From NCBI GenBank assembly GCA_963772365.1, contig CAVYXA010000003.1, forward strand, positions 256,001 to 320,000: a stretch of 64,000 nucleotides of DNA, given 5' to 3'. The translations under genes were made by a program, and so were the position numbers. The notes under the pieces were generated by a model that was given only the letters and a program-made list of their open reading frames with translations, had not been told where the DNA came from and did not search any database. Origin of the DNA: an uncultured Verrucomicrobiae bacterium (GTDB lineage: Bacteria > Verrucomicrobiota > Verrucomicrobiia > Chthoniobacterales > UBA10450). Shown here piece after piece: positions 1 through 64,000 of the stretch (the first letter of the stretch is position 1; the number at the start of each line of letters is the position of its first letter).

Positions 1-1
1 C

Positions 2-238
2 GGACCGATGTCACGCCCGATAAAGGCGATGATGTTATCGCCGTTCATCAGCCAAAAGTTCGTCATGTTCCTGGCAGACATAAATCACAAGGACCTCGCA
101 GTTCTCGGTGATTTGATGCAATCCGGAAAAGTGACGCCGGTCATCGACAGGACCTACAAACTAAGCGAAGTCCCGGAAGCAATCCGGTATCTGGAAAAAG
201 GCCACGCTCGCGGAAAAGTAATCATCACGATCGATTAG
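2..238 (+). CDS. Zinc-binding (MDR) NAD(P)-dependent alcohol dehydrogenase/quinone reductase family, C-terminal fragment (5' end outside window)
   Basis: C-terminus GKVTPVIDRTYKLSEVPEAIRYLEKGHARGKVII is typical of ADH_zinc_N_2 proteins. Confidence 0.85.
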   Translation, partial: GPMSRPIKAMMLSPFISQKFVMFLADINHKDLAVLGDLMQSGKVTPVIDRTYKLSEVPEAIRYLEKGHARGKVIITID

Positions 239-256
239 CTGAACCGACATTGGCCC

Positions 257-1579
257 ATGAAACATATTCTGGGTTCCATTCGTGCCTCCCTTGTCGATGT
301 TCGCCCGAACGAGGTGCGCGCTCTTTTGGTTGCGGGTTTGTTTAATTTTGTCATTCTCGGCAGCTACTACGTCGTCCGGCCGATCCGCGATGACATCGGC
401 GCGGCCGGCAAGATCGAGACTTTGCCGTGGCTCTACACCGGCACAATGGTCACGATGCTCGTCGCCAACGCGCTGTTCTCCGCCATCGTCGCGCGGATGC
501 CGCGCCGCCGGTTTCTCCCGATCGCATACCGTTTCTTCAGCCTTAACTTAATTCTCTTTTACGTTTTGATGCGCACCCTCAGTCCGGCGCAAAACATCTG
601 GGTGGGGCGCGCCTTCTTCGTCTGGGTGAGTGTGTTCAATCTCTTTGTTGTGACGCTCTTTTGGGCGTTCATGACCGACATGTTCAACAGCGAACAGGCC
701 AAAAGGCTTTTCGCCTTCATTGCCGCCGGCGGATCTTTAGGGGCTATTGCGGGGCCGATTGTCACGGCATCGCTCGTCAGACAACTGGGCGCGGCGAATC
801 TGATTTTGGTCACCGCAGCTCTGCTCGAAATTCCACCGTGGTGCGTGAAGTTCTTTCCCGCGTTAGATCGTTCAGGCCGAAGCGCCCCGGCTTCACGTGA
901 TTCAAAGAGTTTGCGGACGCACGATGGCACCGGCGCGGAACGACCGATCGGAGGCGGTATCATTGAAGCGGTCACGCATATTTTCCGTTCACCTTATTTG
1001 CTAGGCATCTGCGGTTTCATGCTCCTGTATTCCGTCACTTCGACGCTAGTCTATTTCCAGCAGGCGGATATTACCGGCCATCGATTTCACGACCGGGCGG
1101 CACGGACAGCTTTCTTTGCTCAGTTGGATCTGGCGGTCAACATCCTTACCCTCCTCGGGCAACTCTTTATCACTGGGCGGCTCCTAAAATGGGTGGGCGT
1201 GGGAATCACCCTGGCGTTTCTTCCCGTGCTGAACACGTTTGGTTTTCTCGGAATGGGTTTTGTGCCGGTGCTCGGTTTTCTGGCAGTATTCCAAGTCCTG
1301 CGCCGGGCGGGCAACTTTGCCATCACTCGTCCCGCTCGCGAGGTGCTTTTCACGGTCCTGACGCGCGAAGACAAATACAAATCCAAAAGTTTCATCGACA
1401 CATTTGTTTATCGGACTGGCGACCAGATCGGGGCGTGGTCGTATCCGGTCCTGATGTGGATGGGATTGGGACTCACCGGGATTTCGTTTGTGGCTGCCCC
1501 GCTCGCGGCAGCGTGGTGCGGGTTGAGCCTATGGTTAGGCCATCGCCAGGCAGCTATGGCAAAGGCGCGGGCGACGTAG
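257..1579 (+). CDS. MFS-fold NTP/NDP exchange (TLC/AAA-like) transporter
   Basis: About 12 hydrophobic segments; motifs YYVVRPIRD, FWAFMTDMF..EQAKRLF, KYKSKSFIDTFVYRTGD. Confidence 0.8.
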   Translation: MKHILGSIRASLVDVRPNEVRALLVAGLFNFVILGSYYVVRPIRDDIGAAGKIETLPWLYTGTMVTMLVANALFSAIVARMPRRRFLPIAYRFFSLNLILFYVLMRTLSPAQNIWVGRAFFVWVSVFNLFVVTLFWAFMTDMFNSEQAKRLFAFIAAGGSLGAIAGPIVTASLVRQLGAANLILVTAALLEIPPWCVKFFPALDRSGRSAPASRDSKSLRTHDGTGAERPIGGGIIEAVTHIFRSPYLLGICGFMLLYSVTSTLVYFQQADITGHRFHDRAARTAFFAQLDLAVNILTLLGQLFITGRLLKWVGVGITLAFLPVLNTFGFLGMGFVPVLGFLAVFQVLRRAGNFAITRPAREVLFTVLTREDKYKSKSFIDTFVYRTGDQIGAWSYPVLMWMGLGLTGISFVAAPLAAAWCGLSLWLGHRQAAMAKARAT

Positions 1580-1611
1580 AAGGCGGCAATTGGAGGCAGC
1601 GGCCGTAGCGA

Positions 1612-2349
1612 TTAAAGCAACTGTTCCAGGTGGGACCGAGAAACATTTCCCGCAATAAAATAGATTTTACCCTTGCGACGCCACGCGGCCGTTGTGACCC
1701 CGTTCCTGAATCCGAACCGTGGAGCGGCACTTAGCGAAACTCCCGGCAAATCGGATTTATTTGCCACAAATACGTCAACGTGGTTATCGCCGAATATCAG
1801 GCATAGCAACGTGACCCGGTGTCCATGCCACTTCAAAACCTTGCATCCAATGATTTCCTTGTCGGCCAGACCCGCCGGCAGCACAAAATTCTGATCGCCG
1901 CCGTTTTCGAGCAGCCATTGTTTGAGTTGGCTGGTATCCATGTCCCACACATCGAGATGGTGCGTTTCATCCAGAGATGCCTCAACCATTGCCTTACGAA
2001 ATGACGCGAACTCGGTCTCAGCGCTCCGGCGCGGCAAAAAGAAACTGGCCACAGCAATCAACAATGCGATTAACGCGGCGGCGGCGATCCAGCCCGGTTT
2101 GCGCCACCAAGGTCGCGGATGAATTACTTTGCGAGCCAATAGCAGCTGAGCCCTTAAATTCGGCGGCGCCGGGACGCTATGAATTTTCTCGGCGATTGCG
2201 GCATCCAGCTCCTGTTCGCGGGCGAACCAGCTGGCCAGTTCAGGATCATTCCCAATCAAGGCGAAAGCTTCTTCGAACTGAGGGTCATGTGCGTCCTCTC
2301 CGGTGGGACGGTAGGCTTGGAGGATAAACTGAGCTTCTTCTCTGGTCAT
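1612..2349 (-). CDS. Putative membrane-anchored anti-sigma factor (DUF3379-like)
   Basis: Directly downstream of the ECF sigma gene; N-terminal cytoplasmic domain, one TM helix (WIAAAALIALLIAVASFF), C-terminal extracytoplasmic domain. Confidence 0.7.
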   Translation of the reverse strand: MTREEAQFILQAYRPTGEDAHDPQFEEAFALIGNDPELASWFAREQELDAAIAEKIHSVPAPPNLRAQLLLARKVIHPRPWWRKPGWIAAAALIALLIAVASFFLPRRSAETEFASFRKAMVEASLDETHHLDVWDMDTSQLKQWLLENGGDQNFVLPAGLADKEIIGCKVLKWHGHRVTLLCLIFGDNHVDVFVANKSDLPGVSLSAAPRFGFRNGVTTAAWRRKGKIYFIAGNVSRSHLEQLL

Positions 2350-2350
2350 A

Positions 2351-2899
2351 CTACTTCGATTGGGATTGGGGGAGATTTATCACGACACATTTCGACTGAG
2401 TCTGCTGCCCGGCGCGGGCCGCGAGGTGATCGCGAAGGACGCACTTGCTTCGCGAGAGCCGGGACATGACCGTGCCGATTGGAACATCGAGGATATCAGC
2501 AATCTCTCGATAGGAAAGGCTTTGCAGATAAAACAGCACTAACGGTACCCGGTAGTGCTCGTCGATCTCGAGCAGCGCCTCCATTACAAGAATGCCGTCC
2601 ATCTTATTGACCATTTTCGGAGTGAGGGCTGGCAGCTCATGTTCGACGGAGGAAATCGTCAGGTGCGGAAATCGAGCGCTGCGGTGTTTCTGCCTGATGA
2701 ATACTCGATATAGCGTGGTGAAGAGCCAGGCTTTGATTTTTGTCGAATCGCGAAGCTTTCCCTCATTAGAGAGTAACCGGTAGTAGGCCTCCTGGGTCAA
2801 TTCACAAGCATCATCTGTATTGCCCGCCAGGCTATATGCGAACCGATAAAGATCGTGTTCATACTGTGCCACGATGTTTTCGTAGTCCGATTCGTCCAC
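2351..2899 (-). CDS. ECF RNA polymerase sigma-70 factor
   Basis: Region 2 (LYRFAYSL...ELTQEAY...KAWLFTTLYR) and region 4 (LSYREIADILDVPIGTVMSRLSR). Confidence 0.93.
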   Translation of the reverse strand: MDESDYENIVAQYEHDLYRFAYSLAGNTDDACELTQEAYYRLLSNEGKLRDSTKIKAWLFTTLYRVFIRQKHRSARFPHLTISSVEHELPALTPKMVNKMDGILVMEALLEIDEHYRVPLVLFYLQSLSYREIADILDVPIGTVMSRLSRSKCVLRDHLAARAGQQTQSKCVVINLPQSQSK

Positions 2900-3015
2900 G
2901 GAAGTAAAATGGTGATTCGCGTCTTCTGTTCAATAAGGATCTGCCAAACGCCCCCGTGCTGCCGGCCCCCGGAATCCCGGATAGCCGGCTTGCACGACGG
3001 CGCGGTCGATGATTT

Positions 3016-4132
3016 TCATCGCGCCGACAACCCGCTTGCTCCGGAAGGTATTCCGGAAACCCCCGGAAGCGGCGAGAGGGAGCCGTCTTCGTTCACACCA
3101 AACGCGCTGATCGTGCCATCTCCCGAATTCAGGCTGTACAAAAAAGCGACTGTTCAGGCTGAGTGCCAGATCGATCGGATTGCTGCCGGTAGTGCCGGTG
3201 ACTCCGTCCGGGTCAAGAAGACCCAATGCACCATCGCAAGCGATCCGGTATCCGGATATGGTGCCACTACCGGTATTCGACGCGTAAGCGAAGCGGCTAT
3301 TCCGGGTGATGACGATCCAACAAGCAGCAGTTTCGGTCGTATCCACGCTCGGACTCACGACCGCGAGATTGCCGTCGTCCGCCAGCTCGTACGACGAGAC
3401 CGCGCTTGCATCCATCGCGCCGCCAAAAGCCTCGGACACGATCATTGTCTCGCGGCGGAATGCGAATCCGAATGGCGTTTGGCCGACCGACTTGAATTCC
3501 TGATGATTCTCAATCAAGCCGTCCTCATCTACGGTGTAGGTGTCGATCTCATTTGTGGCTTTCTCTGTGACCGCTAAAACATTTCCATCCGGCAGAAAAT
3601 TGATTTCTGCCGGGTTCGTATTGGCTGCACTCAAAGGTCGGGTGGAACCGGGGATTGGAGTCAAATGGCCATTCGAAAAAAGAAAGCCGGTCACGTTATC
3701 AGCATCGCCCACGGTGCCTCCGGCGTTGAGGACGTAGATCACGTTTTTATGCATGGCCAGGCTGATCGGATTTCTGCCGCCGGAACCTATTTTGTCGGTG
3801 AGCTTCAATCCGAAAGACGTAACCCGCAAAACGGAAATCTCGTCACTGCCGGCGTTGCACGCGAAAAGCCAGCGACCGCTGCTGCTGCGAATGAGTGCGC
3901 CTTGGCTGCCTAATCCCATGCCAGTGCCGCTCCCACCTGTGGCAAACTGGCCAAGGAAAGTGAGACTGCCATCTGCGGCTCGCCTATAGGCCAGCACATG
4001 ATTGCCGGCGGTGGCATTATCCAGGGTGAACAATGCGCCACCAGCGCGTGAAAGCTGCGCCTGGGAAACAGGCAATATGAAAAACAAGGTTAGAGCCAGC
4101 GCTATCCAGTAGATTAACGATTTTGGTTTCAT
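3016..4132 (-). CDS. Secreted lactonase-family 7-bladed beta-propeller; +1 frameshift in the A6 run at 3140-3145
   Basis: Signal peptide and propeller repeats (LFACNAGSDEISVL, YVLNAGG, YASNTGSGTISGY). Removing one base gives a natural last blade RFLYSLNSGDGTISAFGVNEDGSLSPLPGVSGIPSGASGLSAR* ending at 3016. Confidence 0.8.
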
Positions 4133-4237
4133 AATAGTACCTCCATTAGTTACACGTTGAGTTTTTTAGATTGTGCGAACTGTTGCTCGCCTCCCAAATC
4201 GGGTCGCCTGCGAAGCAAATTCAGCCGCGTTTACAAA

Positions 4238-4267
4238 TATGAGCGTGCATCGACCGGCTTTATTCCC
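4238..4267 (-). promoter_or_regulatory. Candidate ECF-sigma promoter for the propeller-sigma-antisigma operon
   Basis: Minus strand reads GGGAATAAAGCCGGTCGATGCACGCTCATA: GGAAT-type -35 with ECF-like spacing, ~105 nt upstream of the start codon. Confidence 0.35.
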
Positions 4268-4367
4268 TCCAAATTCGCCCCGCCTGCAGATCTAATTACG
4301 GGCTGGCAGAAAAACGTTTCAGTTTATGTAGATATCGCCGATTGAGGATCGGGAACAAACGCAACTG

Positions 4368-5912
4368 CTACAGCTCATCGAACTCCGCCTCTTCATCGAG
4401 AACACGCGTGGCGTTGTCGAAGATTTGTCGTGCTTCTTCCGGAGAGTTCCCCACGGCGGTTAAACCCAATCGTCCGGCGCTGCCCAATGCACTGAGCATA
4501 TGGAAGACAATCCCTGTTTGTCGCACCTGTCCGAAATGCAGGCCGCGCCTGACTACCAGATCGAACAGATCGTCCGGGGTGTATCCACGATATCGCGGGG
4601 ATTCGACATGATCGCTGGCCACCAGAAATTTCCGGTTGCCATTCGGCGCGGTGAACACCGCCGCTTCCGGGTCGTACGAGCCGCCGGTCAGGAATTGCAA
4701 GGTCAGGAACGGGTGCGTGGTTCCGCCTTTGCGGAGATTGATTTCGATGGCATATCGCTGCCACTCACTCGCGTTTGAATCGCGCGTGACGACAAAGTCG
4801 AGAGCGAAGCGGCCGATTACGCCCTGCTCACGCAAAAGATCCGCCACTTTGGCCGCGTCGCGGGTAATAGCGGTGGCGTAACCGCGATCCGCCGGAAAAA
4901 TGCAACCGATGTAACTTTGCCCGCTCGGCCCGCCCAGCATCTGATCGTGCGTGGACAGCAATTCCACTTTTCCCAGCGGCGTGATCCGCAATTGCACACT
5001 GGGACTGCGCACTTCCGCCGCGTCGACTCCGACGCGTTCCTCGACAATCCCGCCGCGCGCCCGAAATTTTTCCGCATACGTTTCGAAAGTTGTGGCGTGA
5101 TGTTCGAAACGCATCGCGCGAACCCGTTCCTCGACCGTTGCATTCGCTGGCGGCTTAACAAGATCGACAATGGCATTTCCTTCGCCGGAAACGCCTTCGT
5201 TTAGTTTCACTACCGCTTGCGCAATGGAAGGCCGCTTTGCGTGCATTTTTTCCAGGGCCGCCGTCGCTTCTTCGATGGTGCGCAAATTGTCGAACCCAAG
5301 CGGGTGATTAATTTCAGCCTGAGCAAAAAGCTGGCGGCATCCGGTCTTGGTTCCGAAGTGGAGATGTTTCGGATCGGCGCCGTAAAGGGGAATGCCGAGA
5401 CGCAGCGCCAGATTTCTCTCGAGAAAAGTCGCGTTGTAACAGACCAGATGAGCGCGGTCTTTATCTATGATTTCCGCTTCGATCCGTTTCAAGAGACGTG
5501 GCCGCTCCAGAAGTTTCAGGCTGAGCGGGCGCGCCGAATCGTCGTAGGGCGAAAGCAAAGTGAGCCGGCGCATGGCGTGACTTGGGATCACGCCGGGCAG
5601 AAGGTCGAGATAGTATTCGATCACGCTGGGGTGAATCGCCTGCGATGTGACATAGATCATTCGCGCCCGCGGTTGACTTAGAAGCAAGAGCAGAAAAAGA
5701 AAACGCTCTTCGTATCCCTGAAGCTCGAAACCGATCGCCGACAGATCCACCGTGATCGAAGGCACAACCACGATCGTTTGTTCGTCATTATTGAACGACT
5801 CAATCGACCGCCATAGCGGTACCAATTTTTTCTGAAGCAAATCGAATTGGTGGGAGACTTCCATTGCCGAAAGATTCGGCGGAAGTCCGATCAGACTGGG
5901 ATCGCTTGTCAT
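4368..5912 (-). CDS. Peptide ligase PGM1-related ATP-grasp protein
   Basis: YEERFLFLLLLL, KLNEGVSGEGNA, SPSVQLRI, STHDQMLGGPSGQ, EINLRKGGTTHP motifs. Confidence 0.85.
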   Translation of the reverse strand: MTSDPSLIGLPPNLSAMEVSHQFDLLQKKLVPLWRSIESFNNDEQTIVVVPSITVDLSAIGFELQGYEERFLFLLLLLSQPRARMIYVTSQAIHPSVIEYYLDLLPGVIPSHAMRRLTLLSPYDDSARPLSLKLLERPRLLKRIEAEIIDKDRAHLVCYNATFLERNLALRLGIPLYGADPKHLHFGTKTGCRQLFAQAEINHPLGFDNLRTIEEATAALEKMHAKRPSIAQAVVKLNEGVSGEGNAIVDLVKPPANATVEERVRAMRFEHHATTFETYAEKFRARGGIVEERVGVDAAEVRSPSVQLRITPLGKVELLSTHDQMLGGPSGQSYIGCIFPADRGYATAITRDAAKVADLLREQGVIGRFALDFVVTRDSNASEWQRYAIEINLRKGGTTHPFLTLQFLTGGSYDPEAAVFTAPNGNRKFLVASDHVESPRYRGYTPDDLFDLVVRRGLHFGQVRQTGIVFHMLSALGSAGRLGLTAVGNSPEEARQIFDNATRVLDEEAEFDEL

Positions 5913-6017
5913 ACTGCGATATTTTGGGAACCAGGATTCTGAAAGACGAGCAGTGATTAGAGCGAGCAGAATTTTGCGTAAGAAACTGACAAATCGCCCT
6001 GCTCTTTTCGTAAAAGT

Positions 6018-6932
6018 TCAAGGATGCGATGATTCAGTAGGCGCCGGTGAAGGGTTCTTTTGTCCAGCGTGCTGCGTGTTCTCCAATCCAGGAAGGTTCT
6101 TCTGTAAGTCCTCAATGAGCCTTTTCTGGATTGCACTCTTGATCGTGTCGGACAGCGAAGGAGACGCAGTGGGGGTTGGTTGCGGTGTCGATGTCACTGT
6201 GGGTTTTTCGAGCGTGCGCATGATTGCGGGAGTGAAAATCACGGCCACAATGGCAAGCGCGATGAGCAGCACGACAAGAACGAAGATCGCTCGGACGAGA
6301 GGAGAGAGCCCTTTGCGCGCCTCGCCTTTGGATTCGGGAGTGCGGCCGCGCACCTTCCCCATTCGTTTCGGCGGCGCGGGATTCCCAATTGCGTCCGCAT
6401 ACAGATTGACTAACGAAACGATCGTTCCGTGTTTCACTTCCACGTCGCCCAATTCGTGAAGATACGGCTGCCAGCGACGTTGCTGTGCCAGATCGTCCGC
6501 CACGCGTTTGCTGACGAGAATATGACCGGCGTCTCCGCAATCCATCACTCGCTGCGCGATATTGATCCCTACGCCGGCGATATTTTCGCGTCCGGTTGCA
6601 TCCTTCACTTGATGGACCGGTCCGCTGTGGATTCCCATTCTAACTGGCAGACTTGGCTGCGCGCGCAAAGCGCGGCTGATCTCCAGAGCGCATTCGGCGG
6701 GATCCTCCACCGACCCGGTGAAAACCAGGGCGAGACCGTCGCCGGTCGGCAAGACGGTAAGTTGTCGTGCAACCTCGGCCTCCCGCACTGTGTTGCTGTT
6801 GCGGACAGTGTGGTTCAACTCTTGAAGCGCTTCTGATTGTTCGTTGGTCAGCAGCTTGGAATAGCCGACGATGTCCATGAAAAGCACGTGCGCGATCTCC
6901 AAACGTGGCTTGGCCCTTTCCTCTTCTGCCAT
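6018..6932 (-). CDS. Class III adenylate/guanylate cyclase domain protein with C-terminal TM helix
   Basis: HVLFMDIVGYSKL, TGDGLALVF, RMGIHSGPV, GINIAQRVMD; one TM helix followed by a Pro/Thr-rich tail. Confidence 0.88.
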   Translation of the reverse strand: MAEEERAKPRLEIAHVLFMDIVGYSKLLTNEQSEALQELNHTVRNSNTVREAEVARQLTVLPTGDGLALVFTGSVEDPAECALEISRALRAQPSLPVRMGIHSGPVHQVKDATGRENIAGVGINIAQRVMDCGDAGHILVSKRVADDLAQQRRWQPYLHELGDVEVKHGTIVSLVNLYADAIGNPAPPKRMGKVRGRTPESKGEARKGLSPLVRAIFVLVVLLIALAIVAVIFTPAIMRTLEKPTVTSTPQPTPTASPSLSDTIKSAIQKRLIEDLQKNLPGLENTQHAGQKNPSPAPTESSHP

Positions 6933-7027
6933 AACGTTTTGACTTTAGGCCTTCGCGCCCTCAAGACCTACAACATTCTTTTGCAATGCCGGTCCAGCTC
7001 GAACAAATGGAAACGCCGCGGTTTATT

Positions 7028-7894
7028 TCAGCTGACCGGTTTCGATTCGCGTCCAAAAAGACAGACGGCGGACCAGGGACGCTTGGCCTGGAACTCGCGC
7101 GACGAGATTCGCGCAATCAGGCGAAGAACAAATGACAGCCGATTCAATTTGGCCGCGGTCTGGAGGATGGAATGAACTTGCTCGACTTTCCACCCCCATC
7201 GGCGAAAGAATTCAGGTCCTTGCTCTGGAGCAAACTTCAAGGGAATCCCAGCTTGATCGAGCGGCGCGGCCATTTTCTTCGCCAGCATCCGCAGGAGTGC
7301 GGGAGAAGCCAGATCGATCACCCAATGCTGAAAAGCGGCTGGCGCCGTGAGATCGTCGGCGAGGTCGGCCACTTGTTCTTCTGTCAGGTAAACCAGCAAT
7401 CCTTCTGAAACCACCAGCGCGCGTTTAGCGCGGCCGCCGAGTTTAGAGAATAGATCGCGGCGGGCATTCACATCCGACAGGTCTAGCCGGACGCGCTCAA
7501 GCGCGCAGACCGGCTTTTCACTGCGAAGCACCGCTTCCTTGTGTGCGAGAATTTCGGGCAAATCGATCTCGACCCATTGCAACGATGGTGGCAGTTCCAT
7601 GCGGTAGGGTCGAGCGTCGAGGCCGGCGGCGAGGTTCACGACCATATCTGCACCTTGTCGGACTCGTTCATAAACGATCTGATCGAAAAGCCATGTCCGC
7701 GCTACAAATGGCCAGGAGTTTTTCTCCGCAAAGGGGATGGATCTTGCAATGTTTTCTCCACGCTCGCCGGCCAATACTCGAGCAAAACGATCATAAAACA
7801 CAGCGTCAGGCCGGTCCGTCTCGCGCGCTCGATAGACCGCGACCCAGCGTGCCGTATCGGAGATGCCATGAATCTTCGAGTCAGGTTGATTCAC
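7028..7894 (-). CDS. SAM-dependent methyltransferase (LCM/O-methyltransferase family); probable GTG start at 7894
   Basis: ISDTARWVAVYRA, VVNLAAGLDARPYR, SEGLLVYL; GGAGG RBS just upstream of GTG 7894. Confidence 0.85.
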   Translation of the reverse strand: MNQPDSKIHGISDTARWVAVYRARETDRPDAVFYDRFARVLAGERGENIARSIPFAEKNSWPFVARTWLFDQIVYERVRQGADMVVNLAAGLDARPYRMELPPSLQWVEIDLPEILAHKEAVLRSEKPVCALERVRLDLSDVNARRDLFSKLGGRAKRALVVSEGLLVYLTEEQVADLADDLTAPAAFQHWVIDLASPALLRMLAKKMAAPLDQAGIPLKFAPEQGPEFFRRWGWKVEQVHSILQTAAKLNRLSFVLRLIARISSREFQAKRPWSAVCLFGRESKPVS

Positions 7895-8012
7895 ATTTCC
7901 TCCTTTGTTCGTTGAGACAATCTTAGCTACACCTTTGACGAAAGCGCAATTTGCCTGCTCGCGAATTGCAAGAAACGGCGCTGGAAGCTGCAAATTTCCC
8001 GACGACGGCAGA

Positions 8013-10371
8013 CTAGGGCAGGTTCAGCTTGATTAGCGCAATGTCGCTGGAGTTAATGGCGCCGTTGGCATTCACATCCGAGCGGAAGGTCGATGCGTTA
8101 ACCCCTGTTGGAACTCGGGCCTTGGTTTGAGCAACGTCGCTCGAGTTAACATTCCCGTCCCCGGTCGTGTCGCCCACGATCTTGCGCATCGGAATCGTCA
8201 CGTCGACTGCCGGTGCATCGGCGGCCGAGTTCACTCCGTTGAGCTGCACGGTGATGGTCTGGTCATCGGCAATGTTGGTCAGCGGAATTGTTACAGTTGT
8301 TCCGTTCACATTGACGTTATTTCCACTCATGCACGCGCCGCCACTTCCCACACAACCCGTGCCCGATGTCACTTGGGCCTGGGGGTTGCCTGTCACCGTC
8401 ACATTGCCAGTGAAGGTGATCACCATTGTGTAATCGTCCGTGGCCCCTCCGGTTCGACATTCGATTCCCGGATTGCCGGTAAGCGGTAGATCGAGATCGA
8501 AAGTACCCGCCGCGCCGTGGATCTTTCGCGAGACGGCGCTTTGGAGCGTTGGTGTTCCAGTCACATCCAGGAACGCCGCACTGATCGGTCCCCAAGTCTG
8601 AAAACCCTGGAAGTCGCTCACGCCGCGTCCGCGTACCAAGATAACGTGGCGGCCTACCGACAGGCTGGCAGTGTTTATGGTTGCGTTGATGGCTACGGTT
8701 GGCGAATTGAACGTACCGTTCATCGGGATCGCGGTGCCACCAGCCCAGGGAGGCGTGTCAATGTAATATTCTGCCGCGCCGACATTCTGGCTGAACGCGT
8801 TGTTCGACCAGGCGAAGTTGATGCTGGCGGTTAGCTGTGATGGCACGCCTTGCGGCACTGATGCCGGGTTGGTGACAACGGTGTTGGCATCTGGTCCGTG
8901 CGAAGTCAGATAGGGCGTGCGCGCTATCTTCGCCAGGTAGAGGAGCATTCCGCGATTCTCAGGCCAAAGACCCTGCGACGAGCCGCAACCTGGATTATCT
9001 ATGCACGAGTAGGGGACGAGGAAGTCCTGGCCGCCCAATTCGGTGGAGTAGGCCGCCATGCCCAGCTCACCGTACGCCCAGTCAATCGAGCCTCCATCGA
9101 CCGTATACAACTCTTCGATGATCGAGCCATAGGGGTAACCGTTACCCCCCGCATTCCCGGCGGCCATGTGCGCGGCGATGTTGCGCGTCTCAGCGTAGTT
9201 AGGGATCTGCGTGCTAGTCCAGCCCCACGTAAAGAGATTGACTCGCGCATTTGTGTGGATGTTTTGGTAAACGCCTGTGGCAGTGATAGGCGCCGGGTCG
9301 GTGTCGCTAGGGCCGCGCTGATCGGGCACGAGGGTGCGGATCATGTTGACGATCGCCATGTCCTCCGGGTCCGATCCCGCCGACGTGCCTCGATAGGTCT
9401 GGTCGCACACATTGCCGCTCGAGCCGTTGCAGCAGCCCCAGTGGAAGGGGAAGTTGCGGTTGTTGTCTACGCCGAAGTGGTTAGATGCTGTGGGAGGCCA
9501 GGAGCACCCGCTGCCTCCGATGTTGTCACCGTTCTTGCGGAAGTAGTACGGGCTGTTGCCGCCGCCTCCCGCCTCGACGATGTGGTGGCCGTCCGGGTTA
9601 ACTTCGGGCATCAGCCAGATGTCGTGATAGTCCACGAGCCAGCGAACGTCCGCATTGGTATCGTAGTTATTGAGCAGGTAGTCGATTATGCGCATGACGA
9701 CTTCTGGCGTAGCGATCTCGCGGGCGTGTATATCGCCGTCCACCCACAAGACCGGTTTCGGGCCCGGTATGTTGCGGTTCGTGATGTGTAACACGAACAA
9801 GTCGTAGCCGTTCCAGGGACTGGGTAGCACACACGCGCCTGGATGCGATTTGCACCAGGAATCGCCGATATCGATCTTCTCGACCAGATTCGGGAACTGG
9901 GCCACCTTCTGGTCGAGGAAGGCGTATATTTCTTCCACCGTTTTGTACCCGCCGTAAAAAGTGAAGGGAAGGATTTGAGGGTAGCTGAGGTTGCGACTGC
10001 GGTTCTCATCTATCTCCACACGGAGGCCGCGAGCCGTCAGACCATAGTAGAGGTCGCGATCGCGGATTACGGTGAGATAGCCTCCGGTCGTGAGCGCTTC
10101 TTCGGGGTTGAGTTCTTCGGCCAGCTGGTCGCGCTCGGCGCGGTCGCGGAAGTAGATGCGCATTACCAGCGTGTCGTACCTTCTCGGCTATGGGATTCTT
10201 GCTGATTGAAGCGTCGGGACTCCCCGCAACAGGGACGGCGGCAAAGGCGTAGCCGCCCGGGTAGAGGGAAAAAGCAAGCAGTGACACGACGACGCCGATC
10301 GCGCAAAAGGTAAGACTGATAATGACGCGGGGAGTGAAGAAGCCAGATTTAGAGGCGGGCTCTTTTTTCAT
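8013..10371 (-). CDS. Secreted M14 zinc carboxypeptidase with C-terminal X-module + dockerin-like domain; +1 frameshift near 10179-10180 separates the leader
   Basis: HAREIA (HxxE), NPDG, DNNRNF, NIHT, GGSIDW, TELG. Removing one base joins ORF 10371 (signal peptide) to ORF 10163: KNPIAEK-YDTLVMRIYF. Confidence 0.85.
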
Positions 10372-10597
10372 GATAAATCTCTTGGTTATGTTTCCGCTGA
10401 AGTTGAAACACTATCGAAGCGCCACCAGCCTTGTTAGACCCCCTCGGCGATCAATCCTTCCAGCCTTAGGAAAGAACCAGCGTTATCAAAACCGAGGTGA
10501 CAATTGCAAGCGTTTTCGCCTATTAAATGCGGGACGCCGAGCCGCGTTCGGGAAGTTAGTGCACTCGTTAAGTCGGAATTTGTGTAAGACAAAAACC

Positions 10598-10671
10598 CGG
10601 AGCCTACGGGGCTCGAACCCGCAACCTCCGCCGTGACAGGGCGGCGCTCTAACCAATTGAGCTAAGGCTCC
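10598..10671 (-). tRNA. tRNA-Asp (GTC), CCA not encoded
   Basis: Reverse complement GGAGCCTTAGCTCAATTGGTTAGAGCGCCGCCCTGTCACGGCGGAGGTTGCGGGTTCGAGCCCCGTAGGCTCCG folds as a cloverleaf with anticodon GTC. Confidence 0.97.
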
Positions 10672-10809
10672 TCGCAAAAAACGGAAGGCAGGGTAATCGC
10701 GGGACTGACTGCTTCAACTGATTTCTCCCGGTCGGAAGAATCTGTTCGTGCTGGAAGGTTCATTTTGATTCGGCAATTGACGAATCCTTTGCAGGCCGAA
10801 AGCATGGAA

Positions 10810-10823
10810 TGTTCTCTTGAACA
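10810..10823. promoter_or_regulatory. LexA (SOS) box, Verrucomicrobia type TGTTC-N4-GAACA
   Basis: Perfect TGTTC-TCTT-GAACA ending 30 nt before the imuB ATG; overlaps a TTGAAC -35-like hexamer followed by TGaTAACTT. Confidence 0.88.
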
Positions 10824-10853
10824 TATCAGCTTCTGCGTGATAACTTCGGGCGT

Positions 10854-11834
10854 ATGCCGACAAATCGCTCAAATCAGGATACCGCTGAATTCCAGCGGAT
10901 TTTGAAAATCCTTCATAAATGGGGAATTCAGACCCTCGGCCAACTTGCTGCGCTAGATAAGCAACAACTCGCCTCCCGTCTTGGATCGACAGCTGTCCAA
11001 ATGTGGGAGCGAGCCAATGGAAAATCGAGGCGTCAGCTTCGGCTAGTCCAGCCGCCGGAGTCATTCCAGGAGAGCTTCGAATTCGAGCATGAAATTGAAA
11101 CTGCCGAGCCGCTCCTGTTCATCCTGCGTCGTTTTCTAGAACAACTCGCTCGGCGGCTAAACGCCATTTATTTCGTCGCCGGTGAATTGAATCTGCGGAT
11201 TACATTCGCGACGAAACGAACTTACGAACGCGTCTTCAAAATCCCGCAACCCACCAATGACGTCGATCTTCTCTTTCGCATGCTCCAGACGCATCTGGAG
11301 AATTTCAAATCCGACCAGCCAATCGTAGCCGTTTCTCTCGAGGCCCAACGGTCCAAACCGACCAGACAACAATTTGGATTATTTGAAACCGCGCTTCGCA
11401 ATCCGCATCAGCTTTACGAAACACTGGCGCGGCTGACCGCGCTTCTCGGTTCAGATCGCCTGGGCACTCCGGTTCTGGAAGAAACCCATCGGCCGGATGC
11501 ATTTCGCATGGAGCATTTCGCGTGGGCTGTAGAGTCCGCTGTCCCCAGCGGAAAATCGCTCAATGCGCTGAGGACAGCGCACACTACACCGGCCCTGCGG
11601 CGATTTCGTCCCGCTGCGGCTGCATCCGTTTTTCAGTCGCAGGATCGACATCTCCAAAGCGAAAACATTTCCGGCAAAGTGATCGATCAAAGCGGGCCGT
11701 ATCTCCTTTCCGGAAATTGGTGGGACGAAAAATCGTGGGCCCGCGCCGAGTGGGACGCGGCGCTCGAGGATGGAACGCTATGCCGATCCTATCAAAATGA
11801 GAGCGGCTGGCATATCGAGGGGATTTATGACTGA
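10854..11834 (+). CDS. imuB: ImuB-like Y-family polymerase accessory protein, N-terminally shortened
   Basis: HhH thumb (LHKWGIQTLGQLAAL), little-finger region, clamp-binding QFGLF, C-terminal GPYLLSGNWWD...WHIEGIYD; immediately upstream of dnaE2. Confidence 0.8.
   Translation: MPTNRSNQDTAEFQRILKILHKWGIQTLGQLAALDKQQLASRLGSTAVQMWERANGKSRRQLRLVQPPESFQESFEFEHEIETAEPLLFILRRFLEQLARRLNAIYFVAGELNLRITFATKRTYERVFKIPQPTNDVDLLFRMLQTHLENFKSDQPIVAVSLEAQRSKPTRQQFGLFETALRNPHQLYETLARLTALLGSDRLGTPVLEETHRPDAFRMEHFAWAVESAVPSGKSLNALRTAHTTPALRRFRPAAAASVFQSQDRHLQSENISGKVIDQSGPYLLSGNWWDEKSWARAEWDAALEDGTLCRSYQNESGWHIEGIYD
11529..11587. repeat. GTAG-type REP doublet inside the imuB coding sequence
   Basis: GTAGAGTCCGCTGTCCCCAGCG ... 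CGCTGAGGACAGCGCACACTAC, inverted arms matching at 19/22 positions. Confidence 0.75.
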
Positions 11835-11843
11835 GAATGCAGA

Positions 11844-11934
11844 GTCATCCTGAGCGGAGTGCAGCGAAGTCGAAGGATCCCGCGAAGTTACCTTGAGGTT
11901 CATCACGGGATTCCTCGACTTCGCTCGGAATGAC
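11844..11934. repeat. Intergenic palindromic REP/MITE-like element (GTCATCCTGAGCG...CGCTCGGAATGAC type)
   Basis: Inverted ends GTCATCCTGAGCG / CGCTCGGAATGAC with internal CGAAGTCGAAGGATCCC / GGGATTCCTCGACTTCG arms. Confidence 0.8.
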
Positions 11935-11935
11935 C

Positions 11936-14900
11936 ATGCCCTACATCGAGCTTCACACCAAAAGCGCCTTCAGTTTTCTCCGCGGCGGTTCATTTCCCGA
12001 GCAACTTGCTGAAGTCGCAGCCGACTTGGAAATGCCTGCCATTGCGCTTTGCGATCGCGACGGAGTTTATGGTGCACAACGATTTTCCGTTGCTGCTCGT
12101 GAACACAATCTACGGCCGATCGTCGGCGCTGAATTGTCGATAGAAGACGGCATGATTTTGCCGGTGCTAGTCGAGAACCGAACCGGTTACAAAAATCTGT
12201 GCGAACTGCTCACCCAGGCGCATCTCCGCAGCGAAAAAGGAAAATGCGCAGTGAAATGGGATGAATTGTACCAATTCACGGAAGGTTTGGTCGCGCTCTT
12301 TGGATTGGGGTGCACTCCCCGGAATTCCGTCGAACGCGTGCAGTTTCTAATCAATGCTTTTGGGCGTGGCAATGTTTTCGTCGAAATCCAGCGGCATTTC
12401 ATTCGCGGCGAGGAACAGATCAATCGCGCGCTAGTCGATCTTGCTCGCGCATATCGATTGTCGATCCTTGCCACCAACGGCGTTCAATACGCCAAGCCCT
12501 ACGGGCGCGAAGTGCTGGACGTGTTCACGTGTATTCGCGAGCACACCCATCTCGATGCCGCCGGCAAGTTGCTCACCCAAAACGCCGAGCGCCATCTTAA
12601 GAGCGATCGCGAAATGCGAGCCATTTTCGCGGATTTCCCCGAAGCAATCGAGAACACGTCCCGCCTTGCTGACCGGCTCACATTTTCACTCGAAAACATC
12701 GGTTACGAGTTTCCCTCTTATCCGGTCCCGGCCGGCCACAACATGGATTCGTTTCTGCGGACGATCGTCTGGTTCGGTGCGCAACAGCGTTACGCCGCAG
12801 TCAGCACGTCGGTGAAACGGAAACTCGAAGAGGAACTCGCGCTGATCACGAAGCTCGGGTTTGCCGGATATTTCCTGATTGTCTGGGACATCATCAATTT
12901 CTGTCGTGAACACAACATCATGGTTCAGGGTCGGGGCAGTGCCGCGAACAGCGCGGTTTGTTATTGTCTCGGAATTACGCCGGTTGATCCGGTGAGCAAT
13001 CATTTGGTCTTTGAGCGTTTTCTAAACGAGAGCCGCAAAGGCTGGCCCGACATCGATCTCGATTTACCCAGCGGCGATCGACGCGAAGCGGTGATTCAGG
13101 AAATTTATCGGCGCTACGGCAAACATGGCGCGGCCATGACCGCAAACGTGATCAGTTATCGCGGACGAAGCGCCGCCCGCGAGATTGGCAAAGCGCTGAA
13201 TTTTTCGCCGAATATTCTCGATCGATTTTCGCACCTGTTCGCCAATGGCGATTTCCCGCACACGATGGAGTTGGAAGCGCAAATCGAGCAAGCCGGTTTA
13301 CCGAAAGATCATCCGCGAATGCCGGCGTTCGTCCGGTTGTATCACGCCATCTACGGTTTGCCGCGCCATCTCGGTCAGCATTCCGGCGGGATGATTATTT
13401 GCCAGGACAAACTCAGCTCATTCGTCCCGCTCGAGAATGCATCGATGCCCGGCCGGGTTGTCGCGCAATGGGACAAGGACGATTGCGAAGATCTCGGCAT
13501 CGTGAAAGTCGATCTGCTCGGGCTGGGGATGATGTCAGTGATGCAGGACGCGTTCGAGCTTTGCCGGGAACGGGGGCGACCTCTCGATCTAGCTCACATT
13601 CCAAAAAATGACGCCGCTACTTTCGAGATCATGCAAAACGCCGACACGATTGGCGTTTTTCAAATCGAGAGCCGCGCCCAGATGGCGACTTTGCCGCGAA
13701 TGAAACCGAAATGTTTTTACGATGTGGTGATCGAAGTTGCGATCATTCGACCCGGGCCGATCCAGGGCGACATGGTTCATCCATATCTGGCGCGGCGGGC
13801 TGGGAAGGAAAACGTCACCTATTTCGACGATCGATTGAAACCAGTGCTCGAACGCACGCTAGGGGTTCCGCTTTTTCAGGAGCAGATGCTCAAGATCGCA
13901 ATGGTGATGGCAGATTTTTCCGGGGACGAAGCAGAAGAATTACGACGCGCATTGAGTTTTCATCGCTCTGAAGAGCGAATGAACAAAGTTTGCGCGAAAT
14001 TGCGGACGGCGATGGAGCGCAAAAACATCGCGCCGGACAAGATCGACAAAATCATTCAATCAATTAGCTCTTTCGCTCTTTATGGATTTCCCGAATCGCA
14101 CGCAATCAGTTTCGCGATTTTGGCTTATGGCAGTGCGTATCTGAAAGTGCATCGGGCTCCGGAGTTTTACGCCAGCCTGCTCAATAATCAGCCGATGGGC
14201 TTCTATACCCCGGCCACGATTGTCAAAGACGCGCAGCGGCACGGAGTGAAAATCCGTCCGGTTTGCGTCCAGCAATCTGAATGGCGTTGCGCGATCGTCT
14301 CGAACAATCGGCCCTTACCTTCATCCTCTCTCTGGCCAGGGAGAGGCGGACCAGCCTCCGCCCGGCTACGACTCGGCAAGCGCGAAGCGCCGGTGAGGGT
14401 CAGTGAAGCTATCCGCTTGGGATTTTGCGTGGTGAGCGGATTGAATCAAAATCACGGGGAAGAGATCGTCCGTCAGCGGCAAGATCGACAATTCGATTCG
14501 CTGGAAGATTTCAAGCGGCGCGTCCCGCTTTCAAAAGATGAGCTGCGCAATTTGGCCGAGCTTGGTGCGCTCAATTGTTTCGCTAAACATCGCCGCGCCG
14601 CGATGTGGCGAGTGGAAGAAACGACGCGTGATGATCTGCTGGGGAGCGCACGCTTTCAGCGTGCTGGCGAATGCATTTTGCATTCGCGAACTTTCGAAAG
14701 TCCGTTTCGGCAGAATGCCGAAACCAGCACGCCAGAGGCGCGCGCTCCCCAGAATTCCGAGTCGCTGCTCAAGCGAATGACGATGCTCGAACGCGTAAAA
14801 GCCGATTACGAAACCATGAATCTCACGACCGGACCGCATCCGATGAAACTGCTGCGCACGCAATTACCGAACATTTGGCGGGCAATCGATCTGGCGCGAG

Positions 14901-15190
14901 CGAAACACGGATCGACAATTCAGATCGCGGGCAACGTGATTTGCCGCCAGCGTCCCGGGACAGCGAAAGGCTTTGTGTTCATCAGTCTTGAGGATGAGAC
15001 CGGCGTTTCCAACGCCATTGTCGATCCTGATTTATTTGAGCGATTTCGCCTTCTGATCACGGAAGAATCATTCCTTATCATCGAAGGGGAAGTGCAAAAC
15101 TCCGACGGTGTCGTGTTGATCAAAACCCGCCAGATCAAACCTCTCGCGCATGAAAGACTCATCGGAAGCGAGTCGCACGATTTTCGATAA
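11936..15190 (+). CDS. dnaE2: Error-prone DNA polymerase DnaE2 (ImuC)
   Basis: PHP domain YIELHTKSAFSFLRG, GRGSAANSAVCY, PDIDLD, PRHLGQHSGG, RQRPGTAKG, C-terminal SHDFR motif. Confidence 0.96.
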   Translation: MPYIELHTKSAFSFLRGGSFPEQLAEVAADLEMPAIALCDRDGVYGAQRFSVAAREHNLRPIVGAELSIEDGMILPVLVENRTGYKNLCELLTQAHLRSEKGKCAVKWDELYQFTEGLVALFGLGCTPRNSVERVQFLINAFGRGNVFVEIQRHFIRGEEQINRALVDLARAYRLSILATNGVQYAKPYGREVLDVFTCIREHTHLDAAGKLLTQNAERHLKSDREMRAIFADFPEAIENTSRLADRLTFSLENIGYEFPSYPVPAGHNMDSFLRTIVWFGAQQRYAAVSTSVKRKLEEELALITKLGFAGYFLIVWDIINFCREHNIMVQGRGSAANSAVCYCLGITPVDPVSNHLVFERFLNESRKGWPDIDLDLPSGDRREAVIQEIYRRYGKHGAAMTANVISYRGRSAAREIGKALNFSPNILDRFSHLFANGDFPHTMELEAQIEQAGLPKDHPRMPAFVRLYHAIYGLPRHLGQHSGGMIICQDKLSSFVPLENASMPGRVVAQWDKDDCEDLGIVKVDLLGLGMMSVMQDAFELCRERGRPLDLAHIPKNDAATFEIMQNADTIGVFQIESRAQMATLPRMKPKCFYDVVIEVAIIRPGPIQGDMVHPYLARRAGKENVTYFDDRLKPVLERTLGVPLFQEQMLKIAMVMADFSGDEAEELRRALSFHRSEERMNKVCAKLRTAMERKNIAPDKIDKIIQSISSFALYGFPESHAISFAILAYGSAYLKVHRAPEFYASLLNNQPMGFYTPATIVKDAQRHGVKIRPVCVQQSEWRCAIVSNNRPLPSSSLWPGRGGPASARLRLGKREAPVRVSEAIRLGFCVVSGLNQNHGEEIVRQRQDRQFDSLEDFKRRVPLSKDELRNLAELGALNCFAKHRRAAMWRVEETTRDDLLGSARFQRAGECILHSRTFESPFRQNAETSTPEARAPQNSESLLKRMTMLERVKADYETMNLTTGPHPMKLLRTQLPNIWRAIDLARAKHGSTIQIAGNVICRQRPGTAKGFVFISLEDETGVSNAIVDPDLFERFRLLITEESFLIIEGEVQNSDGVVLIKTRQIKPLAHERLIGSESHDFR
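14310..14401. repeat. Composite palindromic element inside dnaE2
   Basis: Ends GGCCCTTACC / GGTGAGGGTC, inner hairpin CCTCTCTCTGGCCAGGGAGAGG, nested GCCTCCGCCCGGCTACGACTCGGCAAGC segment; translates to a non-polymerase-like insert. Confidence 0.7.
14639..14752. repeat. 114-nt multi-hairpin palindromic element inserted in frame in dnaE2
   Basis: Terminal IR CTGGGGAGCGCACGC / GCGCGCGCTCCCCAG, inner IR GCGTGCTGG / CCAGCACGC, two internal hairpins. Confidence 0.85.
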
Positions 15191-15244
15191 CCCCAGTAAA
15201 ACCGTTGCAATCTTAAACCGGCGCGGAAATATCTTGGTATCCGC

Positions 15245-16237
15245 ATGGCTATCTCGAATCTCTTCATTATTGGCGCAGGCTTCACAAAGGCCGTGTTTCC
15301 ATCCGCTCCTCTAAATGACGATTTCCTAACTCAGGTCGTTGGACCTGAGCCAAATGATTCCCCCTTGGGACAGGTTTGGTCAGAATACAAACTGTCGAAT
15401 ATCGAAACGCTGCTCACTCGATTGGATCTTGATCTGCTGACGGGGAGAAGTCGGTTTAATCAAGATGACCGGGATGCTGTCAGCAATCAGCTGGCCGATT
15501 TTGTTAGTCGTTTCAGGTTCGCGCACGATGTGGAATGGCTCCGCCCACTTACTCAGATCATCGCTGACAATGATGTCATCGTTTCGCTGAACTATGATTG
15601 CTTCTTAGAAGGTTTTCTTGATTTTCACGGAGTTTGGAGCCCGAACGGCGGTTATCACATCATTGAGAACGAATTATCCAAGGGTTCGCTTCCCGACAAT
15701 CAGCGCAACATTCAAATCCTTAAGATTCATGGGTCCGAAAGTTTCCGACGATCGGCGTTTCTCGATAAACCAGAATGGCGGACGATTGGCTTACGAATTA
15801 ACTCGGGATTATTTCCAAGGTCAGGGAAGAATATAGATTTTGGATGTAGCCCTGACGACGGTGCATACGTAATTGCGCCATCGTTCGCGAAACAATTCAA
15901 CGTGGAACTTCAATGCCTGCTTTTGGATGCGACGCGATTCGCCAGGATTGCGAGGCACCTAATCATCATTGGGTCTGGATTGCGCCGTGAAGACAACTAT
16001 CTCTGGTTGGTGCTGGCTAGCTTCATGTTCATGAACGATCCGTCGTGGAGGGAGAAACGAACATTTATTGTCAGTCCGCGCGCATCTGAGATAGCGAAAC
16101 GAATCGAGAATTTCTGGAGCAGAAAAATCTTTTCGCAACAAAACCTCATCGCGATTGATTCCGGCTTTCAATCCGGAATTTCCCGGCTTCACGAGAAACT
16201 CCGCGATGCCAAGAACGCACCGACAAACAGTTTGTGA
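15245..16237 (+). CDS. SIR2-like (SIR2_2) domain protein
   Basis: IIGAGFT, SLNYDCFLE, LKIHGS, IIIGSGL motifs in the expected order. Confidence 0.75.
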   Translation: MAISNLFIIGAGFTKAVFPSAPLNDDFLTQVVGPEPNDSPLGQVWSEYKLSNIETLLTRLDLDLLTGRSRFNQDDRDAVSNQLADFVSRFRFAHDVEWLRPLTQIIADNDVIVSLNYDCFLEGFLDFHGVWSPNGGYHIIENELSKGSLPDNQRNIQILKIHGSESFRRSAFLDKPEWRTIGLRINSGLFPRSGKNIDFGCSPDDGAYVIAPSFAKQFNVELQCLLLDATRFARIARHLIIIGSGLRREDNYLWLVLASFMFMNDPSWREKRTFIVSPRASEIAKRIENFWSRKIFSQQNLIAIDSGFQSGISRLHEKLRDAKNAPTNSL

Positions 16238-16662
16238 AGCACAGCAGCAACGGCGAGCGTTCACCAGTGCTTCCAAAAAACAGGAGCAAAGTGGCCCTTT
16301 ACGTCGGCCGGTTAGTCGCGCTGTTGGTGCTATCCGCTGCTGTGGCAGCGCCGCCAGCGTTCAATTTCGGCTACTCAGCGCGCAGCTACGCGCGACACGC
16401 TTCGCATTCTCACGACTTTTACGTCCTGCTGCGGTGGGTCTGCTGTGGCGTTTTCGCGTATTCGGCGTTTACCGCGTTTCGAATGAAGCGCGCAGCGTGG
16501 GCGTGGACTTTTGGGATTCTGGCCGTCCTGTTTAATCCACTTGCGCCGGTTTATCTTCAAAGAGCGACGTGGCAGATCATAGATTCAGGTGCAATCGTTC
16601 TAATCGTGATCGCGGCGATCTCTTTCTGGCGATCGTCGAAAACGAAAATGCCGCCGACCTGA
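16234..16662 (+). CDS. Small membrane protein (DUF6804-like)
   Basis: FYVLLRWVCC ... ILAVLFNPLAPVYLQRATWQIID pattern, about 4 TM segments. Confidence 0.7.
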   Translation: MKHSSNGERSPVLPKNRSKVALYVGRLVALLVLSAAVAAPPAFNFGYSARSYARHASHSHDFYVLLRWVCCGVFAYSAFTAFRMKRAAWAWTFGILAVLFNPLAPVYLQRATWQIIDSGAIVLIVIAAISFWRSSKTKMPPT

Positions 16663-16673
16663 GATTGCACTAC

Positions 16674-16811
16674 ATGAAACATTACATCCTTCTTTCCGTC
16701 GAAGTGCCAGCACAAACCGAGGACGCGAAACACAGCAAGTGGTTGACTCTTGAAGCGCGGCTCGAACGAATTATTCCTGTCCGAAAAGGCGCAGCAGGCG
16801 TCCGAGCCTGA
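16674..16811 (+). CDS. Small hypothetical ORF (45 aa), possibly a truncated gene
   Basis: ATG 16674, MKHYILLSVEVPAQ...; runs into the antitoxin-like remnant. Confidence 0.3.
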   Translation: MKHYILLSVEVPAQTEDAKHSKWLTLEARLERIIPVRKGAAGVRA

Positions 16812-16863
16812 GAAACTTCTTATGATGGAGGAACTGTGAGCGGAATTGGCCGAGGACAAGGAT
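16807..16863 (+). pseudogene. Remnant of an addiction-module antitoxin component
   Basis: Reads PEKLLMMEEL*AELAEDKD, resembling the EKLxLMExLWxxL motif with W changed to TGA. Confidence 0.4.
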
Positions 16864-16881
16864 CAACGAAATAAATGCGAG

Positions 16882-17529
16882 CTAAACAGGGAGCTCCCGA
16901 ACCCATCTATAGAAAGGTACGAGCTTGCCTTCGAATCGGACGTCCTGCGGTGTGAGATATCCAAAGTCTCTGTTCTTCGACTCTAGGAACTCAAGTGCTT
17001 TCGCGCACTCTTTAAGTGCGATTATAGCTGTGAGCCGGTCTATTCGGTTTGGAAAAACATCTAGCTTTAATTTGCGAGTCGTTCGCGATGCAAGGTCGAC
17101 ATTCTTGTCGAATTTCGTGTCGCCGTAACCTGGTAACCGCGCAGGCGGTTGAGCGAATCTAAGGTCATTCCCTGTCCAGTAAATTTTAGCACTCCATAGG
17201 TGCGAATGTGCTATTGCGTCGCGGACGACGAATATTTCCTCGATCTTATCGGCTATATCGTCTTCGCCTAAATTCCGAAGCGTATCGACCGCTGAAGCTC
17301 GTTTCTTACCTGACCCAGATACATAGCGAGCCCGGGCGCATGCGCCTTCGAGAAGAAACGCGGCGAGTGCAATAATTGAAACTGCGTATCCGTTTTCACG
17401 CGGGGCCGCCTGCACCTCGTTTGGTTCTCCGGAGTGAAGCTGAAGCATGCGTTCGCAAAGATCGCTAATCGGCTGAAGCAGATGAACGAAGACTGCGCTA
17501 ACATAATCATGTGTCTCAGTCGCTGACAT
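16882..17529 (-). CDS. Hypothetical protein with HEPN-like RxxxxH motif; probable start ATG 17529
   Basis: Helical, with SIIALAAFLLE followed by VRDAIAH. Confidence 0.55.
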   Translation of the reverse strand: MSATETHDYVSAVFVHLLQPISDLCERMLQLHSGEPNEVQAAPRENGYAVSIIALAAFLLEGACARARYVSGSGKKRASAVDTLRNLGEDDIADKIEEIFVVRDAIAHSHLWSAKIYWTGNDLRFAQPPARLPGYGDTKFDKNVDLASRTTRKLKLDVFPNRIDRLTAIIALKECAKALEFLESKNRDFGYLTPQDVRFEGKLVPFYRWVRELPV

Positions 17530-17599
17530 GGATTTCGATTGAATAACATCTTTGGTGCTGCAGCGTTTGAGCAAGGGGGGCGAGCTATTTGGTTTCGGT

Positions 17600-18079
17600 T
17601 CAAAGCCCATGAGTCGCCCAAATTTCGTAATCGCTAATAGGCCATCTCGGCCCATACTTAATATCGAAGCCCGCGGCGATCAGTTTTTTTCCAAAAGGCT
17701 CGACGTGATCATCGCCACAAACGAAAAGTACGTTTCTGTTTTTGCAGTCCCGAATTCGTGAAAGCCAAAATTGTTCACGCTTATCCGAATCGGATTGTTC
17801 AATTCTATTTTGTTCTTTTTCAGCGGGACAAGGGTCACAGAAGCGATGTTCAATCACATTGGCTTTTGCTAACTGCTCAAGTACTGATTCGGTCACTCCC
17901 CATTTCATTTTGGCTTGGTCGCTAAACTCTTCCGCCAAGATTGAAATGCCAAATTTTGGGATGACTTTGACTTCTAAAACGTGAGCTTTGAATGATGCTC
18001 TTTTGTCTCGAACAATTTTTGCGACGTGCGGGGCCGGGTCGAACTGAACGGCATGGTTAACTCCGATTACATACACCAT
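17600..18079 (-). CDS. Hypothetical protein, possible EreA/ChaN/TraB-like fold
   Basis: VYVIGVNH, ILAEE, REQFW, VLFVCGDDH pattern. Confidence 0.55.
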   Translation of the reverse strand: MVYVIGVNHAVQFDPAPHVAKIVRDKRASFKAHVLEVKVIPKFGISILAEEFSDQAKMKWGVTESVLEQLAKANVIEHRFCDPCPAEKEQNRIEQSDSDKREQFWLSRIRDCKNRNVLFVCGDDHVEPFGKKLIAAGFDIKYGPRWPISDYEIWATHGL

Positions 18080-18144
18080 ATTGAATTCTGCAGAGATGAT
18101 ACCGGGGCACGGAGGACAGAGAGGGAGTTGCTACCTGCGTAAAA

Positions 18145-18270
18145 TCACTCCCCGGCGTGATGGGGCTCCGGCGTTTTTGGTTCGGTCTGTTTTTCAGCTG
18201 GTTTTTGATCGGAGTCGATCCAGTCGGTGTGAAAAACGCCGGGCTTATTCGACGCGTTCGCAGAAATGCG
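18145..18270 (-). pseudogene. Orphaned second copy of the gnd 3' end (about 40 codons)
   Basis: After removing one extra base it encodes ERVDKPGVFHTDWIDSDQKPAEKQTEPKTPEPHHAGE*, 33/37 identical to the C-terminus of the intact gnd. Confidence 0.92.
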
Positions 18271-18893
18271 CGCGTTCTGTAGCGCGGCGGCTGTTCGTTG
18301 GTATGAAATCCGATTCGTTTCCTGGGCGGTTCTGGGTCGGGTGGCGGATTCAGGATCTGCATCACCTCGCGCAAGATTTGCACGATCGCGGCCTCGTGGA
18401 CGTCCAAACGAGCAGTGAGCTTTTTCTCAAGAGCAGCGAGTTTCCGCGCAAGCTTGGGCGTGCCACGAAGTGCGTCGCGCATTTTGACGAATGCGCGGAT
18501 GACAAACACGCTCATCTGGACGGCACGTGGGCTGCGAAGAATATTCGCTGCCTGCAATGCCCCGTGTTCAGTGAAGGCGTACGGCAGATAGGCGGCACCT
18601 CTGTGCTTGCCTGAACTCATCGCAATTTGCGATGAGTTCTCCGGCTTTGACATAGCACTTCGCGATTTCAAAAAGTCGAACTCCTCGCGCGTGAGTTGAA
18701 ACATGAAGTCTGGTGGGAAACGGCGCCGATTGCGTTTGATCGCTTCGTTGAAGCGGAATGTTGGAACACCATAGATTCTTGCCAGGTCGCGATCCAGCAG
18801 CACCCGCACGTCGCGAACCGTACGAATCATTCCATCGATCTCCTCGATCGGGATCGGTGATTTTGATTTTCTCGGCTTGATGACGTTCTTCAT
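18245..18893 (-). CDS. ORF6N (KilA-N-like) DNA-binding domain protein
   Basis: VLLDRDLARIYGV, IKRNRRRFPPDFMFQLT, PYAFTEHGA, RIGF. ATG overlaps the gnd stop (ATGA). Removing the extra base at 18248-18249 creates a stop at 18245; as sequenced the frame runs to 18057. Confidence 0.88.
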
Positions 18894-20374
18894 TCGCCTG
18901 CATGATGCGGTTCGTCCGTTTTCGGTTCGGTCGATTTCTCGGCTGGTTTCTGATCCGATTCGATCCATTCGGTGTGAAAGACGCCGGGTTTATCCACGCG
19001 CTCGTAAGTATGTGCACCGAAGAAATCGCGCTGCGCTTGCAACAAATTCGAAGGCAATCGCGCGGAGCGATAACTATCGAAGTACGCGAGCGAGGCCGAA
19101 AATGCGGGCGTGGCGACGCCGTGGTCGATTGCGATAGAAACGGCCACGCGCCAATTCTCCTGTGTGTTCTTAATGATATCGGTGAAGTAAGGATCGAGGA
19201 GCAAGTTGTGGAGCGACGAATCGCGTTTGTAAGCATCGACAATCCGGTTCAAGAATTTCGCTCGGATGATGCAGCCGCCGCGCCAGATCGTAGCGATATC
19301 GCCGAAGTTGAGGTTCCAGTTGTATTGATGACTGGCGGCGCCAAGCAATTCCATTCCCTGGGCATAAGAAACTATTTTGGATGCGTAAAGCGCATTGCGT
19401 ACGGCTTCGACGAGCTTCTTGCGGTCCCCCGTGAATTTATTCGGTTTCGGCTGCGGCAGGATCTTTGAAGCGGCGACGCGTTCATCTTTGCGCGACGAGA
19501 TTACGCGCGCTTCTACTGCGGCATTAATTGTTGAGATGGCAACAGATTGCGCAATGGCGGACTGCAACGTCCAGATGCCGGTTCCTTTCTGTCCGGCTTT
19601 GTCGAGAATCACATCGACGAGCGGTTTACCGGTCTCGGGGTCTTTCTTTCGAAAAATTTGCGACGTGATTTCAATGAGATAACTGTCGAGCTCGCCTTTG
19701 TTCCATTCGGTAAAAGTATCGGCCAAGGCTTTGTTATCCATGCCGACGACGTCTTTAAGGATGGCGTAGGCTTCGCAAATTAACTGCATGTCGCCGTACT
19801 CGATGCCGTTGTGGACCATTTTGACGTAATGGCCGGCGCCATCGGGACCCATGTAACGGCAACATGGCTCACCGTCGACCTGCGCTGCGATCTTGCGATA
19901 AATCGGCGCGATAATTTCCCAAGATGCGCGCGAACCTCCGGGCATGAGAGAGGGACCTTTCAGTGCGCCTTCTTCTCCGCCGGAAACGCCCATCCCAACG
20001 TAATGAATTCCTTTCCCTTCCATTTCCTTGCAGCGGCGTTGGGTGTCGGTGAAAAGAGAATTGCCGCCGTCGATGATGACGTCGCCTTTTTCCATGAGCG
20101 GCGCGATCTCACCGATCACCTGATCGACTGGCTTCCCGGCCTTGATCATTAGCTGCGCTTTGCGCGGCTTTTTGAGAGCGCCGATGAATTCCTGGATCGT
20201 TTTAGTTGGCTGAATGTTTTTTCCTTTGGCTCGAGTAGCGGCGAATTTATCGGTCACTTCGGTCGTCCGATTGAACACGGCGACGGAGAAGCCCTTCGAT
20301 TCTATGTTGAGCACGAGGTTCTCGCCCATGACAGCCAGGCCGATCAGGCCAATATCGCATTGATTCGCGGGCAT
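18890..20374 (-). CDS. gnd: 6-phosphogluconate dehydrogenase, NADP-dependent, decarboxylating
   Basis: GLAVMGENL, VSGGEEGA, KMVHNGIEYGDMQ, WRGGCIIRA, QAQRDFFGAHTYER. Confidence 0.98.
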   Translation of the reverse strand: MPANQCDIGLIGLAVMGENLVLNIESKGFSVAVFNRTTEVTDKFAATRAKGKNIQPTKTIQEFIGALKKPRKAQLMIKAGKPVDQVIGEIAPLMEKGDVIIDGGNSLFTDTQRRCKEMEGKGIHYVGMGVSGGEEGALKGPSLMPGGSRASWEIIAPIYRKIAAQVDGEPCCRYMGPDGAGHYVKMVHNGIEYGDMQLICEAYAILKDVVGMDNKALADTFTEWNKGELDSYLIEITSQIFRKKDPETGKPLVDVILDKAGQKGTGIWTLQSAIAQSVAISTINAAVEARVISSRKDERVAASKILPQPKPNKFTGDRKKLVEAVRNALYASKIVSYAQGMELLGAASHQYNWNLNFGDIATIWRGGCIIRAKFLNRIVDAYKRDSSLHNLLLDPYFTDIIKNTQENWRVAVSIAIDHGVATPAFSASLAYFDSYRSARLPSNLLQAQRDFFGAHTYERVDKPGVFHTEWIESDQKPAEKSTEPKTDEPHHAGE

Positions 20375-20438
20375 TTTGGGTCTCCTTTGTTGACGCGGCG
20401 CAATTGCCGCAACTCACTGTAACGACCGATAAGAAGCG

Positions 20439-20885
20439 ATGGCAAACCGTGTTTGTGAAGTTTTACTGACGGAAGCGAAATTGGGAGCGACGGCAGGCGC
20501 AGTCACGTTGACTACGGATGTCGATCTCGAGTCAGGTGCGATTGTCGAGTTTTGTGGTGTCGTGCGCGAATCAGAGGATGGGCAGCAGATCGAAGGCATC
20601 CATTATGAAGCGCACGGGAAGATGGCCGAACATCAGTTGCAAATCGTAGGGCGGGAAGCGGCGGCAAAATTTGAATTGCACAGAGCAGTCATTCATCACC
20701 GCATTGGTTTTGTTCCCGCGGGAGAATCTTCGCTCTTTCTGCACGTGCGCGCGTCGCATCGCGCAGCGGCGTTCGATGCGAGCAAATGGATCGTCGATGA
20801 ATTAAAGAAAAAGGTGCCGATCTGGAAACGATCGCGATTTAAGGATCGACCCGCCTTCGTCGAGGCTACGGCGTGGCAAACATAG
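20439..20885 (+). CDS. moaE: Molybdopterin synthase catalytic subunit
   Basis: GAIVEFCGVVR, YEAH, HHRIG, HRAAAF, LKKKVPIWK. Confidence 0.92.
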   Translation: MANRVCEVLLTEAKLGATAGAVTLTTDVDLESGAIVEFCGVVRESEDGQQIEGIHYEAHGKMAEHQLQIVGREAAAKFELHRAVIHHRIGFVPAGESSLFLHVRASHRAAAFDASKWIVDELKKKVPIWKRSRFKDRPAFVEATAWQT

Positions 20886-20909
20886 CGAAAATCCAACCGT
20901 GATTACCGG

Positions 20910-21488
20910 ATGAATTGGGCAAATCGATTAACATTAAGTCGGCTGGCGTTGACCGTTCTTTTCGTGATCGCGCTCAATTCTTCCTGGCAGTATGCGCGCA
21001 CAACAGCGCTGGTTCTTTTTCTGGTGGCTGGTTTGACTGACTTTGTCGATGGCGAGATCGCCCGACGCTACGGATACATCACAAACTTTGGACAATTGAT
21101 GGATCCGCTCGTGGACAAGATCATGATCGCCGCCGCATTCATTTCACTGGTCCCGCTGAAAGCGATCCCGGCGTGGGCGGCGACAACTGTGGTGGCGCGA
21201 GATTTTTTGATCACTGGCCTTCGGTTAATGGCAAGCGCTCAAGGGCGCATTCTTCCTGCCGAACAGCTCGGGAAACAGAAGACGTCGTGGCAAATCATCA
21301 CGGTCATCTTTTTCCTCGGGCTTTTTGCCGCCAGCGAATTGCGTTTTGCCGACGAAAGATCGACATGGTGGCTGCGCGCGTGGAACCAAGCCGGTCCAAT
21401 TCTGGTCTGGATCACGGTCGCACTAACGGTTTACTCCGGACTAGGCTATGCCTGGAGGCACCGTGAACTAATTGCCTCGGACCGATAG
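20910..21488 (+). CDS. pgsA: CDP-diacylglycerol--glycerol-3-phosphate 3-phosphatidyltransferase
   Basis: TDFVDGEIARR...FGQLMDPLVDK CDP-alcohol phosphotransferase motif. Confidence 0.92.
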   Translation: MNWANRLTLSRLALTVLFVIALNSSWQYARTTALVLFLVAGLTDFVDGEIARRYGYITNFGQLMDPLVDKIMIAAAFISLVPLKAIPAWAATTVVARDFLITGLRLMASAQGRILPAEQLGKQKTSWQIITVIFFLGLFAASELRFADERSTWWLRAWNQAGPILVWITVALTVYSGLGYAWRHRELIASDR

Positions 21489-21498
21489 AAGCAGCCTC

Positions 21499-22050
21499 CT
21501 AGAAAAGGCTTTGAGGGACCTCGACTTTATCGCCGGGCTGAAGAGCAACATCTTTTGACGGATCGCGACGAAATTTCCGCACATCGTAAATATGAGCTTT
21601 GCTACCTCGCAGGAGGCGAACATGTTTTTGGTCGGCGAAGTCATTGAAGCCACCTGCGGCATTGATGGCGGTGAGCAGGGTCATGTCTTCCGTAAACGGA
21701 ACGCGCATCGGATTACGGACTGCGCCGCCGATATTCACGAAGCGCGCCCCCGGCTGCATGAGGATCGTGATCGTGGGGTGTGTATAGATCTTATTTCCGC
21801 GATATGCTTCCTGGATCTCCGCAGAAAGCTGGGCCGGAGTTCGCCCTGCGGCTTTGACTTTATTGATGTAAGGCAGATTGATTGAACCGCTAGCATCGAC
21901 AATATAAATGTTATTGATCTGCGATTGCTCGTTCGCCGGGACGCCACTGATGGTGACGTTAATCGGGTCGCCCACTCGAAGCAGGGCTTGGGCAGACGCA
22001 GCCGATGCCAATCCAAAGAGAAGTAGTGCTGTGGCGGTAAGAATTCTCAT
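21499..22050 (-). CDS. Polysaccharide export protein (Poly_export + SLBB; Wza-like)
   Basis: Signal peptide, VDASGSINLPYI, GAVRNP, AINAAGG, LQPGDKVEVP. Confidence 0.88.
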   Translation of the reverse strand: MRILTATALLLFGLASAASAQALLRVGDPINVTISGVPANEQSQINNIYIVDASGSINLPYINKVKAAGRTPAQLSAEIQEAYRGNKIYTHPTITILMQPGARFVNIGGAVRNPMRVPFTEDMTLLTAINAAGGFNDFADQKHVRLLRGSKAHIYDVRKFRRDPSKDVALQPGDKVEVPQSLF

Positions 22051-24203
22051 CAGTATTGTTCCGGCTCGGACGAAGAACCGTTAGTGGAAACGGCGGGAGT
22101 TTTGCGGCGCCAACGGCGGGCGCTTTTGGATCCTTTTTCACCAGTCGGGTAATATCCGTAGTAGCTGGTGTAGTAATAGTAATTTTGATCGTGCTTAAGA
22201 TCGACATTGTTGAGCACCACGCCCAAAACGCTTCCTCCGACACCGAGAATCGCCTGTTTAACCCGGACGAGCATCGAGCGCGGAAAACGTCGATGCTGAA
22301 CGACTATGACAGTTTGATCGACTTCGCTGGCCAAAACTGAAGCATCGCTCACACCAAGAACGGGCGGCGAATCGACCAAAACCCAATCATAACGCGCCTT
22401 CATTTTGGCGATCAAGTCAGCCATCCGTTGAGAATTTAATACTCCCACGGCATCCGCGGGCAGAGTCCCACTGGGTAAGAGCGAGAGATTATCGACCTTA
22501 GTGGGAACGATGACGTCATCAATCGGCACATCCGTCGTGAGATAAGTTGTCAGGCCGCGCGAATTATCCAGTTCGAATAGCTCGTGCTGTCTGGGGCGGC
22601 GCAGGTCGGCATCGATTATCAATACGGAATAGCCGCCCTGAGCGGAAACAAATGCCAGATTTGCGATTGTGGTTGATTTGCCTTCGCCAAGCCCTCCGCT
22701 GATCATCGCGATACTGTTTCCGTCCGGATTTCGGCGATTGAATTCGATGTTCGTTCGCAAAATTCTGTAAGCTTCCGCGTCCGGCGAATCGCCCGGCTCC
22801 TTGTGGAGCAGGCGGATATTTCTCGGAATGATGGCCAGGACCGGAACTCCGAGAAGCTTTTCTACGTCCTCCATCGTCTTCACACTCATGTCCAGATACT
22901 CGATGAAGAAGGCCAGACCGAGACCAAGCACAAGACCGACCAATGCTCCCAGCGCCAAGTTTAATCCGACTCGCGGCAAGGCCGGCTTATCCGGAGCTTC
23001 GGCGGGCTCCTTTACACTGATGGCGACTTTGGGCATCGCCAGCTCCATGGTTTGGGTTTGTGACCGCATCCGTACGCTGTCGAGCAGGAGTTTTTCTTTG
23101 ATGTAGTTGCTCTTGGCCCGCGCATAACTGGCGTTAAGGGTTTTGGACGTGAGTTGCTTTTGATTGAGCGCGTCCAGTTGTTTCTTGAACTCGTCTCGCG
23201 TGGTTTCCGCGGCCTTTAAGTTCTTCTCCAGGGCACTGCGAACAATCGCAACCTGCTCTTTTAATTGGCGCTGATAGACGTCTTTAGTGGCTCGAAGGGC
23301 TTTCACCGAGGGATGATTCTCGCCGAGGCCAGAATTCAACATTTGTGCTTCAACAGCAATGGTATCCTGATAGGCCGGAAGAATTTTGAGAATGGTCGGG
23401 TCGTCGATATGCAACGTGGGAAGCATTCTCATGAGCTCGTCACCCTTGAGGTTCTCGACCTCCTTTAGTTGCGTTTGGAGAGCGGCCACTCTCGTCTCGG
23501 CATCGTTGACTTCGCTCTCCTGCTTCATGACGACACTATTGAGAGGCGTGATGGTATCTTCCTGTCCTTCCGGGTTAAGATCGACAATGTGTTCCTTGTC
23601 CCGGATGCGCGCGACTTCGGCCGACGCTTCGTCGACTTTCTTCTGCTGCTTGGTAACCTCTTCGTTCATGGTCGAAACCGCGCGATTCATGATCTGTTTC
23701 TCTTCCTCGACGCGCTTGTCCTGGTAAACCGACACGATTTTGTTTGCGATAGCGGCGGCTTCCTTCGGGTCCCGATCGTACACGCTGATCTGAAGGAGGT
23801 CGGTATTACGGATTTCCTCGACCTGAATCTGTTTTCGCAGCAATTCGAAACATTGCTCCCGAGTCAGTCTGCCACCTTCCTTGCTCCATTTCTCCTGCAA
23901 CTTCAGGTCATCGACCACTGGATACAGAATGCTGGTGCGTTTGACGACTTGGAAAACCGTCGGCGCGAGTTGGGGATCATGGATTGGGATGTTGGGATCG
24001 CCCGGGCCAAAAATGCGAGGATTCGCGGCCATCGATCTTACCTCGATAAACACGGAGGATTGATAGACGCGCGGCTGAAAATACGTGACGACGGCTGCCG
24101 TTATCAGGACCAACAAGAAGACGAACAAGATAAGGACCCAACGGACCTGAATTACACGCCAGTAATCGAGAAAATGCAGTCTGACTTCGTCGGTGTGCGC
24201 CAT
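22050..24203 (-). CDS. wzc: Polysaccharide co-polymerase / BY-kinase
   Basis: Two TM helices, coiled coil, AEAYRILRTN, GEGKSTT, IIDADLRRP, VDSPP, C-terminal Tyr cluster. Confidence 0.92.
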   Translation of the reverse strand: MAHTDEVRLHFLDYWRVIQVRWVLILFVFLLVLITAAVVTYFQPRVYQSSVFIEVRSMAANPRIFGPGDPNIPIHDPQLAPTVFQVVKRTSILYPVVDDLKLQEKWSKEGGRLTREQCFELLRKQIQVEEIRNTDLLQISVYDRDPKEAAAIANKIVSVYQDKRVEEEKQIMNRAVSTMNEEVTKQQKKVDEASAEVARIRDKEHIVDLNPEGQEDTITPLNSVVMKQESEVNDAETRVAALQTQLKEVENLKGDELMRMLPTLHIDDPTILKILPAYQDTIAVEAQMLNSGLGENHPSVKALRATKDVYQRQLKEQVAIVRSALEKNLKAAETTRDEFKKQLDALNQKQLTSKTLNASYARAKSNYIKEKLLLDSVRMRSQTQTMELAMPKVAISVKEPAEAPDKPALPRVGLNLALGALVGLVLGLGLAFFIEYLDMSVKTMEDVEKLLGVPVLAIIPRNIRLLHKEPGDSPDAEAYRILRTNIEFNRRNPDGNSIAMISGGLGEGKSTTIANLAFVSAQGGYSVLIIDADLRRPRQHELFELDNSRGLTTYLTTDVPIDDVIVPTKVDNLSLLPSGTLPADAVGVLNSQRMADLIAKMKARYDWVLVDSPPVLGVSDASVLASEVDQTVIVVQHRRFPRSMLVRVKQAILGVGGSVLGVVLNNVDLKHDQNYYYYTSYYGYYPTGEKGSKSARRWRRKTPAVSTNGSSSEPEQY

Positions 24204-24278
24204 AAGGGAACCCTTGGAAAAGGGAGAGATACTAGCAAAAGAGACGCCAAAAGTAAAATCCCAAAGCAGGGCCGCCTC

Positions 24279-25865
24279 TCAAAAGCTGTAGGTCAGACCG
24301 CCATGAACCCGATTTCGGGAATAATCGCGATCGAAGACTCGTTGGTTGGGAGGGAAAGGATTGATGAAGGAATGGTCTGAGTCGACCGTCGTATGGGTGT
24401 AGCCAATTTCGATGCTGCAATGGTAGGACAGGCTGTAGGAGACTTGGCCGACGAAATCCACGGAGTCTTCAGAAAAACCGGCTGCACCCGGAATGATAAC
24501 CGGGCCGAAGAACCCGACCAAAAGGCGATCCGGGTCGCTATGGTAATCGCTGTGGGTGTAATAAACCGCTGCACTCCCGCTGATCTTTGGAGTGAATGCA
24601 TGGCTCGCCTGAAGACCGGTGTGAAAGGCTGTTCTGACTGGATTAGTTATCGTCTCCGGTTCTTCCAAGCCATAGTGATTGTTCCAACTGAGCGTCGTTC
24701 TTTTCCCGGCCGTGTAATTCAGGTTCGCTTCAAGATACGGTGCGTTTTCGACACGATGCGGAATCGAATCGGGATAATCGCGAAACTCTCCCCCGGCGCG
24801 GACGGACGTCGAAAGGCGCGAAGAAAATGTATGATCGAATCCGCCCAAAACGAAGTGGGACATGGAATCGCGATCAAGAAGTCGGTCGAAGAAACGAATG
24901 TGAAACGTCGGATCAAAGTATGGAGTTCGCTGGAGCACATCTCCTTCATGAGCATACGAAACGAACTCGATGCGGTACTCCGCCACCAATGCAGTCTCGG
25001 GCGTCATGATGAATCTGAATTCATCGCCGAGCGTGTTGTCGAAACGATCTTCAAACAGTCCGATCGAGCTGTCATCGTACGCCAGTGCGAAAAGGGTATA
25101 GCTCGTTACCGTCTGGAAACGCGGTGCCCAGAGATAGGCAGCATTAAAGCGATCCTGCGAATAGAAGAAATTTCCGTTTCGGAAGACGTTGCCGATCCTG
25201 TCGGCGAATTCTGGCTCCGTGACGTAGGCGTCTGAAACTTCCGCCGTCAGGGTCAGGCGCGGCGAAGCCCGATACACGATCGATAATCCTAGATTGATGT
25301 TGACGTCATAGTCCTGGCTGGCGGCAGATCCGGAGCTGGCCGGATGATCCCAGAAGTAAGTTCCGGACGCACCGGCTCGGAGCCGTAGTTGTAGCCGCGG
25401 ATCTCCCATGTCATAGGCGAGTTGAAGTGCAATGGTTGAGAAGACCGACGACTGTTTGCCCGCGCCGGTGCTTGTCGTCACATTGTCATCGTAGCCACTG
25501 AGCACGGAAGCGGAGAGATGAGCTGGCAGGGGAGCGAATTTCCCTGTACCGAAATCGCCACGACCGCCGTTATCATCCCCGCCCGTCGCAGCGGGTGGCG
25601 CGGTCGTAGTGGTTGATTCGGATGTGTCCGTTTGCGTTGCAAAAGCGTTTGCGCCTGGCGTGACCGATTCAGTCGCCGGTGAATTGCTGGCCGGTGGGTC
25701 GACCATGTCCTGGCCGCGCAGAGCAACAGGTTGAAAATAGAACCAAGAGATGACTGCGGCCAGAATCCCGAGCTTGAACAGATTAGTAAATCTCACACGT
25801 GAAATCGGTGGTTGGTCTCGGGAAACGCTAGTTTTGAACTCCAGCCGCAAGGATAGTTCCATCAA
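24279..25865 (-). CDS. Outer-membrane beta-barrel protein of the EPS export locus (start uncertain)
   Basis: Signal peptide, GYDDNV motif, amphipathic strands, C-terminal LTYSF; upstream of wzc. Confidence 0.75.
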   Translation of the reverse strand: MMELSLRLEFKTSVSRDQPPISRVRFTNLFKLGILAAVISWFYFQPVALRGQDMVDPPASNSPATESVTPGANAFATQTDTSESTTTTAPPAATGGDDNGGRGDFGTGKFAPLPAHLSASVLSGYDDNVTTSTGAGKQSSVFSTIALQLAYDMGDPRLQLRLRAGASGTYFWDHPASSGSAASQDYDVNINLGLSIVYRASPRLTLTAEVSDAYVTEPEFADRIGNVFRNGNFFYSQDRFNAAYLWAPRFQTVTSYTLFALAYDDSSIGLFEDRFDNTLGDEFRFIMTPETALVAEYRIEFVSYAHEGDVLQRTPYFDPTFHIRFFDRLLDRDSMSHFVLGGFDHTFSSRLSTSVRAGGEFRDYPDSIPHRVENAPYLEANLNYTAGKRTTLSWNNHYGLEEPETITNPVRTAFHTGLQASHAFTPKISGSAAVYYTHSDYHSDPDRLLVGFFGPVIIPGAAGFSEDSVDFVGQVSYSLSYHCSIEIGYTHTTVDSDHSFINPFPPNQRVFDRDYSRNRVHGGLTYSF

Positions 25866-25940
25866 AAATCCGAGGCAACAGTTTTCGTCGAGTCTCGATC
25901 CAAGCCGGCATCACCACTTCCGAAGATCGATGCAGTCTAA

Positions 25941-26063
25941 TTATTGTTGATTCTCGTCCCGCACTTCCGGCGGCGCCCTGAGCAAGCGCGCATAGGCCCA
26001 GATGACTGCGCCCCACACGAGAGCGAGTGAACACGACATGAAGAGCCAGCCCCAGCCATTCAT
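25941..26063 (-). CDS. 40-aa single-TM protein, MetS-like small subunit of the NSS transporter (absent from the ORF track)
   Basis: MNGWGWLFMSCSLALVWGAVIWAYARLLRAPPEVRDENQQ*; ATG overlaps the transporter stop (ATGA). Confidence 0.75.
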   Translation of the reverse strand: MNGWGWLFMSCSLALVWGAVIWAYARLLRAPPEVRDENQQ

Positions 26064-27688
26064 AAATTCGCGCTCGTTTTCCCTTCTGCAATTGTGGCAG
26101 GTTCACTCTGCGTGCCATCAAGATCCAACCCGGCTGCGCGCCAGCGACGTTCGCCGACTGCGACAACGACCATCAATAGCACGATCACCGCAATTATGAT
26201 GCCCAATGTCGTGAGCGCCACCGGGTCCTTGCTCGTATTGGCCAGGGCAGTCGCAAAACTCGAGCGGCCGGTGTCGGCTTGCGGCCAAAAGATGTAGCCT
26301 CCGAGCACGATCAGCAGGTATGCAGGAGCGATGAATTTCATCACGAACAAAAAGAAGCGCGGAATTCGCATCAGCGCACCTTGATCAAGTTCCCTCATCC
26401 CATTGCGCAAACCCCAGACCCAACCGAAACAGATGATCTGAACGGTAGCGAGGACGAAAATGCAAAACGTTCCTACCCAATCGTCCATGGTGCTGAGTGC
26501 TGCCATGTTTTTGCTGAACCAGATTACCCAGAGCGATCCTAGGCCGCAGATTCCGGACACAATCGCTATCGCGCGGCCGGACGAAATCCCGAGCGCCTCC
26601 TCGAAGAAAGCTTTGGCTGGTTGCAACATCGAGATCGAGCTGGTGATCGCGGCCAGAAATAAAAGGAAAAACCAGGCGAATCCGACCCAGCGGCCGATGA
26701 AACCCATTTGCTGAAACACGACCGGCAGGGTCTGGAAACCTAGGCTGAATGTGCCTTGGATTTGGATCGGCCCCAAAAATACGAACGCGGCTGTGAGCGT
26801 GATCAGACCGCCGAAACCGACTTCAAATAATTCGTTGGTCGCACTCGCGGTGAAGCCGGAAAGGGCAATGTCATCCTTCTTTTTCAAATACGAGGCATAA
26901 TTCAGAATGACCCCGAACCCCACTGAAAGGCTAAAGAAAATCTGCCCGGCAGCCGCGAGCCAGGTATCGAAATCCGCCAGCTTCGAGAAATTCGGGTTCC
27001 AAAACCAGCCGAGGCCGTTGACGACATTTCGATCGGGCAAAGTTGCATCCGGAGTGCCGAGTGTGAGAACACGCACGAGCACGATCACAGCAAGTACCGC
27101 CATTGCCGGCAGTGCAAACTGGCAGAACTTCTCAATTCCACCCCTCAAGCCGCGGTAAACCAGAATGATATTCAACGTCACGACAATCGCCCAAAAGAGA
27201 GCACTGATGTGAAGGAGGCCGTTGGTGCTCGTGCCGGTGGTGTCGCCGAAAAATTGTGACGCCGCAGCGACTTGATCGGAGATCGAACCAGTCAGGTTAA
27301 CGCTTCCGGTGAGATAAGCCCATGAGTATTCCAGGCACCACGCCTCGATATAAACGTAATACATGTAAACGACCATCGGGATCAGCACCGAAATAACGCC
27401 GAGATAACGCGCCACTTTTCCGCGCCCGATTACGCCGAGAATGGCCGGGCCATTGTGAAATCCTTTTTCGCCCCCGTAGCGAGCCATTGCCCATTCCGCC
27501 CAGCCAATTGGCAAAGCCAGAAGTAATAGCGCGCAAATGTACGGGATCATAAACGCGCCTCCGCCATGTTGATATGCCTGGCCCGGGAACCGCAGGAAAT
27601 TCCCGAGACCGACGGCCGACCCGGAGACGGCCAGGATCACTCCAACACGCGTTCCCCATTCCATCTTTTTCTTCTGCGGCCCGTTCAT
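26060..27688 (-). CDS. Sodium-dependent transporter, NSS/SNF (LeuT-like) family
   Basis: GSAVGLGNFLRFP, GGGAFMIPY, AAAGQIFFSLSVG, AAITSSISM. Confidence 0.95.
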   Translation of the reverse strand: MNGPQKKKMEWGTRVGVILAVSGSAVGLGNFLRFPGQAYQHGGGAFMIPYICALLLLALPIGWAEWAMARYGGEKGFHNGPAILGVIGRGKVARYLGVISVLIPMVVYMYYVYIEAWCLEYSWAYLTGSVNLTGSISDQVAAASQFFGDTTGTSTNGLLHISALFWAIVVTLNIILVYRGLRGGIEKFCQFALPAMAVLAVIVLVRVLTLGTPDATLPDRNVVNGLGWFWNPNFSKLADFDTWLAAAGQIFFSLSVGFGVILNYASYLKKKDDIALSGFTASATNELFEVGFGGLITLTAAFVFLGPIQIQGTFSLGFQTLPVVFQQMGFIGRWVGFAWFFLLFLAAITSSISMLQPAKAFFEEALGISSGRAIAIVSGICGLGSLWVIWFSKNMAALSTMDDWVGTFCIFVLATVQIICFGWVWGLRNGMRELDQGALMRIPRFFLFVMKFIAPAYLLIVLGGYIFWPQADTGRSSFATALANTSKDPVALTTLGIIIAVIVLLMVVVAVGERRWRAAGLDLDGTQSEPATIAEGKTSANL

Positions 27689-27900
27689 TGGCGTCCTCTT
27701 TAGCGGGATGAGTGAAGCTTGGCAACCAGATTCATGCCAAAAGCCTGCCCGGTGGTAATCAGAGCGCAGTTTGGCCCAGTCAGTGCTTCAAAGCATCCAT
27801 CAACCCTGTTGAGTCGATGGTCCCGACAGCTGACTCCCGCACTGCGGTATCGCCAAGTTATTCCGTGGCGCGGGCGCCGGCCATCTCCCAATTGGGTGAC

Positions 27901-29607
27901 ATGGCGGCTGAATCCCCCAGACGCGGTCCGCTCGGAATTCCGTGCGCGATCGCGTTCTTTTGCATGGTCGGGATTGCCCTGGCTTACTGGTTACGCACCA
28001 TACCAGCCGGCAATCCCGACCCCCGCCTGAGCTACAACGTTTTTTTTTATCTATTCGCTCACCATGAGCCGGCCGGGTTGTTGATTGTCACGCTGTTCAA
28101 TCTCGCGGCCGCGCTATTTTTCTTTCGGAGGCGACAAGCCCGGGATGAGGCGGACATGACGGCCCACAGGGCCGTTGCTACGAAGTTGGCGACACACGGT
28201 CGCCTGATCTGCGTTGTGATCGCAGCCGTGGTTTGTGCAATCGCAAGTATCGGAACATCGACAGTTTTTCACGATTACCTGCTCACGGCTGATGAAAACC
28301 TTGCCGACTTCCAAGCGAGGATCTTCCTGTGCGGAAAAGTCCAGGCTGACGTGCCGGCGAACTGGGCGCCAGCCGCTAACGTGATCCGGCCAACCCACAG
28401 TGAATATTTCCCGGCAACGCATCGATGGAATGCAAGTTATCTGCCGGTGTACGCCGCAATGCGCGCGTTGTTTCAGTCTATTGATCTTCAATCGCTATTG
28501 AATCCACTCCTCGCTGCGCTAACGATTTTAGCGCTTTACGGCACGATTCGGAATATCTGGCCTGAATCGGAAACAAACGCGCTAATTGCGATCGGGCTGC
28601 TGGCCAGCTCGTCGCAATTTCTTCTGATGTCGATGACCGGTTACGCTATGGCGGCACATCTGGCGCTGAATTCGATTTGGCTCTGGCTTTATTCGCAGCC
28701 TGGTCGGCGCGTATTTTATTTCGCACCTGCAGTCGGTGTGCTCGCTATTGGACTTCACCAACCGATTGTTCACGCGCTTTTCGTCCTGCCATTTCTGGTC
28801 CGGCTCGTTTGGCAGCGAAAATGGCGGCCCGTTCTGATTTTTGGCGCAATCTATTTTGTGGGATGCGCGTTCTGGTATGCGTGGAAAACGCACTTCGCGT
28901 CGCCACTTGCGGGCGACATCGGATCCATTTTTCGGTTGGTCAATGCGCAAATGATCGTCGTTCAGCCGATGAATCTTCTCTTGATTATTACCTGGGCCTC
29001 GCTCGCCACCCCGCTCCTGCTGGTTCTTGGGTTTGGACAACTCCGCCAAAGGCGCCCGATCGTGCAGGATGCTATTGTCAGCTGCGTCTTAACATTTGGT
29101 TTCTATTACTTCTTCTATCTGGATCAGGCCCATGGCTGGGGTTATCGATACATCTACGGAAGTCTCGGCTGCTTCATCATTGTTGCTGTGGCTGGAATCG
29201 ATCGACTGTCGAGCTTGATCGGCGAACGTCGCGCCGTGACCTTCGCGGCGATCGGCATAGCCTTGTCGATCCTGGTTCAACTCCCGTTGCGCTGTATGCA
29301 GGCAGAGCGATTCGTAAGACCGTACGCGCGCGCAAGTGAAACACTTCATGCTATCCACGCTGATATCGTCGCGTTTGATCCGCGCGATGCCTGGTACTCC
29401 GCCGATCTGATCCGCAACGATCCATTCCTCGAACAACGTCCCATTATCGTTTCGCTTTTCCGCCTTACTTCGGCTGGCGCCGCTGCTCTGGATAAAAACG
29501 GTACCGCCCGCTTTATCACCCGCGACGAACTAGCCAGGCTCGGTCTGTTTACGACCCGCCGCGATCGTTTTGCTTACGACCCATTCAAGCTTGGTTCGGG
29601 CCCATGA
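27901..29607 (+). CDS. Polytopic membrane protein, probable GT-C-type glycosyltransferase (start uncertain; ORF open from 27712)
   Basis: Many TM segments, acidic ADE motif in an early loop, GWGYRY late motif, position in the glycosylation cluster. Confidence 0.55.
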   Translation: MAAESPRRGPLGIPCAIAFFCMVGIALAYWLRTIPAGNPDPRLSYNVFFYLFAHHEPAGLLIVTLFNLAAALFFFRRRQARDEADMTAHRAVATKLATHGRLICVVIAAVVCAIASIGTSTVFHDYLLTADENLADFQARIFLCGKVQADVPANWAPAANVIRPTHSEYFPATHRWNASYLPVYAAMRALFQSIDLQSLLNPLLAALTILALYGTIRNIWPESETNALIAIGLLASSSQFLLMSMTGYAMAAHLALNSIWLWLYSQPGRRVFYFAPAVGVLAIGLHQPIVHALFVLPFLVRLVWQRKWRPVLIFGAIYFVGCAFWYAWKTHFASPLAGDIGSIFRLVNAQMIVVQPMNLLLIITWASLATPLLLVLGFGQLRQRRPIVQDAIVSCVLTFGFYYFFYLDQAHGWGYRYIYGSLGCFIIVAVAGIDRLSSLIGERRAVTFAAIGIALSILVQLPLRCMQAERFVRPYARASETLHAIHADIVAFDPRDAWYSADLIRNDPFLEQRPIIVSLFRLTSAGAAALDKNGTARFITRDELARLGLFTTRRDRFAYDPFKLGSGP

Positions 29608-31088
29608 AACGACCCTCTCTCGAACGCCAGCTTTTCTCTAATCAACTGTGGGAAACTGTCGCCTTCATCGCCAAGGCCGCCTTCATGCTCGGCCTCACCC
29701 CGTGGATGATCCGCGTCTGGGGCGCGAAAGGCTACGGTGAATTCGCCCTCGCCAGCTCCGCGTTCGTTTTGTTCTCGCTTGTCGATCTTGGCATTCGAGC
29801 AAAAACGCGGGTGGCACTATGCAACGCTGCACAGAAAGACCGTGCGCAATGGCCAACGATTCTCGCGCACAGCACGGCGACCTTTGCCGTGATCGGCTTG
29901 TTGACGATCGTGTGTGCACTGATTCTCAACGACGCGGGTGTTTGGCCACATTTCTTCCACATCACATCGCCAAATCGAAACCTGATGGTGGTCGCCGCAA
30001 CGTTTTCGATTCTCGTGATGCTATCGAATCTGCTTCTCGAACCGCTCGTGGCACTCGGGCACATCGGAAAGCTTAAGCTCGCCACCGCGATCGGATGGCT
30101 CGTAGCGATTCCTGGTGTGGCGATTGTTTTGATTGCAAATGGACCTGTCATCGCCGCGGTCACGGTGTGGCTCGGAATGTTACTATGCGCAAATCTGCTT
30201 CTCCTCCTCCACAGCGGCAGGTCTCTTATTAATCCAATTAAGATTTACGGCAGCGTATCTCTCCGCGACATGATCGCCGTCCTCCGAGGAGGCTTTTGGT
30301 TTACGGTGATTAATACGACATGGATCTCCAAGACCTATGGCACCACGCTGCTCATTTCTGCACTCTTTGGGCCGACGGCGGCTGGAACTTTCTTCATTGC
30401 CTTGCGCTTGAGTGAGGTGATCACTGCCTTGGGAGCGATTTCGTGCGACGTTTCTTTAACGGAATTGGCGAAAGCGACCACGGTAGAAGAGCGGCGACAT
30501 TGTTTCGAAATCAGTTATTCGTGGGCAGCACTTCTTTCCACTCATCTTGCCATTGTAATCGGATTTTCAACCTTCGATTTTTACCAGGTTTGGCTTCGCG
30601 CTTCGTTGCCGGTGGCATCTTACGTCGGCGCTGTCGTCGCGGCGATTGGCCTAAGCGGTGCACTAAATCGCAAAGCTGCCTATGCCGCAATGGCTCTGGG
30701 CGATGCCAAGGTCGCAGCGAAGTGCGGGGTTGCCGAGGCTACCGCGTTCCTCGCTTTGATCGCTCTAGTGCCCCGTTCTCTCGGGTTGACAGGTATTCTC
30801 GGTTTGGCAACCCTGAGCAGTCTTGCATTGGCTCCGATCATCCGAACCGTCAGTCACCGGTTGCTAACCAAGCCTCTTCATTTGTGGTTAGATCCAGTTG
30901 TGTCGATTGCGCCATTTGCAATTCTGAGTTGGTCAATTCTTCTCGCTGCCAACATGGAAGGACAACCAATCATCAAAATCGTCGCCCTCGCAGTTGCAGG
31001 CATCATTGCAGTGGCCAACGTGATTCATCGGCAACTGCAAAGGAGCGCTGGCCGCTCGGAAACCTGCCCAGTGCTCCTTTCGTCATGA
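29604..31088 (+). CDS. Polysaccharide flippase-like (Wzx/MATE-like) membrane protein
   Basis: About 12-14 TM segments; TPWMIRVWGAKGYG and LVDLGI are typical of Wzx N-termini. Confidence 0.7.
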   Translation: MKRPSLERQLFSNQLWETVAFIAKAAFMLGLTPWMIRVWGAKGYGEFALASSAFVLFSLVDLGIRAKTRVALCNAAQKDRAQWPTILAHSTATFAVIGLLTIVCALILNDAGVWPHFFHITSPNRNLMVVAATFSILVMLSNLLLEPLVALGHIGKLKLATAIGWLVAIPGVAIVLIANGPVIAAVTVWLGMLLCANLLLLLHSGRSLINPIKIYGSVSLRDMIAVLRGGFWFTVINTTWISKTYGTTLLISALFGPTAAGTFFIALRLSEVITALGAISCDVSLTELAKATTVEERRHCFEISYSWAALLSTHLAIVIGFSTFDFYQVWLRASLPVASYVGAVVAAIGLSGALNRKAAYAAMALGDAKVAAKCGVAEATAFLALIALVPRSLGLTGILGLATLSSLALAPIIRTVSHRLLTKPLHLWLDPVVSIAPFAILSWSILLAANMEGQPIIKIVALAVAGIIAVANVIHRQLQRSAGRSETCPVLLSS

Positions 31089-31114
31089 CTAACAATCAGT
31101 AATCCACATTTAAA

Positions 31115-32065
31115 ATGCATCAGAGATTCTCTTCGCGTGTCAAAACAGTATTGGGGCGCCCGGTTTGGTTGCTGGTCAGCGCACTTTCGTTTGTGCGTCG
31201 CTGGATTCTGGGCCCCCACGCCATCGGTGTTCTTTATGAGTCCGAGAATGGAACTCTTATCTCCGGTGTTGGAGATATGTTCGTCGGTGGCACCTTGGGT
31301 TTTCGTGGCCGCTACCAGATGGACACACTCAATTCGCTCCTCGCGCTATTGACTCCGCAGAGCCGGGTGCTGGTCATTGGATCGCACGTTGGCGCATTCG
31401 CTATCCCATTGTCCAGAAAAGTTCGCGAAGTGATTGCTTACGAGGCCAATCCCAACACATTCCGCCTGTTGCAATACAATTTGAAGTTAAATCGGATCGA
31501 CAATCTTGAGGCATACAATCTCGCCGTCGGGGATCGTCCCGGCAAAATAGACTTTTTCGCCAGCAGTGTGAATTCCGGAGGAAGCGGCTGCCGCTTCGAC
31601 CCCGCTCCGGGATTCATGACTCGTTCGAACCGAATCGAAGTGGAGATGGTTCGGCTCGCGGATCACATCGCTGATCCACAGTTCGATCTCGTCCTGATGG
31701 ATATTGAAGGCTCGGAGTGTTTTGCCTTCAGAGGCATGCAGCCGATCCTCGCAGCCTGCTCCTATCTTCAATTTGAATATTTGCCGCCGCTACTTAGGAA
31801 AAGCGGGGTGAGCGACAAAGATTTGGTGAGTGCCCTCGGCGAAAATTTCGCAGAGATTCGCATCCAAGGTACCGAAATACGCGCCCTGCAGGGCGACTTC
31901 CTCGAATTGTTCAATATGCTTCGTCGAGAAAACAAGCATGTCGATCTACTAGCACTCACCCCACAGCGCGCGCCTTTCTTTTCCACCAATTCCGTAACTA
32001 CTATCGGCGATCAGTTTAGGAAACCGCTGGAATGCAAATCCGCTTTCCTTCACTCGCAATGTTAA
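31115..32065 (+). CDS. FkbM family methyltransferase
   Basis: IGSHVG, YEANP, LMDIEGSE. Confidence 0.85.
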   Translation: MHQRFSSRVKTVLGRPVWLLVSALSFVRRWILGPHAIGVLYESENGTLISGVGDMFVGGTLGFRGRYQMDTLNSLLALLTPQSRVLVIGSHVGAFAIPLSRKVREVIAYEANPNTFRLLQYNLKLNRIDNLEAYNLAVGDRPGKIDFFASSVNSGGSGCRFDPAPGFMTRSNRIEVEMVRLADHIADPQFDLVLMDIEGSECFAFRGMQPILAACSYLQFEYLPPLLRKSGVSDKDLVSALGENFAEIRIQGTEIRALQGDFLELFNMLRRENKHVDLLALTPQRAPFFSTNSVTTIGDQFRKPLECKSAFLHSQC

Positions 32066-33000
32066 ACGCGTTGATCAGCTTCGGATTGCGGTTGCGCTGG
32101 TGCGAATTGCGGTCGAGCGATTTCAGTTCCGAAAACTGTCCAACATGTGGTTGCGCCAGTTTCCATTGGTCCGTTCACTCCCTGAAACGGGCGTCACGTC
32201 ACAGGATGCGTTCCCTAAATTCGTTGGGCGTCGCCCACGACATTTTTTACGCGGGCGCTTATGATTCCATTCGCCCCGTGTTGCGCGATGTTCGCACCAT
32301 CGCGGACATCGGATGCAATTCCGGTTTCTTCACGTGCTTCTTAGCGAATGCCACTGGTAATTCTGCCATCCGAGGGTTGTTGGTCGATGCCAATCCCGAC
32401 ATGGTTCGCGAAGCTGAATGGCACTTGAAAAAAAATCATCTATCTCAGATGCGAGCAATCCAAGGTTTGGTTGGCGCTAATTCGCAGGCGCTAAACGAGG
32501 TCTTTTATCTGCATTCCGATGCCGCATGCTCGTCTTGTTATCCTTCCAGCCCGGATGGAATTGTCACGCTTACCGGATGGCAGGCGATTCAAGTTCCTGT
32601 CCTTTCGATTGCCGAGGAGTGGCGGAAACATTTTGGTGATACCCCTTGCGATTTGGTCAAGATCGACATCGAAGGTTCCGAAGCGGATTTTATCCGACGC
32701 GAAGCAGACTTCATTGCTTCAACTCGCTTCGTGCTCCTCGAAATCCACCACTGGCTCGTGGATGCAACCACGATCGGAGACCAACTCGACACATTAGGAT
32801 TCGAACTCTGCAACTTGATGCCTTCTTTGCACAACACCGATGTTCGATTTTATGTCAACCGAGGCTCGCTTAATGGCAACTCGGAACAGTATTCGCGCGG
32901 AAATCGCGACACCGGCTGCGGTTTAAAAGAAGTCGGCCCCCTTGAGGTAACGCACCGTGAAACGGCGCCTCACGTCTGCCCACGAAATCTAAACAGTTGA
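32059..33000 (+). CDS. FkbM family methyltransferase
   Basis: ADIGCNSG, VDANP, LVKIDIEGSE, LEIH. Confidence 0.85.
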   Translation: MLNALISFGLRLRWCELRSSDFSSENCPTCGCASFHWSVHSLKRASRHRMRSLNSLGVAHDIFYAGAYDSIRPVLRDVRTIADIGCNSGFFTCFLANATGNSAIRGLLVDANPDMVREAEWHLKKNHLSQMRAIQGLVGANSQALNEVFYLHSDAACSSCYPSSPDGIVTLTGWQAIQVPVLSIAEEWRKHFGDTPCDLVKIDIEGSEADFIRREADFIASTRFVLLEIHHWLVDATTIGDQLDTLGFELCNLMPSLHNTDVRFYVNRGSLNGNSEQYSRGNRDTGCGLKEVGPLEVTHRETAPHVCPRNLNS

Positions 33001-34016
33001 CGGGGCAAAGTTGATCTCCTCGCCAGCAAACGTATAGGCAAGTTTTTGGAAGGCGCGCTTGTCGGGTCGGAATTAAATAGATTATATTCAGGCGAATAAC
33101 GATCGCGATTTGGCCAGACGACCTCAACTTCCGGCAGCAGCGGGCCAGTTCGTTCCGGATGCGTGGGTCCAAAGAACGTCGTCAACCGATCATTCACCGC
33201 TGCGGCCATGTGCATCCCGCCACAGTCAGCTGTGAAAATTCTAGTTGCTCGTTTCATCACTGCCAAGCTCTCGTGGAACGAGAGCGCGCCGCCGAGATTT
33301 TGTAAGTTCGCGGGAAATTTAAAGCGGGAGTAATGAGCGCCGTCGGCACGGTTCCCTAACAGTACGACAGTCTGCTTCCGACATAGGACGTTAACCAGTT
33401 TCTCGAAGAACTCATCTGGCAGCCTTTTCACAAATTGAGTTTCGCCGGCATTGTTTCCGCCACTGTTGATGACGCCGACGAATTGATCCAATCGCCTCTT
33501 TGATAAAATCCGGTCCGCGACCTGATCTGTATCCGGCGGATACGTAACTTCCATCTTTGTGTCGGAGAAATCGGGATTTCCGCAGAAGCTCAGGAGATCG
33601 AGGTAATAATAAATCTCATGCCGTATATCGGAGTAGCGAACCGCCTCGGTTAAAAAGAACCGGCTGATCGGTTCCCGCACGAATCCGATACGGCGGGGAA
33701 TTCCGAGCGATTTGGCTAGCGCGTTGAAAATCCAATTTTTCCCCAGCAAAAATGCAACTGTGAACCGCTCCTTCTTGAGTTTTCTCCAGAGTCGATAAAC
33801 CTGGCGAATGTTGTGGCGGAAAAACATTTGCTCATCGAAGCCAACGACAGAGGAAAGATGCGGATTTCCATCGAGAGCGACGCGATAACTGTCGCCAACC
33901 CAGAATTGAATCTCTGCGTCGGGATAGATACGACGGAGTTGCCGCACAAAAGGCGTCGTCATCAAAACGTCGCCGAGCAAACCCAGTTTGAAGATCAAAA
34001 TCTTAGGCTTTGACAT
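32970..34016 (-). CDS. Glycosyltransferase family 9 (heptosyltransferase-like); start ATG 34016
   Basis: KILIFKLGLLGDVLMTTP, TADCGGMHMAAA, FFGPT. Confidence 0.88.
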   Translation of the reverse strand: MSKPKILIFKLGLLGDVLMTTPFVRQLRRIYPDAEIQFWVGDSYRVALDGNPHLSSVVGFDEQMFFRHNIRQVYRLWRKLKKERFTVAFLLGKNWIFNALAKSLGIPRRIGFVREPISRFFLTEAVRYSDIRHEIYYYLDLLSFCGNPDFSDTKMEVTYPPDTDQVADRILSKRRLDQFVGVINSGGNNAGETQFVKRLPDEFFEKLVNVLCRKQTVVLLGNRADGAHYSRFKFPANLQNLGGALSFHESLAVMKRATRIFTADCGGMHMAAAVNDRLTTFFGPTHPERTGPLLPEVEVVWPNRDRYSPEYNLFNSDPTSAPSKNLPIRLLARRSTLPRQLFRFRGQT

Positions 34017-35233
34017 AGCTTGGCGCGAGAACCTCAGATCGCTCTGGCTTTTTTTGGCAATACCTATGAAAAATCCGCAGATAGGCTTCGGCACATTTAT
34101 TCCAGTCCCACAGAGCATGAGCCTGTTTGGCGCGTTCTTCGGTTCCTATTGGCCAGGATTTGATGGATTTGATAGCGGTAGCGAATGCTGCACGCAGGTT
34201 TTCACCAGCGGGTCCCGCTGAAATCAGCAGCGTCGCCAGCTTCGGGACAAGCCATTCGAATTTCTTCCGAAACAAGACATGGAAGCCCGCAGGCAATCGC
34301 TTCCTGCACCACGAGTGGAAAGCCTTCGCCCACGCTTGGCAGGACGAGCAGATCGGCAGCGTTATACCAGTCTGCGAGCTGAGAAGGCTGCATCTGATCG
34401 CAGACGCGAACATTGGGTGCATTCCAACGGCGTGGATCGATCGGGCCACGCCCGATAAAAACCCACCTTGTCTCTGGTGTCTCACGCGCGAGAGCGTGCA
34501 GTTTGTGCAAACCTTTCTTTTCAACAAAACGTCCAACAAATAGGGCGACGTTGTGACCCCTATGAAGGCCAAAGTTTTCGCGTGTTGCAAAACGCCGAGT
34601 GGCCGGTTGCGGGCAAAAAACATTTTGATCAACGCCGTTATAAATGCTGCGCGCAACGCGCAACCTCAGCTTTTTCTGGAACTGATGTCGAACGATATCA
34701 CTGATAAAAACGGCTTCAGATGCATTTCGGAGGAGTGCGCTCGACACAACGCGATTCATTATTCGGACGGTCAACGTTAACAACCACGACCGATATGGCA
34801 CGTCTCCGATATGCTGTGTTACGATGATTGGTTTGCGATAAAACTTGGCCAACAGAAACGCAGCTTGACTCGTCGTGTACAGCGCGTCGTGAATGTGAAT
34901 CACGTCTGCCCATCGCACAGCCGCACGAAGGCGAACGACACTGAGCGGAGAAAGAATCGGGAACGGCACACCGACGATGTGCTCGACGACGTTTGTGCCG
35001 GCCAGCGGTAGAATCGGAACATCCGTAGGCAGCCCATGCCCACTATCAGTCGCTGCCCATTGAACATCGCACATCGCAGCGAATTGCCGGGCTAACGCGT
35101 GCGCAACCAGTTCGATCCCTCCGCCTTTGCCGGAGTAGTAGTGCGTGACGATGAGAACGCGCAGACGACGCGCCTGTTCGCTTTTGTTTAACGCGAACTG
35201 CTGCTGGCGCGGAATTGCAGATAACGCTGCCAT
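34003..35233 (-). CDS. Glycosyltransferase family 4; +1 frameshift near 34240
   Basis: GGIE, FVGRFVEKKG, PSVGEGFPLVVQEAIACGLP; the C-terminal helix WDWNKCAEAYLRIF lies in the next frame. Confidence 0.85.
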
Positions 35234-35242
35234 GACGACGAT

Positions 35243-36467
35243 TCACGCGTTCCGCGCGTCCGCACTTGGAATCGTTAACAAATCAAGAAAGAAGCTAGCG
35301 AAAAAGGCTTGGACTCCCACCGTCAGCGATGTCACCGCCGGAACGACCATACGCAAGCTGTCGGGATAGGAGATGGCGCCGTAACCTGCGCGGCGCCAAA
35401 ATAACAAAGCTGTAACAAGTATGCAGAACCCGAGGGTCATTAACCCGGCTCCGACGACAAGACCCATTTCGAGGCTAAAACGGGACAGCAGTTTCTCCAG
35501 CCGCCGGCTCGGTGGAAGAATTCCGGCGAGCGTGGCGAAGCAACGGGCGAAGATGCCGAAAAACCCAAGCTGCGACCCTAACAAAATCGACATTGCACAA
35601 ACGAGGAGCGTGTTCGTGTCGAAACCGATACCACCGATTTGAATCGGACCGACGAGCAAGCGCGCGCCGAAACCGGCGCCGGAGACAAAAAGTGTGAGTG
35701 CGGGAATACAGAAGAGCCAGAGTGGGCAGTGCAATAGCATGAAGCGCAAGTGCCGCCAGCCATCACGCCAACTCCGCAGATGTGACCGGCGCGATCGCCC
35801 GTCTTTGTGCAACGTGATTGGCACTTCGGCCGTGCGCAGCTTGGCAAATGTCGCCTTAATCACCATCTCGGAGGCGAATTCCATTCCGGGTCCTGGACAA
35901 GCCCATCTTCGAAAATCCGTGCTTCGTCAGGGCGCGCAGGCCGCAGTGAAAATCGTTCGCCGGGCTTTTGAAAAACAAACGCCCTAGAAACGTAAGCACC
36001 GGGTTGCCGATCCAGCGATGCTTCCACGGCATCGCGCCTTTCATGATGCGGCCGTTGCCCCATGGCATGCGGCAGCCCATCACCAACTCGCAACCCTCTT
36101 TCAATTTTTCGACGAATGGCGCGATACTGCCGAAATCGTAGCTGTCATCAGCGTCCCCGATGATGATCCATTCACCAATTGCGGCATTCATTCCCGCTTG
36201 CAGCGCCGAGCCGTATCCCCGCTCTGTTACATCGACAATCCGCGCGCCGTTGCGTCGTGCGATTTCCTGGGATCCATGGGTCCTGCCGTTATCTGCAATT
36301 ACGATCTCGCCCGAAATGGCCAGCTCAGCTAGCGCATTCCATGCTTTTCGTATGCACGTCCCGAGCGTTTCGGCCTCGTTCAGGCACGGCATGACGATGG
36401 AAAGCTTGGGATGAACTTTCCTCGCCGGAAGTATTGGAGATTGGAGTGCGAAGGCAGGGGCGTACAC
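35243..36467 (-). CDS. Glycosyltransferase family 2 (DPM-like) with C-terminal TM region; +1 frameshift near 35889, possibly a pseudogene
   Basis: SIVMPCLNEA, GYGSAL, GDADDSYD, DFHCGLR, then (T)GMEFASEMVIKA in the next frame. Confidence 0.8.
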
Positions 36468-36567
36468 GCAAAAAAAAAGAGCAGACAGCGTGCCGATTCG
36501 GTGGTCGTGCAGCTCCGCCGCTGCCTGTTGCTATGGCCGCTACGCGAGAAACCCGGGTTGTTAATGC

Positions 36568-38346
36568 TCAACCGCCCAGCGCTGAATTCGCTGTGGCGAG
36601 CACCGCGTCGTCGTCGTTCTGGTTCAGGCCAGCGAGGAAACCGCGAATCCGCCGGAAGGATTGACGGAGGAAAAGATCGGCGGGCTTGTGATTTGATGGA
36701 GTGGTATCACCATTTCGCCGATGGGCCTGCAATTCCGCATCCAAACGGCTCAAGACACATGTCGATGCAAAAAGCTCCATCGCCGCCCAGGCGATTCGTT
36801 CCTGGACGAGCTGCATGTCGAGAATCGGCTCGCGATACGCAATTAGAGAGCGGTTTACGGCGAAATTGAAACGCCAGATCAATCGCGCCAATTGCGCTGC
36901 CTGGGACCGAAGCTCTGGACTTTGCACCGGGACATCCGGCACTCGAACGGTTGCGCTCAAACGACTCATCCCCGCATTCCATGCCTTTCCAATGCCGCCT
37001 TCGCGGCTCGGCTTCAGCATGGTGTCGTAAATTTCCTTAAACTCCATGCCTGGACCGCGCATTCCGACCAGCGCGATAAAGGACGTCAGCACTTCGTTGC
37101 TTCCTTCGCCGATCTGATTAATTCGTGCGTCGCGCAGCATTCGCTCGAGCGGCAGATCGGTCATGTAAGCCGCGCCGCCGTGGGTTTGGAATGCTTCATT
37201 GACGCATTCCCAGAGCAGATGTGTCGTGAAGACCTTCAACATCGCGGTTTCGAGCATGTAATCTTCCAGGCCGCGGTCGATGAATGACGCGGTGATCGTC
37301 GTGATTGCTTCCATCGCGTAAGCGTCAGCCGCGATTCGGGCGATTTTCTTTTTAACGAGATGAAAATTGCCGAGTGTTTTGTTGAACTGCTTTCGCGTAT
37401 TCGCATGGTCGACCGCCATGCGCAGGCAAGTTTTGGCTGCACCGGTGCAACACGCGCCGAAAGTTGTCCGGCCAAAATCGAGCACGGTGAGCGCGACCTT
37501 CAAACCTTTGCCCAGTGGACCGAGGATATTTTCCTTCGGTACTTTCACATCGCGCATCGCGAATCGGCCCGTCGCCGTGCCTCGAATTCCCATTTTTCCC
37601 ATCCGCGGCTCGAGGATCTCGAAACCCGGCATGTCCGGCGTTACCAGAAACGCGGTGATCGCATCCTTGCCCGGTTTACCGGGAACCGGTGTGCGGGCCA
37701 TCACGGTTAACACCTGAGCGATGGCGGCGTTGGTGATGTAGCGCTTCTCGCCGTTCAAAGTGTAATGCGAGCCGTCCTCACTCGGAGTTGCTGTCATCTG
37801 CACGTTGGCCGCATCGGAGCCGGCTTCCTTTTCCGTCAACGCGAACGCTCCGAGCCATTCGCCACTGCAAAGTTTTGGCAGCCATTTCTGTTTTTGTTCG
37901 TGCGTGCCGAAGAGCAATAACGCGCGAATGCCAATGGAATGGTGCGCATTCACAAAAACCGACGTCGAAGCGCACCGGCGACCGATCTCTTCCAGGATTC
38001 TTGTGTTGGCGATCTGCGAGAAGCCGTGCCCACCGTACTCGGGAGGCGCCGTCATGCCGAGCACGCCGACGCGGCCGAGACCGTCGATGACTTCGCGCGG
38101 AATATCTGCTTGTCGATCTATCTCTGCCGCATCGAGCTGCGCATCGAGAAATTCGCGCAATTCTCCCAGGACCTGGTCTAGCTGCGTTTGTTGCGCTGCC
38201 GGAATCCGCGGATACGGCATCACCCAATCGGAGACGAAATGCCCGGCAAACAGTCCTTTGACAAAACCGAGCGCCTGCGGGCCGGTGAAAAGCAGTTCCT
38301 CAGCCTGCTGAATTTCCTTCTGACGTTGCGCTTCGGTTTCAGTCAT
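36568..38346 (-). CDS. Acyl-CoA dehydrogenase (VLCAD-like); start ATG 38346
   Basis: FALTEKEAGSDA, LNGEKRYITN, KMGIRG, RKQF, RDARINQIGEGSNEV. Confidence 0.93.
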   Translation of the reverse strand: MTETEAQRQKEIQQAEELLFTGPQALGFVKGLFAGHFVSDWVMPYPRIPAAQQTQLDQVLGELREFLDAQLDAAEIDRQADIPREVIDGLGRVGVLGMTAPPEYGGHGFSQIANTRILEEIGRRCASTSVFVNAHHSIGIRALLLFGTHEQKQKWLPKLCSGEWLGAFALTEKEAGSDAANVQMTATPSEDGSHYTLNGEKRYITNAAIAQVLTVMARTPVPGKPGKDAITAFLVTPDMPGFEILEPRMGKMGIRGTATGRFAMRDVKVPKENILGPLGKGLKVALTVLDFGRTTFGACCTGAAKTCLRMAVDHANTRKQFNKTLGNFHLVKKKIARIAADAYAMEAITTITASFIDRGLEDYMLETAMLKVFTTHLLWECVNEAFQTHGGAAYMTDLPLERMLRDARINQIGEGSNEVLTSFIALVGMRGPGMEFKEIYDTMLKPSREGGIGKAWNAGMSRLSATVRVPDVPVQSPELRSQAAQLARLIWRFNFAVNRSLIAYREPILDMQLVQERIAWAAMELFASTCVLSRLDAELQAHRRNGDTTPSNHKPADLFLRQSFRRIRGFLAGLNQNDDDAVLATANSALGG

Positions 38347-38484
38347 AAAAAGCTCGCCGCTGAAAAAGCGGGCGACGCATTGTAGCCATCTGTGAGCCTG
38401 TGTCCACCCGCGAAGCACACGCGTTGCTGGCGAGGCGTAAATTGAACAATTTCTTAGCACGAGACTTGCAGCATTCATGGCTCG

Positions 38485-39777
38485 ATGGATCTCACCGCCC
38501 CACGCTCGACGATTGCTGAAAGACTCTGTGGCGAGCCGATTGTGTTGACGCGCGCTAATCACCTTACGTCCAGGAGCTGGTTAAGGGACAAGAAGACGCT
38601 AATCGCGCTGATCACAATTCTGGCTGTGGGGATTTTCCTGCGCGTCTGGCCCAGCACAGGATTTCATAAGGTTGGTTTCGACGAAGGTTTGTACAGCAAA
38701 TATGTCGCTAATGCCCAAAAGGTCGGAATCTGGAATTACGACGAAGTGGTGCGGGCGTATCTGCGTTTTCAGGCAGAGCGTTCCGATGCCATCGTGCCGG
38801 CTACCCGCGTTGGTTTTTTGGTTCCGGCAACAATCATTGCGGACGTCGCGCAACTCGATTCGCTGGTGGCACTCCGGTGCACTTCTCTAGCCGCAAGTAT
38901 CACTCTGTTGTTGGCAGTCCTTGTGATCGGCTTCCGAATGAGTGGGACCGAGCGAATGTTGACACTGGGTGCCTTAATAGCGGTTGCGCCATTGCAGATT
39001 CATCTGGCGCAGCGCTCGTTGATTGACGGCTATTTTGCTTTTTGGGCGATCCTGTGCGCGTGGTTTCTTTGGGAAAATCTGCAGAACCCGCATTGCCTCG
39101 GCTGGCTCATCGCCTACGGCATTAGTCTGTTCGTCATCGTGCTGACGAAGGAAAACGCAGCTTTTGTTTTTCTCGCGCTTGCGACGACAGCAATCGTTTT
39201 CGCATTCTGGAAACTTGGACGGATCAGCTGGCCATTAGTTGCTGTGAGTCTTATCGCTCCAATGGCAGCCGTGTTGTTCCTGGCCATGCTGGTCGGTGGA
39301 ATCGCCGAATGGGTTTCGTTTTACCGCGGGTTTGTGCAGAAGTCGGCTGCTTTGCCATACGCTGTCCACCTTCAGGATGGTGCCTGGTATCGCTACCTGA
39401 TCGATTTCACGCTGCTTTCGCCTTGCATCGTGGCCCTGGCTTTCGGCGCATTGTTTCAGATCAAACGAGAATCTAAACCTGACGTTTTCTGGTCCGTTCT
39501 TCTCGGCGCAAGTTTTGCGCTGATGTCGATCCTGCCGTGTGGCATGAGCCTGCGGTTCGCTGCTTACTGGGACGTGCCTTTGCGCTGGCTCGCGTCTTCG
39601 CAGCTTTTTCGCTTGAGCGAACGCTCCCCGCAAATCAAACCACATTTTCTCCTGCCGGGTCTCATTCTAATTTTAGTGGCTGTCGATCTATTTCAGTACT
39701 GGCGCTATTTTGCGCACGGGGCCATCTACGATCCCGTCAGCTTTCATCTGCTTCACGTCTCGAAGCTGATAAAATGA
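38485..39777 (+). CDS. GT-C (ArnT/PMT-like, family 39) membrane glycosyltransferase
   Basis: GFDEGLY after the first TM helix, LIDG and LTKE motifs, multiple TM segments. Confidence 0.7.
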   Translation: MDLTAPRSTIAERLCGEPIVLTRANHLTSRSWLRDKKTLIALITILAVGIFLRVWPSTGFHKVGFDEGLYSKYVANAQKVGIWNYDEVVRAYLRFQAERSDAIVPATRVGFLVPATIIADVAQLDSLVALRCTSLAASITLLLAVLVIGFRMSGTERMLTLGALIAVAPLQIHLAQRSLIDGYFAFWAILCAWFLWENLQNPHCLGWLIAYGISLFVIVLTKENAAFVFLALATTAIVFAFWKLGRISWPLVAVSLIAPMAAVLFLAMLVGGIAEWVSFYRGFVQKSAALPYAVHLQDGAWYRYLIDFTLLSPCIVALAFGALFQIKRESKPDVFWSVLLGASFALMSILPCGMSLRFAAYWDVPLRWLASSQLFRLSERSPQIKPHFLLPGLILILVAVDLFQYWRYFAHGAIYDPVSFHLLHVSKLIK

Positions 39778-39797
39778 GCGATTAGCCGGCTAAATGA

Positions 39798-40676
39798 GTG
39801 GCACGTCCGCTGCTGCCTGATCAGGACATGCTAAACCCCGCACTACGCACTCGACCAATAAACGAATTTCTATCCACGGATTGGGCTCGCCCCTCCAGCG
39901 CATTTCATCGCAATGGACATGTCGAATTAAGCCTCATCTTGCCGACCTACAACGAACGCGAAAATCTCGGTGAACTTCTTGCCCGGATCGACGATGCTCT
40001 GATCGACATCTGCTTCGAAGCGATCATCGTGGATGATGACTCGCCCGATCGCACCTGGGCTGCCGCCCGGGAATTTGAGGACCGGTATCCATGGCTCCGT
40101 GTGATTCGACGACAGAACGTCCGCGGGTTGAGTTCGGCTGTGATTTGTGGATTACGGCATGCTCGCGGAGACATTGTCGGCGTGATGGATGCCGATCTTC
40201 AACACGAGGTCGAATTGTTGCCCGAGCTTTTTGAAAAGATCGAACGAACCGACTTTGCCGTGGCAACTCGGCGCGCTGCCGGAGGAAGCAATGGCCGGTG
40301 GTCCAAAACGCGGCAGTTTGCCAGCTCAGTCGCGACGGCCATGGCTCGATATGTCGCCAAGGTGCCATTCTCCGATCCCATGTCCGGATTTTTCCTGATG
40401 CGTCGCGGGATTTTCCAGGCCATCGATCGCGAAGATCTAACCCCGCTTGGCTACAAAATCTTGATTTATCTCTACAGCAAAGCCGTTCAACAGTTCGGAC
40501 GACAGACCTTATCGTTTGTCGAGATTGGCTACGAGTTTTCCAATCGGATTCACGGTCGGAGCAAGCTGTCGATCAAAGTCGTCGCGGAATACCTGCTGAT
40601 GCTAGCCGGATTACGGTTGAGCGGAGAAACGCCAATTCACGATCGCCGGCCGCGTTGGTCTCACGCTGCGTTTTGA
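39798..40676 (+). CDS. Polyprenol monophosphomannose synthase-like GT2 (start uncertain)
   Basis: LILPTYNERENL, VDDDSPD, GLSSAV, VMDADLQH, SDPMSGFF, GYKIL. Confidence 0.88.
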   Translation: MARPLLPDQDMLNPALRTRPINEFLSTDWARPSSAFHRNGHVELSLILPTYNERENLGELLARIDDALIDICFEAIIVDDDSPDRTWAAAREFEDRYPWLRVIRRQNVRGLSSAVICGLRHARGDIVGVMDADLQHEVELLPELFEKIERTDFAVATRRAAGGSNGRWSKTRQFASSVATAMARYVAKVPFSDPMSGFFLMRRGIFQAIDREDLTPLGYKILIYLYSKAVQQFGRQTLSFVEIGYEFSNRIHGRSKLSIKVVAEYLLMLAGLRLSGETPIHDRRPRWSHAAF

Positions 40677-40693
40677 TTTATCAACAATTGTCA

Positions 40694-40822
40694 GGGTGAT
40701 CGAAAAGCGACGCACGGGCGCGTGCGCACTCCTAAAGCACTTCGTGCGAAAACATCTGAAACGCCCCTATCTATTTCGCGAAGCTTTCGGAGTGCGACGA
40801 GTCCTCGCATCGCTTTTCACCC
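40694..40822. repeat. Intergenic palindromic REP/MITE-like element, copy 1
   Basis: AAAGCGAC..GCACTCCTAAAGCACTTCGTGCGAAA ... TTTCGCGAAGCTTTCGGAGTGCG..GCATCGCTTT. Confidence 0.8.
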
Positions 40823-40892
40823 GCGAGCCAGATCAAGGAACGAGGAATTGAGGCTTGCCTTGATGATGCCGGGGTGAGACAAAACGCTGGCG

Positions 40893-43193
40893 ATGAAATT
40901 GCTGAGTGCTCCGCGCCAGCCATTCGTCGGCCTAGCCATGGCGGCCGGGGTGGGCATCCTCGTCGCGGAGTTCATACCCGCTTCAAAACCCCTGCTGGGT
41001 GCGATGGCAGTTGGGGTTGCTCTTTGGATTTTGGTGACGCTTTGGCAGCCAGTGCCTGTCGCGACTTATCTAATTGTCGCGATCTCATTTTTTCTCCTTC
41101 ACAATTTTCGAACGACAGATACCGCAGGTCTGCGACTCGCAGCGCAATTGGGAGAGCGGCCACGTCTGGTTGTCGTCACTGGGACGGTAGTGAGCGAGCC
41201 GAAAATTTGGCCAAACAGATTTGCCTCGTTCCTTCTCAAACTCGATTCGATTGATTTTGCAGGACAACATGAATTCACGACCGCAACCTGGTCTGTCACG
41301 TGGCGCGGCAGAGCAAAGTTCGGCGATGAACTGAAGCTATCCGGCATAGCCAAGCCGATAGCGCCGCCCAGGAATCCAGGTCAATTCGACATGCGCACAT
41401 ATCTTGCACAGCGCGACGTTCACCGGGAGTTGTTTGTTCGTTCTGAAGAAAACGGCGTGCTTCTGCGTCACGGACGCGGCAATCCAGTTCTGCGTGCCGC
41501 CCAGAGATCCCGACATTGGCTGCAAGCTGCTCTTTGTCGTGGACTGGAAGATTCGCCGGACGTCCAAAGTTTTTTGAGCGGTATTGTGCTCGGCCTGCGG
41601 CGCCAGACGCAGCAGGACATTGAAGAACCGTTTCAACAAACCGGAACGCTTCATCTCTTTGCCGTTGCTGGTCTTCACGTGGGAATTTTTGCCGAACTTC
41701 TCTGGATTTTGGCAATGGTCGGGCGTCTGTCTCGAAAATGGGCGGCCACATTTATTATTCCGGCGTTGTTCTTCTATGCAGCGGTCACCGGATTACATGT
41801 CTCCAGTGTTCGAGCTGCGATCATGGCGTCGATTTTGCTAGGCGGCATCTTCTTTGATCGCAAAGTTTTTCTGCTCAACAGCCTCGCTGCCGCTGCATTT
41901 GTCCTTTTTTGCTGGGACACGAATGAACTATTCGATATCGGCTTTCAACTTTCGTTCGCCGTCGTTGGCGCCATCGTTGTTTTTGCCGATCCGTTGTTCG
42001 GATTATTCAAGCGGCTGGCCGCGCCTGATCCATTCCTGCCGCGAACTTTGCTGCGCGGATCGCGACGCTGGTCGCATCTTTGTTTCGAATGGTTTTGCGG
42101 CGGTGTTGCCGTTTCTCTCGCGGCCTGGGCTGGATCAGCCGCATTTATCGGCTGGCACTTTCATCTCGTTACGCCGATTTCGCTGCTGGCCAATCTGCTA
42201 GTCGTTCCAATCGCGTTCTTTGTCCTGGCGGTTGCTCTGCTCTCGCTGTTGACGGCTCCGCTCACCCCGTGGCTTTCCGTTATATTCAATAATGCCAACT
42301 GGTCGTTGGCTCAGCTCGTTCTGGGCATAGTGCACGTGCTCTCTCAAGTTCCGGGCGGACATTTCTATGTCGATCATCCCCATTGGCCCAAACTGATCGT
42401 TGCTCGAATCACTGTTCTCGACATGGGCGCTGGCGCCGCCGTTCACGTGCGAACCCAGAGCGGCGATTGGCTGTTTGATTGCGGAAGTAAACGCGAGTAC
42501 AAGCGCGTCCTGCTCGAATATTTGCATTCCTCCGGTGTAAATCAGCTCGAGGGACTCTTGTTGAGTCATGGCGATTCCCTCCACATTGGTGGCGCGCAGC
42601 GCTTGCTGCACGACTTCCCCTGGATGCGTTTGATCGACAATCCTTTGCCCGATCGGTCCAGTACGCATCGGCAATTGCTCCGTCTGTTTCGCCAACGTCA
42701 TTTGCATCCAGACAAACTTACGGCGGGAGAGCGCCTTCAACTTTCGCCTACTGTAACCGCAAAGATTCTTCATCCTCCCCAATCGCTAGCCGCGACAAAA
42801 ACCGACGATCAGGCTTACGTTGTTCAACTTTTCGTTAAGCCAGCAACGTCGATTATGTTCTTGTCCGACAGCGGCGAAGAAACCGAGCGGCGGCTTCTAA
42901 CTTCAGGGGAAAATTTGCGCAGCGATATCCTGGTCAAAGGCCAGCATCATTCGGCTCGGTCCGGTTGCGATGAATTTCTGAATGCTGTCCAGCCGAAGCT
43001 GATCATTGCCACGTCGCGCGATTTTCCGGAGGAAGAACGAATCAGCGATGAATGGGCCGCCAAAGTTCAATCTCGCGGCATCAAGTTGTTTCGTCAGGAC
43101 GAAACGGGGGCAGTGATAATGCGGTGCGGCCCTCACGCTTGGGAAGCGCGAAGTTACATCACGGGCGAAACCTTTCGAAGCAGCAGTCGGTAA
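40893..43193 (+). CDS. comEC: ComEC/Rec2 DNA uptake channel
   Basis: OB region with PRNPGQFD, GTLHLFAVAGLHVG, GFQLSF, beta-lactamase-like domain (LDMGAG, LSHGDSLHIGG). Confidence 0.92.
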   Translation: MKLLSAPRQPFVGLAMAAGVGILVAEFIPASKPLLGAMAVGVALWILVTLWQPVPVATYLIVAISFFLLHNFRTTDTAGLRLAAQLGERPRLVVVTGTVVSEPKIWPNRFASFLLKLDSIDFAGQHEFTTATWSVTWRGRAKFGDELKLSGIAKPIAPPRNPGQFDMRTYLAQRDVHRELFVRSEENGVLLRHGRGNPVLRAAQRSRHWLQAALCRGLEDSPDVQSFLSGIVLGLRRQTQQDIEEPFQQTGTLHLFAVAGLHVGIFAELLWILAMVGRLSRKWAATFIIPALFFYAAVTGLHVSSVRAAIMASILLGGIFFDRKVFLLNSLAAAAFVLFCWDTNELFDIGFQLSFAVVGAIVVFADPLFGLFKRLAAPDPFLPRTLLRGSRRWSHLCFEWFCGGVAVSLAAWAGSAAFIGWHFHLVTPISLLANLLVVPIAFFVLAVALLSLLTAPLTPWLSVIFNNANWSLAQLVLGIVHVLSQVPGGHFYVDHPHWPKLIVARITVLDMGAGAAVHVRTQSGDWLFDCGSKREYKRVLLEYLHSSGVNQLEGLLLSHGDSLHIGGAQRLLHDFPWMRLIDNPLPDRSSTHRQLLRLFRQRHLHPDKLTAGERLQLSPTVTAKILHPPQSLAATKTDDQAYVVQLFVKPATSIMFLSDSGEETERRLLTSGENLRSDILVKGQHHSARSGCDEFLNAVQPKLIIATSRDFPEEERISDEWAAKVQSRGIKLFRQDETGAVIMRCGPHAWEARSYITGETFRSSSR

Positions 43194-43756
43194 ATCGGCA
43201 TGCCTTTCTCCCGAAACCGGCGCTCGAATTTTGTCGATGGTAAGTCATGGCCTTTCGCTTCAGCATTGTCGATCCTAACTAGTTGCGAATTGGCAATTGC
43301 GAGCTGCTCGACTTGTTTGAAGTAATCAAGCTGATCGGTCGCCATTTGAAAAACGCCGCCAGGTTTGAGAGCACGGCAAATCGATTGCAGAAATTGCGAC
43401 GTTACTACTCTGCGCCGTTGATGACGCCGTTTTGGCCACGGATCGGGAAACAAAAGATAGAAAGCGTCCACAGAATCTTTCGGCAGCAAATATCGGGCGG
43501 CATAGGAGGTCTCCAGATGCAACACCCGCACATTGTCGATCCTGTACGCCTGGCGGCAGACTTTGGCCACGCGTCCAACCATGCGTTCGATCCCCAGGAA
43601 ATTCCATTCCGGATGGCGCTCGGCCAGAGCAATCAGAAATGATCCGTCGCCGCAGCCAAGATCGACATGCAAGGGCGCGGCTCGCCCAAAAATTTTCGCG
43701 ACAGGAAGCGGTTCAACGTACGAATCCGGGACCAGCTCAATTGAGGCCACTTCCAT
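43154..43756 (-). CDS. trmB: tRNA (guanine-N7)-methyltransferase; probable start ATG 43756
   Basis: DLGCGDG, FLGIE, FPDPWPKRRH, TKFERRF. Confidence 0.93.
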   Translation of the reverse strand: MEVASIELVPDSYVEPLPVAKIFGRAAPLHVDLGCGDGSFLIALAERHPEWNFLGIERMVGRVAKVCRQAYRIDNVRVLHLETSYAARYLLPKDSVDAFYLLFPDPWPKRRHQRRRVVTSQFLQSICRALKPGGVFQMATDQLDYFKQVEQLAIANSQLVRIDNAEAKGHDLPSTKFERRFREKGMPIYRLLLRKVSPVM

Positions 43757-43772
43757 TGCTCCTGCGCGTGTG

Positions 43773-44378
43773 TCACATCCGGCCCCGCCGTTTGTAGAAG
43801 CGATATCGTTCCATGACCGAATCGACATAATTTCGGGTAGTCGGAAAATCGATGTTTCGGAGGAAATCTTTCGATTTGACTCCCACTGCCGCGCTGCCGC
43901 CCACCCAGCGCTGAACGCGACTGGCCCCGGCATTGTATTCGGCCAATGCAAACGGCAATGGATCGGGCTGCTGTTCCCAGTGTTGAACTGCGCGATGCAA
44001 ATACCACGCGCCAGCGCGCAGATTTGTCTCCGGATTGAACAGCTCTTCCGCCTGAAAATTGTCGATCTTATTTTCGCGGGCCCATTCGGCGGCGGCGGTG
44101 CCGGTGACTTGCATTAAACCTCGTTCGCCTCTGGTGCCGTATTTCAGTGGATCGAACCGGCTCTCCCGCCACACTACCGCTTTTACCAGCATGGGATCGA
44201 GATCATCCCTGGTTGCGATCGAACGGATCAACGGATCGTATTTTTTGAAACGAGCCGGGCTGATCCATTCGTACAATGTGTAGACCGGATCGCCGGAGCG
44301 AAACGCCAGGTAGATAAGACAGGCGGCAAGCGCTACGAGCAGACAAACAACCAACTTGAACAGAAAACGGATCATCAA
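43773..44378 (-). CDS. Lytic transglycosylase (SLT domain), membrane anchored
   Basis: AVVWRESRFDP, GLMQV, ALAEYNAG, TRNYV. Confidence 0.92.
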   Translation of the reverse strand: MMIRFLFKLVVCLLVALAACLIYLAFRSGDPVYTLYEWISPARFKKYDPLIRSIATRDDLDPMLVKAVVWRESRFDPLKYGTRGERGLMQVTGTAAAEWARENKIDNFQAEELFNPETNLRAGAWYLHRAVQHWEQQPDPLPFALAEYNAGASRVQRWVGGSAAVGVKSKDFLRNIDFPTTRNYVDSVMERYRFYKRRGRM

Positions 44379-44379
44379 T

Positions 44380-44461
44380 TCGCGCTCGTACTGCTAATAC
44401 TCGTGGTCAAGACAACTTTCCATTTCGATCCATAACTTACACGATTACGATTAGAGCACGA
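44380..44461. repeat. Degenerate inverted heptamer/hexamer-type repeat (CTCGTG/GATTAC units) between slt and priA
   Basis: TCGCGCTCGTACTGCTAATACTCGTG ... CACGATTACGATTAGAGCACGA are loosely complementary. Confidence 0.4.
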
Positions 44462-46701
44462 TGATTAGGCCAAATTACGTCCGGGTAGTGATCGATCGTG
44501 CTATTCATCGCGAGCTCGATTATTCCGTGCCGGAAACGCTGGCGGAAAGAATTGGCGTCGGGTCGCGCGTTCGGGTTCCATTTCGTGATAAATCGGGACT
44601 GGCCACAGTCGTGGCAACGATGGACAAGAGCGAGGCGAAAGGAATTCGGCCCGTGGAAGCTGTCGTCGGTGAAACGCCGATTCTGAGCGAGGACTTACTC
44701 GAATTGGCCAGATGGATTGCGACGTATTACTGCTGCCCAATTGAGGCAGTGATGCGCAGTTTGTTGCCACAGGTGATCCGGCGCGCGGAAGTCAGCTGGA
44801 AGAAACAATTGTTTGTACAGCCTGGCCGTAAGATCGACGATGACGACCTGCGTAAATTGCAGAAACGCGCGCCACGTCAGGCGGAACTTTTGGAGACGAT
44901 TTCCAAATTGGAAACGCCGGTGACTGCGGCGAAACTTCTGCGGCAAACTTCATTGGATCATCAAACCCTGCGCGCGTTGGTCAGGCACGGTCTGGTGGAG
45001 TTGCGCGAAGAAGCGGTGGCGCGCGACCCACATGGAGACGAGGAATTCATCGCCACGTCGAACCTTCTGTTGAACGAAGAGCAGACTGTCGCGCTCAAAG
45101 AAATCACTAGGGCGCTGGATTCGCCTGAGAACGCGCGTCCGATCTTGATTCATGGTGTGACCGGCTCCGGCAAAACGGAGGTTTACTTGCAGGCGATCCG
45201 GGCCGCGCTCGACCGCGGGCGCACCGCGATTGTGCTGGTGCCCGAGATTTCGCTTACGCCGCAGACGGTCGAACGTTTCAAAGGACGGTTTGCTGAAGCG
45301 CAGGCGGACGTGGCGGTGTTGCACAGTCATTTATCCGAAGGTGAACGCCACGACGAATGGCACAAGATCCATTCGGGACAGGCCCGGATCGCCATTGGTC
45401 CGCGGAGCGCGGTGTTCGCGCCGATCAAGAATCTCGGACTGATCGTTGTCGATGAAGAACATGAGAACACCTACAAACAGGAGGAAGCGCCACGGTATCA
45501 TGCGCGCGATGTCGCCGTTGTGCGGGCGAAGATCGAGAAGTGCGTTGTGGTTCTTGGAAGCGCCACGCCGTCGCTGGAGAGCTATCACAATGCGACGACC
45601 GGCAAATATCGTTTGAACGTTTTGACCCAGCGGGTCGACGAAAAGCAGATGCCGCTGATGCGTATTGTCGATCTTCGCCAGGAACGTCGGCGCGAAAAAG
45701 CGATAGCGATTTTATCGGAGAAATTGCGGACGGCGATCGAAAATCGTTTGGACAAACGCGAACAGACAATCCTGTTTCTAAATCGGCGCGGATTTTCCAC
45801 ATCTCTTTTGTGCAGCAATTGCGGCGAAACACGCGATTGTCCCAATTGCAGCGTCGCGCTCACGTTTCATCGTCATCCCGGTGTGGCCGGAAGACTCAGT
45901 TGCCACTTGTGCGGGCATACGGCCGCCGTGCCGAAGAAATGCCCGGCTTGCGGCCAGGATGCGCTGATCTACGCAGGCTTTGGGACAGAAAAAGTTGAGT
46001 CCACGGTATCTCAGATTTTTCCGAAGGCCGTTGTACGCCGAATGGATGCCGATTCCATGACGCGAAAGGAATCGTATCGGGAAACGCTGAGAAATTTTCG
46101 GACCGGCAAGATCGACATCCTGGTCGGGACGCAAATGATCGCGAAAGGGCTGCACTTTCCGAACGTCACACTGGTTGGAATCATCAACGCCGATCTGGCT
46201 TTGCATCTGCCTGATTTCCGGGCAGGCGAGCGGACGTTTCAGCTTCTTACTCAAGTGGCCGGGCGAGCTGGCCGCGGGGAAACGCCGGGCGAAGTTTTCG
46301 TTCAGACCTACACGCCATTTAGTCCATCGATTCAGTTTGCCCGACATCACGATTTCGCAGGTTTTTTTCAGCAGGAGCTGGAGTTTCGGGAACGGTGCGA
46401 TTTTCCGCCGTTCAAACACGCGCTCCTCATCACGGTTCGCTCCGCGCACGAAGGCCGCGCAAAATTATCAGCCGAAACGCTAAGGCGTCGTTTAAAGGAA
46501 GCGTTGCCAGAGGAATTTCTGCTCGGCGAAGCCACGCCCGCGCCGCTCGAAAAACTGCAAGGTCAGTTTCGCTTTCACATTTTAATTCGCGGGCAGGCAA
46601 TCCTGCGGCTCAGCCGGCTGATTCGCGAGACGCTGGACAAGTTGCCTTTTCCCGAAGATGTCGCAGTCGCAGTGGATGTCGATCCTTACCAACTGCTGTA
46701 A
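44461..46701 (+). CDS. priA: Primosomal protein N' (replication restart helicase)
   Basis: GVTGSGKTEVY, DEEH, four CxxC pairs, GTQMIAKGLHFPNV, QVAGRAGR. Confidence 0.97.
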   Translation: MIRPNYVRVVIDRAIHRELDYSVPETLAERIGVGSRVRVPFRDKSGLATVVATMDKSEAKGIRPVEAVVGETPILSEDLLELARWIATYYCCPIEAVMRSLLPQVIRRAEVSWKKQLFVQPGRKIDDDDLRKLQKRAPRQAELLETISKLETPVTAAKLLRQTSLDHQTLRALVRHGLVELREEAVARDPHGDEEFIATSNLLLNEEQTVALKEITRALDSPENARPILIHGVTGSGKTEVYLQAIRAALDRGRTAIVLVPEISLTPQTVERFKGRFAEAQADVAVLHSHLSEGERHDEWHKIHSGQARIAIGPRSAVFAPIKNLGLIVVDEEHENTYKQEEAPRYHARDVAVVRAKIEKCVVVLGSATPSLESYHNATTGKYRLNVLTQRVDEKQMPLMRIVDLRQERRREKAIAILSEKLRTAIENRLDKREQTILFLNRRGFSTSLLCSNCGETRDCPNCSVALTFHRHPGVAGRLSCHLCGHTAAVPKKCPACGQDALIYAGFGTEKVESTVSQIFPKAVVRRMDADSMTRKESYRETLRNFRTGKIDILVGTQMIAKGLHFPNVTLVGIINADLALHLPDFRAGERTFQLLTQVAGRAGRGETPGEVFVQTYTPFSPSIQFARHHDFAGFFQQELEFRERCDFPPFKHALLITVRSAHEGRAKLSAETLRRRLKEALPEEFLLGEATPAPLEKLQGQFRFHILIRGQAILRLSRLIRETLDKLPFPEDVAVAVDVDPYQLL

Positions 46702-46814
46702 AAGCGACGTGAAGACGCGTGCGCACTCCGAAAGCTATCGCGAAAGGGAAAAGAGCTTGGTGCGATTTTGCACGAAGTGCTGTAGGAGTGCGATTGCGTC
46801 CTCGCATCGCTTTC
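46700..46814. repeat. Intergenic palindromic REP/MITE-like element, copy 2 (same family as 40694-40822)
   Basis: AAAGCGAC..GCGTGCGCACTCCGAAAGCTATCGCGAAA ... TTTTGCACGAAGTGCTGTAGGAGTGCG..GTCCTCGCATCGCTTT. Confidence 0.8.
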
Positions 46815-46842
46815 GAACGGTTGACCACGCACCCGCGGCAGC

Positions 46843-47794
46843 CTAGTCCTGCTCTACGCTTGCCTGAGCTCGTTGCACCATCGTCACCGCTGCTATTAGA
46901 ACAATGGCAGCGGCAATCTGATGCGGCCGAAGGGCGGCGTGGAAAAATCCCCATGTGATACAAACGGCCGCCAATGTCTGCATCATCTCGAAGTAACCAG
47001 CTGTCGATGCTCGCGTCCGGCGCAAACCTTCGAAATAAATCAGAAGCGGAATTCCGCCCGAGATTGAGGCAAGTAAAACAAGCGCGCCGATCGCTTGCCC
47101 GGTGTGAGCTTGAGCGGCTGCGGGCCAGAGCGACGCTCCATTGAACTGGCCATAGCCGAGCAGAATGAAACTCATGCAAACCAGTCCCACCACAATCCGC
47201 ATGCTCGCGGCAAGCCGCAGCGACATGCCGAGCATGACGCCGCGGCCGGCGACTGTCGATCCCGCCCAAAAGAACGCGCAAATGAGTGCGTAGCCGGTCC
47301 CGATTGTTAGGCCCGCTTTGGCAAAGGAAACGCCGATTAGTTCGGGATGTTCGACTGACAGAAACATACCGGCGATAATTGCGATCGCAGCATGAAGAAA
47401 AAAGCGCGGCGCTAGTTTGTCGTTGAAAATGAGAACAGCGCCCAAAGTCGAGATCACTGGTTGAATGTTCAGGATCACGTTGACCACAGTTGGGTTGCCG
47501 TATTTGAGGGCGAGCGTAAAAAAGATCGTCCCAACAGCCGAACCGGCGAATCCGGAGAAAAAAAGAAAGCCCCAGGTCCGGCTCGTTGATCTTGCGAAGC
47601 TCACCGAGACGCGGCAGCAGAATCGGAAGAAACATAAGCAGGATCAGAACGTGCTCCCAAAACACGATGACTTTTGCATCAAACAGGTTGTTAAGCGGAA
47701 TCCGCCACGCGCTTTCAGTTCCCCAAAGCGCCGCACCGAGTCCGACCAGCCATGGGCCGTAATTTAAGCGATTGGATCTCCGCTCGGTTTTCAT
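46843..47794 (-). CDS. DMT/EamA family transporter; +1 frameshift near 47585
   Basis: N-terminus (GAALWGT) in ORF 47794 and remainder (RTWGFLFFSG...NIQPV) in ORF 47604; two EamA repeats. Confidence 0.85.
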
Positions 47795-47979
47795 GTGAAC
47801 CGTCTATCCGCAGCCAGGTAAAGCGTCAACGCTTCCCCAGATTGCCGTTAGGGGTAGGACCAGTACAAAGAAGACCCAAATTAGGATCGACAATTTCCAG
47901 AAAATTGTTTATTTGGTCCATTCGGGCGCGAGTTTGTGCCAAAGCCCGGCTACCAAGCGCCAGAAAGGGAAATCCGCCT

Positions 47980-49917
47980 ATGAAAATCTTTGTTGTGACG
48001 TGCTGTTTGAGTCTCTGTCTGTTCTCGTTGCTGAACGTCTCGGTTGCGCAAAATCCAAGAGCGCCGAAGCATCTGCCGGAAACCTACGATAACCCGCCGG
48101 CCTATATCTATCGGCTGGAGACCGGGCCGCGAATGGTTTTGCCGTTTGGTGCATTCACGAGTTATCAGGCCAATGTTGATTCCAATGGCAACAACATCGT
48201 CGGCGATGCGGCCAACGAGTGCTCGATTACAACCGATTCGACTAATCCACTGAGGATGGCGATCGGGTGGCGGCAGTTCAACAATGTAACGTCAAATTTT
48301 CGGCAAGGCGGATGGGGTTACACGACTGACGGTGGCTTGACCTGGCATTTCCCCGGTGTTCTGGAAAACAATGTTTTTCGGAGCGATCCGGTGCTGACCT
48401 CGGACGAAACAGGTCAATTTTATTATCTCAGTTTGCTCGAGACGTTGTGCGATGACGTGTGGCGGTCGTTGAACGCTGGCCAATCCTGGACGCGGTTGCA
48501 ACCGATCGCGGGCGGAGCCGGCGGCGGCGACAAACAATGGTTTACCATCGACAAAACGAGCGGGCCGGGCCATGGCTTTCAATATCAGGCATGGGATACC
48601 GCGACATGCAGCGGCTCTCAGCAATTCAGTCGCTCCACTGACGGCGGCGTGACATGGACGACGCCGATTAATTTGCCGAATTCAATCCAGTACGGAACGC
48701 TCGATGTAGACACGAATGGCAATTTGTTCGTCGGCGGCGAGCGAGCGTCCGGCAGCGGTTTTTATTGTTTACGCTCGAGCAACGCGCAGAACGGCGGGGT
48801 TACGCCTAGTTTCGACCGAATCACTTCCGTCAATCTCGGAGGCCAGCTCGACGGTGGAGGAATAAATCCCGCAGGACTAACTGGTCAGTTGTTTCTGGCG
48901 GTAGATCACTCCGGCGGCCCGACAAATAACAACGTTTATATGCTGGCGAGCGTGCTTCCGACGGGAGCGAACTCCGGTACGGAAGTGATGTTCGCGCGAA
49001 GCACGGATGACGGTCAAACCTTTAGCGCACCGGTGCGGGTCAACGACGATTCGATGGTGGCGGGCCGATGGCATTGGTTCGGCACGTTTGCCGTGGCCCC
49101 TAACGGACGGCTTGACGCAGTCTGGTACGACACGAGGAACTCGGGGAACAACAGAGATTCGCAACTGTTTTATTCCTACAGTATCGATGCCGGTGCGACG
49201 TGGTCGCCCAATGTCGTAATCAGCGCCGCTTTTAATCCGCAGGAAGGTTATCCGAACCAGAGCAAGATCGGCGATTACATTACGATTGTTTCCGACAACA
49301 ACGGTGGCAACGTGGCCTACTCGGCAACATATAACTTCAATCCTGGGCGCAATCAGCACGAGGAAGATGTTTATTACGTTCACGTCCAGCCGCCGGACAC
49401 GATCCCGCAGAGCGCTGTTTCGCGGAAGACGCATGGCGGCGCGGGCACATTCGATGTCGATCTTCCATTAAGTGGCGCGCCCGGAATCGAATGTCGAACC
49501 GGTGGATCGACTAACGATTACATGATCATTGTGACATTCGGGAATCCCGTTATCGTTAACGGCAGTCCGCAGGCGCAAGTGACGTCGGGTGTGGGCTGCG
49601 TCGGCACGGGAGGCGTATGCGATGGCAATGTATCGATGAGCGGCAACACGGTTACGATCCCACTAACGAACGTGGCCAACGCGCAGACATTGAACGTCAC
49701 GCTCAACAGTGTGAATGGCGCAGTGAACGTCACGATCCCCATGAGCGTCCTTGTAGGAGATACGAACGCGAATGGGACTGTCAGCAGCTCCGATGTCGCC
49801 CAAACTAAGGGACGCATCGGCCAAGCAGTCGATGTGACGAACTTCCGCTCGGATGTGAATGCCAGCGGCGGGATCAACTCGGCCGATGTCTCGATCATTA
49901 AGCAGATGCTTCCTTAG
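47980..49917 (+). CDS. Secreted BNR/Asp-box (sialidase-like) beta-propeller with C-terminal X-module + dockerin-like domain; start ATG 47980
   Basis: Signal peptide; Asp-boxes TTDGGLTW, SLNAGQSW, STDGGVTW, STDDGQTF, SIDAGATW; DKQW; GDY. Confidence 0.85.
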   Translation: MKIFVVTCCLSLCLFSLLNVSVAQNPRAPKHLPETYDNPPAYIYRLETGPRMVLPFGAFTSYQANVDSNGNNIVGDAANECSITTDSTNPLRMAIGWRQFNNVTSNFRQGGWGYTTDGGLTWHFPGVLENNVFRSDPVLTSDETGQFYYLSLLETLCDDVWRSLNAGQSWTRLQPIAGGAGGGDKQWFTIDKTSGPGHGFQYQAWDTATCSGSQQFSRSTDGGVTWTTPINLPNSIQYGTLDVDTNGNLFVGGERASGSGFYCLRSSNAQNGGVTPSFDRITSVNLGGQLDGGGINPAGLTGQLFLAVDHSGGPTNNNVYMLASVLPTGANSGTEVMFARSTDDGQTFSAPVRVNDDSMVAGRWHWFGTFAVAPNGRLDAVWYDTRNSGNNRDSQLFYSYSIDAGATWSPNVVISAAFNPQEGYPNQSKIGDYITIVSDNNGGNVAYSATYNFNPGRNQHEEDVYYVHVQPPDTIPQSAVSRKTHGGAGTFDVDLPLSGAPGIECRTGGSTNDYMIIVTFGNPVIVNGSPQAQVTSGVGCVGTGGVCDGNVSMSGNTVTIPLTNVANAQTLNVTLNSVNGAVNVTIPMSVLVGDTNANGTVSSSDVAQTKGRIGQAVDVTNFRSDVNASGGINSADVSIIKQMLP

Positions 49918-49926
49918 AAGCCCCGG

Positions 49927-52728
49927 ATGCATACGACTTTCAATCGGTGCACGTCAGTCGCAGTTGGCCTATGTTTCGGCGCTTTCGGCCTAACGATCTT
50001 CGGGCTTGCTGCAAGTTCGCCAAGGGGAGGGAACCTGAAACTCCGCACCGCCCCTGCGACTAGCTCGTCGGGGCAACTCCAGCGCGGTATTTATCGGGGC
50101 ATGCCGGTGTCGTACTTTATCCAAAACGGCAAAGCGATTTTCCAAGGCGATATTCTGCTGGAAAAAATCGAGCCGATTCTTACCGAAACGAAGCAATCGC
50201 CCGAACCGACCTCATTCGGCATTGCTTATGGCCAATATCTTTGGCCGAGAGTTGGAAACCAGTATCAGATTCCTTATGTGATTGTGGCGGGAAGTGGAAA
50301 TGAGAGCAATCTCAACGCCGCCATCGCGCAGTTTAACAGCACGTTCACTGATCTTCAGTTCGTGCCGCGCACGACCGAGCCGGATTACGTCGCAATTTAT
50401 TTCGACCCTAACGATAACAGCGGACAATGCGAATCATCCATCGGACGCGTAGGCGGCCAGCAGCAAATGGGTGGTGCTGGCGGTTCATTTCAACCCTGCA
50501 CCGTCGCGACCGTTTTGCACGAGATGGGGCATGTTGTCGGTCTCTGGCACGAGCAATCCCGCCCGGATCGCGACACGTTTGAAACGATTCATTATGAAAA
50601 CATCATCAAAGCTTCGCGCTCCAACTTCGATCCGATTTACGATAACCAGCAGCGGAGCACGCTGTTCGATTACGCGTCGATCATGCATTACCCGCCGTTT
50701 TCCTTTTCCCGCAATGGCGGGCCCGCGATTGAATCAATTCCGGCCAGCATTCCCTTGTCGAACCAGATCGGATACAGCGCCGCCGACATCGATGGCATTA
50801 AGCGACTTTATCGACTCGCGCCAACGGCCATAACGGTCACAAGCAACCCGCCCGGTCTGCAAGTCATTGTCGATGGTACCACCATCACCACGCCGCAGGT
50901 CTTCAATTGGGCGCTCAATTCGACGCACACGCTCGACGTTCCACCAGTCGTGCAAAGCCAGCCCGGCAACATCGTCGGCACGAATCAGCCGACGACCTTC
51001 TATTATTTCTATGGACGCTGGAACGATGCTGCTGCCGCGTCGCACAGCATCACAATTACTCCGGGAAACGGTGATCCTGCCACTCCTGCCACATCTCCTG
51101 CAGTAACGATCTACTCAGCCAGTTTCATCCAGCTTGTGCCCTATTCCGTCAGTATCTCGCCAGTGGACGCGGGAACGGTCACTCCTTCACCGGCGCCGCA
51201 AAACTATCCTGGCTCTGCACTTCTCTTTTACACGGCGCGTCAGCAAGTCACTCTGACCGCCACTCCAAATGCGGGACAAAGCTTCTATGAGTTTATCAAC
51301 GCGCCGTTCTGGTTGCCCGGCGGGTTGGGCGCGAACCCGAAAACGTTTTACGTGCCGGACACTGGTCTCACTGTTGATACAACGGCCTATTTCTCTCCGA
51401 ATCCTGTTTACACGATCACAGTCGCACCCAATGCCTTTAGCTCGAATCTCTGGGTTTATGCCGATGGTAATTTTTGGTATGCGCCCAAAAACTTTTCCGC
51501 CTTTTACGATTCAGGCTGGACCCCCGGCAGTATGCACACTCTCGCTGTCGATGATCCGGAATATCCGTACAGCTTCGCGACCCGGTTTGCTTTCAACCAG
51601 TGGAACGATGGCACACCCACGGCGACGAGAAGTGTGATACTTCCGGCGAGTGCCATCACCTATACGGCCAACCTCACGCCGCAATTCTATGTGACCGATT
51701 ACGTCAACCAATCATGCGCCGGCTCTATCACCGTGACGCCGCCTTCTCCCACCGGCGACGGTTTTTATCCTAACGGGCAGCTCCTCACCTTTATGGAAAT
51801 GCCAAACTCCGGCTGGACGTTCAGCGGCTGGCAATATGATTTGAGCGGCACCTCCAGCTCGCAACCGCTCACCGTGTCCGACGAAGTTCTCGTTGCTGCC
51901 GATTACAATACGATTGCGACGCCACTGACGCTGACAAATCTCAATCCATCCAGAGCGGTCGCTGGTGGAGGAAATTTCATGCTTACGCTCAATGGCACCG
52001 GATTCACTGTTAACTCTGTTGTTTCCGTTAACGGAACTTTTCCTCCCGTGACATTTATCAACTCCACGCAACTGACTGTGCCGGTCAGCGCAGCCCAGAT
52101 CGCAACGCCCGGAGCTTTCCAGGTCTGGGTCGAAAATTTCCCCAACGGTGCTCCGTGTGCCGCCTTCGTTGCGCTGCCGTTTACAGTTGCGAATCCGCCA
52201 GCACCACCCACGCCGACATCTGTTGTCTCGCGCAAGACGCATGGGGCCGCCGGCACATTCGATGTCGATCTTCCTTTGACGGGAACGCCAGGACTCGAAT
52301 GCCGCACTGGTGGATCGACAAGCGATTACCAGATCGTCGCCACTTTTCCGGTCCCCGTCACAATTGATGGAAACCCGCAGGCGCAGGTCACTTCCGGGAC
52401 GGCCACGATCGGCAGCGGCGGAGTTGCCAATGGCGGCGTCGTTTCCATCACCGGGAACACGGTCACAATTCCCCTAACTAGTGTTGCCAACGCGCAAGCA
52501 CTCAGCATCCGTCTAAATGGTGTGGACGGCGCGGGGAACATCACGATTCCAATGAATCTGTTAATCGGCGACACCAACGGCAATGGAGCGGTCAGCAGTT
52601 CCGATGTGGCTCAGACCAAAGCCCGAATCGGTCAGGCAATCGGTATGACGAACTTTCGTTCGGACGTAAATGCCAGCGGTGGCATCAACTCGACCGATGT
52701 CACAATCATCAAGCAACACCTGCCCTAG
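49927..52728 (+). CDS. Secreted M12A (astacin) metalloprotease with beta-repeat and IPT/TIG-like domains and C-terminal X-module + dockerin-like domain
   Basis: FQGDI pro-motif, HEMGHVVGLWHEQSRPDRD, SIMHY Met-turn, LTLNGTGF...INSTQLTV. Confidence 0.92.
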   Translation: MHTTFNRCTSVAVGLCFGAFGLTIFGLAASSPRGGNLKLRTAPATSSSGQLQRGIYRGMPVSYFIQNGKAIFQGDILLEKIEPILTETKQSPEPTSFGIAYGQYLWPRVGNQYQIPYVIVAGSGNESNLNAAIAQFNSTFTDLQFVPRTTEPDYVAIYFDPNDNSGQCESSIGRVGGQQQMGGAGGSFQPCTVATVLHEMGHVVGLWHEQSRPDRDTFETIHYENIIKASRSNFDPIYDNQQRSTLFDYASIMHYPPFSFSRNGGPAIESIPASIPLSNQIGYSAADIDGIKRLYRLAPTAITVTSNPPGLQVIVDGTTITTPQVFNWALNSTHTLDVPPVVQSQPGNIVGTNQPTTFYYFYGRWNDAAAASHSITITPGNGDPATPATSPAVTIYSASFIQLVPYSVSISPVDAGTVTPSPAPQNYPGSALLFYTARQQVTLTATPNAGQSFYEFINAPFWLPGGLGANPKTFYVPDTGLTVDTTAYFSPNPVYTITVAPNAFSSNLWVYADGNFWYAPKNFSAFYDSGWTPGSMHTLAVDDPEYPYSFATRFAFNQWNDGTPTATRSVILPASAITYTANLTPQFYVTDYVNQSCAGSITVTPPSPTGDGFYPNGQLLTFMEMPNSGWTFSGWQYDLSGTSSSQPLTVSDEVLVAADYNTIATPLTLTNLNPSRAVAGGGNFMLTLNGTGFTVNSVVSVNGTFPPVTFINSTQLTVPVSAAQIATPGAFQVWVENFPNGAPCAAFVALPFTVANPPAPPTPTSVVSRKTHGAAGTFDVDLPLTGTPGLECRTGGSTSDYQIVATFPVPVTIDGNPQAQVTSGTATIGSGGVANGGVVSITGNTVTIPLTSVANAQALSIRLNGVDGAGNITIPMNLLIGDTNGNGAVSSSDVAQTKARIGQAIGMTNFRSDVNASGGINSTDVTIIKQHLP

Positions 52729-52742
52729 TTTGGCGAGCTGGC

Positions 52743-54140
52743 ATGTTCTTCGTCGACTTTAGAGCTCCTATCAGATCGGCGACGCGATTTTTCTGTCCCA
52801 GCGTTGCCGCGCTGTTCGTAACAGCCGCGTCTGCATTTGCAGTCATTCTTTACGGAACGGGCGATCCCGGCGCCAACACAAGCGCTCCCACAGGCGATCT
52901 AGCCGGCAGCGGGTGGCAGTATGAAGGACAGTTCGGCAATTTTCTTGGAACAGTCATTGCCTCAAACTATTTTGTTACGGCGAAACACATCGGCGGCAAT
53001 GTCGGCAACGCTTTCACTTTTAATCAGATTAATTATATTACCACCGCCGCGTTTCCCGATCCATCGAGCGATCTCCAAGTTTGGCGAATAGCCGGAAGCA
53101 TTCCCGTTCACGCTCCGTTGTACAGCAATGTTGGTGGAAGTGAGTCGGGTCTTGAGCTGGTCGTTTTCGGACGCGGGACTCAGCGCGGGGATGCTGTTTT
53201 AGTGGGTAACGACATGCACTTGGGAGGTTGGGGGTGGGGAGTTTCAGACACGGTCCAGCGTTGGGGCACAAATCAAGTAGGTGCAGTCGTGAATGATCCA
53301 GACTACGGCCAGTTGCTGTATGCACCTTTCGATGCTGGTGTCGGACGCAACGAATCGCATCTTTCCGTAGGCGACTCGGGCGGTGCCGTCTTCGTATTCA
53401 ATCCGACGAGCAGCCTATGGGAACTTGCCGGAATCAATTTATCCGTGGATGGCCCGTTCAGCAGATCTCCCACGGGAGCGAATTCGTTTAATGCCGCGCT
53501 CTTCGACACCAACGATCTTTTTGTGCAAGCCGAAGGCGGGAGTTGGATTCCCGCCCCAAACCCGAGCGGATTTTATGCGACAGAGGTTGCTGCTCACAAA
53601 GGTTTTGTCGAATCGGTGATAATGCAATTGCTAAGCACCGTGTCGCGCAAAGTCCATGGCAGCGCTGGAACGTTCGATGTCGACCTGCCTCAAAGTGGTC
53701 GGCCTGGCGTCGAGTGCCGGGGTGCTGCTTCGGCGAACGATTATACGATCGTGTTCGTTTTCATGAATAACGTTTCTGTTCAATCGGCCAGCGTGACGAC
53801 GGGCATCGGCAGCGTAAGTAGTTTTAGTGTTGTCGGAAATCGGGTCACTGTAAATCTTACCGGCGTAACAAGCGCGCAAAGGGTCGTGGTAACACTCGCA
53901 AACGTAAGCGACGGAACAAACACAAGTGACGTTCAAGCCACCATGGATGTGCTCATCGGCGATACGAACGGAGACGGAAACGTGAATGCGTCCGATCTCG
54001 CGCAAACCAAATCGCGAATCGGACAATCACTCGACGCTATGAACTTCCGTTCGGACGTAAATGCCAATGGCGTCGTCAATGCCACAGATGCGGCCATCAT
54101 TGAATCAAATATCGGCACAGGGCCTCGCTCAACCCGATAG
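52743..54140 (+). CDS. Secreted trypsin-like (S1) serine protease with C-terminal X-module + dockerin-like domain
   Basis: Catalytic triad motifs TAKH, SDL, GDSGG. Confidence 0.85.
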   Translation: MFFVDFRAPIRSATRFFCPSVAALFVTAASAFAVILYGTGDPGANTSAPTGDLAGSGWQYEGQFGNFLGTVIASNYFVTAKHIGGNVGNAFTFNQINYITTAAFPDPSSDLQVWRIAGSIPVHAPLYSNVGGSESGLELVVFGRGTQRGDAVLVGNDMHLGGWGWGVSDTVQRWGTNQVGAVVNDPDYGQLLYAPFDAGVGRNESHLSVGDSGGAVFVFNPTSSLWELAGINLSVDGPFSRSPTGANSFNAALFDTNDLFVQAEGGSWIPAPNPSGFYATEVAAHKGFVESVIMQLLSTVSRKVHGSAGTFDVDLPQSGRPGVECRGAASANDYTIVFVFMNNVSVQSASVTTGIGSVSSFSVVGNRVTVNLTGVTSAQRVVVTLANVSDGTNTSDVQATMDVLIGDTNGDGNVNASDLAQTKSRIGQSLDAMNFRSDVNANGVVNATDAAIIESNIGTGPRSTR

Positions 54141-54150
54141 TTCCGAGTCG

Positions 54151-55359
54151 TCAACGCACGTGTTCGGGGCGCGGACCCAGCCCGATGAAACGGGCGGGAA
54201 TCTGGCGCAGGAGAGGAAAATTGTTCAGGAGACGCGGCAGAATCGGTAATGATTCCTTATCCGATGTTTGCCGGCCGGTGACGACACGACGGTGAATGAA
54301 TGCCTGGACGTATTGAATGACGGCTGCCGGCCATTCGCGCCGCCGTTGGACTTCGCTAAGATCGACAGTCGATACCGGCCCTCGCCGCAGTTTCTCGGCT
54401 AACAAATTCGCAGTGGCCACTGCATCCTGAATGGCCAGATTGATCCCAACGCCGCCCGCCGGCGACATCGCATGCGCAGCGTCCCCGATGCAAAGCAATC
54501 CGTCGCGATACCATTTGCGCAAACGATTGATCTCGACGGTGAGCAGTTTGATCTTTGACCAATCGTCGAGTTCAGCCACTCGGTCGTGTAAGAAACCGGC
54601 CATCTCGACGATGTCGTCCTGAAACTGAGAAAGACCGCGCTGTTTGATCGGTTCAAAGCCGCCTTTGGGAATCACATAGCCGCACTGCCAGTAATCGCCC
54701 CGATCCAGCAGGACGAGTAACTTGCCGTGCCGAAAGAATCCAAGCGTTTGCCCTGGGTCCTCTCCGCACTTGGAAATTCGAGTCCAAAGCACATCAATCG
54801 GCACGCCGAAGTCGCGAACTTCAAATTCCGCGCGATCGCGTGTGGTAGCGCTGCGACCATCGGCGCCGATGACCAAGTCCGCGCGCACTTCCACTTCTCC
54901 GTTTGGCGTTTTGGCACGAACACCAGTCACCCGATCGGCTTCAAATAAAAGATCGACAACTTCTTGTTCCATCTGCAGTTCGAAATTTGGAAAACGCCTG
55001 GCACGCGTCGCGATGAAATTCAGAAAATCCCATTGCGGCATGAAGGCGATGAATTTGCAGTGGGTCGGCAGGCGCGAGAAATCCGCAATGGCCACTCTGT
55101 GGCCATTCACGACGCCGCCGAGCTCAGAGACCTTTTGATGTGGTCGCTGGAGAAATTCCTCGAGCAGGCCGAGTTCATACATCAACTCGAGAGTGGACGG
55201 ATGAATCGTATCGCCTCGAAAGTCACGCAGGAAATCACCATGCTTTTCCAAGACGCGAACTTGCACGCCGGCCCGCGCCAGGAGGAAACCGAGCATCATC
55301 CCAGCCGGTCCGCCGCCAACGACGACACAACGCGCTTTAGAGGTTTCCGGCCAATTCAT
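54151..55359 (-). CDS. FAD-dependent oxidoreductase (FAD_binding_3 monooxygenase family)
   Basis: GGGPAG, DFRGDTIHP, GADGR, IGDAAHAMSPAGGVGINLAIQD. Confidence 0.92.
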   Translation of the reverse strand: MNWPETSKARCVVVGGGPAGMMLGFLLARAGVQVRVLEKHGDFLRDFRGDTIHPSTLELMYELGLLEEFLQRPHQKVSELGGVVNGHRVAIADFSRLPTHCKFIAFMPQWDFLNFIATRARRFPNFELQMEQEVVDLLFEADRVTGVRAKTPNGEVEVRADLVIGADGRSATTRDRAEFEVRDFGVPIDVLWTRISKCGEDPGQTLGFFRHGKLLVLLDRGDYWQCGYVIPKGGFEPIKQRGLSQFQDDIVEMAGFLHDRVAELDDWSKIKLLTVEINRLRKWYRDGLLCIGDAAHAMSPAGGVGINLAIQDAVATANLLAEKLRRGPVSTVDLSEVQRRREWPAAVIQYVQAFIHRRVVTGRQTSDKESLPILPRLLNNFPLLRQIPARFIGLGPRPEHVR

Positions 55360-55462
55360 TATCCATCAAAATCGCAAGGCTGCGGTGCGCGGTCCTCAAA
55401 AAAAATCCTTGTCATCAAGTTAAGGTGCGCGTCATAAGCGTGGCAAACAGTTTGTCGCTAAT

Positions 55463-58400
55463 ATGGCGAACGAAACTTCATCGACTGAATCTTCGCTCTC
55501 ACTGCACGACGTGCTGGAAGCGGAATTCGTTTCTTTGCATGGCGACCTGCCGCCTGACTATCCGAGCGCCTCGAATCCAGAAAAGCGATTGGAAGCTCTT
55601 TGTACCGCGGTTCACGCGCTGAAAGAAAAGCACGCCGAGCGAACGGCGCTCTGCATATCAGGCGGCGGCATTCGCAGCGCCACGTTCGGCCTCGGCGTTT
55701 TGCAGGGGCTGGCGCGCTGCGGACTGCTCGATAAATTTCATTATCTTTCCACGGTTTCCGGAGGCGGATATATCGGCAGTTGGTTGAGCGCGTGGATCAA
55801 GCACCACACCGGTGGGATTAGCGGAGTGGCAGCGGAACTGAAACGCCGGCCCGAGTCGATCTTTGAACCGGAGCCGCCGCCTATCCGGCATCTTCGACAA
55901 TTCAGCAATTATCTATCGCCACGAGCGAGCCTGACCTCGATGGATTTCTGGACATTGGTCGCCACGTTCATTCGAAACATGTTCTTAAATTGGCTGGTGC
56001 TGATATCGCTGCTGGCTGCGGTGATGATGATCCCGAGACTTTATCTCGCCGCGATGCTGGTGTCGCCTGATTGGAGCGCCGCCACCGATCAGGCGACCCT
56101 CGTTCAAATCATCGACTGGTGGAATTTGCCGCTCAACACAATGCTGGCAGTGGGACTTGTCCTCGTCGCTATCTCGATGGCGTATGCGATTGTTGATGTT
56201 CCTTCCACCGGCAATATGCGTTTGCCGCAGCGCCGGTTTCTGATCTTCCGTCAGCTCCCATTAATATTGGCGGCTCTGATCCTGGCTGAATGGTGGGCGG
56301 TATTTCGCACCGTTCACGGCAGCGATTTGTTTCTGGCAAGGGACTGGCTACCGAGATTTATTGTCTTCTTTCTAGCCTGCTATTTGGCTGGTGGCGTTCT
56401 CGCGCTAGTGGTTCTTTCGTTTCGTCAACGCGAGAAGAAACCGTTGGTTCGTCGCTTGATCAATTCTGTCTGGCGGCTCGGGATGATCGTGATCGCGGCG
56501 GCTATTGCCGGTATTTGCCTGTGGGCAATCGCGATCGGGATGTTCCTGGCCAGTCCGATTCCATTCACATTGAATCGCCCTTGTGAGGCAACGCAGATTC
56601 CGTGGAACAAACAAAAGTTGGTGCTCCCGCAAGGAACCTCCGGGCTCATTACTCGAATTGATCCCAGCTACATCATCCAAGCCGGTGAACAGCGAGGCCG
56701 CATCAGCGCGACCGACCTGGGGCCTTTGCATCTGAAGCCGGGCCAAACGCTTCCGGTTCAAGTCAAACTGAAAAAGGATTTCGAAGCGGTGCCCGAACCC
56801 TGGCGCAAAGAAAGAATGAAACTTGCCGCCGGCACTCAAATTCTCGTTAGGGAACTGGATCGAAAAGTTACAATCGAAACGGCACAAGGGCGCGGTTGGA
56901 TCGGCGAAGATCAAATCGGCGCGTTAGACCTGCCACCGAATCGAAAACTTTCCGACCAGTTCCCCACGCCTGCCCCAGCAAATAATGCTTTGGCCTACGT
57001 CTGTCTTGCCCCGGCGTTGCTGCTGGCCGTGCTGCTGTTGGTTAATTTTTTATTTACCGGACTCGCCAGTTGGGTGACGCAGGATGAGGATCGAGAATGG
57101 TGGGGGCGATCGGCCGCTTGGATTCTCGTGACCGTGTTTGCCTGGATCGTTCTGAACACGATTGTTCTCTGGGGTGCACAGGCGATTTCCGCGACGCCAA
57201 ATCAGCTCGATGTTTTCTTCGGTGAAATCAAAGCGACGCAGCAGGCAAAGGGTCTCCTGGGAGCTTTTGGCGGAGTAACGGGGCTTGCCAGTGCGCTGCT
57301 GGCTTTTCGATCGAAGCTAAGCCGGTGGCTGGGGGAGAAAGCGGCCTTTCATTGGCTTCTAATTATCGTAGCGGCTCTTTTTCTCGTGCTCCTCTCAATC
57401 ATCATTTCATGGCTCCTTGTTCTGCTGGGAGCTCAGGCTTGGGCACAACGCACGACCAATTGGATTCTAGGCAAGCAAGCGGAACTGTTCGATCCTAATT
57501 CCTGGCAGGTTCAACTCTTCGTTATCGTATTTCTCACGGGCGCGATGCTGGTGGTCGGGATCGCGATGGGTTTCTTTATCAATGCCAACAAGTTTTCCCT
57601 TCATGCTACATATCGAAACCGATTAATCCGCGCCTACCTTGCAGCTTCCCGCGACCAACGAAGCCCCAACCCGTTTACCGGTTTCGATCGAGAAGACAAT
57701 TTCCCGCTGTGCGAGCTGCGGCCGGAAAAGCCGCTGCATATCATCAACGGCGCCCTGAATTTGGTAAAAGGCGAACAACTAGCCTGGCAGGAGCGAAAGG
57801 CCGAATCGTTTACAATGAGCCGGCTACACTGCGGCTCATGGCACATTGGCTATCGGTCATCGAGCAAATACGGTGACGAGATTTCGTTGGGCACAGCTAT
57901 GGCAATCTCCGGAGCCGCCGCCAATCCCAACATGGGTTATCACTCCTCGCCAGTGGTCGGTTTTTTGATGACCCTGCTAAACCTGCGCCTCGGTTGGTGG
58001 CTTGGTAATCCAGGCCCGGCGGGCAGAAAAACCTGGACCTACAAAGGTCCCGGCTATTCTGTCGGGCCGCTGTTTTCCGAATCCATTGGCGACACAACCG
58101 ATCACTACAAGTACGTGAATCTTTCTGATGGCGGCCACTTCGATAATCTCGGGCTTTACGAGATGGTCTTGCGCCGCTGCCATTTCATTGTGGTGAGCGA
58201 CGCCGGGGAGGATCTGGAATGTTCGTTTGTCGATCTTGGTGAAGTCGTCCGCAAGATTCGGATCGACCTTGGTATCCCGATTGAGTTTGGCGAACCGCGG
58301 ATGACCATTTACCCGCGGAGCGCTCAGGACATCCCAAATCCCCCCGGAGGCCACAACTGCGCCATCGGCCGCATTCGTTATTCCGCGATGGACGGCGACA

Positions 58401-58693
58401 ACGCGCCAGACGGCGTGATTATTTACGTCAAACCTGCTTGTTATGGGGACGAACCACGCGACATCTACGAATACTTCAAAACAAATCCAACTTTTCCCCA
58501 CGAAACCACCGCCGACCAATTTTTCTCTGAGTCGCAGTTCGAAAGCTATCGGATGCTCGGCGCCTACACGATGGGGAAGCTGTGTGCCGAGTGCGGCGGC
58601 GATTTCGGTGTTTTCATTCGTTCTATTCTCAAACAGCACCTGAACATCGAACCGCCGCAATGGCTCGCACCATTAATTCAGGAAGCCTCCTGA
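55463..58693 (+). CDS. Patatin/cPLA2-like phospholipase with a large polytopic membrane insert
   Basis: SGGGIRSA oxyanion motif, STVSGG nucleophile, DGGHFDNLG; many TM segments between the catalytic halves. Confidence 0.88.
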   Translation: MANETSSTESSLSLHDVLEAEFVSLHGDLPPDYPSASNPEKRLEALCTAVHALKEKHAERTALCISGGGIRSATFGLGVLQGLARCGLLDKFHYLSTVSGGGYIGSWLSAWIKHHTGGISGVAAELKRRPESIFEPEPPPIRHLRQFSNYLSPRASLTSMDFWTLVATFIRNMFLNWLVLISLLAAVMMIPRLYLAAMLVSPDWSAATDQATLVQIIDWWNLPLNTMLAVGLVLVAISMAYAIVDVPSTGNMRLPQRRFLIFRQLPLILAALILAEWWAVFRTVHGSDLFLARDWLPRFIVFFLACYLAGGVLALVVLSFRQREKKPLVRRLINSVWRLGMIVIAAAIAGICLWAIAIGMFLASPIPFTLNRPCEATQIPWNKQKLVLPQGTSGLITRIDPSYIIQAGEQRGRISATDLGPLHLKPGQTLPVQVKLKKDFEAVPEPWRKERMKLAAGTQILVRELDRKVTIETAQGRGWIGEDQIGALDLPPNRKLSDQFPTPAPANNALAYVCLAPALLLAVLLLVNFLFTGLASWVTQDEDREWWGRSAAWILVTVFAWIVLNTIVLWGAQAISATPNQLDVFFGEIKATQQAKGLLGAFGGVTGLASALLAFRSKLSRWLGEKAAFHWLLIIVAALFLVLLSIIISWLLVLLGAQAWAQRTTNWILGKQAELFDPNSWQVQLFVIVFLTGAMLVVGIAMGFFINANKFSLHATYRNRLIRAYLAASRDQRSPNPFTGFDREDNFPLCELRPEKPLHIINGALNLVKGEQLAWQERKAESFTMSRLHCGSWHIGYRSSSKYGDEISLGTAMAISGAAANPNMGYHSSPVVGFLMTLLNLRLGWWLGNPGPAGRKTWTYKGPGYSVGPLFSESIGDTTDHYKYVNLSDGGHFDNLGLYEMVLRRCHFIVVSDAGEDLECSFVDLGEVVRKIRIDLGIPIEFGEPRMTIYPRSAQDIPNPPGGHNCAIGRIRYSAMDGDNAPDGVIIYVKPACYGDEPRDIYEYFKTNPTFPHETTADQFFSESQFESYRMLGAYTMGKLCAECGGDFGVFIRSILKQHLNIEPPQWLAPLIQEAS

Positions 58694-58736
58694 GATCGGT
58701 TCAAAATTCCTTGCCAGAGCGTTCGCTGGCGCACTT

Positions 58737-58901
58737 ATGAATCGCGGTGAGGTGAAGTTGTTGCCAACAGTCACACCCGATTTTTGCCGTCTCGCACGAA
58801 TCGGAACGTGGCTTGCTTTGTGCGCGCTGCTCGCAATCGCCGGGTGCAAAAGATCCCAGATTGTCGATGAAGCGTATTTCGGATCTGCCGCCAATTTGTG
58901 A
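58737..58901 (+). CDS. Small putative lipoprotein (54 aa; absent from the ORF track)
   Basis: MNRGEVKLLPTVTPDFCRLARIGTWLALCALLAIAG-CKRSQIVDEAYFGSAANL*; hydrophobic stretch ending in the lipobox IAG|C. Confidence 0.45.
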   Translation: MNRGEVKLLPTVTPDFCRLARIGTWLALCALLAIAGCKRSQIVDEAYFGSAANL

Positions 58902-59120
58902 CGGTTCGCGGCGGAGGATATTTCTTCCTGCCAAGTTTGCGCGCGCTGCGTTACTTCGCCCGGTCTTAAGGGTGCCTTTCGTGAAGCGTCGATTGTCCCA
59001 CCGACAACGCCTGCCGAGTGTCGTGCTGAAATTTACAAACAAAAAGCGTGACATTGGCAAATCCGCTTTTGTAATCTCGACGTCACGGAATCCGTTCCGG
59101 ATCCCTCAACCATCTTATTT

Positions 59121-61349
59121 ATGAAAAGAAAATCCGCCAAGCGATCAGCATTCTTTAATGTTCGGGCCCTGTTGGGCATTCTGTTGTGCGTTGCCGGCCT
59201 AACCATTGGCCTTGTGGCGTTCAATAAACTCTCGGCGCAATCGCCACGATCCTGGAATCCGCAAGTGACCAGTCAGGCGCAGTACCGCGGCGTGTTGCGG
59301 ATTGTAAAATTCGACGTTTCACCTCCCTTGCGCAACATCGCACCGATTCCTCCGCACGCGGGTAGTTTGCGGGACAACGAAGAGCGCGATGTAATTCCGC
59401 GCGGTCTCAGCAGCCTGTTTCAACACGACCCAGTTGTTCAGGCGATTAAAGGGAGAATCTCGATTCCTGCTCCGATTATCAGCTTTAATGGTCCGACTAA
59501 CCTCTCAGGCGTTTATCCTCCGGACCCGAATGGAGCCGTTGGTCCCAATCATGTTGTGGTCATGTCGAACTTGTATTTCCAAGTGTTCAACAAGAGCGGC
59601 GGCTCGGTCTATGGTCCCGCCGCGAACAACACGCTCTGGGCCGGCTTTGGCGGCGCTTGTCAGACGCAAAATTCGGGCGATCCGGTTGTTGTTTACGATC
59701 AATTAGCTGATCGCTGGTTGCTTACCCAATTTACCGGCTCGCCTCCGTACTTGGAATGTGTAGCACTTTCCCAGACGTCCGACCCAGCGGGTGCGTATTA
59801 TCGCTGGGCGATCTCGACAGGAAATAATTTCCCTGATTACCCTAAAGCGGCTATGTGGCCAGATGCGTATTACTTTAGTACGCGCGAATTTCTGAATGGA
59901 GGCGCTTTTGTCGGTATAGGCGCGTACGCTCTGAACCGGGCGCAGGCTCTGGCGGGCGATCCCAACGCCCAGGTAATCTCGTTTTTGGCTCCTCCGACAC
60001 CGGCTTATAATGTCGGTGATGGCTTGCTGCCGGCCGACCTCGATGGTTTTACACTACCGCCGTCTGGCAGCCCCGAATTTTATATCGGCTCGATGGACAA
60101 TAATGGCGGATATGGCGCGCCTCAGGATGCGCTGACTGTCTGGAAGTTTGTGGCGGACTTCGCGAATGCGCCGATGTCCAGTTTTACTCTGACAAACACA
60201 ATTCCGACAGCGCCGTTCAATTCGATCCTGGCTCTCTGCGGAGCGGGCCGCAATTGCATCCCACAGCCAAACACCACCGTTCGGCTCGACCACCAGGGTT
60301 ATCGGCAACGACCGCTGTTTCGCGCCGCTTACCGAAACTTCGGCGGCCACGAATCCATCGTAACCAATCAATCCGTCTCGGCGGGTACTGGTCCCAATGG
60401 AGAAGTATCGGGTATTCGATGGTGGGAACTACGCAGTCCAAATAGTAGCCCGACTATTTTTCAGGAGGGAACGTATGCGCCCGGGCTGACGGATGGGATT
60501 CATCGGTGGTTTGGGAGCGTGGCAATGAATGCAGCCGGAGATATGGCACTCGGTTATAGCGCTTCAAACAACACAAATCCGGCGGTGTTTCCGAGCGTGT
60601 ATTACACAGGGCGCCTTGCCAGCGATCCACTCGGACAAATGACACTGGGCGAGGGAGTCATTGTTAATGGAACGGGTTCGCAGACAGGGACGGCCAGCCG
60701 CTGGGGAGATTACACGTCCATGGTTGTCGATCCTGTTGATGATAGTACTTTTTGGTACATCAATGAGTGGGTTCCCACGACCAGTGCTGTGGGATGGGTA
60801 ACACGCGTTGGCGCATTTCAATTTGCACCGAGCGTACTCAGCGCAGTATCGCGCAAAACGCATACGGGAGTAGGAGACTTCGACATTGCGCTGCCGCTTA
60901 CCGGCACACCGGGAATCGAATGCCGCACTGGCGGAGCGACGAACGACTACACGATGGTCGTGACCTTTTCCGGTAACGTGAGTATCACGGGCAGTCCGCA
61001 GGCGGAAGTCACAGTGGGCGCCGGCTGCGTGGGGAGTGGCGGCGCGTGCAATGGTGGAATGGTAACCGTTAGCGGGGCGGTAGTAACCATCCCACTGACC
61101 AACGTTGCCGATGATCAGACAATCAACGTGCGGCTCAACGGAGTGAACGGAGGCGCCAATGTAACCATCCCAATGTCGAGGATCGCGGGCGACACGAATG
61201 GCAATGGAGCTGTCACGAGCTCGGATGTTGCTCAAACAAAGGGACGCATTGGGCAACCGGTGGATACGACCAATTTCCGTTCGGACGTGAACGCCAGCGG
61301 CGGGATCAATTCGACTGACGTCACCGTCGTTAAACAGAATCTGCCTTAA
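59121..61349 (+). CDS. Secreted protein of unknown activity with C-terminal X-module + dockerin-like domain
   Basis: Leader; PPDPNGAVGPNH, GDPVVVYDQLADRW, DYPK, RWGDY motifs; shared C-terminal module. Confidence 0.85.
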   Translation: MKRKSAKRSAFFNVRALLGILLCVAGLTIGLVAFNKLSAQSPRSWNPQVTSQAQYRGVLRIVKFDVSPPLRNIAPIPPHAGSLRDNEERDVIPRGLSSLFQHDPVVQAIKGRISIPAPIISFNGPTNLSGVYPPDPNGAVGPNHVVVMSNLYFQVFNKSGGSVYGPAANNTLWAGFGGACQTQNSGDPVVVYDQLADRWLLTQFTGSPPYLECVALSQTSDPAGAYYRWAISTGNNFPDYPKAAMWPDAYYFSTREFLNGGAFVGIGAYALNRAQALAGDPNAQVISFLAPPTPAYNVGDGLLPADLDGFTLPPSGSPEFYIGSMDNNGGYGAPQDALTVWKFVADFANAPMSSFTLTNTIPTAPFNSILALCGAGRNCIPQPNTTVRLDHQGYRQRPLFRAAYRNFGGHESIVTNQSVSAGTGPNGEVSGIRWWELRSPNSSPTIFQEGTYAPGLTDGIHRWFGSVAMNAAGDMALGYSASNNTNPAVFPSVYYTGRLASDPLGQMTLGEGVIVNGTGSQTGTASRWGDYTSMVVDPVDDSTFWYINEWVPTTSAVGWVTRVGAFQFAPSVLSAVSRKTHTGVGDFDIALPLTGTPGIECRTGGATNDYTMVVTFSGNVSITGSPQAEVTVGAGCVGSGGACNGGMVTVSGAVVTIPLTNVADDQTINVRLNGVNGGANVTIPMSRIAGDTNGNGAVTSSDVAQTKGRIGQPVDTTNFRSDVNASGGINSTDVTVVKQNLP

Positions 61350-61369
61350 CCTAATCGAGAACCGAGAAG

Positions 61370-61412
61370 TCATGGCGGACAGACGAACAATCTGTCCGCC
61401 ATGAACTTTTTT
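61370..61412 (+). terminator. Rho-independent terminator
   Basis: Perfect 14-bp stem TCATGGCGGACAGA / TCTGTCCGCCATGA followed by ACTTTTTT, 20 nt after the stop codon. Confidence 0.8.
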
Positions 61413-61460
61413 CGCCGGGAAGAGCTTGTTTCAAAAGTGTGCCGGAATAAGTTTCAAGCC

Positions 61461-61703
61461 GTGAAAGCAAAAGTGATCGTCATGCCAAAGGCTGCCGTCC
61501 TCGACCCGCAGGGAAATGCCGTACGTGATGCGATGCGCCATTTGGGCATGCCGGAAGTGCGTAGCGTTCGAATTGGCAAGTACATGGAGATCGAAACGGA
61601 TGGCGAAGATGGCGATCTTGAGAAACGATTGCACGGGCTCTGCCGCGATTTGCTGTCGAATCCGGTGATCGAAGATTACGAACTGCGTAAGAGCGAATCG
61701 TAA
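61461..61703 (+). CDS. purS: Phosphoribosylformylglycinamidine synthase subunit PurS (GTG start 61461)
   Basis: VLDPQG, VRIGKY, LLSNPVIEDY. Confidence 0.95.
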   Translation: MKAKVIVMPKAAVLDPQGNAVRDAMRHLGMPEVRSVRIGKYMEIETDGEDGDLEKRLHGLCRDLLSNPVIEDYELRKSES

Positions 61704-61789
61704 AACAGGCCATCTTGCCTGACGATGCGTCTCAAGGATCGACAGTGCGGACATTGGCCTTCTGCCGAGGGCTGGATTAAAGATAGGAG

Positions 61790-62524
61790 ATGAAGTTCGC
61801 CGTTATTCAATTTCCAGGATCCAATTGCGACCAAGACTGCATCGCGGCCATTAACGGCATCGACGGTTTGCAAGCCGAATACGTCTGGCACAAGGAAGAG
61901 TCACTTAAAGGCTTTGATGCAGTTGTGATTCCGGGCGGATTTTCCTACGGCGATTATCTTCGCTGCGGCGCAATCGCCCGATTTTCACCAATCATGAAAG
62001 CTGTGATCAGCGATGCGCGAGCCGGAAAACTTATCCTGGGCACTTGCAATGGCTTCCAAATTCTTTGCGAAGCGGGCCTTTTACCCGGTGCGCTAGTCCG
62101 AAATCGTTCCTTGCGCTTTATTTGTGAAATAGTGACCACGCGTGTCGAAGTTCCGGATTCGCCGTTCACTCATGGCTGCCCGGAGGGATCGCTATTGAGA
62201 TTGCCGCTCGCCCACGGCGAAGGGTGCTTCTTTGCCGATCGACAAACGCTTGAGGAGCTGAATTTGAACCGGCAAGTGATCTTGCGCTACGCCGATAAAC
62301 AGAGGTGCATCGTCCCAGAAGCGAATCCAAACGGTTCGATCGAAAATATCGCCGGGATTTGTAATCGTGAGAAGAACGTGTTCGGGCTGATGCCTCACCC
62401 TGATCGAGCGTCGGACGCACGCCTTGGCAGTGCAGACGGCGCGAAAATTTTTCGGTCGATGATGCAAACGATAGCGGCGAACCAAAATAACGCCGCTGGC
62501 GACTTGGCTCAGCGGGTTGCCTGA
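61790..62524 (+). CDS. purQ: Phosphoribosylformylglycinamidine synthase subunit PurQ
   Basis: FPGSNCD, PGGFSYGDYLR, GTCNGFQIL, NPNGS, GLMPHP. Confidence 0.96.
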   Translation: MKFAVIQFPGSNCDQDCIAAINGIDGLQAEYVWHKEESLKGFDAVVIPGGFSYGDYLRCGAIARFSPIMKAVISDARAGKLILGTCNGFQILCEAGLLPGALVRNRSLRFICEIVTTRVEVPDSPFTHGCPEGSLLRLPLAHGEGCFFADRQTLEELNLNRQVILRYADKQRCIVPEANPNGSIENIAGICNREKNVFGLMPHPDRASDARLGSADGAKIFRSMMQTIAANQNNAAGDLAQRVA

Positions 62525-62548
62525 GTCTTTTCACGAAGAAGACGAAAC

Positions 62549-62611
62549 TTGTCGATGGTGCGACAATTCGTCATGTCGGCAAGCCAGACAGGAGTGTAGC
62601 GGAAATGTACA
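62549..62611. promoter_or_regulatory. Three tandem TGT-N10/11-ACA enhancer-like sites
   Basis: TTGTCGatggtgCGACAA (62549-62566), TGTcggcaagccagACA (62574-62590), TGTagcggaaatgtACA (62595-62611). Confidence 0.55.
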
Positions 62612-62654
62612 CAAAATCGGCCCAGGTTTGGTGCTTCCTTAGGGAAAAATCGGT

Positions 62655-62670
62655 TGGTACCGGCATTGCT
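62655..62670 (+). promoter_or_regulatory. Sigma-54 (-24/-12) promoter
   Basis: TGGTAC-CGGCA-TTGCT versus consensus TGGCAC-N5-TTGCW. Confidence 0.7.
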
Positions 62671-62698
62671 TGGAAAGGTCGATCAAAACCCTACGCTT

Positions 62699-63175
62699 AT
62701 GTTGTTACAAAAAACCTTGCACATGAATGAACCGTTGGCGGAATGCCGGGCGCGATTGGCCAGTATCCAATCTTACAGGCGCCAATTCCTGATGATCACC
62801 AAGGCCACACTGACCTCGTCGAAAACAATAGACTTTAGTTTTCGCGGGCCATTTGGTTTCAAAGCGAACACTGTGCTCCTGGCAGCGGAGAGCGAGTCGC
62901 CGGAAGAGTTCGCGTTTGAATCGGTGGGAGGAAACATCGAGATGATGGGGCTGATCGATTTCACCGAGATTCGGCCCAACTGCACCGAGGTGACGCTGGC
63001 TCTTCACTACGAGATCAAGAATAAATTGTTCGCCTGGCTCGATCGGCATCTTCATTTTATGGATGCGTTCGTCACGGGAGAGCTGCGCAGCATTCGCGCG
63101 CACTTTGAACGAACCGTTGCACCTCACCGTGAGTATGTCCCGGCATTCCCAGTCTGGGAAACTGCTGCGGCGTAA
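62699..63175 (+). CDS. SRPBCC/START-like (polyketide cyclase-like) protein; probable start ATG 62699
   Basis: FAFESVGGNIEMMGLIDF...TEVTLALHYE plus C-terminal helix; the ORF-track TTG start lies inside the sigma-54 promoter. Confidence 0.65.
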   Translation: MLLQKTLHMNEPLAECRARLASIQSYRRQFLMITKATLTSSKTIDFSFRGPFGFKANTVLLAAESESPEEFAFESVGGNIEMMGLIDFTEIRPNCTEVTLALHYEIKNKLFAWLDRHLHFMDAFVTGELRSIRAHFERTVAPHREYVPAFPVWETAAA

Positions 63176-63234
63176 GATCGACAATTCTTCAATTCCGACG
63201 CACGGGTCTTGCAACGGCCCGTGCGTCTTTACTT

Positions 63235-63999
63235 TTATCCCATCCGAACAGCGTGCGTTTTATCGAGGCGCAAGATTTGCCCCGAACGCAACCGAATTTT
63301 CTCCTTTGGATCGACAATTTTTTTTCCGTCAAGCTGCACGCTCCCTTGCTTGATCAAGCGGCTCGCTTCCGCGCGAGACTTATTGATTTGGAAGCATTCT
63401 GAGTAAGCAGCGACGGTGATTCCAACAAGATCGTCGAAGGTCGCGGGAAGCGATGAAAATATTGGCAGGTCTGCTTCGGCAAGACGCTTTTCGCCAAATC
63501 GTGTATTCCAATCCTCCCGCGTCTGCTTTGCGACTTCAGGGGAATGAAAGGTTTGCACAATTTCGAAAGCGAGTTGCTTCTTAGCCTCGACGGGATGCGA
63601 ATCTTTCGGTAGTTCCCGGCCGAGCAGCAATGAATAATATCGCGACATCAAATCGTCCGAGATGCTCATCAGTTTACCAAACATGTCGGTAGCCGGCTCC
63701 GTGACACCGACGAAATTGCCCAGGCTTTTGCTCATTTTTTTCGACCCATCCAGACCTTCCAAGATTGGCAACAGAAACACGACCTGCTGCGGCATTCCTT
63801 CTTCCTTTTGAAAATCGCGGCCGACCAAAATGTTAAATAGCTGGTCGGTCCCGCCTAATTCAACATCGGCCTTCACCATCACCGAATCCCAACCTTGCAT
63901 GATCGGGTATTGCAACTCATGGGCATGGATTGCCTGCTGGTTGTCGATCCTGGCACGGAAATCTTCTCTCTGAAGCATCTGCTGAAGTGTGACGCGGCT
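63235..63999 (-). CDS. tyrS: Tyrosine--tRNA ligase, C-terminal part (5' end outside window)
   Basis: YPIMQGWD, ELGGTDQLFN, KMSKS, C-terminal S4 domain. Confidence 0.96.
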   Translation of the reverse strand, partial: SRVTLQQMLQREDFRARIDNQQAIHAHELQYPIMQGWDSVMVKADVELGGTDQLFNILVGRDFQKEEGMPQQVVFLLPILEGLDGSKKMSKSLGNFVGVTEPATDMFGKLMSISDDLMSRYYSLLLGRELPKDSHPVEAKKQLAFEIVQTFHSPEVAKQTREDWNTRFGEKRLAEADLPIFSSLPATFDDLVGITVAAYSECFQINKSRAEASRLIKQGSVQLDGKKIVDPKEKIRLRSGQILRLDKTHAVRMG

Positions 64000-64000
64000 G

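Follow-up and report, generated by a model that had tools for sequence, protein, structure and literature searches.

We found that secreted proteins of this Chthoniobacterales genome share a C-terminal tail of about 170 aa, an X domain followed by a dockerin, and that this X-dockerin is probably a Ca-dependent plug for a predicted cohesin, domain Y, carried on exosortase-sorted PEP-CTERM anchors. Plug and socket together would likely be a way for double-membraned bacteria to hold diverse proteins at the envelope. Because no multi-cohesin scaffold was found and peptidases make up only 6 of 39 cargoes, we do not regard the arrangement as a cellulosome.

Tagged proteins and their common tail

In the window, the stretch of 64,000 nucleotides that was analysed, five unrelated proteins carry the tail, and all five open reading frames and tails lie where a sequence-only reading had placed them. 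Cargo 1 is an M14 zinc carboxypeptidase with its leader (8013..10371, minus strand; PF00246, E 4e-52); its tail (8013..8540, minus strand) starts at residue 542, with the dockerin at about 8028-8174. Cargo 2 is a BNR/Asp-box beta-propeller (47980..49917, plus strand; PF02012) with the tail at 49411..49917 (plus strand, from residue 554). Its longest ORF begins at 47752, and we placed the start at 47980, probably the correct position, because a hydrophobic leader is found there. Cargo 3 (49927..52728, plus strand) is an astacin (M12A) metallopeptidase that also carries InlB-B-like repeats and one choice-of-anchor Z repeat, as indicated by PF01400 (E 1.5e-28) and PF18998 in Pfam and by NF058597, over cut-off, in NCBIfam; its tail is at 52219..52728 (plus strand, from residue 765). 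Cargo 4 (52743..54140, plus strand; tail at 53634..54140, plus strand, from residue 298) is a probable trypsin-like serine peptidase judged by sequence motifs, and cargo 5 (59121..61349, plus strand) is a secreted protein without an assigned family. The tail of cargo 5 (60840..61349, plus strand, from residue 574), which comprises the X domain at about 60840-61184 and the dockerin at about 61185-61343, is the copy that we used for modelling. Cargoes 2-4 are tandem and co-oriented, as had been described, with intergenic gaps of 9 and 14 bp.

The earlier labels of these proteins largely held. Pfam bears out the M14 and astacin assignments, and the N-terminal part of cargo 5, previously called unknown, matches neither a Pfam family over cut-off nor a PDB entry. 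For the BNR/sialidase-like label of cargo 2, the propeller stands but the likeness to sialidases is weak (E 1e-5); the trypsin-like label of cargo 4 is backed by His, Asp and GDSGG motifs but by no Pfam or PDB match. The extent of the M14 gene needed revision, although its tail coordinates did not: the true start is 10371, and in this assembly the leader (10180-10371) is cut off from the body by a frameshift near 10180-10193. Alignments to three of four relatives run through both frames. Contigs of relatives did not bridge the frameshift and sequencing runs contained at most 0.12 of the words; it may be an assembly error or mark a pseudogene.

The common tail that had been proposed for the five proteins is 50-72% identical between pairs, and its dockerin-like end matches PF00404 in all five (30.9-42.2 bits; curated cut-off 22.9). 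The tail is real but not special to the window: a genome-wide profile count, suggested earlier as a check, gave 46 ORF matches, 34 of them whole, at about 41 loci. PF00404 has 41 matches in the genome, and the tail is present in 103 of 151 family genomes. When we scanned 39 tagged ORFs, we found six peptidases (five by Pfam and one by motif), namely the M14 enzyme, the astacin, three S8 enzymes and the trypsin-like one; 14 beta-propellers, with 8 BNR propellers; and 14 ORFs with no N-terminal Pfam family. A phosphoesterase and copper oxidases are also among the tagged proteins, and no glycoside-hydrolase family was found among the 39. Many cargoes are propellers and peptidases of 700-1,300 aa, and frames in another genome (G449) reach 4,571 aa.

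In the 34 whole tails of the genome, the dockerin has two 12-residue Ca loops spaced 30-31, with D1 and D12 invariant in both loops (34/34) and K17 present in each loop in 33 of the 34. The structure prediction that had been called for models residues 1-122 as an Ig-like sandwich (best Z 8.9, rmsd 2.5 Å, 89 residues), followed by two dockerin helices, the second loop being modelled at low confidence. In the model, the Ig-like X module immediately precedes the dockerin, which is the arrangement of the type II XDoc dyad (CipA/ScaA). The closest dockerin matches are type I, with Xyn10B at the top (2ccl_B, E 1e-8); profile matches to 2b59_B and 4wi0_B extend into X, and for a possible homology of X to X60 the matches are 4wi0_B (E 0.0036 over profile positions 52-176) and 5k39_B (E 0.02). 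NCBIfam has no named model for the tail or for Y, and the Planctomycete 'GC-type dockerin' model gave no match. We also considered whether X could itself be a cohesin, with cargoes chaining to themselves; this is unsupported, no cohesin being among the structural matches listed for X.

Domain Y, a candidate cohesin on PEP-CTERM proteins

The search for a cohesin partner proposed by the sequence-only reading gave no Pfam cohesin, but it yielded a candidate outside the window. Y is a domain of about 160 aa without a family name, found in the same genome in three PEP-CTERM proteins and one Y+X-dockerin adaptor. The Y+PEP-CTERM genes are at C3:96338-96955 (minus strand, intact), C3:103474-104089 (minus strand) and C5:204484-205106 (plus strand), and the adaptor is at C1:1574766-1575868 (minus strand); in the assembly, frameshifts interrupt the second and third anchor genes and the adaptor. 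The anchors are about 205 aa long with one predicted cohesin domain and a PEP-CTERM tail (TIGR02595, 26.5 bits; cut-off 16), and the genome has four exosortases (PF09721 matches).

Y is predicted to fold as a cohesin. The model has a pLDDT of 95; in Foldseek the best rows are cohesins (E 3e-7), and in VIA-align the best 16 rows are all cohesins (best Z 12.8, rmsd 2.3 Å, 127 residues), with the first non-cohesin at Z 9.7. The cohesin profile PF00963 has no match in this genome and none among 21 Y sequences, and Y has no sequence match to solved cohesins. A Pfam cohesin as the partner was rejected, with none in the genome and one over cut-off in only 1 of 151 family genomes; that lone copy lies in a VPDSG-CTERM gene adjoining an insertion sequence and is not alignable to Y. 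ESM Atlas matches for Y are all under 0.9 and serve as leads only, and the best rows for a betaproteobacterial Y-like domain (0.90-0.91) are unnamed clusters. Complex prediction with the tail, Y and two Ca gave 0.29, 0.48 and 0.22, a median below the mark of 0.32, and it speaks neither for nor against binding.

Co-occurrence and linkage of Y with the tail

Of 151 family genomes, 53 were found to have Y; every one of these is within the 103 that have the tail, and Y was found in none of the 48 that do not. Y is present in 25 of 26 genomes with at least 20 tails, and the number of Y-positive genomes rose as the profiles were broadened (33, 51 and 53). Among the 30 best Y loci, 15 have a tail within ±1.5 kb, 14 of which are upstream and co-oriented, as compared to a figure of 1 of 27 for other PEP-CTERM loci (Fisher p 8e-5); such p values are too optimistic because related genomes are not independent. 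Cassettes of a tail followed by Y are repeated in four genomes (G402, G370, G048 and G383). Outside the training set of the Y profile, Y directly follows a tail in G344 and G324, and in G174, from another family, a single tail is followed by that genome's single Y. In G450 and G495, also outside the training set (a Burkholderiales record and a genome of the order of G449), the one tail present precedes a homologue of Y whose own tail is of IPTL-CTERM type. Between Y and the betaproteobacterial domains, single-sequence comparisons are not significant (E 0.02-0.4), and wider profiles are significant.

Y is also fused to the tail in this genome, in 5 of the best 150 of 367 library matches and in 10 of 11 longer relatives examined, and one adaptor (L106) has two tails flanking one Y. 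Profiles did not detect Y in 50 of the 103 tail-positive genomes, 11 of which have 10-19 tails; loci adjoining tails in G303, G317 and G354 contain no Y, and none was found in G024, which has a single tail. The three Y+PEP-CTERM genes of the genome studied here lie at distances of 8.5, 72 and 80 kb from their nearest tails.

A proposed plug and socket, its alternatives and its closest relatives

In the explanation that we favour, cargo and socket would both be exported by Sec, and exosortase would remove the PEP-CTERM tail and attach the socket to the envelope, where a surface position is likely. The X-dockerin would then likely bind Y in a Ca-dependent manner, one cargo per socket, so that the sockets, each with a single site, would form one pool for about 40 cargoes; a socket would be extended or re-routed by Y+X-dockerin adaptors. 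In clostridial XDoc dyads, the X module stabilises the dockerin and provides spacing, and here X likely has both roles, the spacing being that of the cargo. A broader version is tentative and, on balance, doubtful: a general diderm sorting pathway in which a family of Pfam-invisible, exosortase-anchored cohesins would receive an X-dockerin tag found throughout the lineage. Adaptors would be strung together head to tail as Ca-dependent tethers that set the distance between cell and cargo, and the tag-plus-socket cassette would have been transferred between Verrucomicrobiota and Burkholderiales, perhaps also Planctomycetota, with independent expansions to dozens of cargoes.

The cohesin fold of Y does not by itself show function, and it is conceivable, if unlikely, that most X-dockerins bind another partner (an outer-membrane protein, a polysaccharide or themselves) or are a secretion signal, with Y serving its neighbour gene only. 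The many tail-bearing genomes without a detectable Y would fit, as would the 41 tails against three anchor genes here, and the invariant residues of X (S-R-K-x-H, F-D and E-C-R) need an explanation of their own. Against this, Y was never found without tails (0 of 48), broader profiles repeatedly revealed Y next to tails in genomes that had at first counted as Y-negative, and dockerin positions 10, 11 and 17 are uniform across cargoes, as expected with one shared partner. We give similarly little weight, if anything slightly less, to a periplasmic pair, in which the cohesin keeps cargo at the inner membrane or ferries it across the outer membrane and the cargo is periplasmic or released. In the accessible parts of PMC12188702 and PMC1569441, neither the path nor the destination of PEP-CTERM proteins is settled, and some of these proteins are periplasmic; the genome also has other exits (three whole secretin matches and one partial). 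The size and type of many cargoes would, however, be typical of outer-surface proteins, and most of the PEP-CTERM evidence in the available portion of PMC12188702 favours the surface or EPS.

The sequence-only reading had proposed surface multi-enzyme display for scavenging. Its modular anchoring tag is supported, but multi-enzyme peptide scavenging is weakly so, and a cellulosome- or planctosome-like complex, in which endo- and exopeptidases are assembled for peptide scavenging on a multi-cohesin scaffold that escaped detection, is improbable. Such a complex would suit the six tagged peptidases and the adaptors, including the one with two tails around Y; the genome is only 90% complete, a third cohesin family may exist, and divergent cohesins escape profiles (PMC11557425, accessible part). 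However, neither PF00963 nor the Y profiles found a scaffoldin with at least two cohesins, no two-Y protein was found in this genome, in the best 150 of 367 library matches or in 11 longer relatives, the single library match with two stretches is two fused PEP-CTERM genes, and peptidases are a small share of the cargoes. Our best reading by analogy is that one-socket exosortase-sorted anchors would hold varied cargo, like ScaE and OlpA.

An X-dockerin system with exosortase-anchored Y is not found in print in the literature searched. We found no published account tying a dockerin or cohesin to PEP-CTERM/exosortase, no relevant literature on dockerins in Chthoniobacterales, Udaeobacter or Spartobacteria, and nothing relevant among the matches listed for dockerin-cohesin in Verrucomicrobia. 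If true, the favoured explanation would give one class of PEP-CTERM proteins a function as receptor for other secreted proteins, account for the many 'orphan' dockerins in genomes of Chthoniobacterales and for the retention at the cell of peptidases, propellers, copper oxidases and a phosphoesterase. The question of dockerins without cohesins becomes testable with two small domains, and X-dockerin and Y may supply a new orthogonal cohesin-dockerin pair for Gram-negative display.

Among known systems, ScaE of Ruminococcus flavefaciens, which binds XDoc, likewise has a single cohesin and a C-terminal sorting signal, and ScaC is a monovalent adaptor comparable to the cohesin+dockerin adaptor here; Y aligns with their cohesins at Z 8.6 (2zf9, ScaE) and Z 11.4 (5lxv, ScaC). 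Clostridium (Acetivibrio) thermocellum OlpA and OlpC are one-cohesin surface anchors that use SLH domains (Z 11.7 for 3ul4 and 11.5 for 4dh2), and the CipA/ScaA dyad has an Ig-like X ahead of the dockerin. In contrast to these systems, the X-dockerin here sits on every cargo rather than on a scaffoldin, and the Y proteins end in PEP-CTERM and have neither an LPXTG nor an SLH anchor to a Gram-positive wall. Sortase anchoring and the ScaC adaptor are described for R. flavefaciens in the available text of PMC11557425; here, the host is diderm with PEP-CTERM/exosortase in place of LPXTG/sortase, no multi-cohesin scaffoldin was found and the 39 cargoes include no glycoside-hydrolase family. By analogy, the Y+PEP-CTERM anchors would work like ScaE/OlpA-type anchors and are not members of that type.

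The 'planctosome' of Nemodlikiaceae (PMC6461901) and the Ca. Stygibacter complex (PMC8542988) are, in the accessible parts of both accounts, proposed non-cellulolytic cohesin-dockerin systems of diderms with M14, M12 or S8 peptidases as cargo, and their cohesins are Pfam-visible, carried either on a lamin-tail anchor of 2,210 aa or on a multi-cohesin scaffoldin of 3,755 aa. In contrast, the anchor here is a one-cohesin PEP-CTERM protein of about 205 aa, and peptidases are a minority. The Y proteins share the signal peptide, PEP motif, membrane helix, basic tail and exosortases of the PEP-CTERM/exosortase system as set out in the available portions of PMC1569441 and PMC12188702; the accessible part of the former, the 2006 paper, does not mention cohesin or dockerin, whereas the sorted protein here would be a receptor of other secreted proteins.

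A common tail on unrelated cargo

In the window, we found that the five tagged ORFs proposed by the sequence-only reading (an M14 carboxypeptidase, a BNR propeller, an astacin, a trypsin-like peptidase and a protein of no named family) translate as described, with the ~170-aa C-terminal tail starting exactly where proposed. Their N-terminal parts are unrelated, the tail is 50–72% identical between the five, and each has a Dockerin_1 match over the cut-off in the Pfam scan. That reading also suggested a genome-wide count, and a tail profile matched 46 ORFs in this 3.35-Mb, 90%-complete genome; 34 are whole, with the tail C-terminal in every case. Merging of six-frame matches gave 44 clusters and, because three are lone second-loop fragments, we count ~41 tail loci, consistent with the 41 PF00404 matches in the genome. 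At C3:188543-196365 (C numbers are contigs of this genome), three BNR paralogues and one Kelch gene stand in tandem (L015); two of these genes have identical tails, a sequence pattern pointing to recent duplication or conversion. Just past another tagged gene (L020:4532-4984; C4:65531-65986), a PemK/MazF-like ORF runs into a dockerin fragment, which may mark an insertion.

In the structural model (mean pLDDT 85.5, with low confidence near the second loop), the tail is an all-beta domain (1-122) followed by a two-helix dockerin. The beta domain resembles generic Ig/CopC-like sandwiches in a structure search (Z ≤8.9) and has no Foldseek match at E 0.001. The best PDB sequence matches of the tail are type I dockerins, and weaker ones also cover part of the clostridial XDoc X module. 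D1 and D12 are kept in both Ca loops of all 34 whole tails; both dockerin repeats have S/A10 and mostly S/T11, and K17 is present in 33 of 34 in either repeat. This symmetry between the repeats resembles that seen in type I dockerins that have two binding modes.

When we scanned 39 tagged ORFs, six were peptidases (M14, astacin, three S8 and one trypsin-like, the last by motif only), 14 were propellers (eight BNR, some under the cut-off, three Kelch and three other), two were copper proteins, and one each was a phosphoesterase, a LamG/Ig protein and a PATR protein. No glycoside-hydrolase family was found among the 39, and no N-terminal family for 14 of them. Most whole tagged ORFs have hydrophobic leaders, as judged by eye. 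Tandem arrays of 8–17 tagged genes, mostly encoding 1,000–1,300 aa each, are present in related genomes (G344 C30:1083-61779; G317 C2:3147336-3177912; G423 C4:145062-176425).

Domain Y as a candidate partner

The search for a cohesin-like partner, also suggested by that reading, was borne out in part: a predicted cohesin fold is encoded elsewhere in the genome, and PF00963 (Pfam cohesin) has no match in it. Of 151 genomes in the family, 103 have the tail, yet PF00963 is over the cut-off in only one. The present genome has 31 PEP-CTERM-like ORFs, three of which have a ~160-aa domain, Y, in common with one tagged protein. The Y+PEP-CTERM anchors are at C3:96338-96955 (intact), C3:103474-104089 and C5:204484-205106 (both frameshifted), and the tagged protein, an adaptor of Y, Pro/Thr linker and tail, is at C1:1574766-1575868 (frameshifted). 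Y has no sequence match in Pfam, NCBIfam or PDB. Cohesins head the Foldseek matches of its model (pLDDT 95; E 3e-7) and fill the first 16 rows of a Foldseek-independent structure search, in which the best cohesin has Z 12.8 (rmsd 2.3 Å, 127 aligned) and the first other fold Z 9.7. The C-terminus of a Y anchor passes TIGR02595, and the genome has four exosortases. Several cargo genes are frameshifted like the two anchors, and the M14 gene is broken between leader and body at window 10180-10193, where relatives are unbroken. Five tail loci and three of the four Y genes are also split, which suggests possible assembly indels.

Co-occurrence and linkage of tail and Y

Progressively wider queries found Y in 33, 51 and then 53 of the 151 genomes. 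All 53 have tails, and no Y was found in the 48 genomes that lack the tail. Grouped by number of tails (a count of 23 stands for at least 23 in one genome), Y is present in 2/21 genomes with 1–2 tails, 13/32 with 3–9, 13/24 with 10–19 and 25/26 with 20 or more; the Fisher value of 4e-12 is overstated because kin are not independent. Y was undetected in 50 of the 103 tail-positive genomes, G433 among them and 11 with 10–19 tails, and the tail flanks in G303, G317 and G354 contain no Y. In G423, a frameshifted Y overlooked by the genome search is seen in a tail flank.

To measure linkage, we took the 30 best-Y loci, one per genome, ±1.5 kb, keeping four cut by contig ends; the Y alignment has 21 rows, two of which were first identified next to tails. 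A tail is present in 15 of these loci, in 14 upstream on the same strand, 99–486 nt off. Of 30 control PEP-CTERM loci from five tail-rich genomes, three are Y genes and were dropped, and 1 of the remaining 27 has a tail; the controls, centred on the sorting signal, reach ~600 nt less upstream, and the tail is still visible at all three Y genes. In four genomes the tail-then-Y cassette is repeated two to four times. Outside the Y training rows, Y directly follows a tail in G324 and in G344, where 17 tails lie on one 60-kb stretch; the 99%-complete G174, from another family of the same order, has a single tail adjoined by its single Y, which has a different C-terminus; and G450 (Burkholderiales) and G495 have a single tail, then a Y homologue with an IPTL-CTERM-type C-terminus (profile-profile E 8e-6 against Y, probability 84%). 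In the present genome, anchors do not adjoin tails. The tail is rare in the phylum sample (9/301) and in the order of G449 and G495 (6/151, three weak); one betaproteobacterial MAG has 36 tails, and a Planctomycetales MAG has 26, with Pfam cohesins in place of Y. In betaproteobacterial loci, a tail gene is followed by a sorting-signal protein.

Putative socket architecture and neighbouring loci

Among the best 150 of 367 library matches to Y, 89 are Y+PEP-CTERM by strict pattern, five are Y with a tail, 43 are fragments and 13 are other, several with degenerate sorting tails; none has two Y domains. We examined 11 longer relatives, and ten of them are adaptors of ~370 aa with Y and a tail; a twelfth (P0181) is tail+Y, and one protein is ordered tail-Y-cargo-tail. 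From this census, the system therefore resembles a board of sockets with one site each, complemented by adaptors, rather than a scaffoldin. For the proposed multi-enzyme display, the analysis found a candidate socket outside the window and no multi-cohesin scaffold by PF00963 or Y profiles. We consider the tail observation to be real and the predicted X-dockerin/Y-anchor mechanism to be probable. The predicted Y system would work like R. flavefaciens ScaE/ScaC and C. thermocellum OlpA/OlpC, but with an exosortase in a diderm; it falls outside the cellulosome, as no multi-cohesin scaffold was found and no glycoside-hydrolase family among the 39 cargoes scanned. It differs from the planctosome (PMC6461901) and the Stygibacter complex (PMC8542988), and PMC12188702 describes the fate of PEP-CTERM proteins past the inner membrane as unsettled. 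In literature that mostly excludes subscription journals, we found no published description of this system.

Y also occurs with C-terminal domains other than PEP-CTERM (L108:3584-5068, L113:2559-3368, L121:4600-5430, L232:1330-2325), and the same socket may be carried by other anchors or export signals. In G321, a Pfam-visible cohesin with VPDSG-CTERM adjoins an insertion sequence (L053:1384-2004), which would be another socket built on this design but unrelated to Y. The N-terminal domain of a Burkholderiales tagged protein (L048:4245-5546) is cohesin-like by eye and matched neither PF00963 nor Y.

A pattern search found a conserved leader motif (basic stretch, S-A/G-F-F-N/T-x-R, hydrophobic run) opening six ORFs, with copies at window 59121-59220 and 10270-10371 and at C1:552670, C3:496146 and C5:244979; three of the six have a tail in frame and two lie just upstream of one. 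The motif may serve as an additional sorting signal at the N-terminus. Window 55463-58693, which lies between tagged genes, encodes a membrane protein of 1,076 aa that has a patatin-like motif. By eye, window 10854-15190 has tandem genes that we take to be ImuB-like and error-prone DnaE2-like. Window 22050-35884 has the appearance of an exopolysaccharide locus, with a chain-length/kinase protein, an outer-membrane barrel (PF10082) and, read by eye, flippase- and glycosyltransferase-like genes; exosortase systems are tied to exopolysaccharide.
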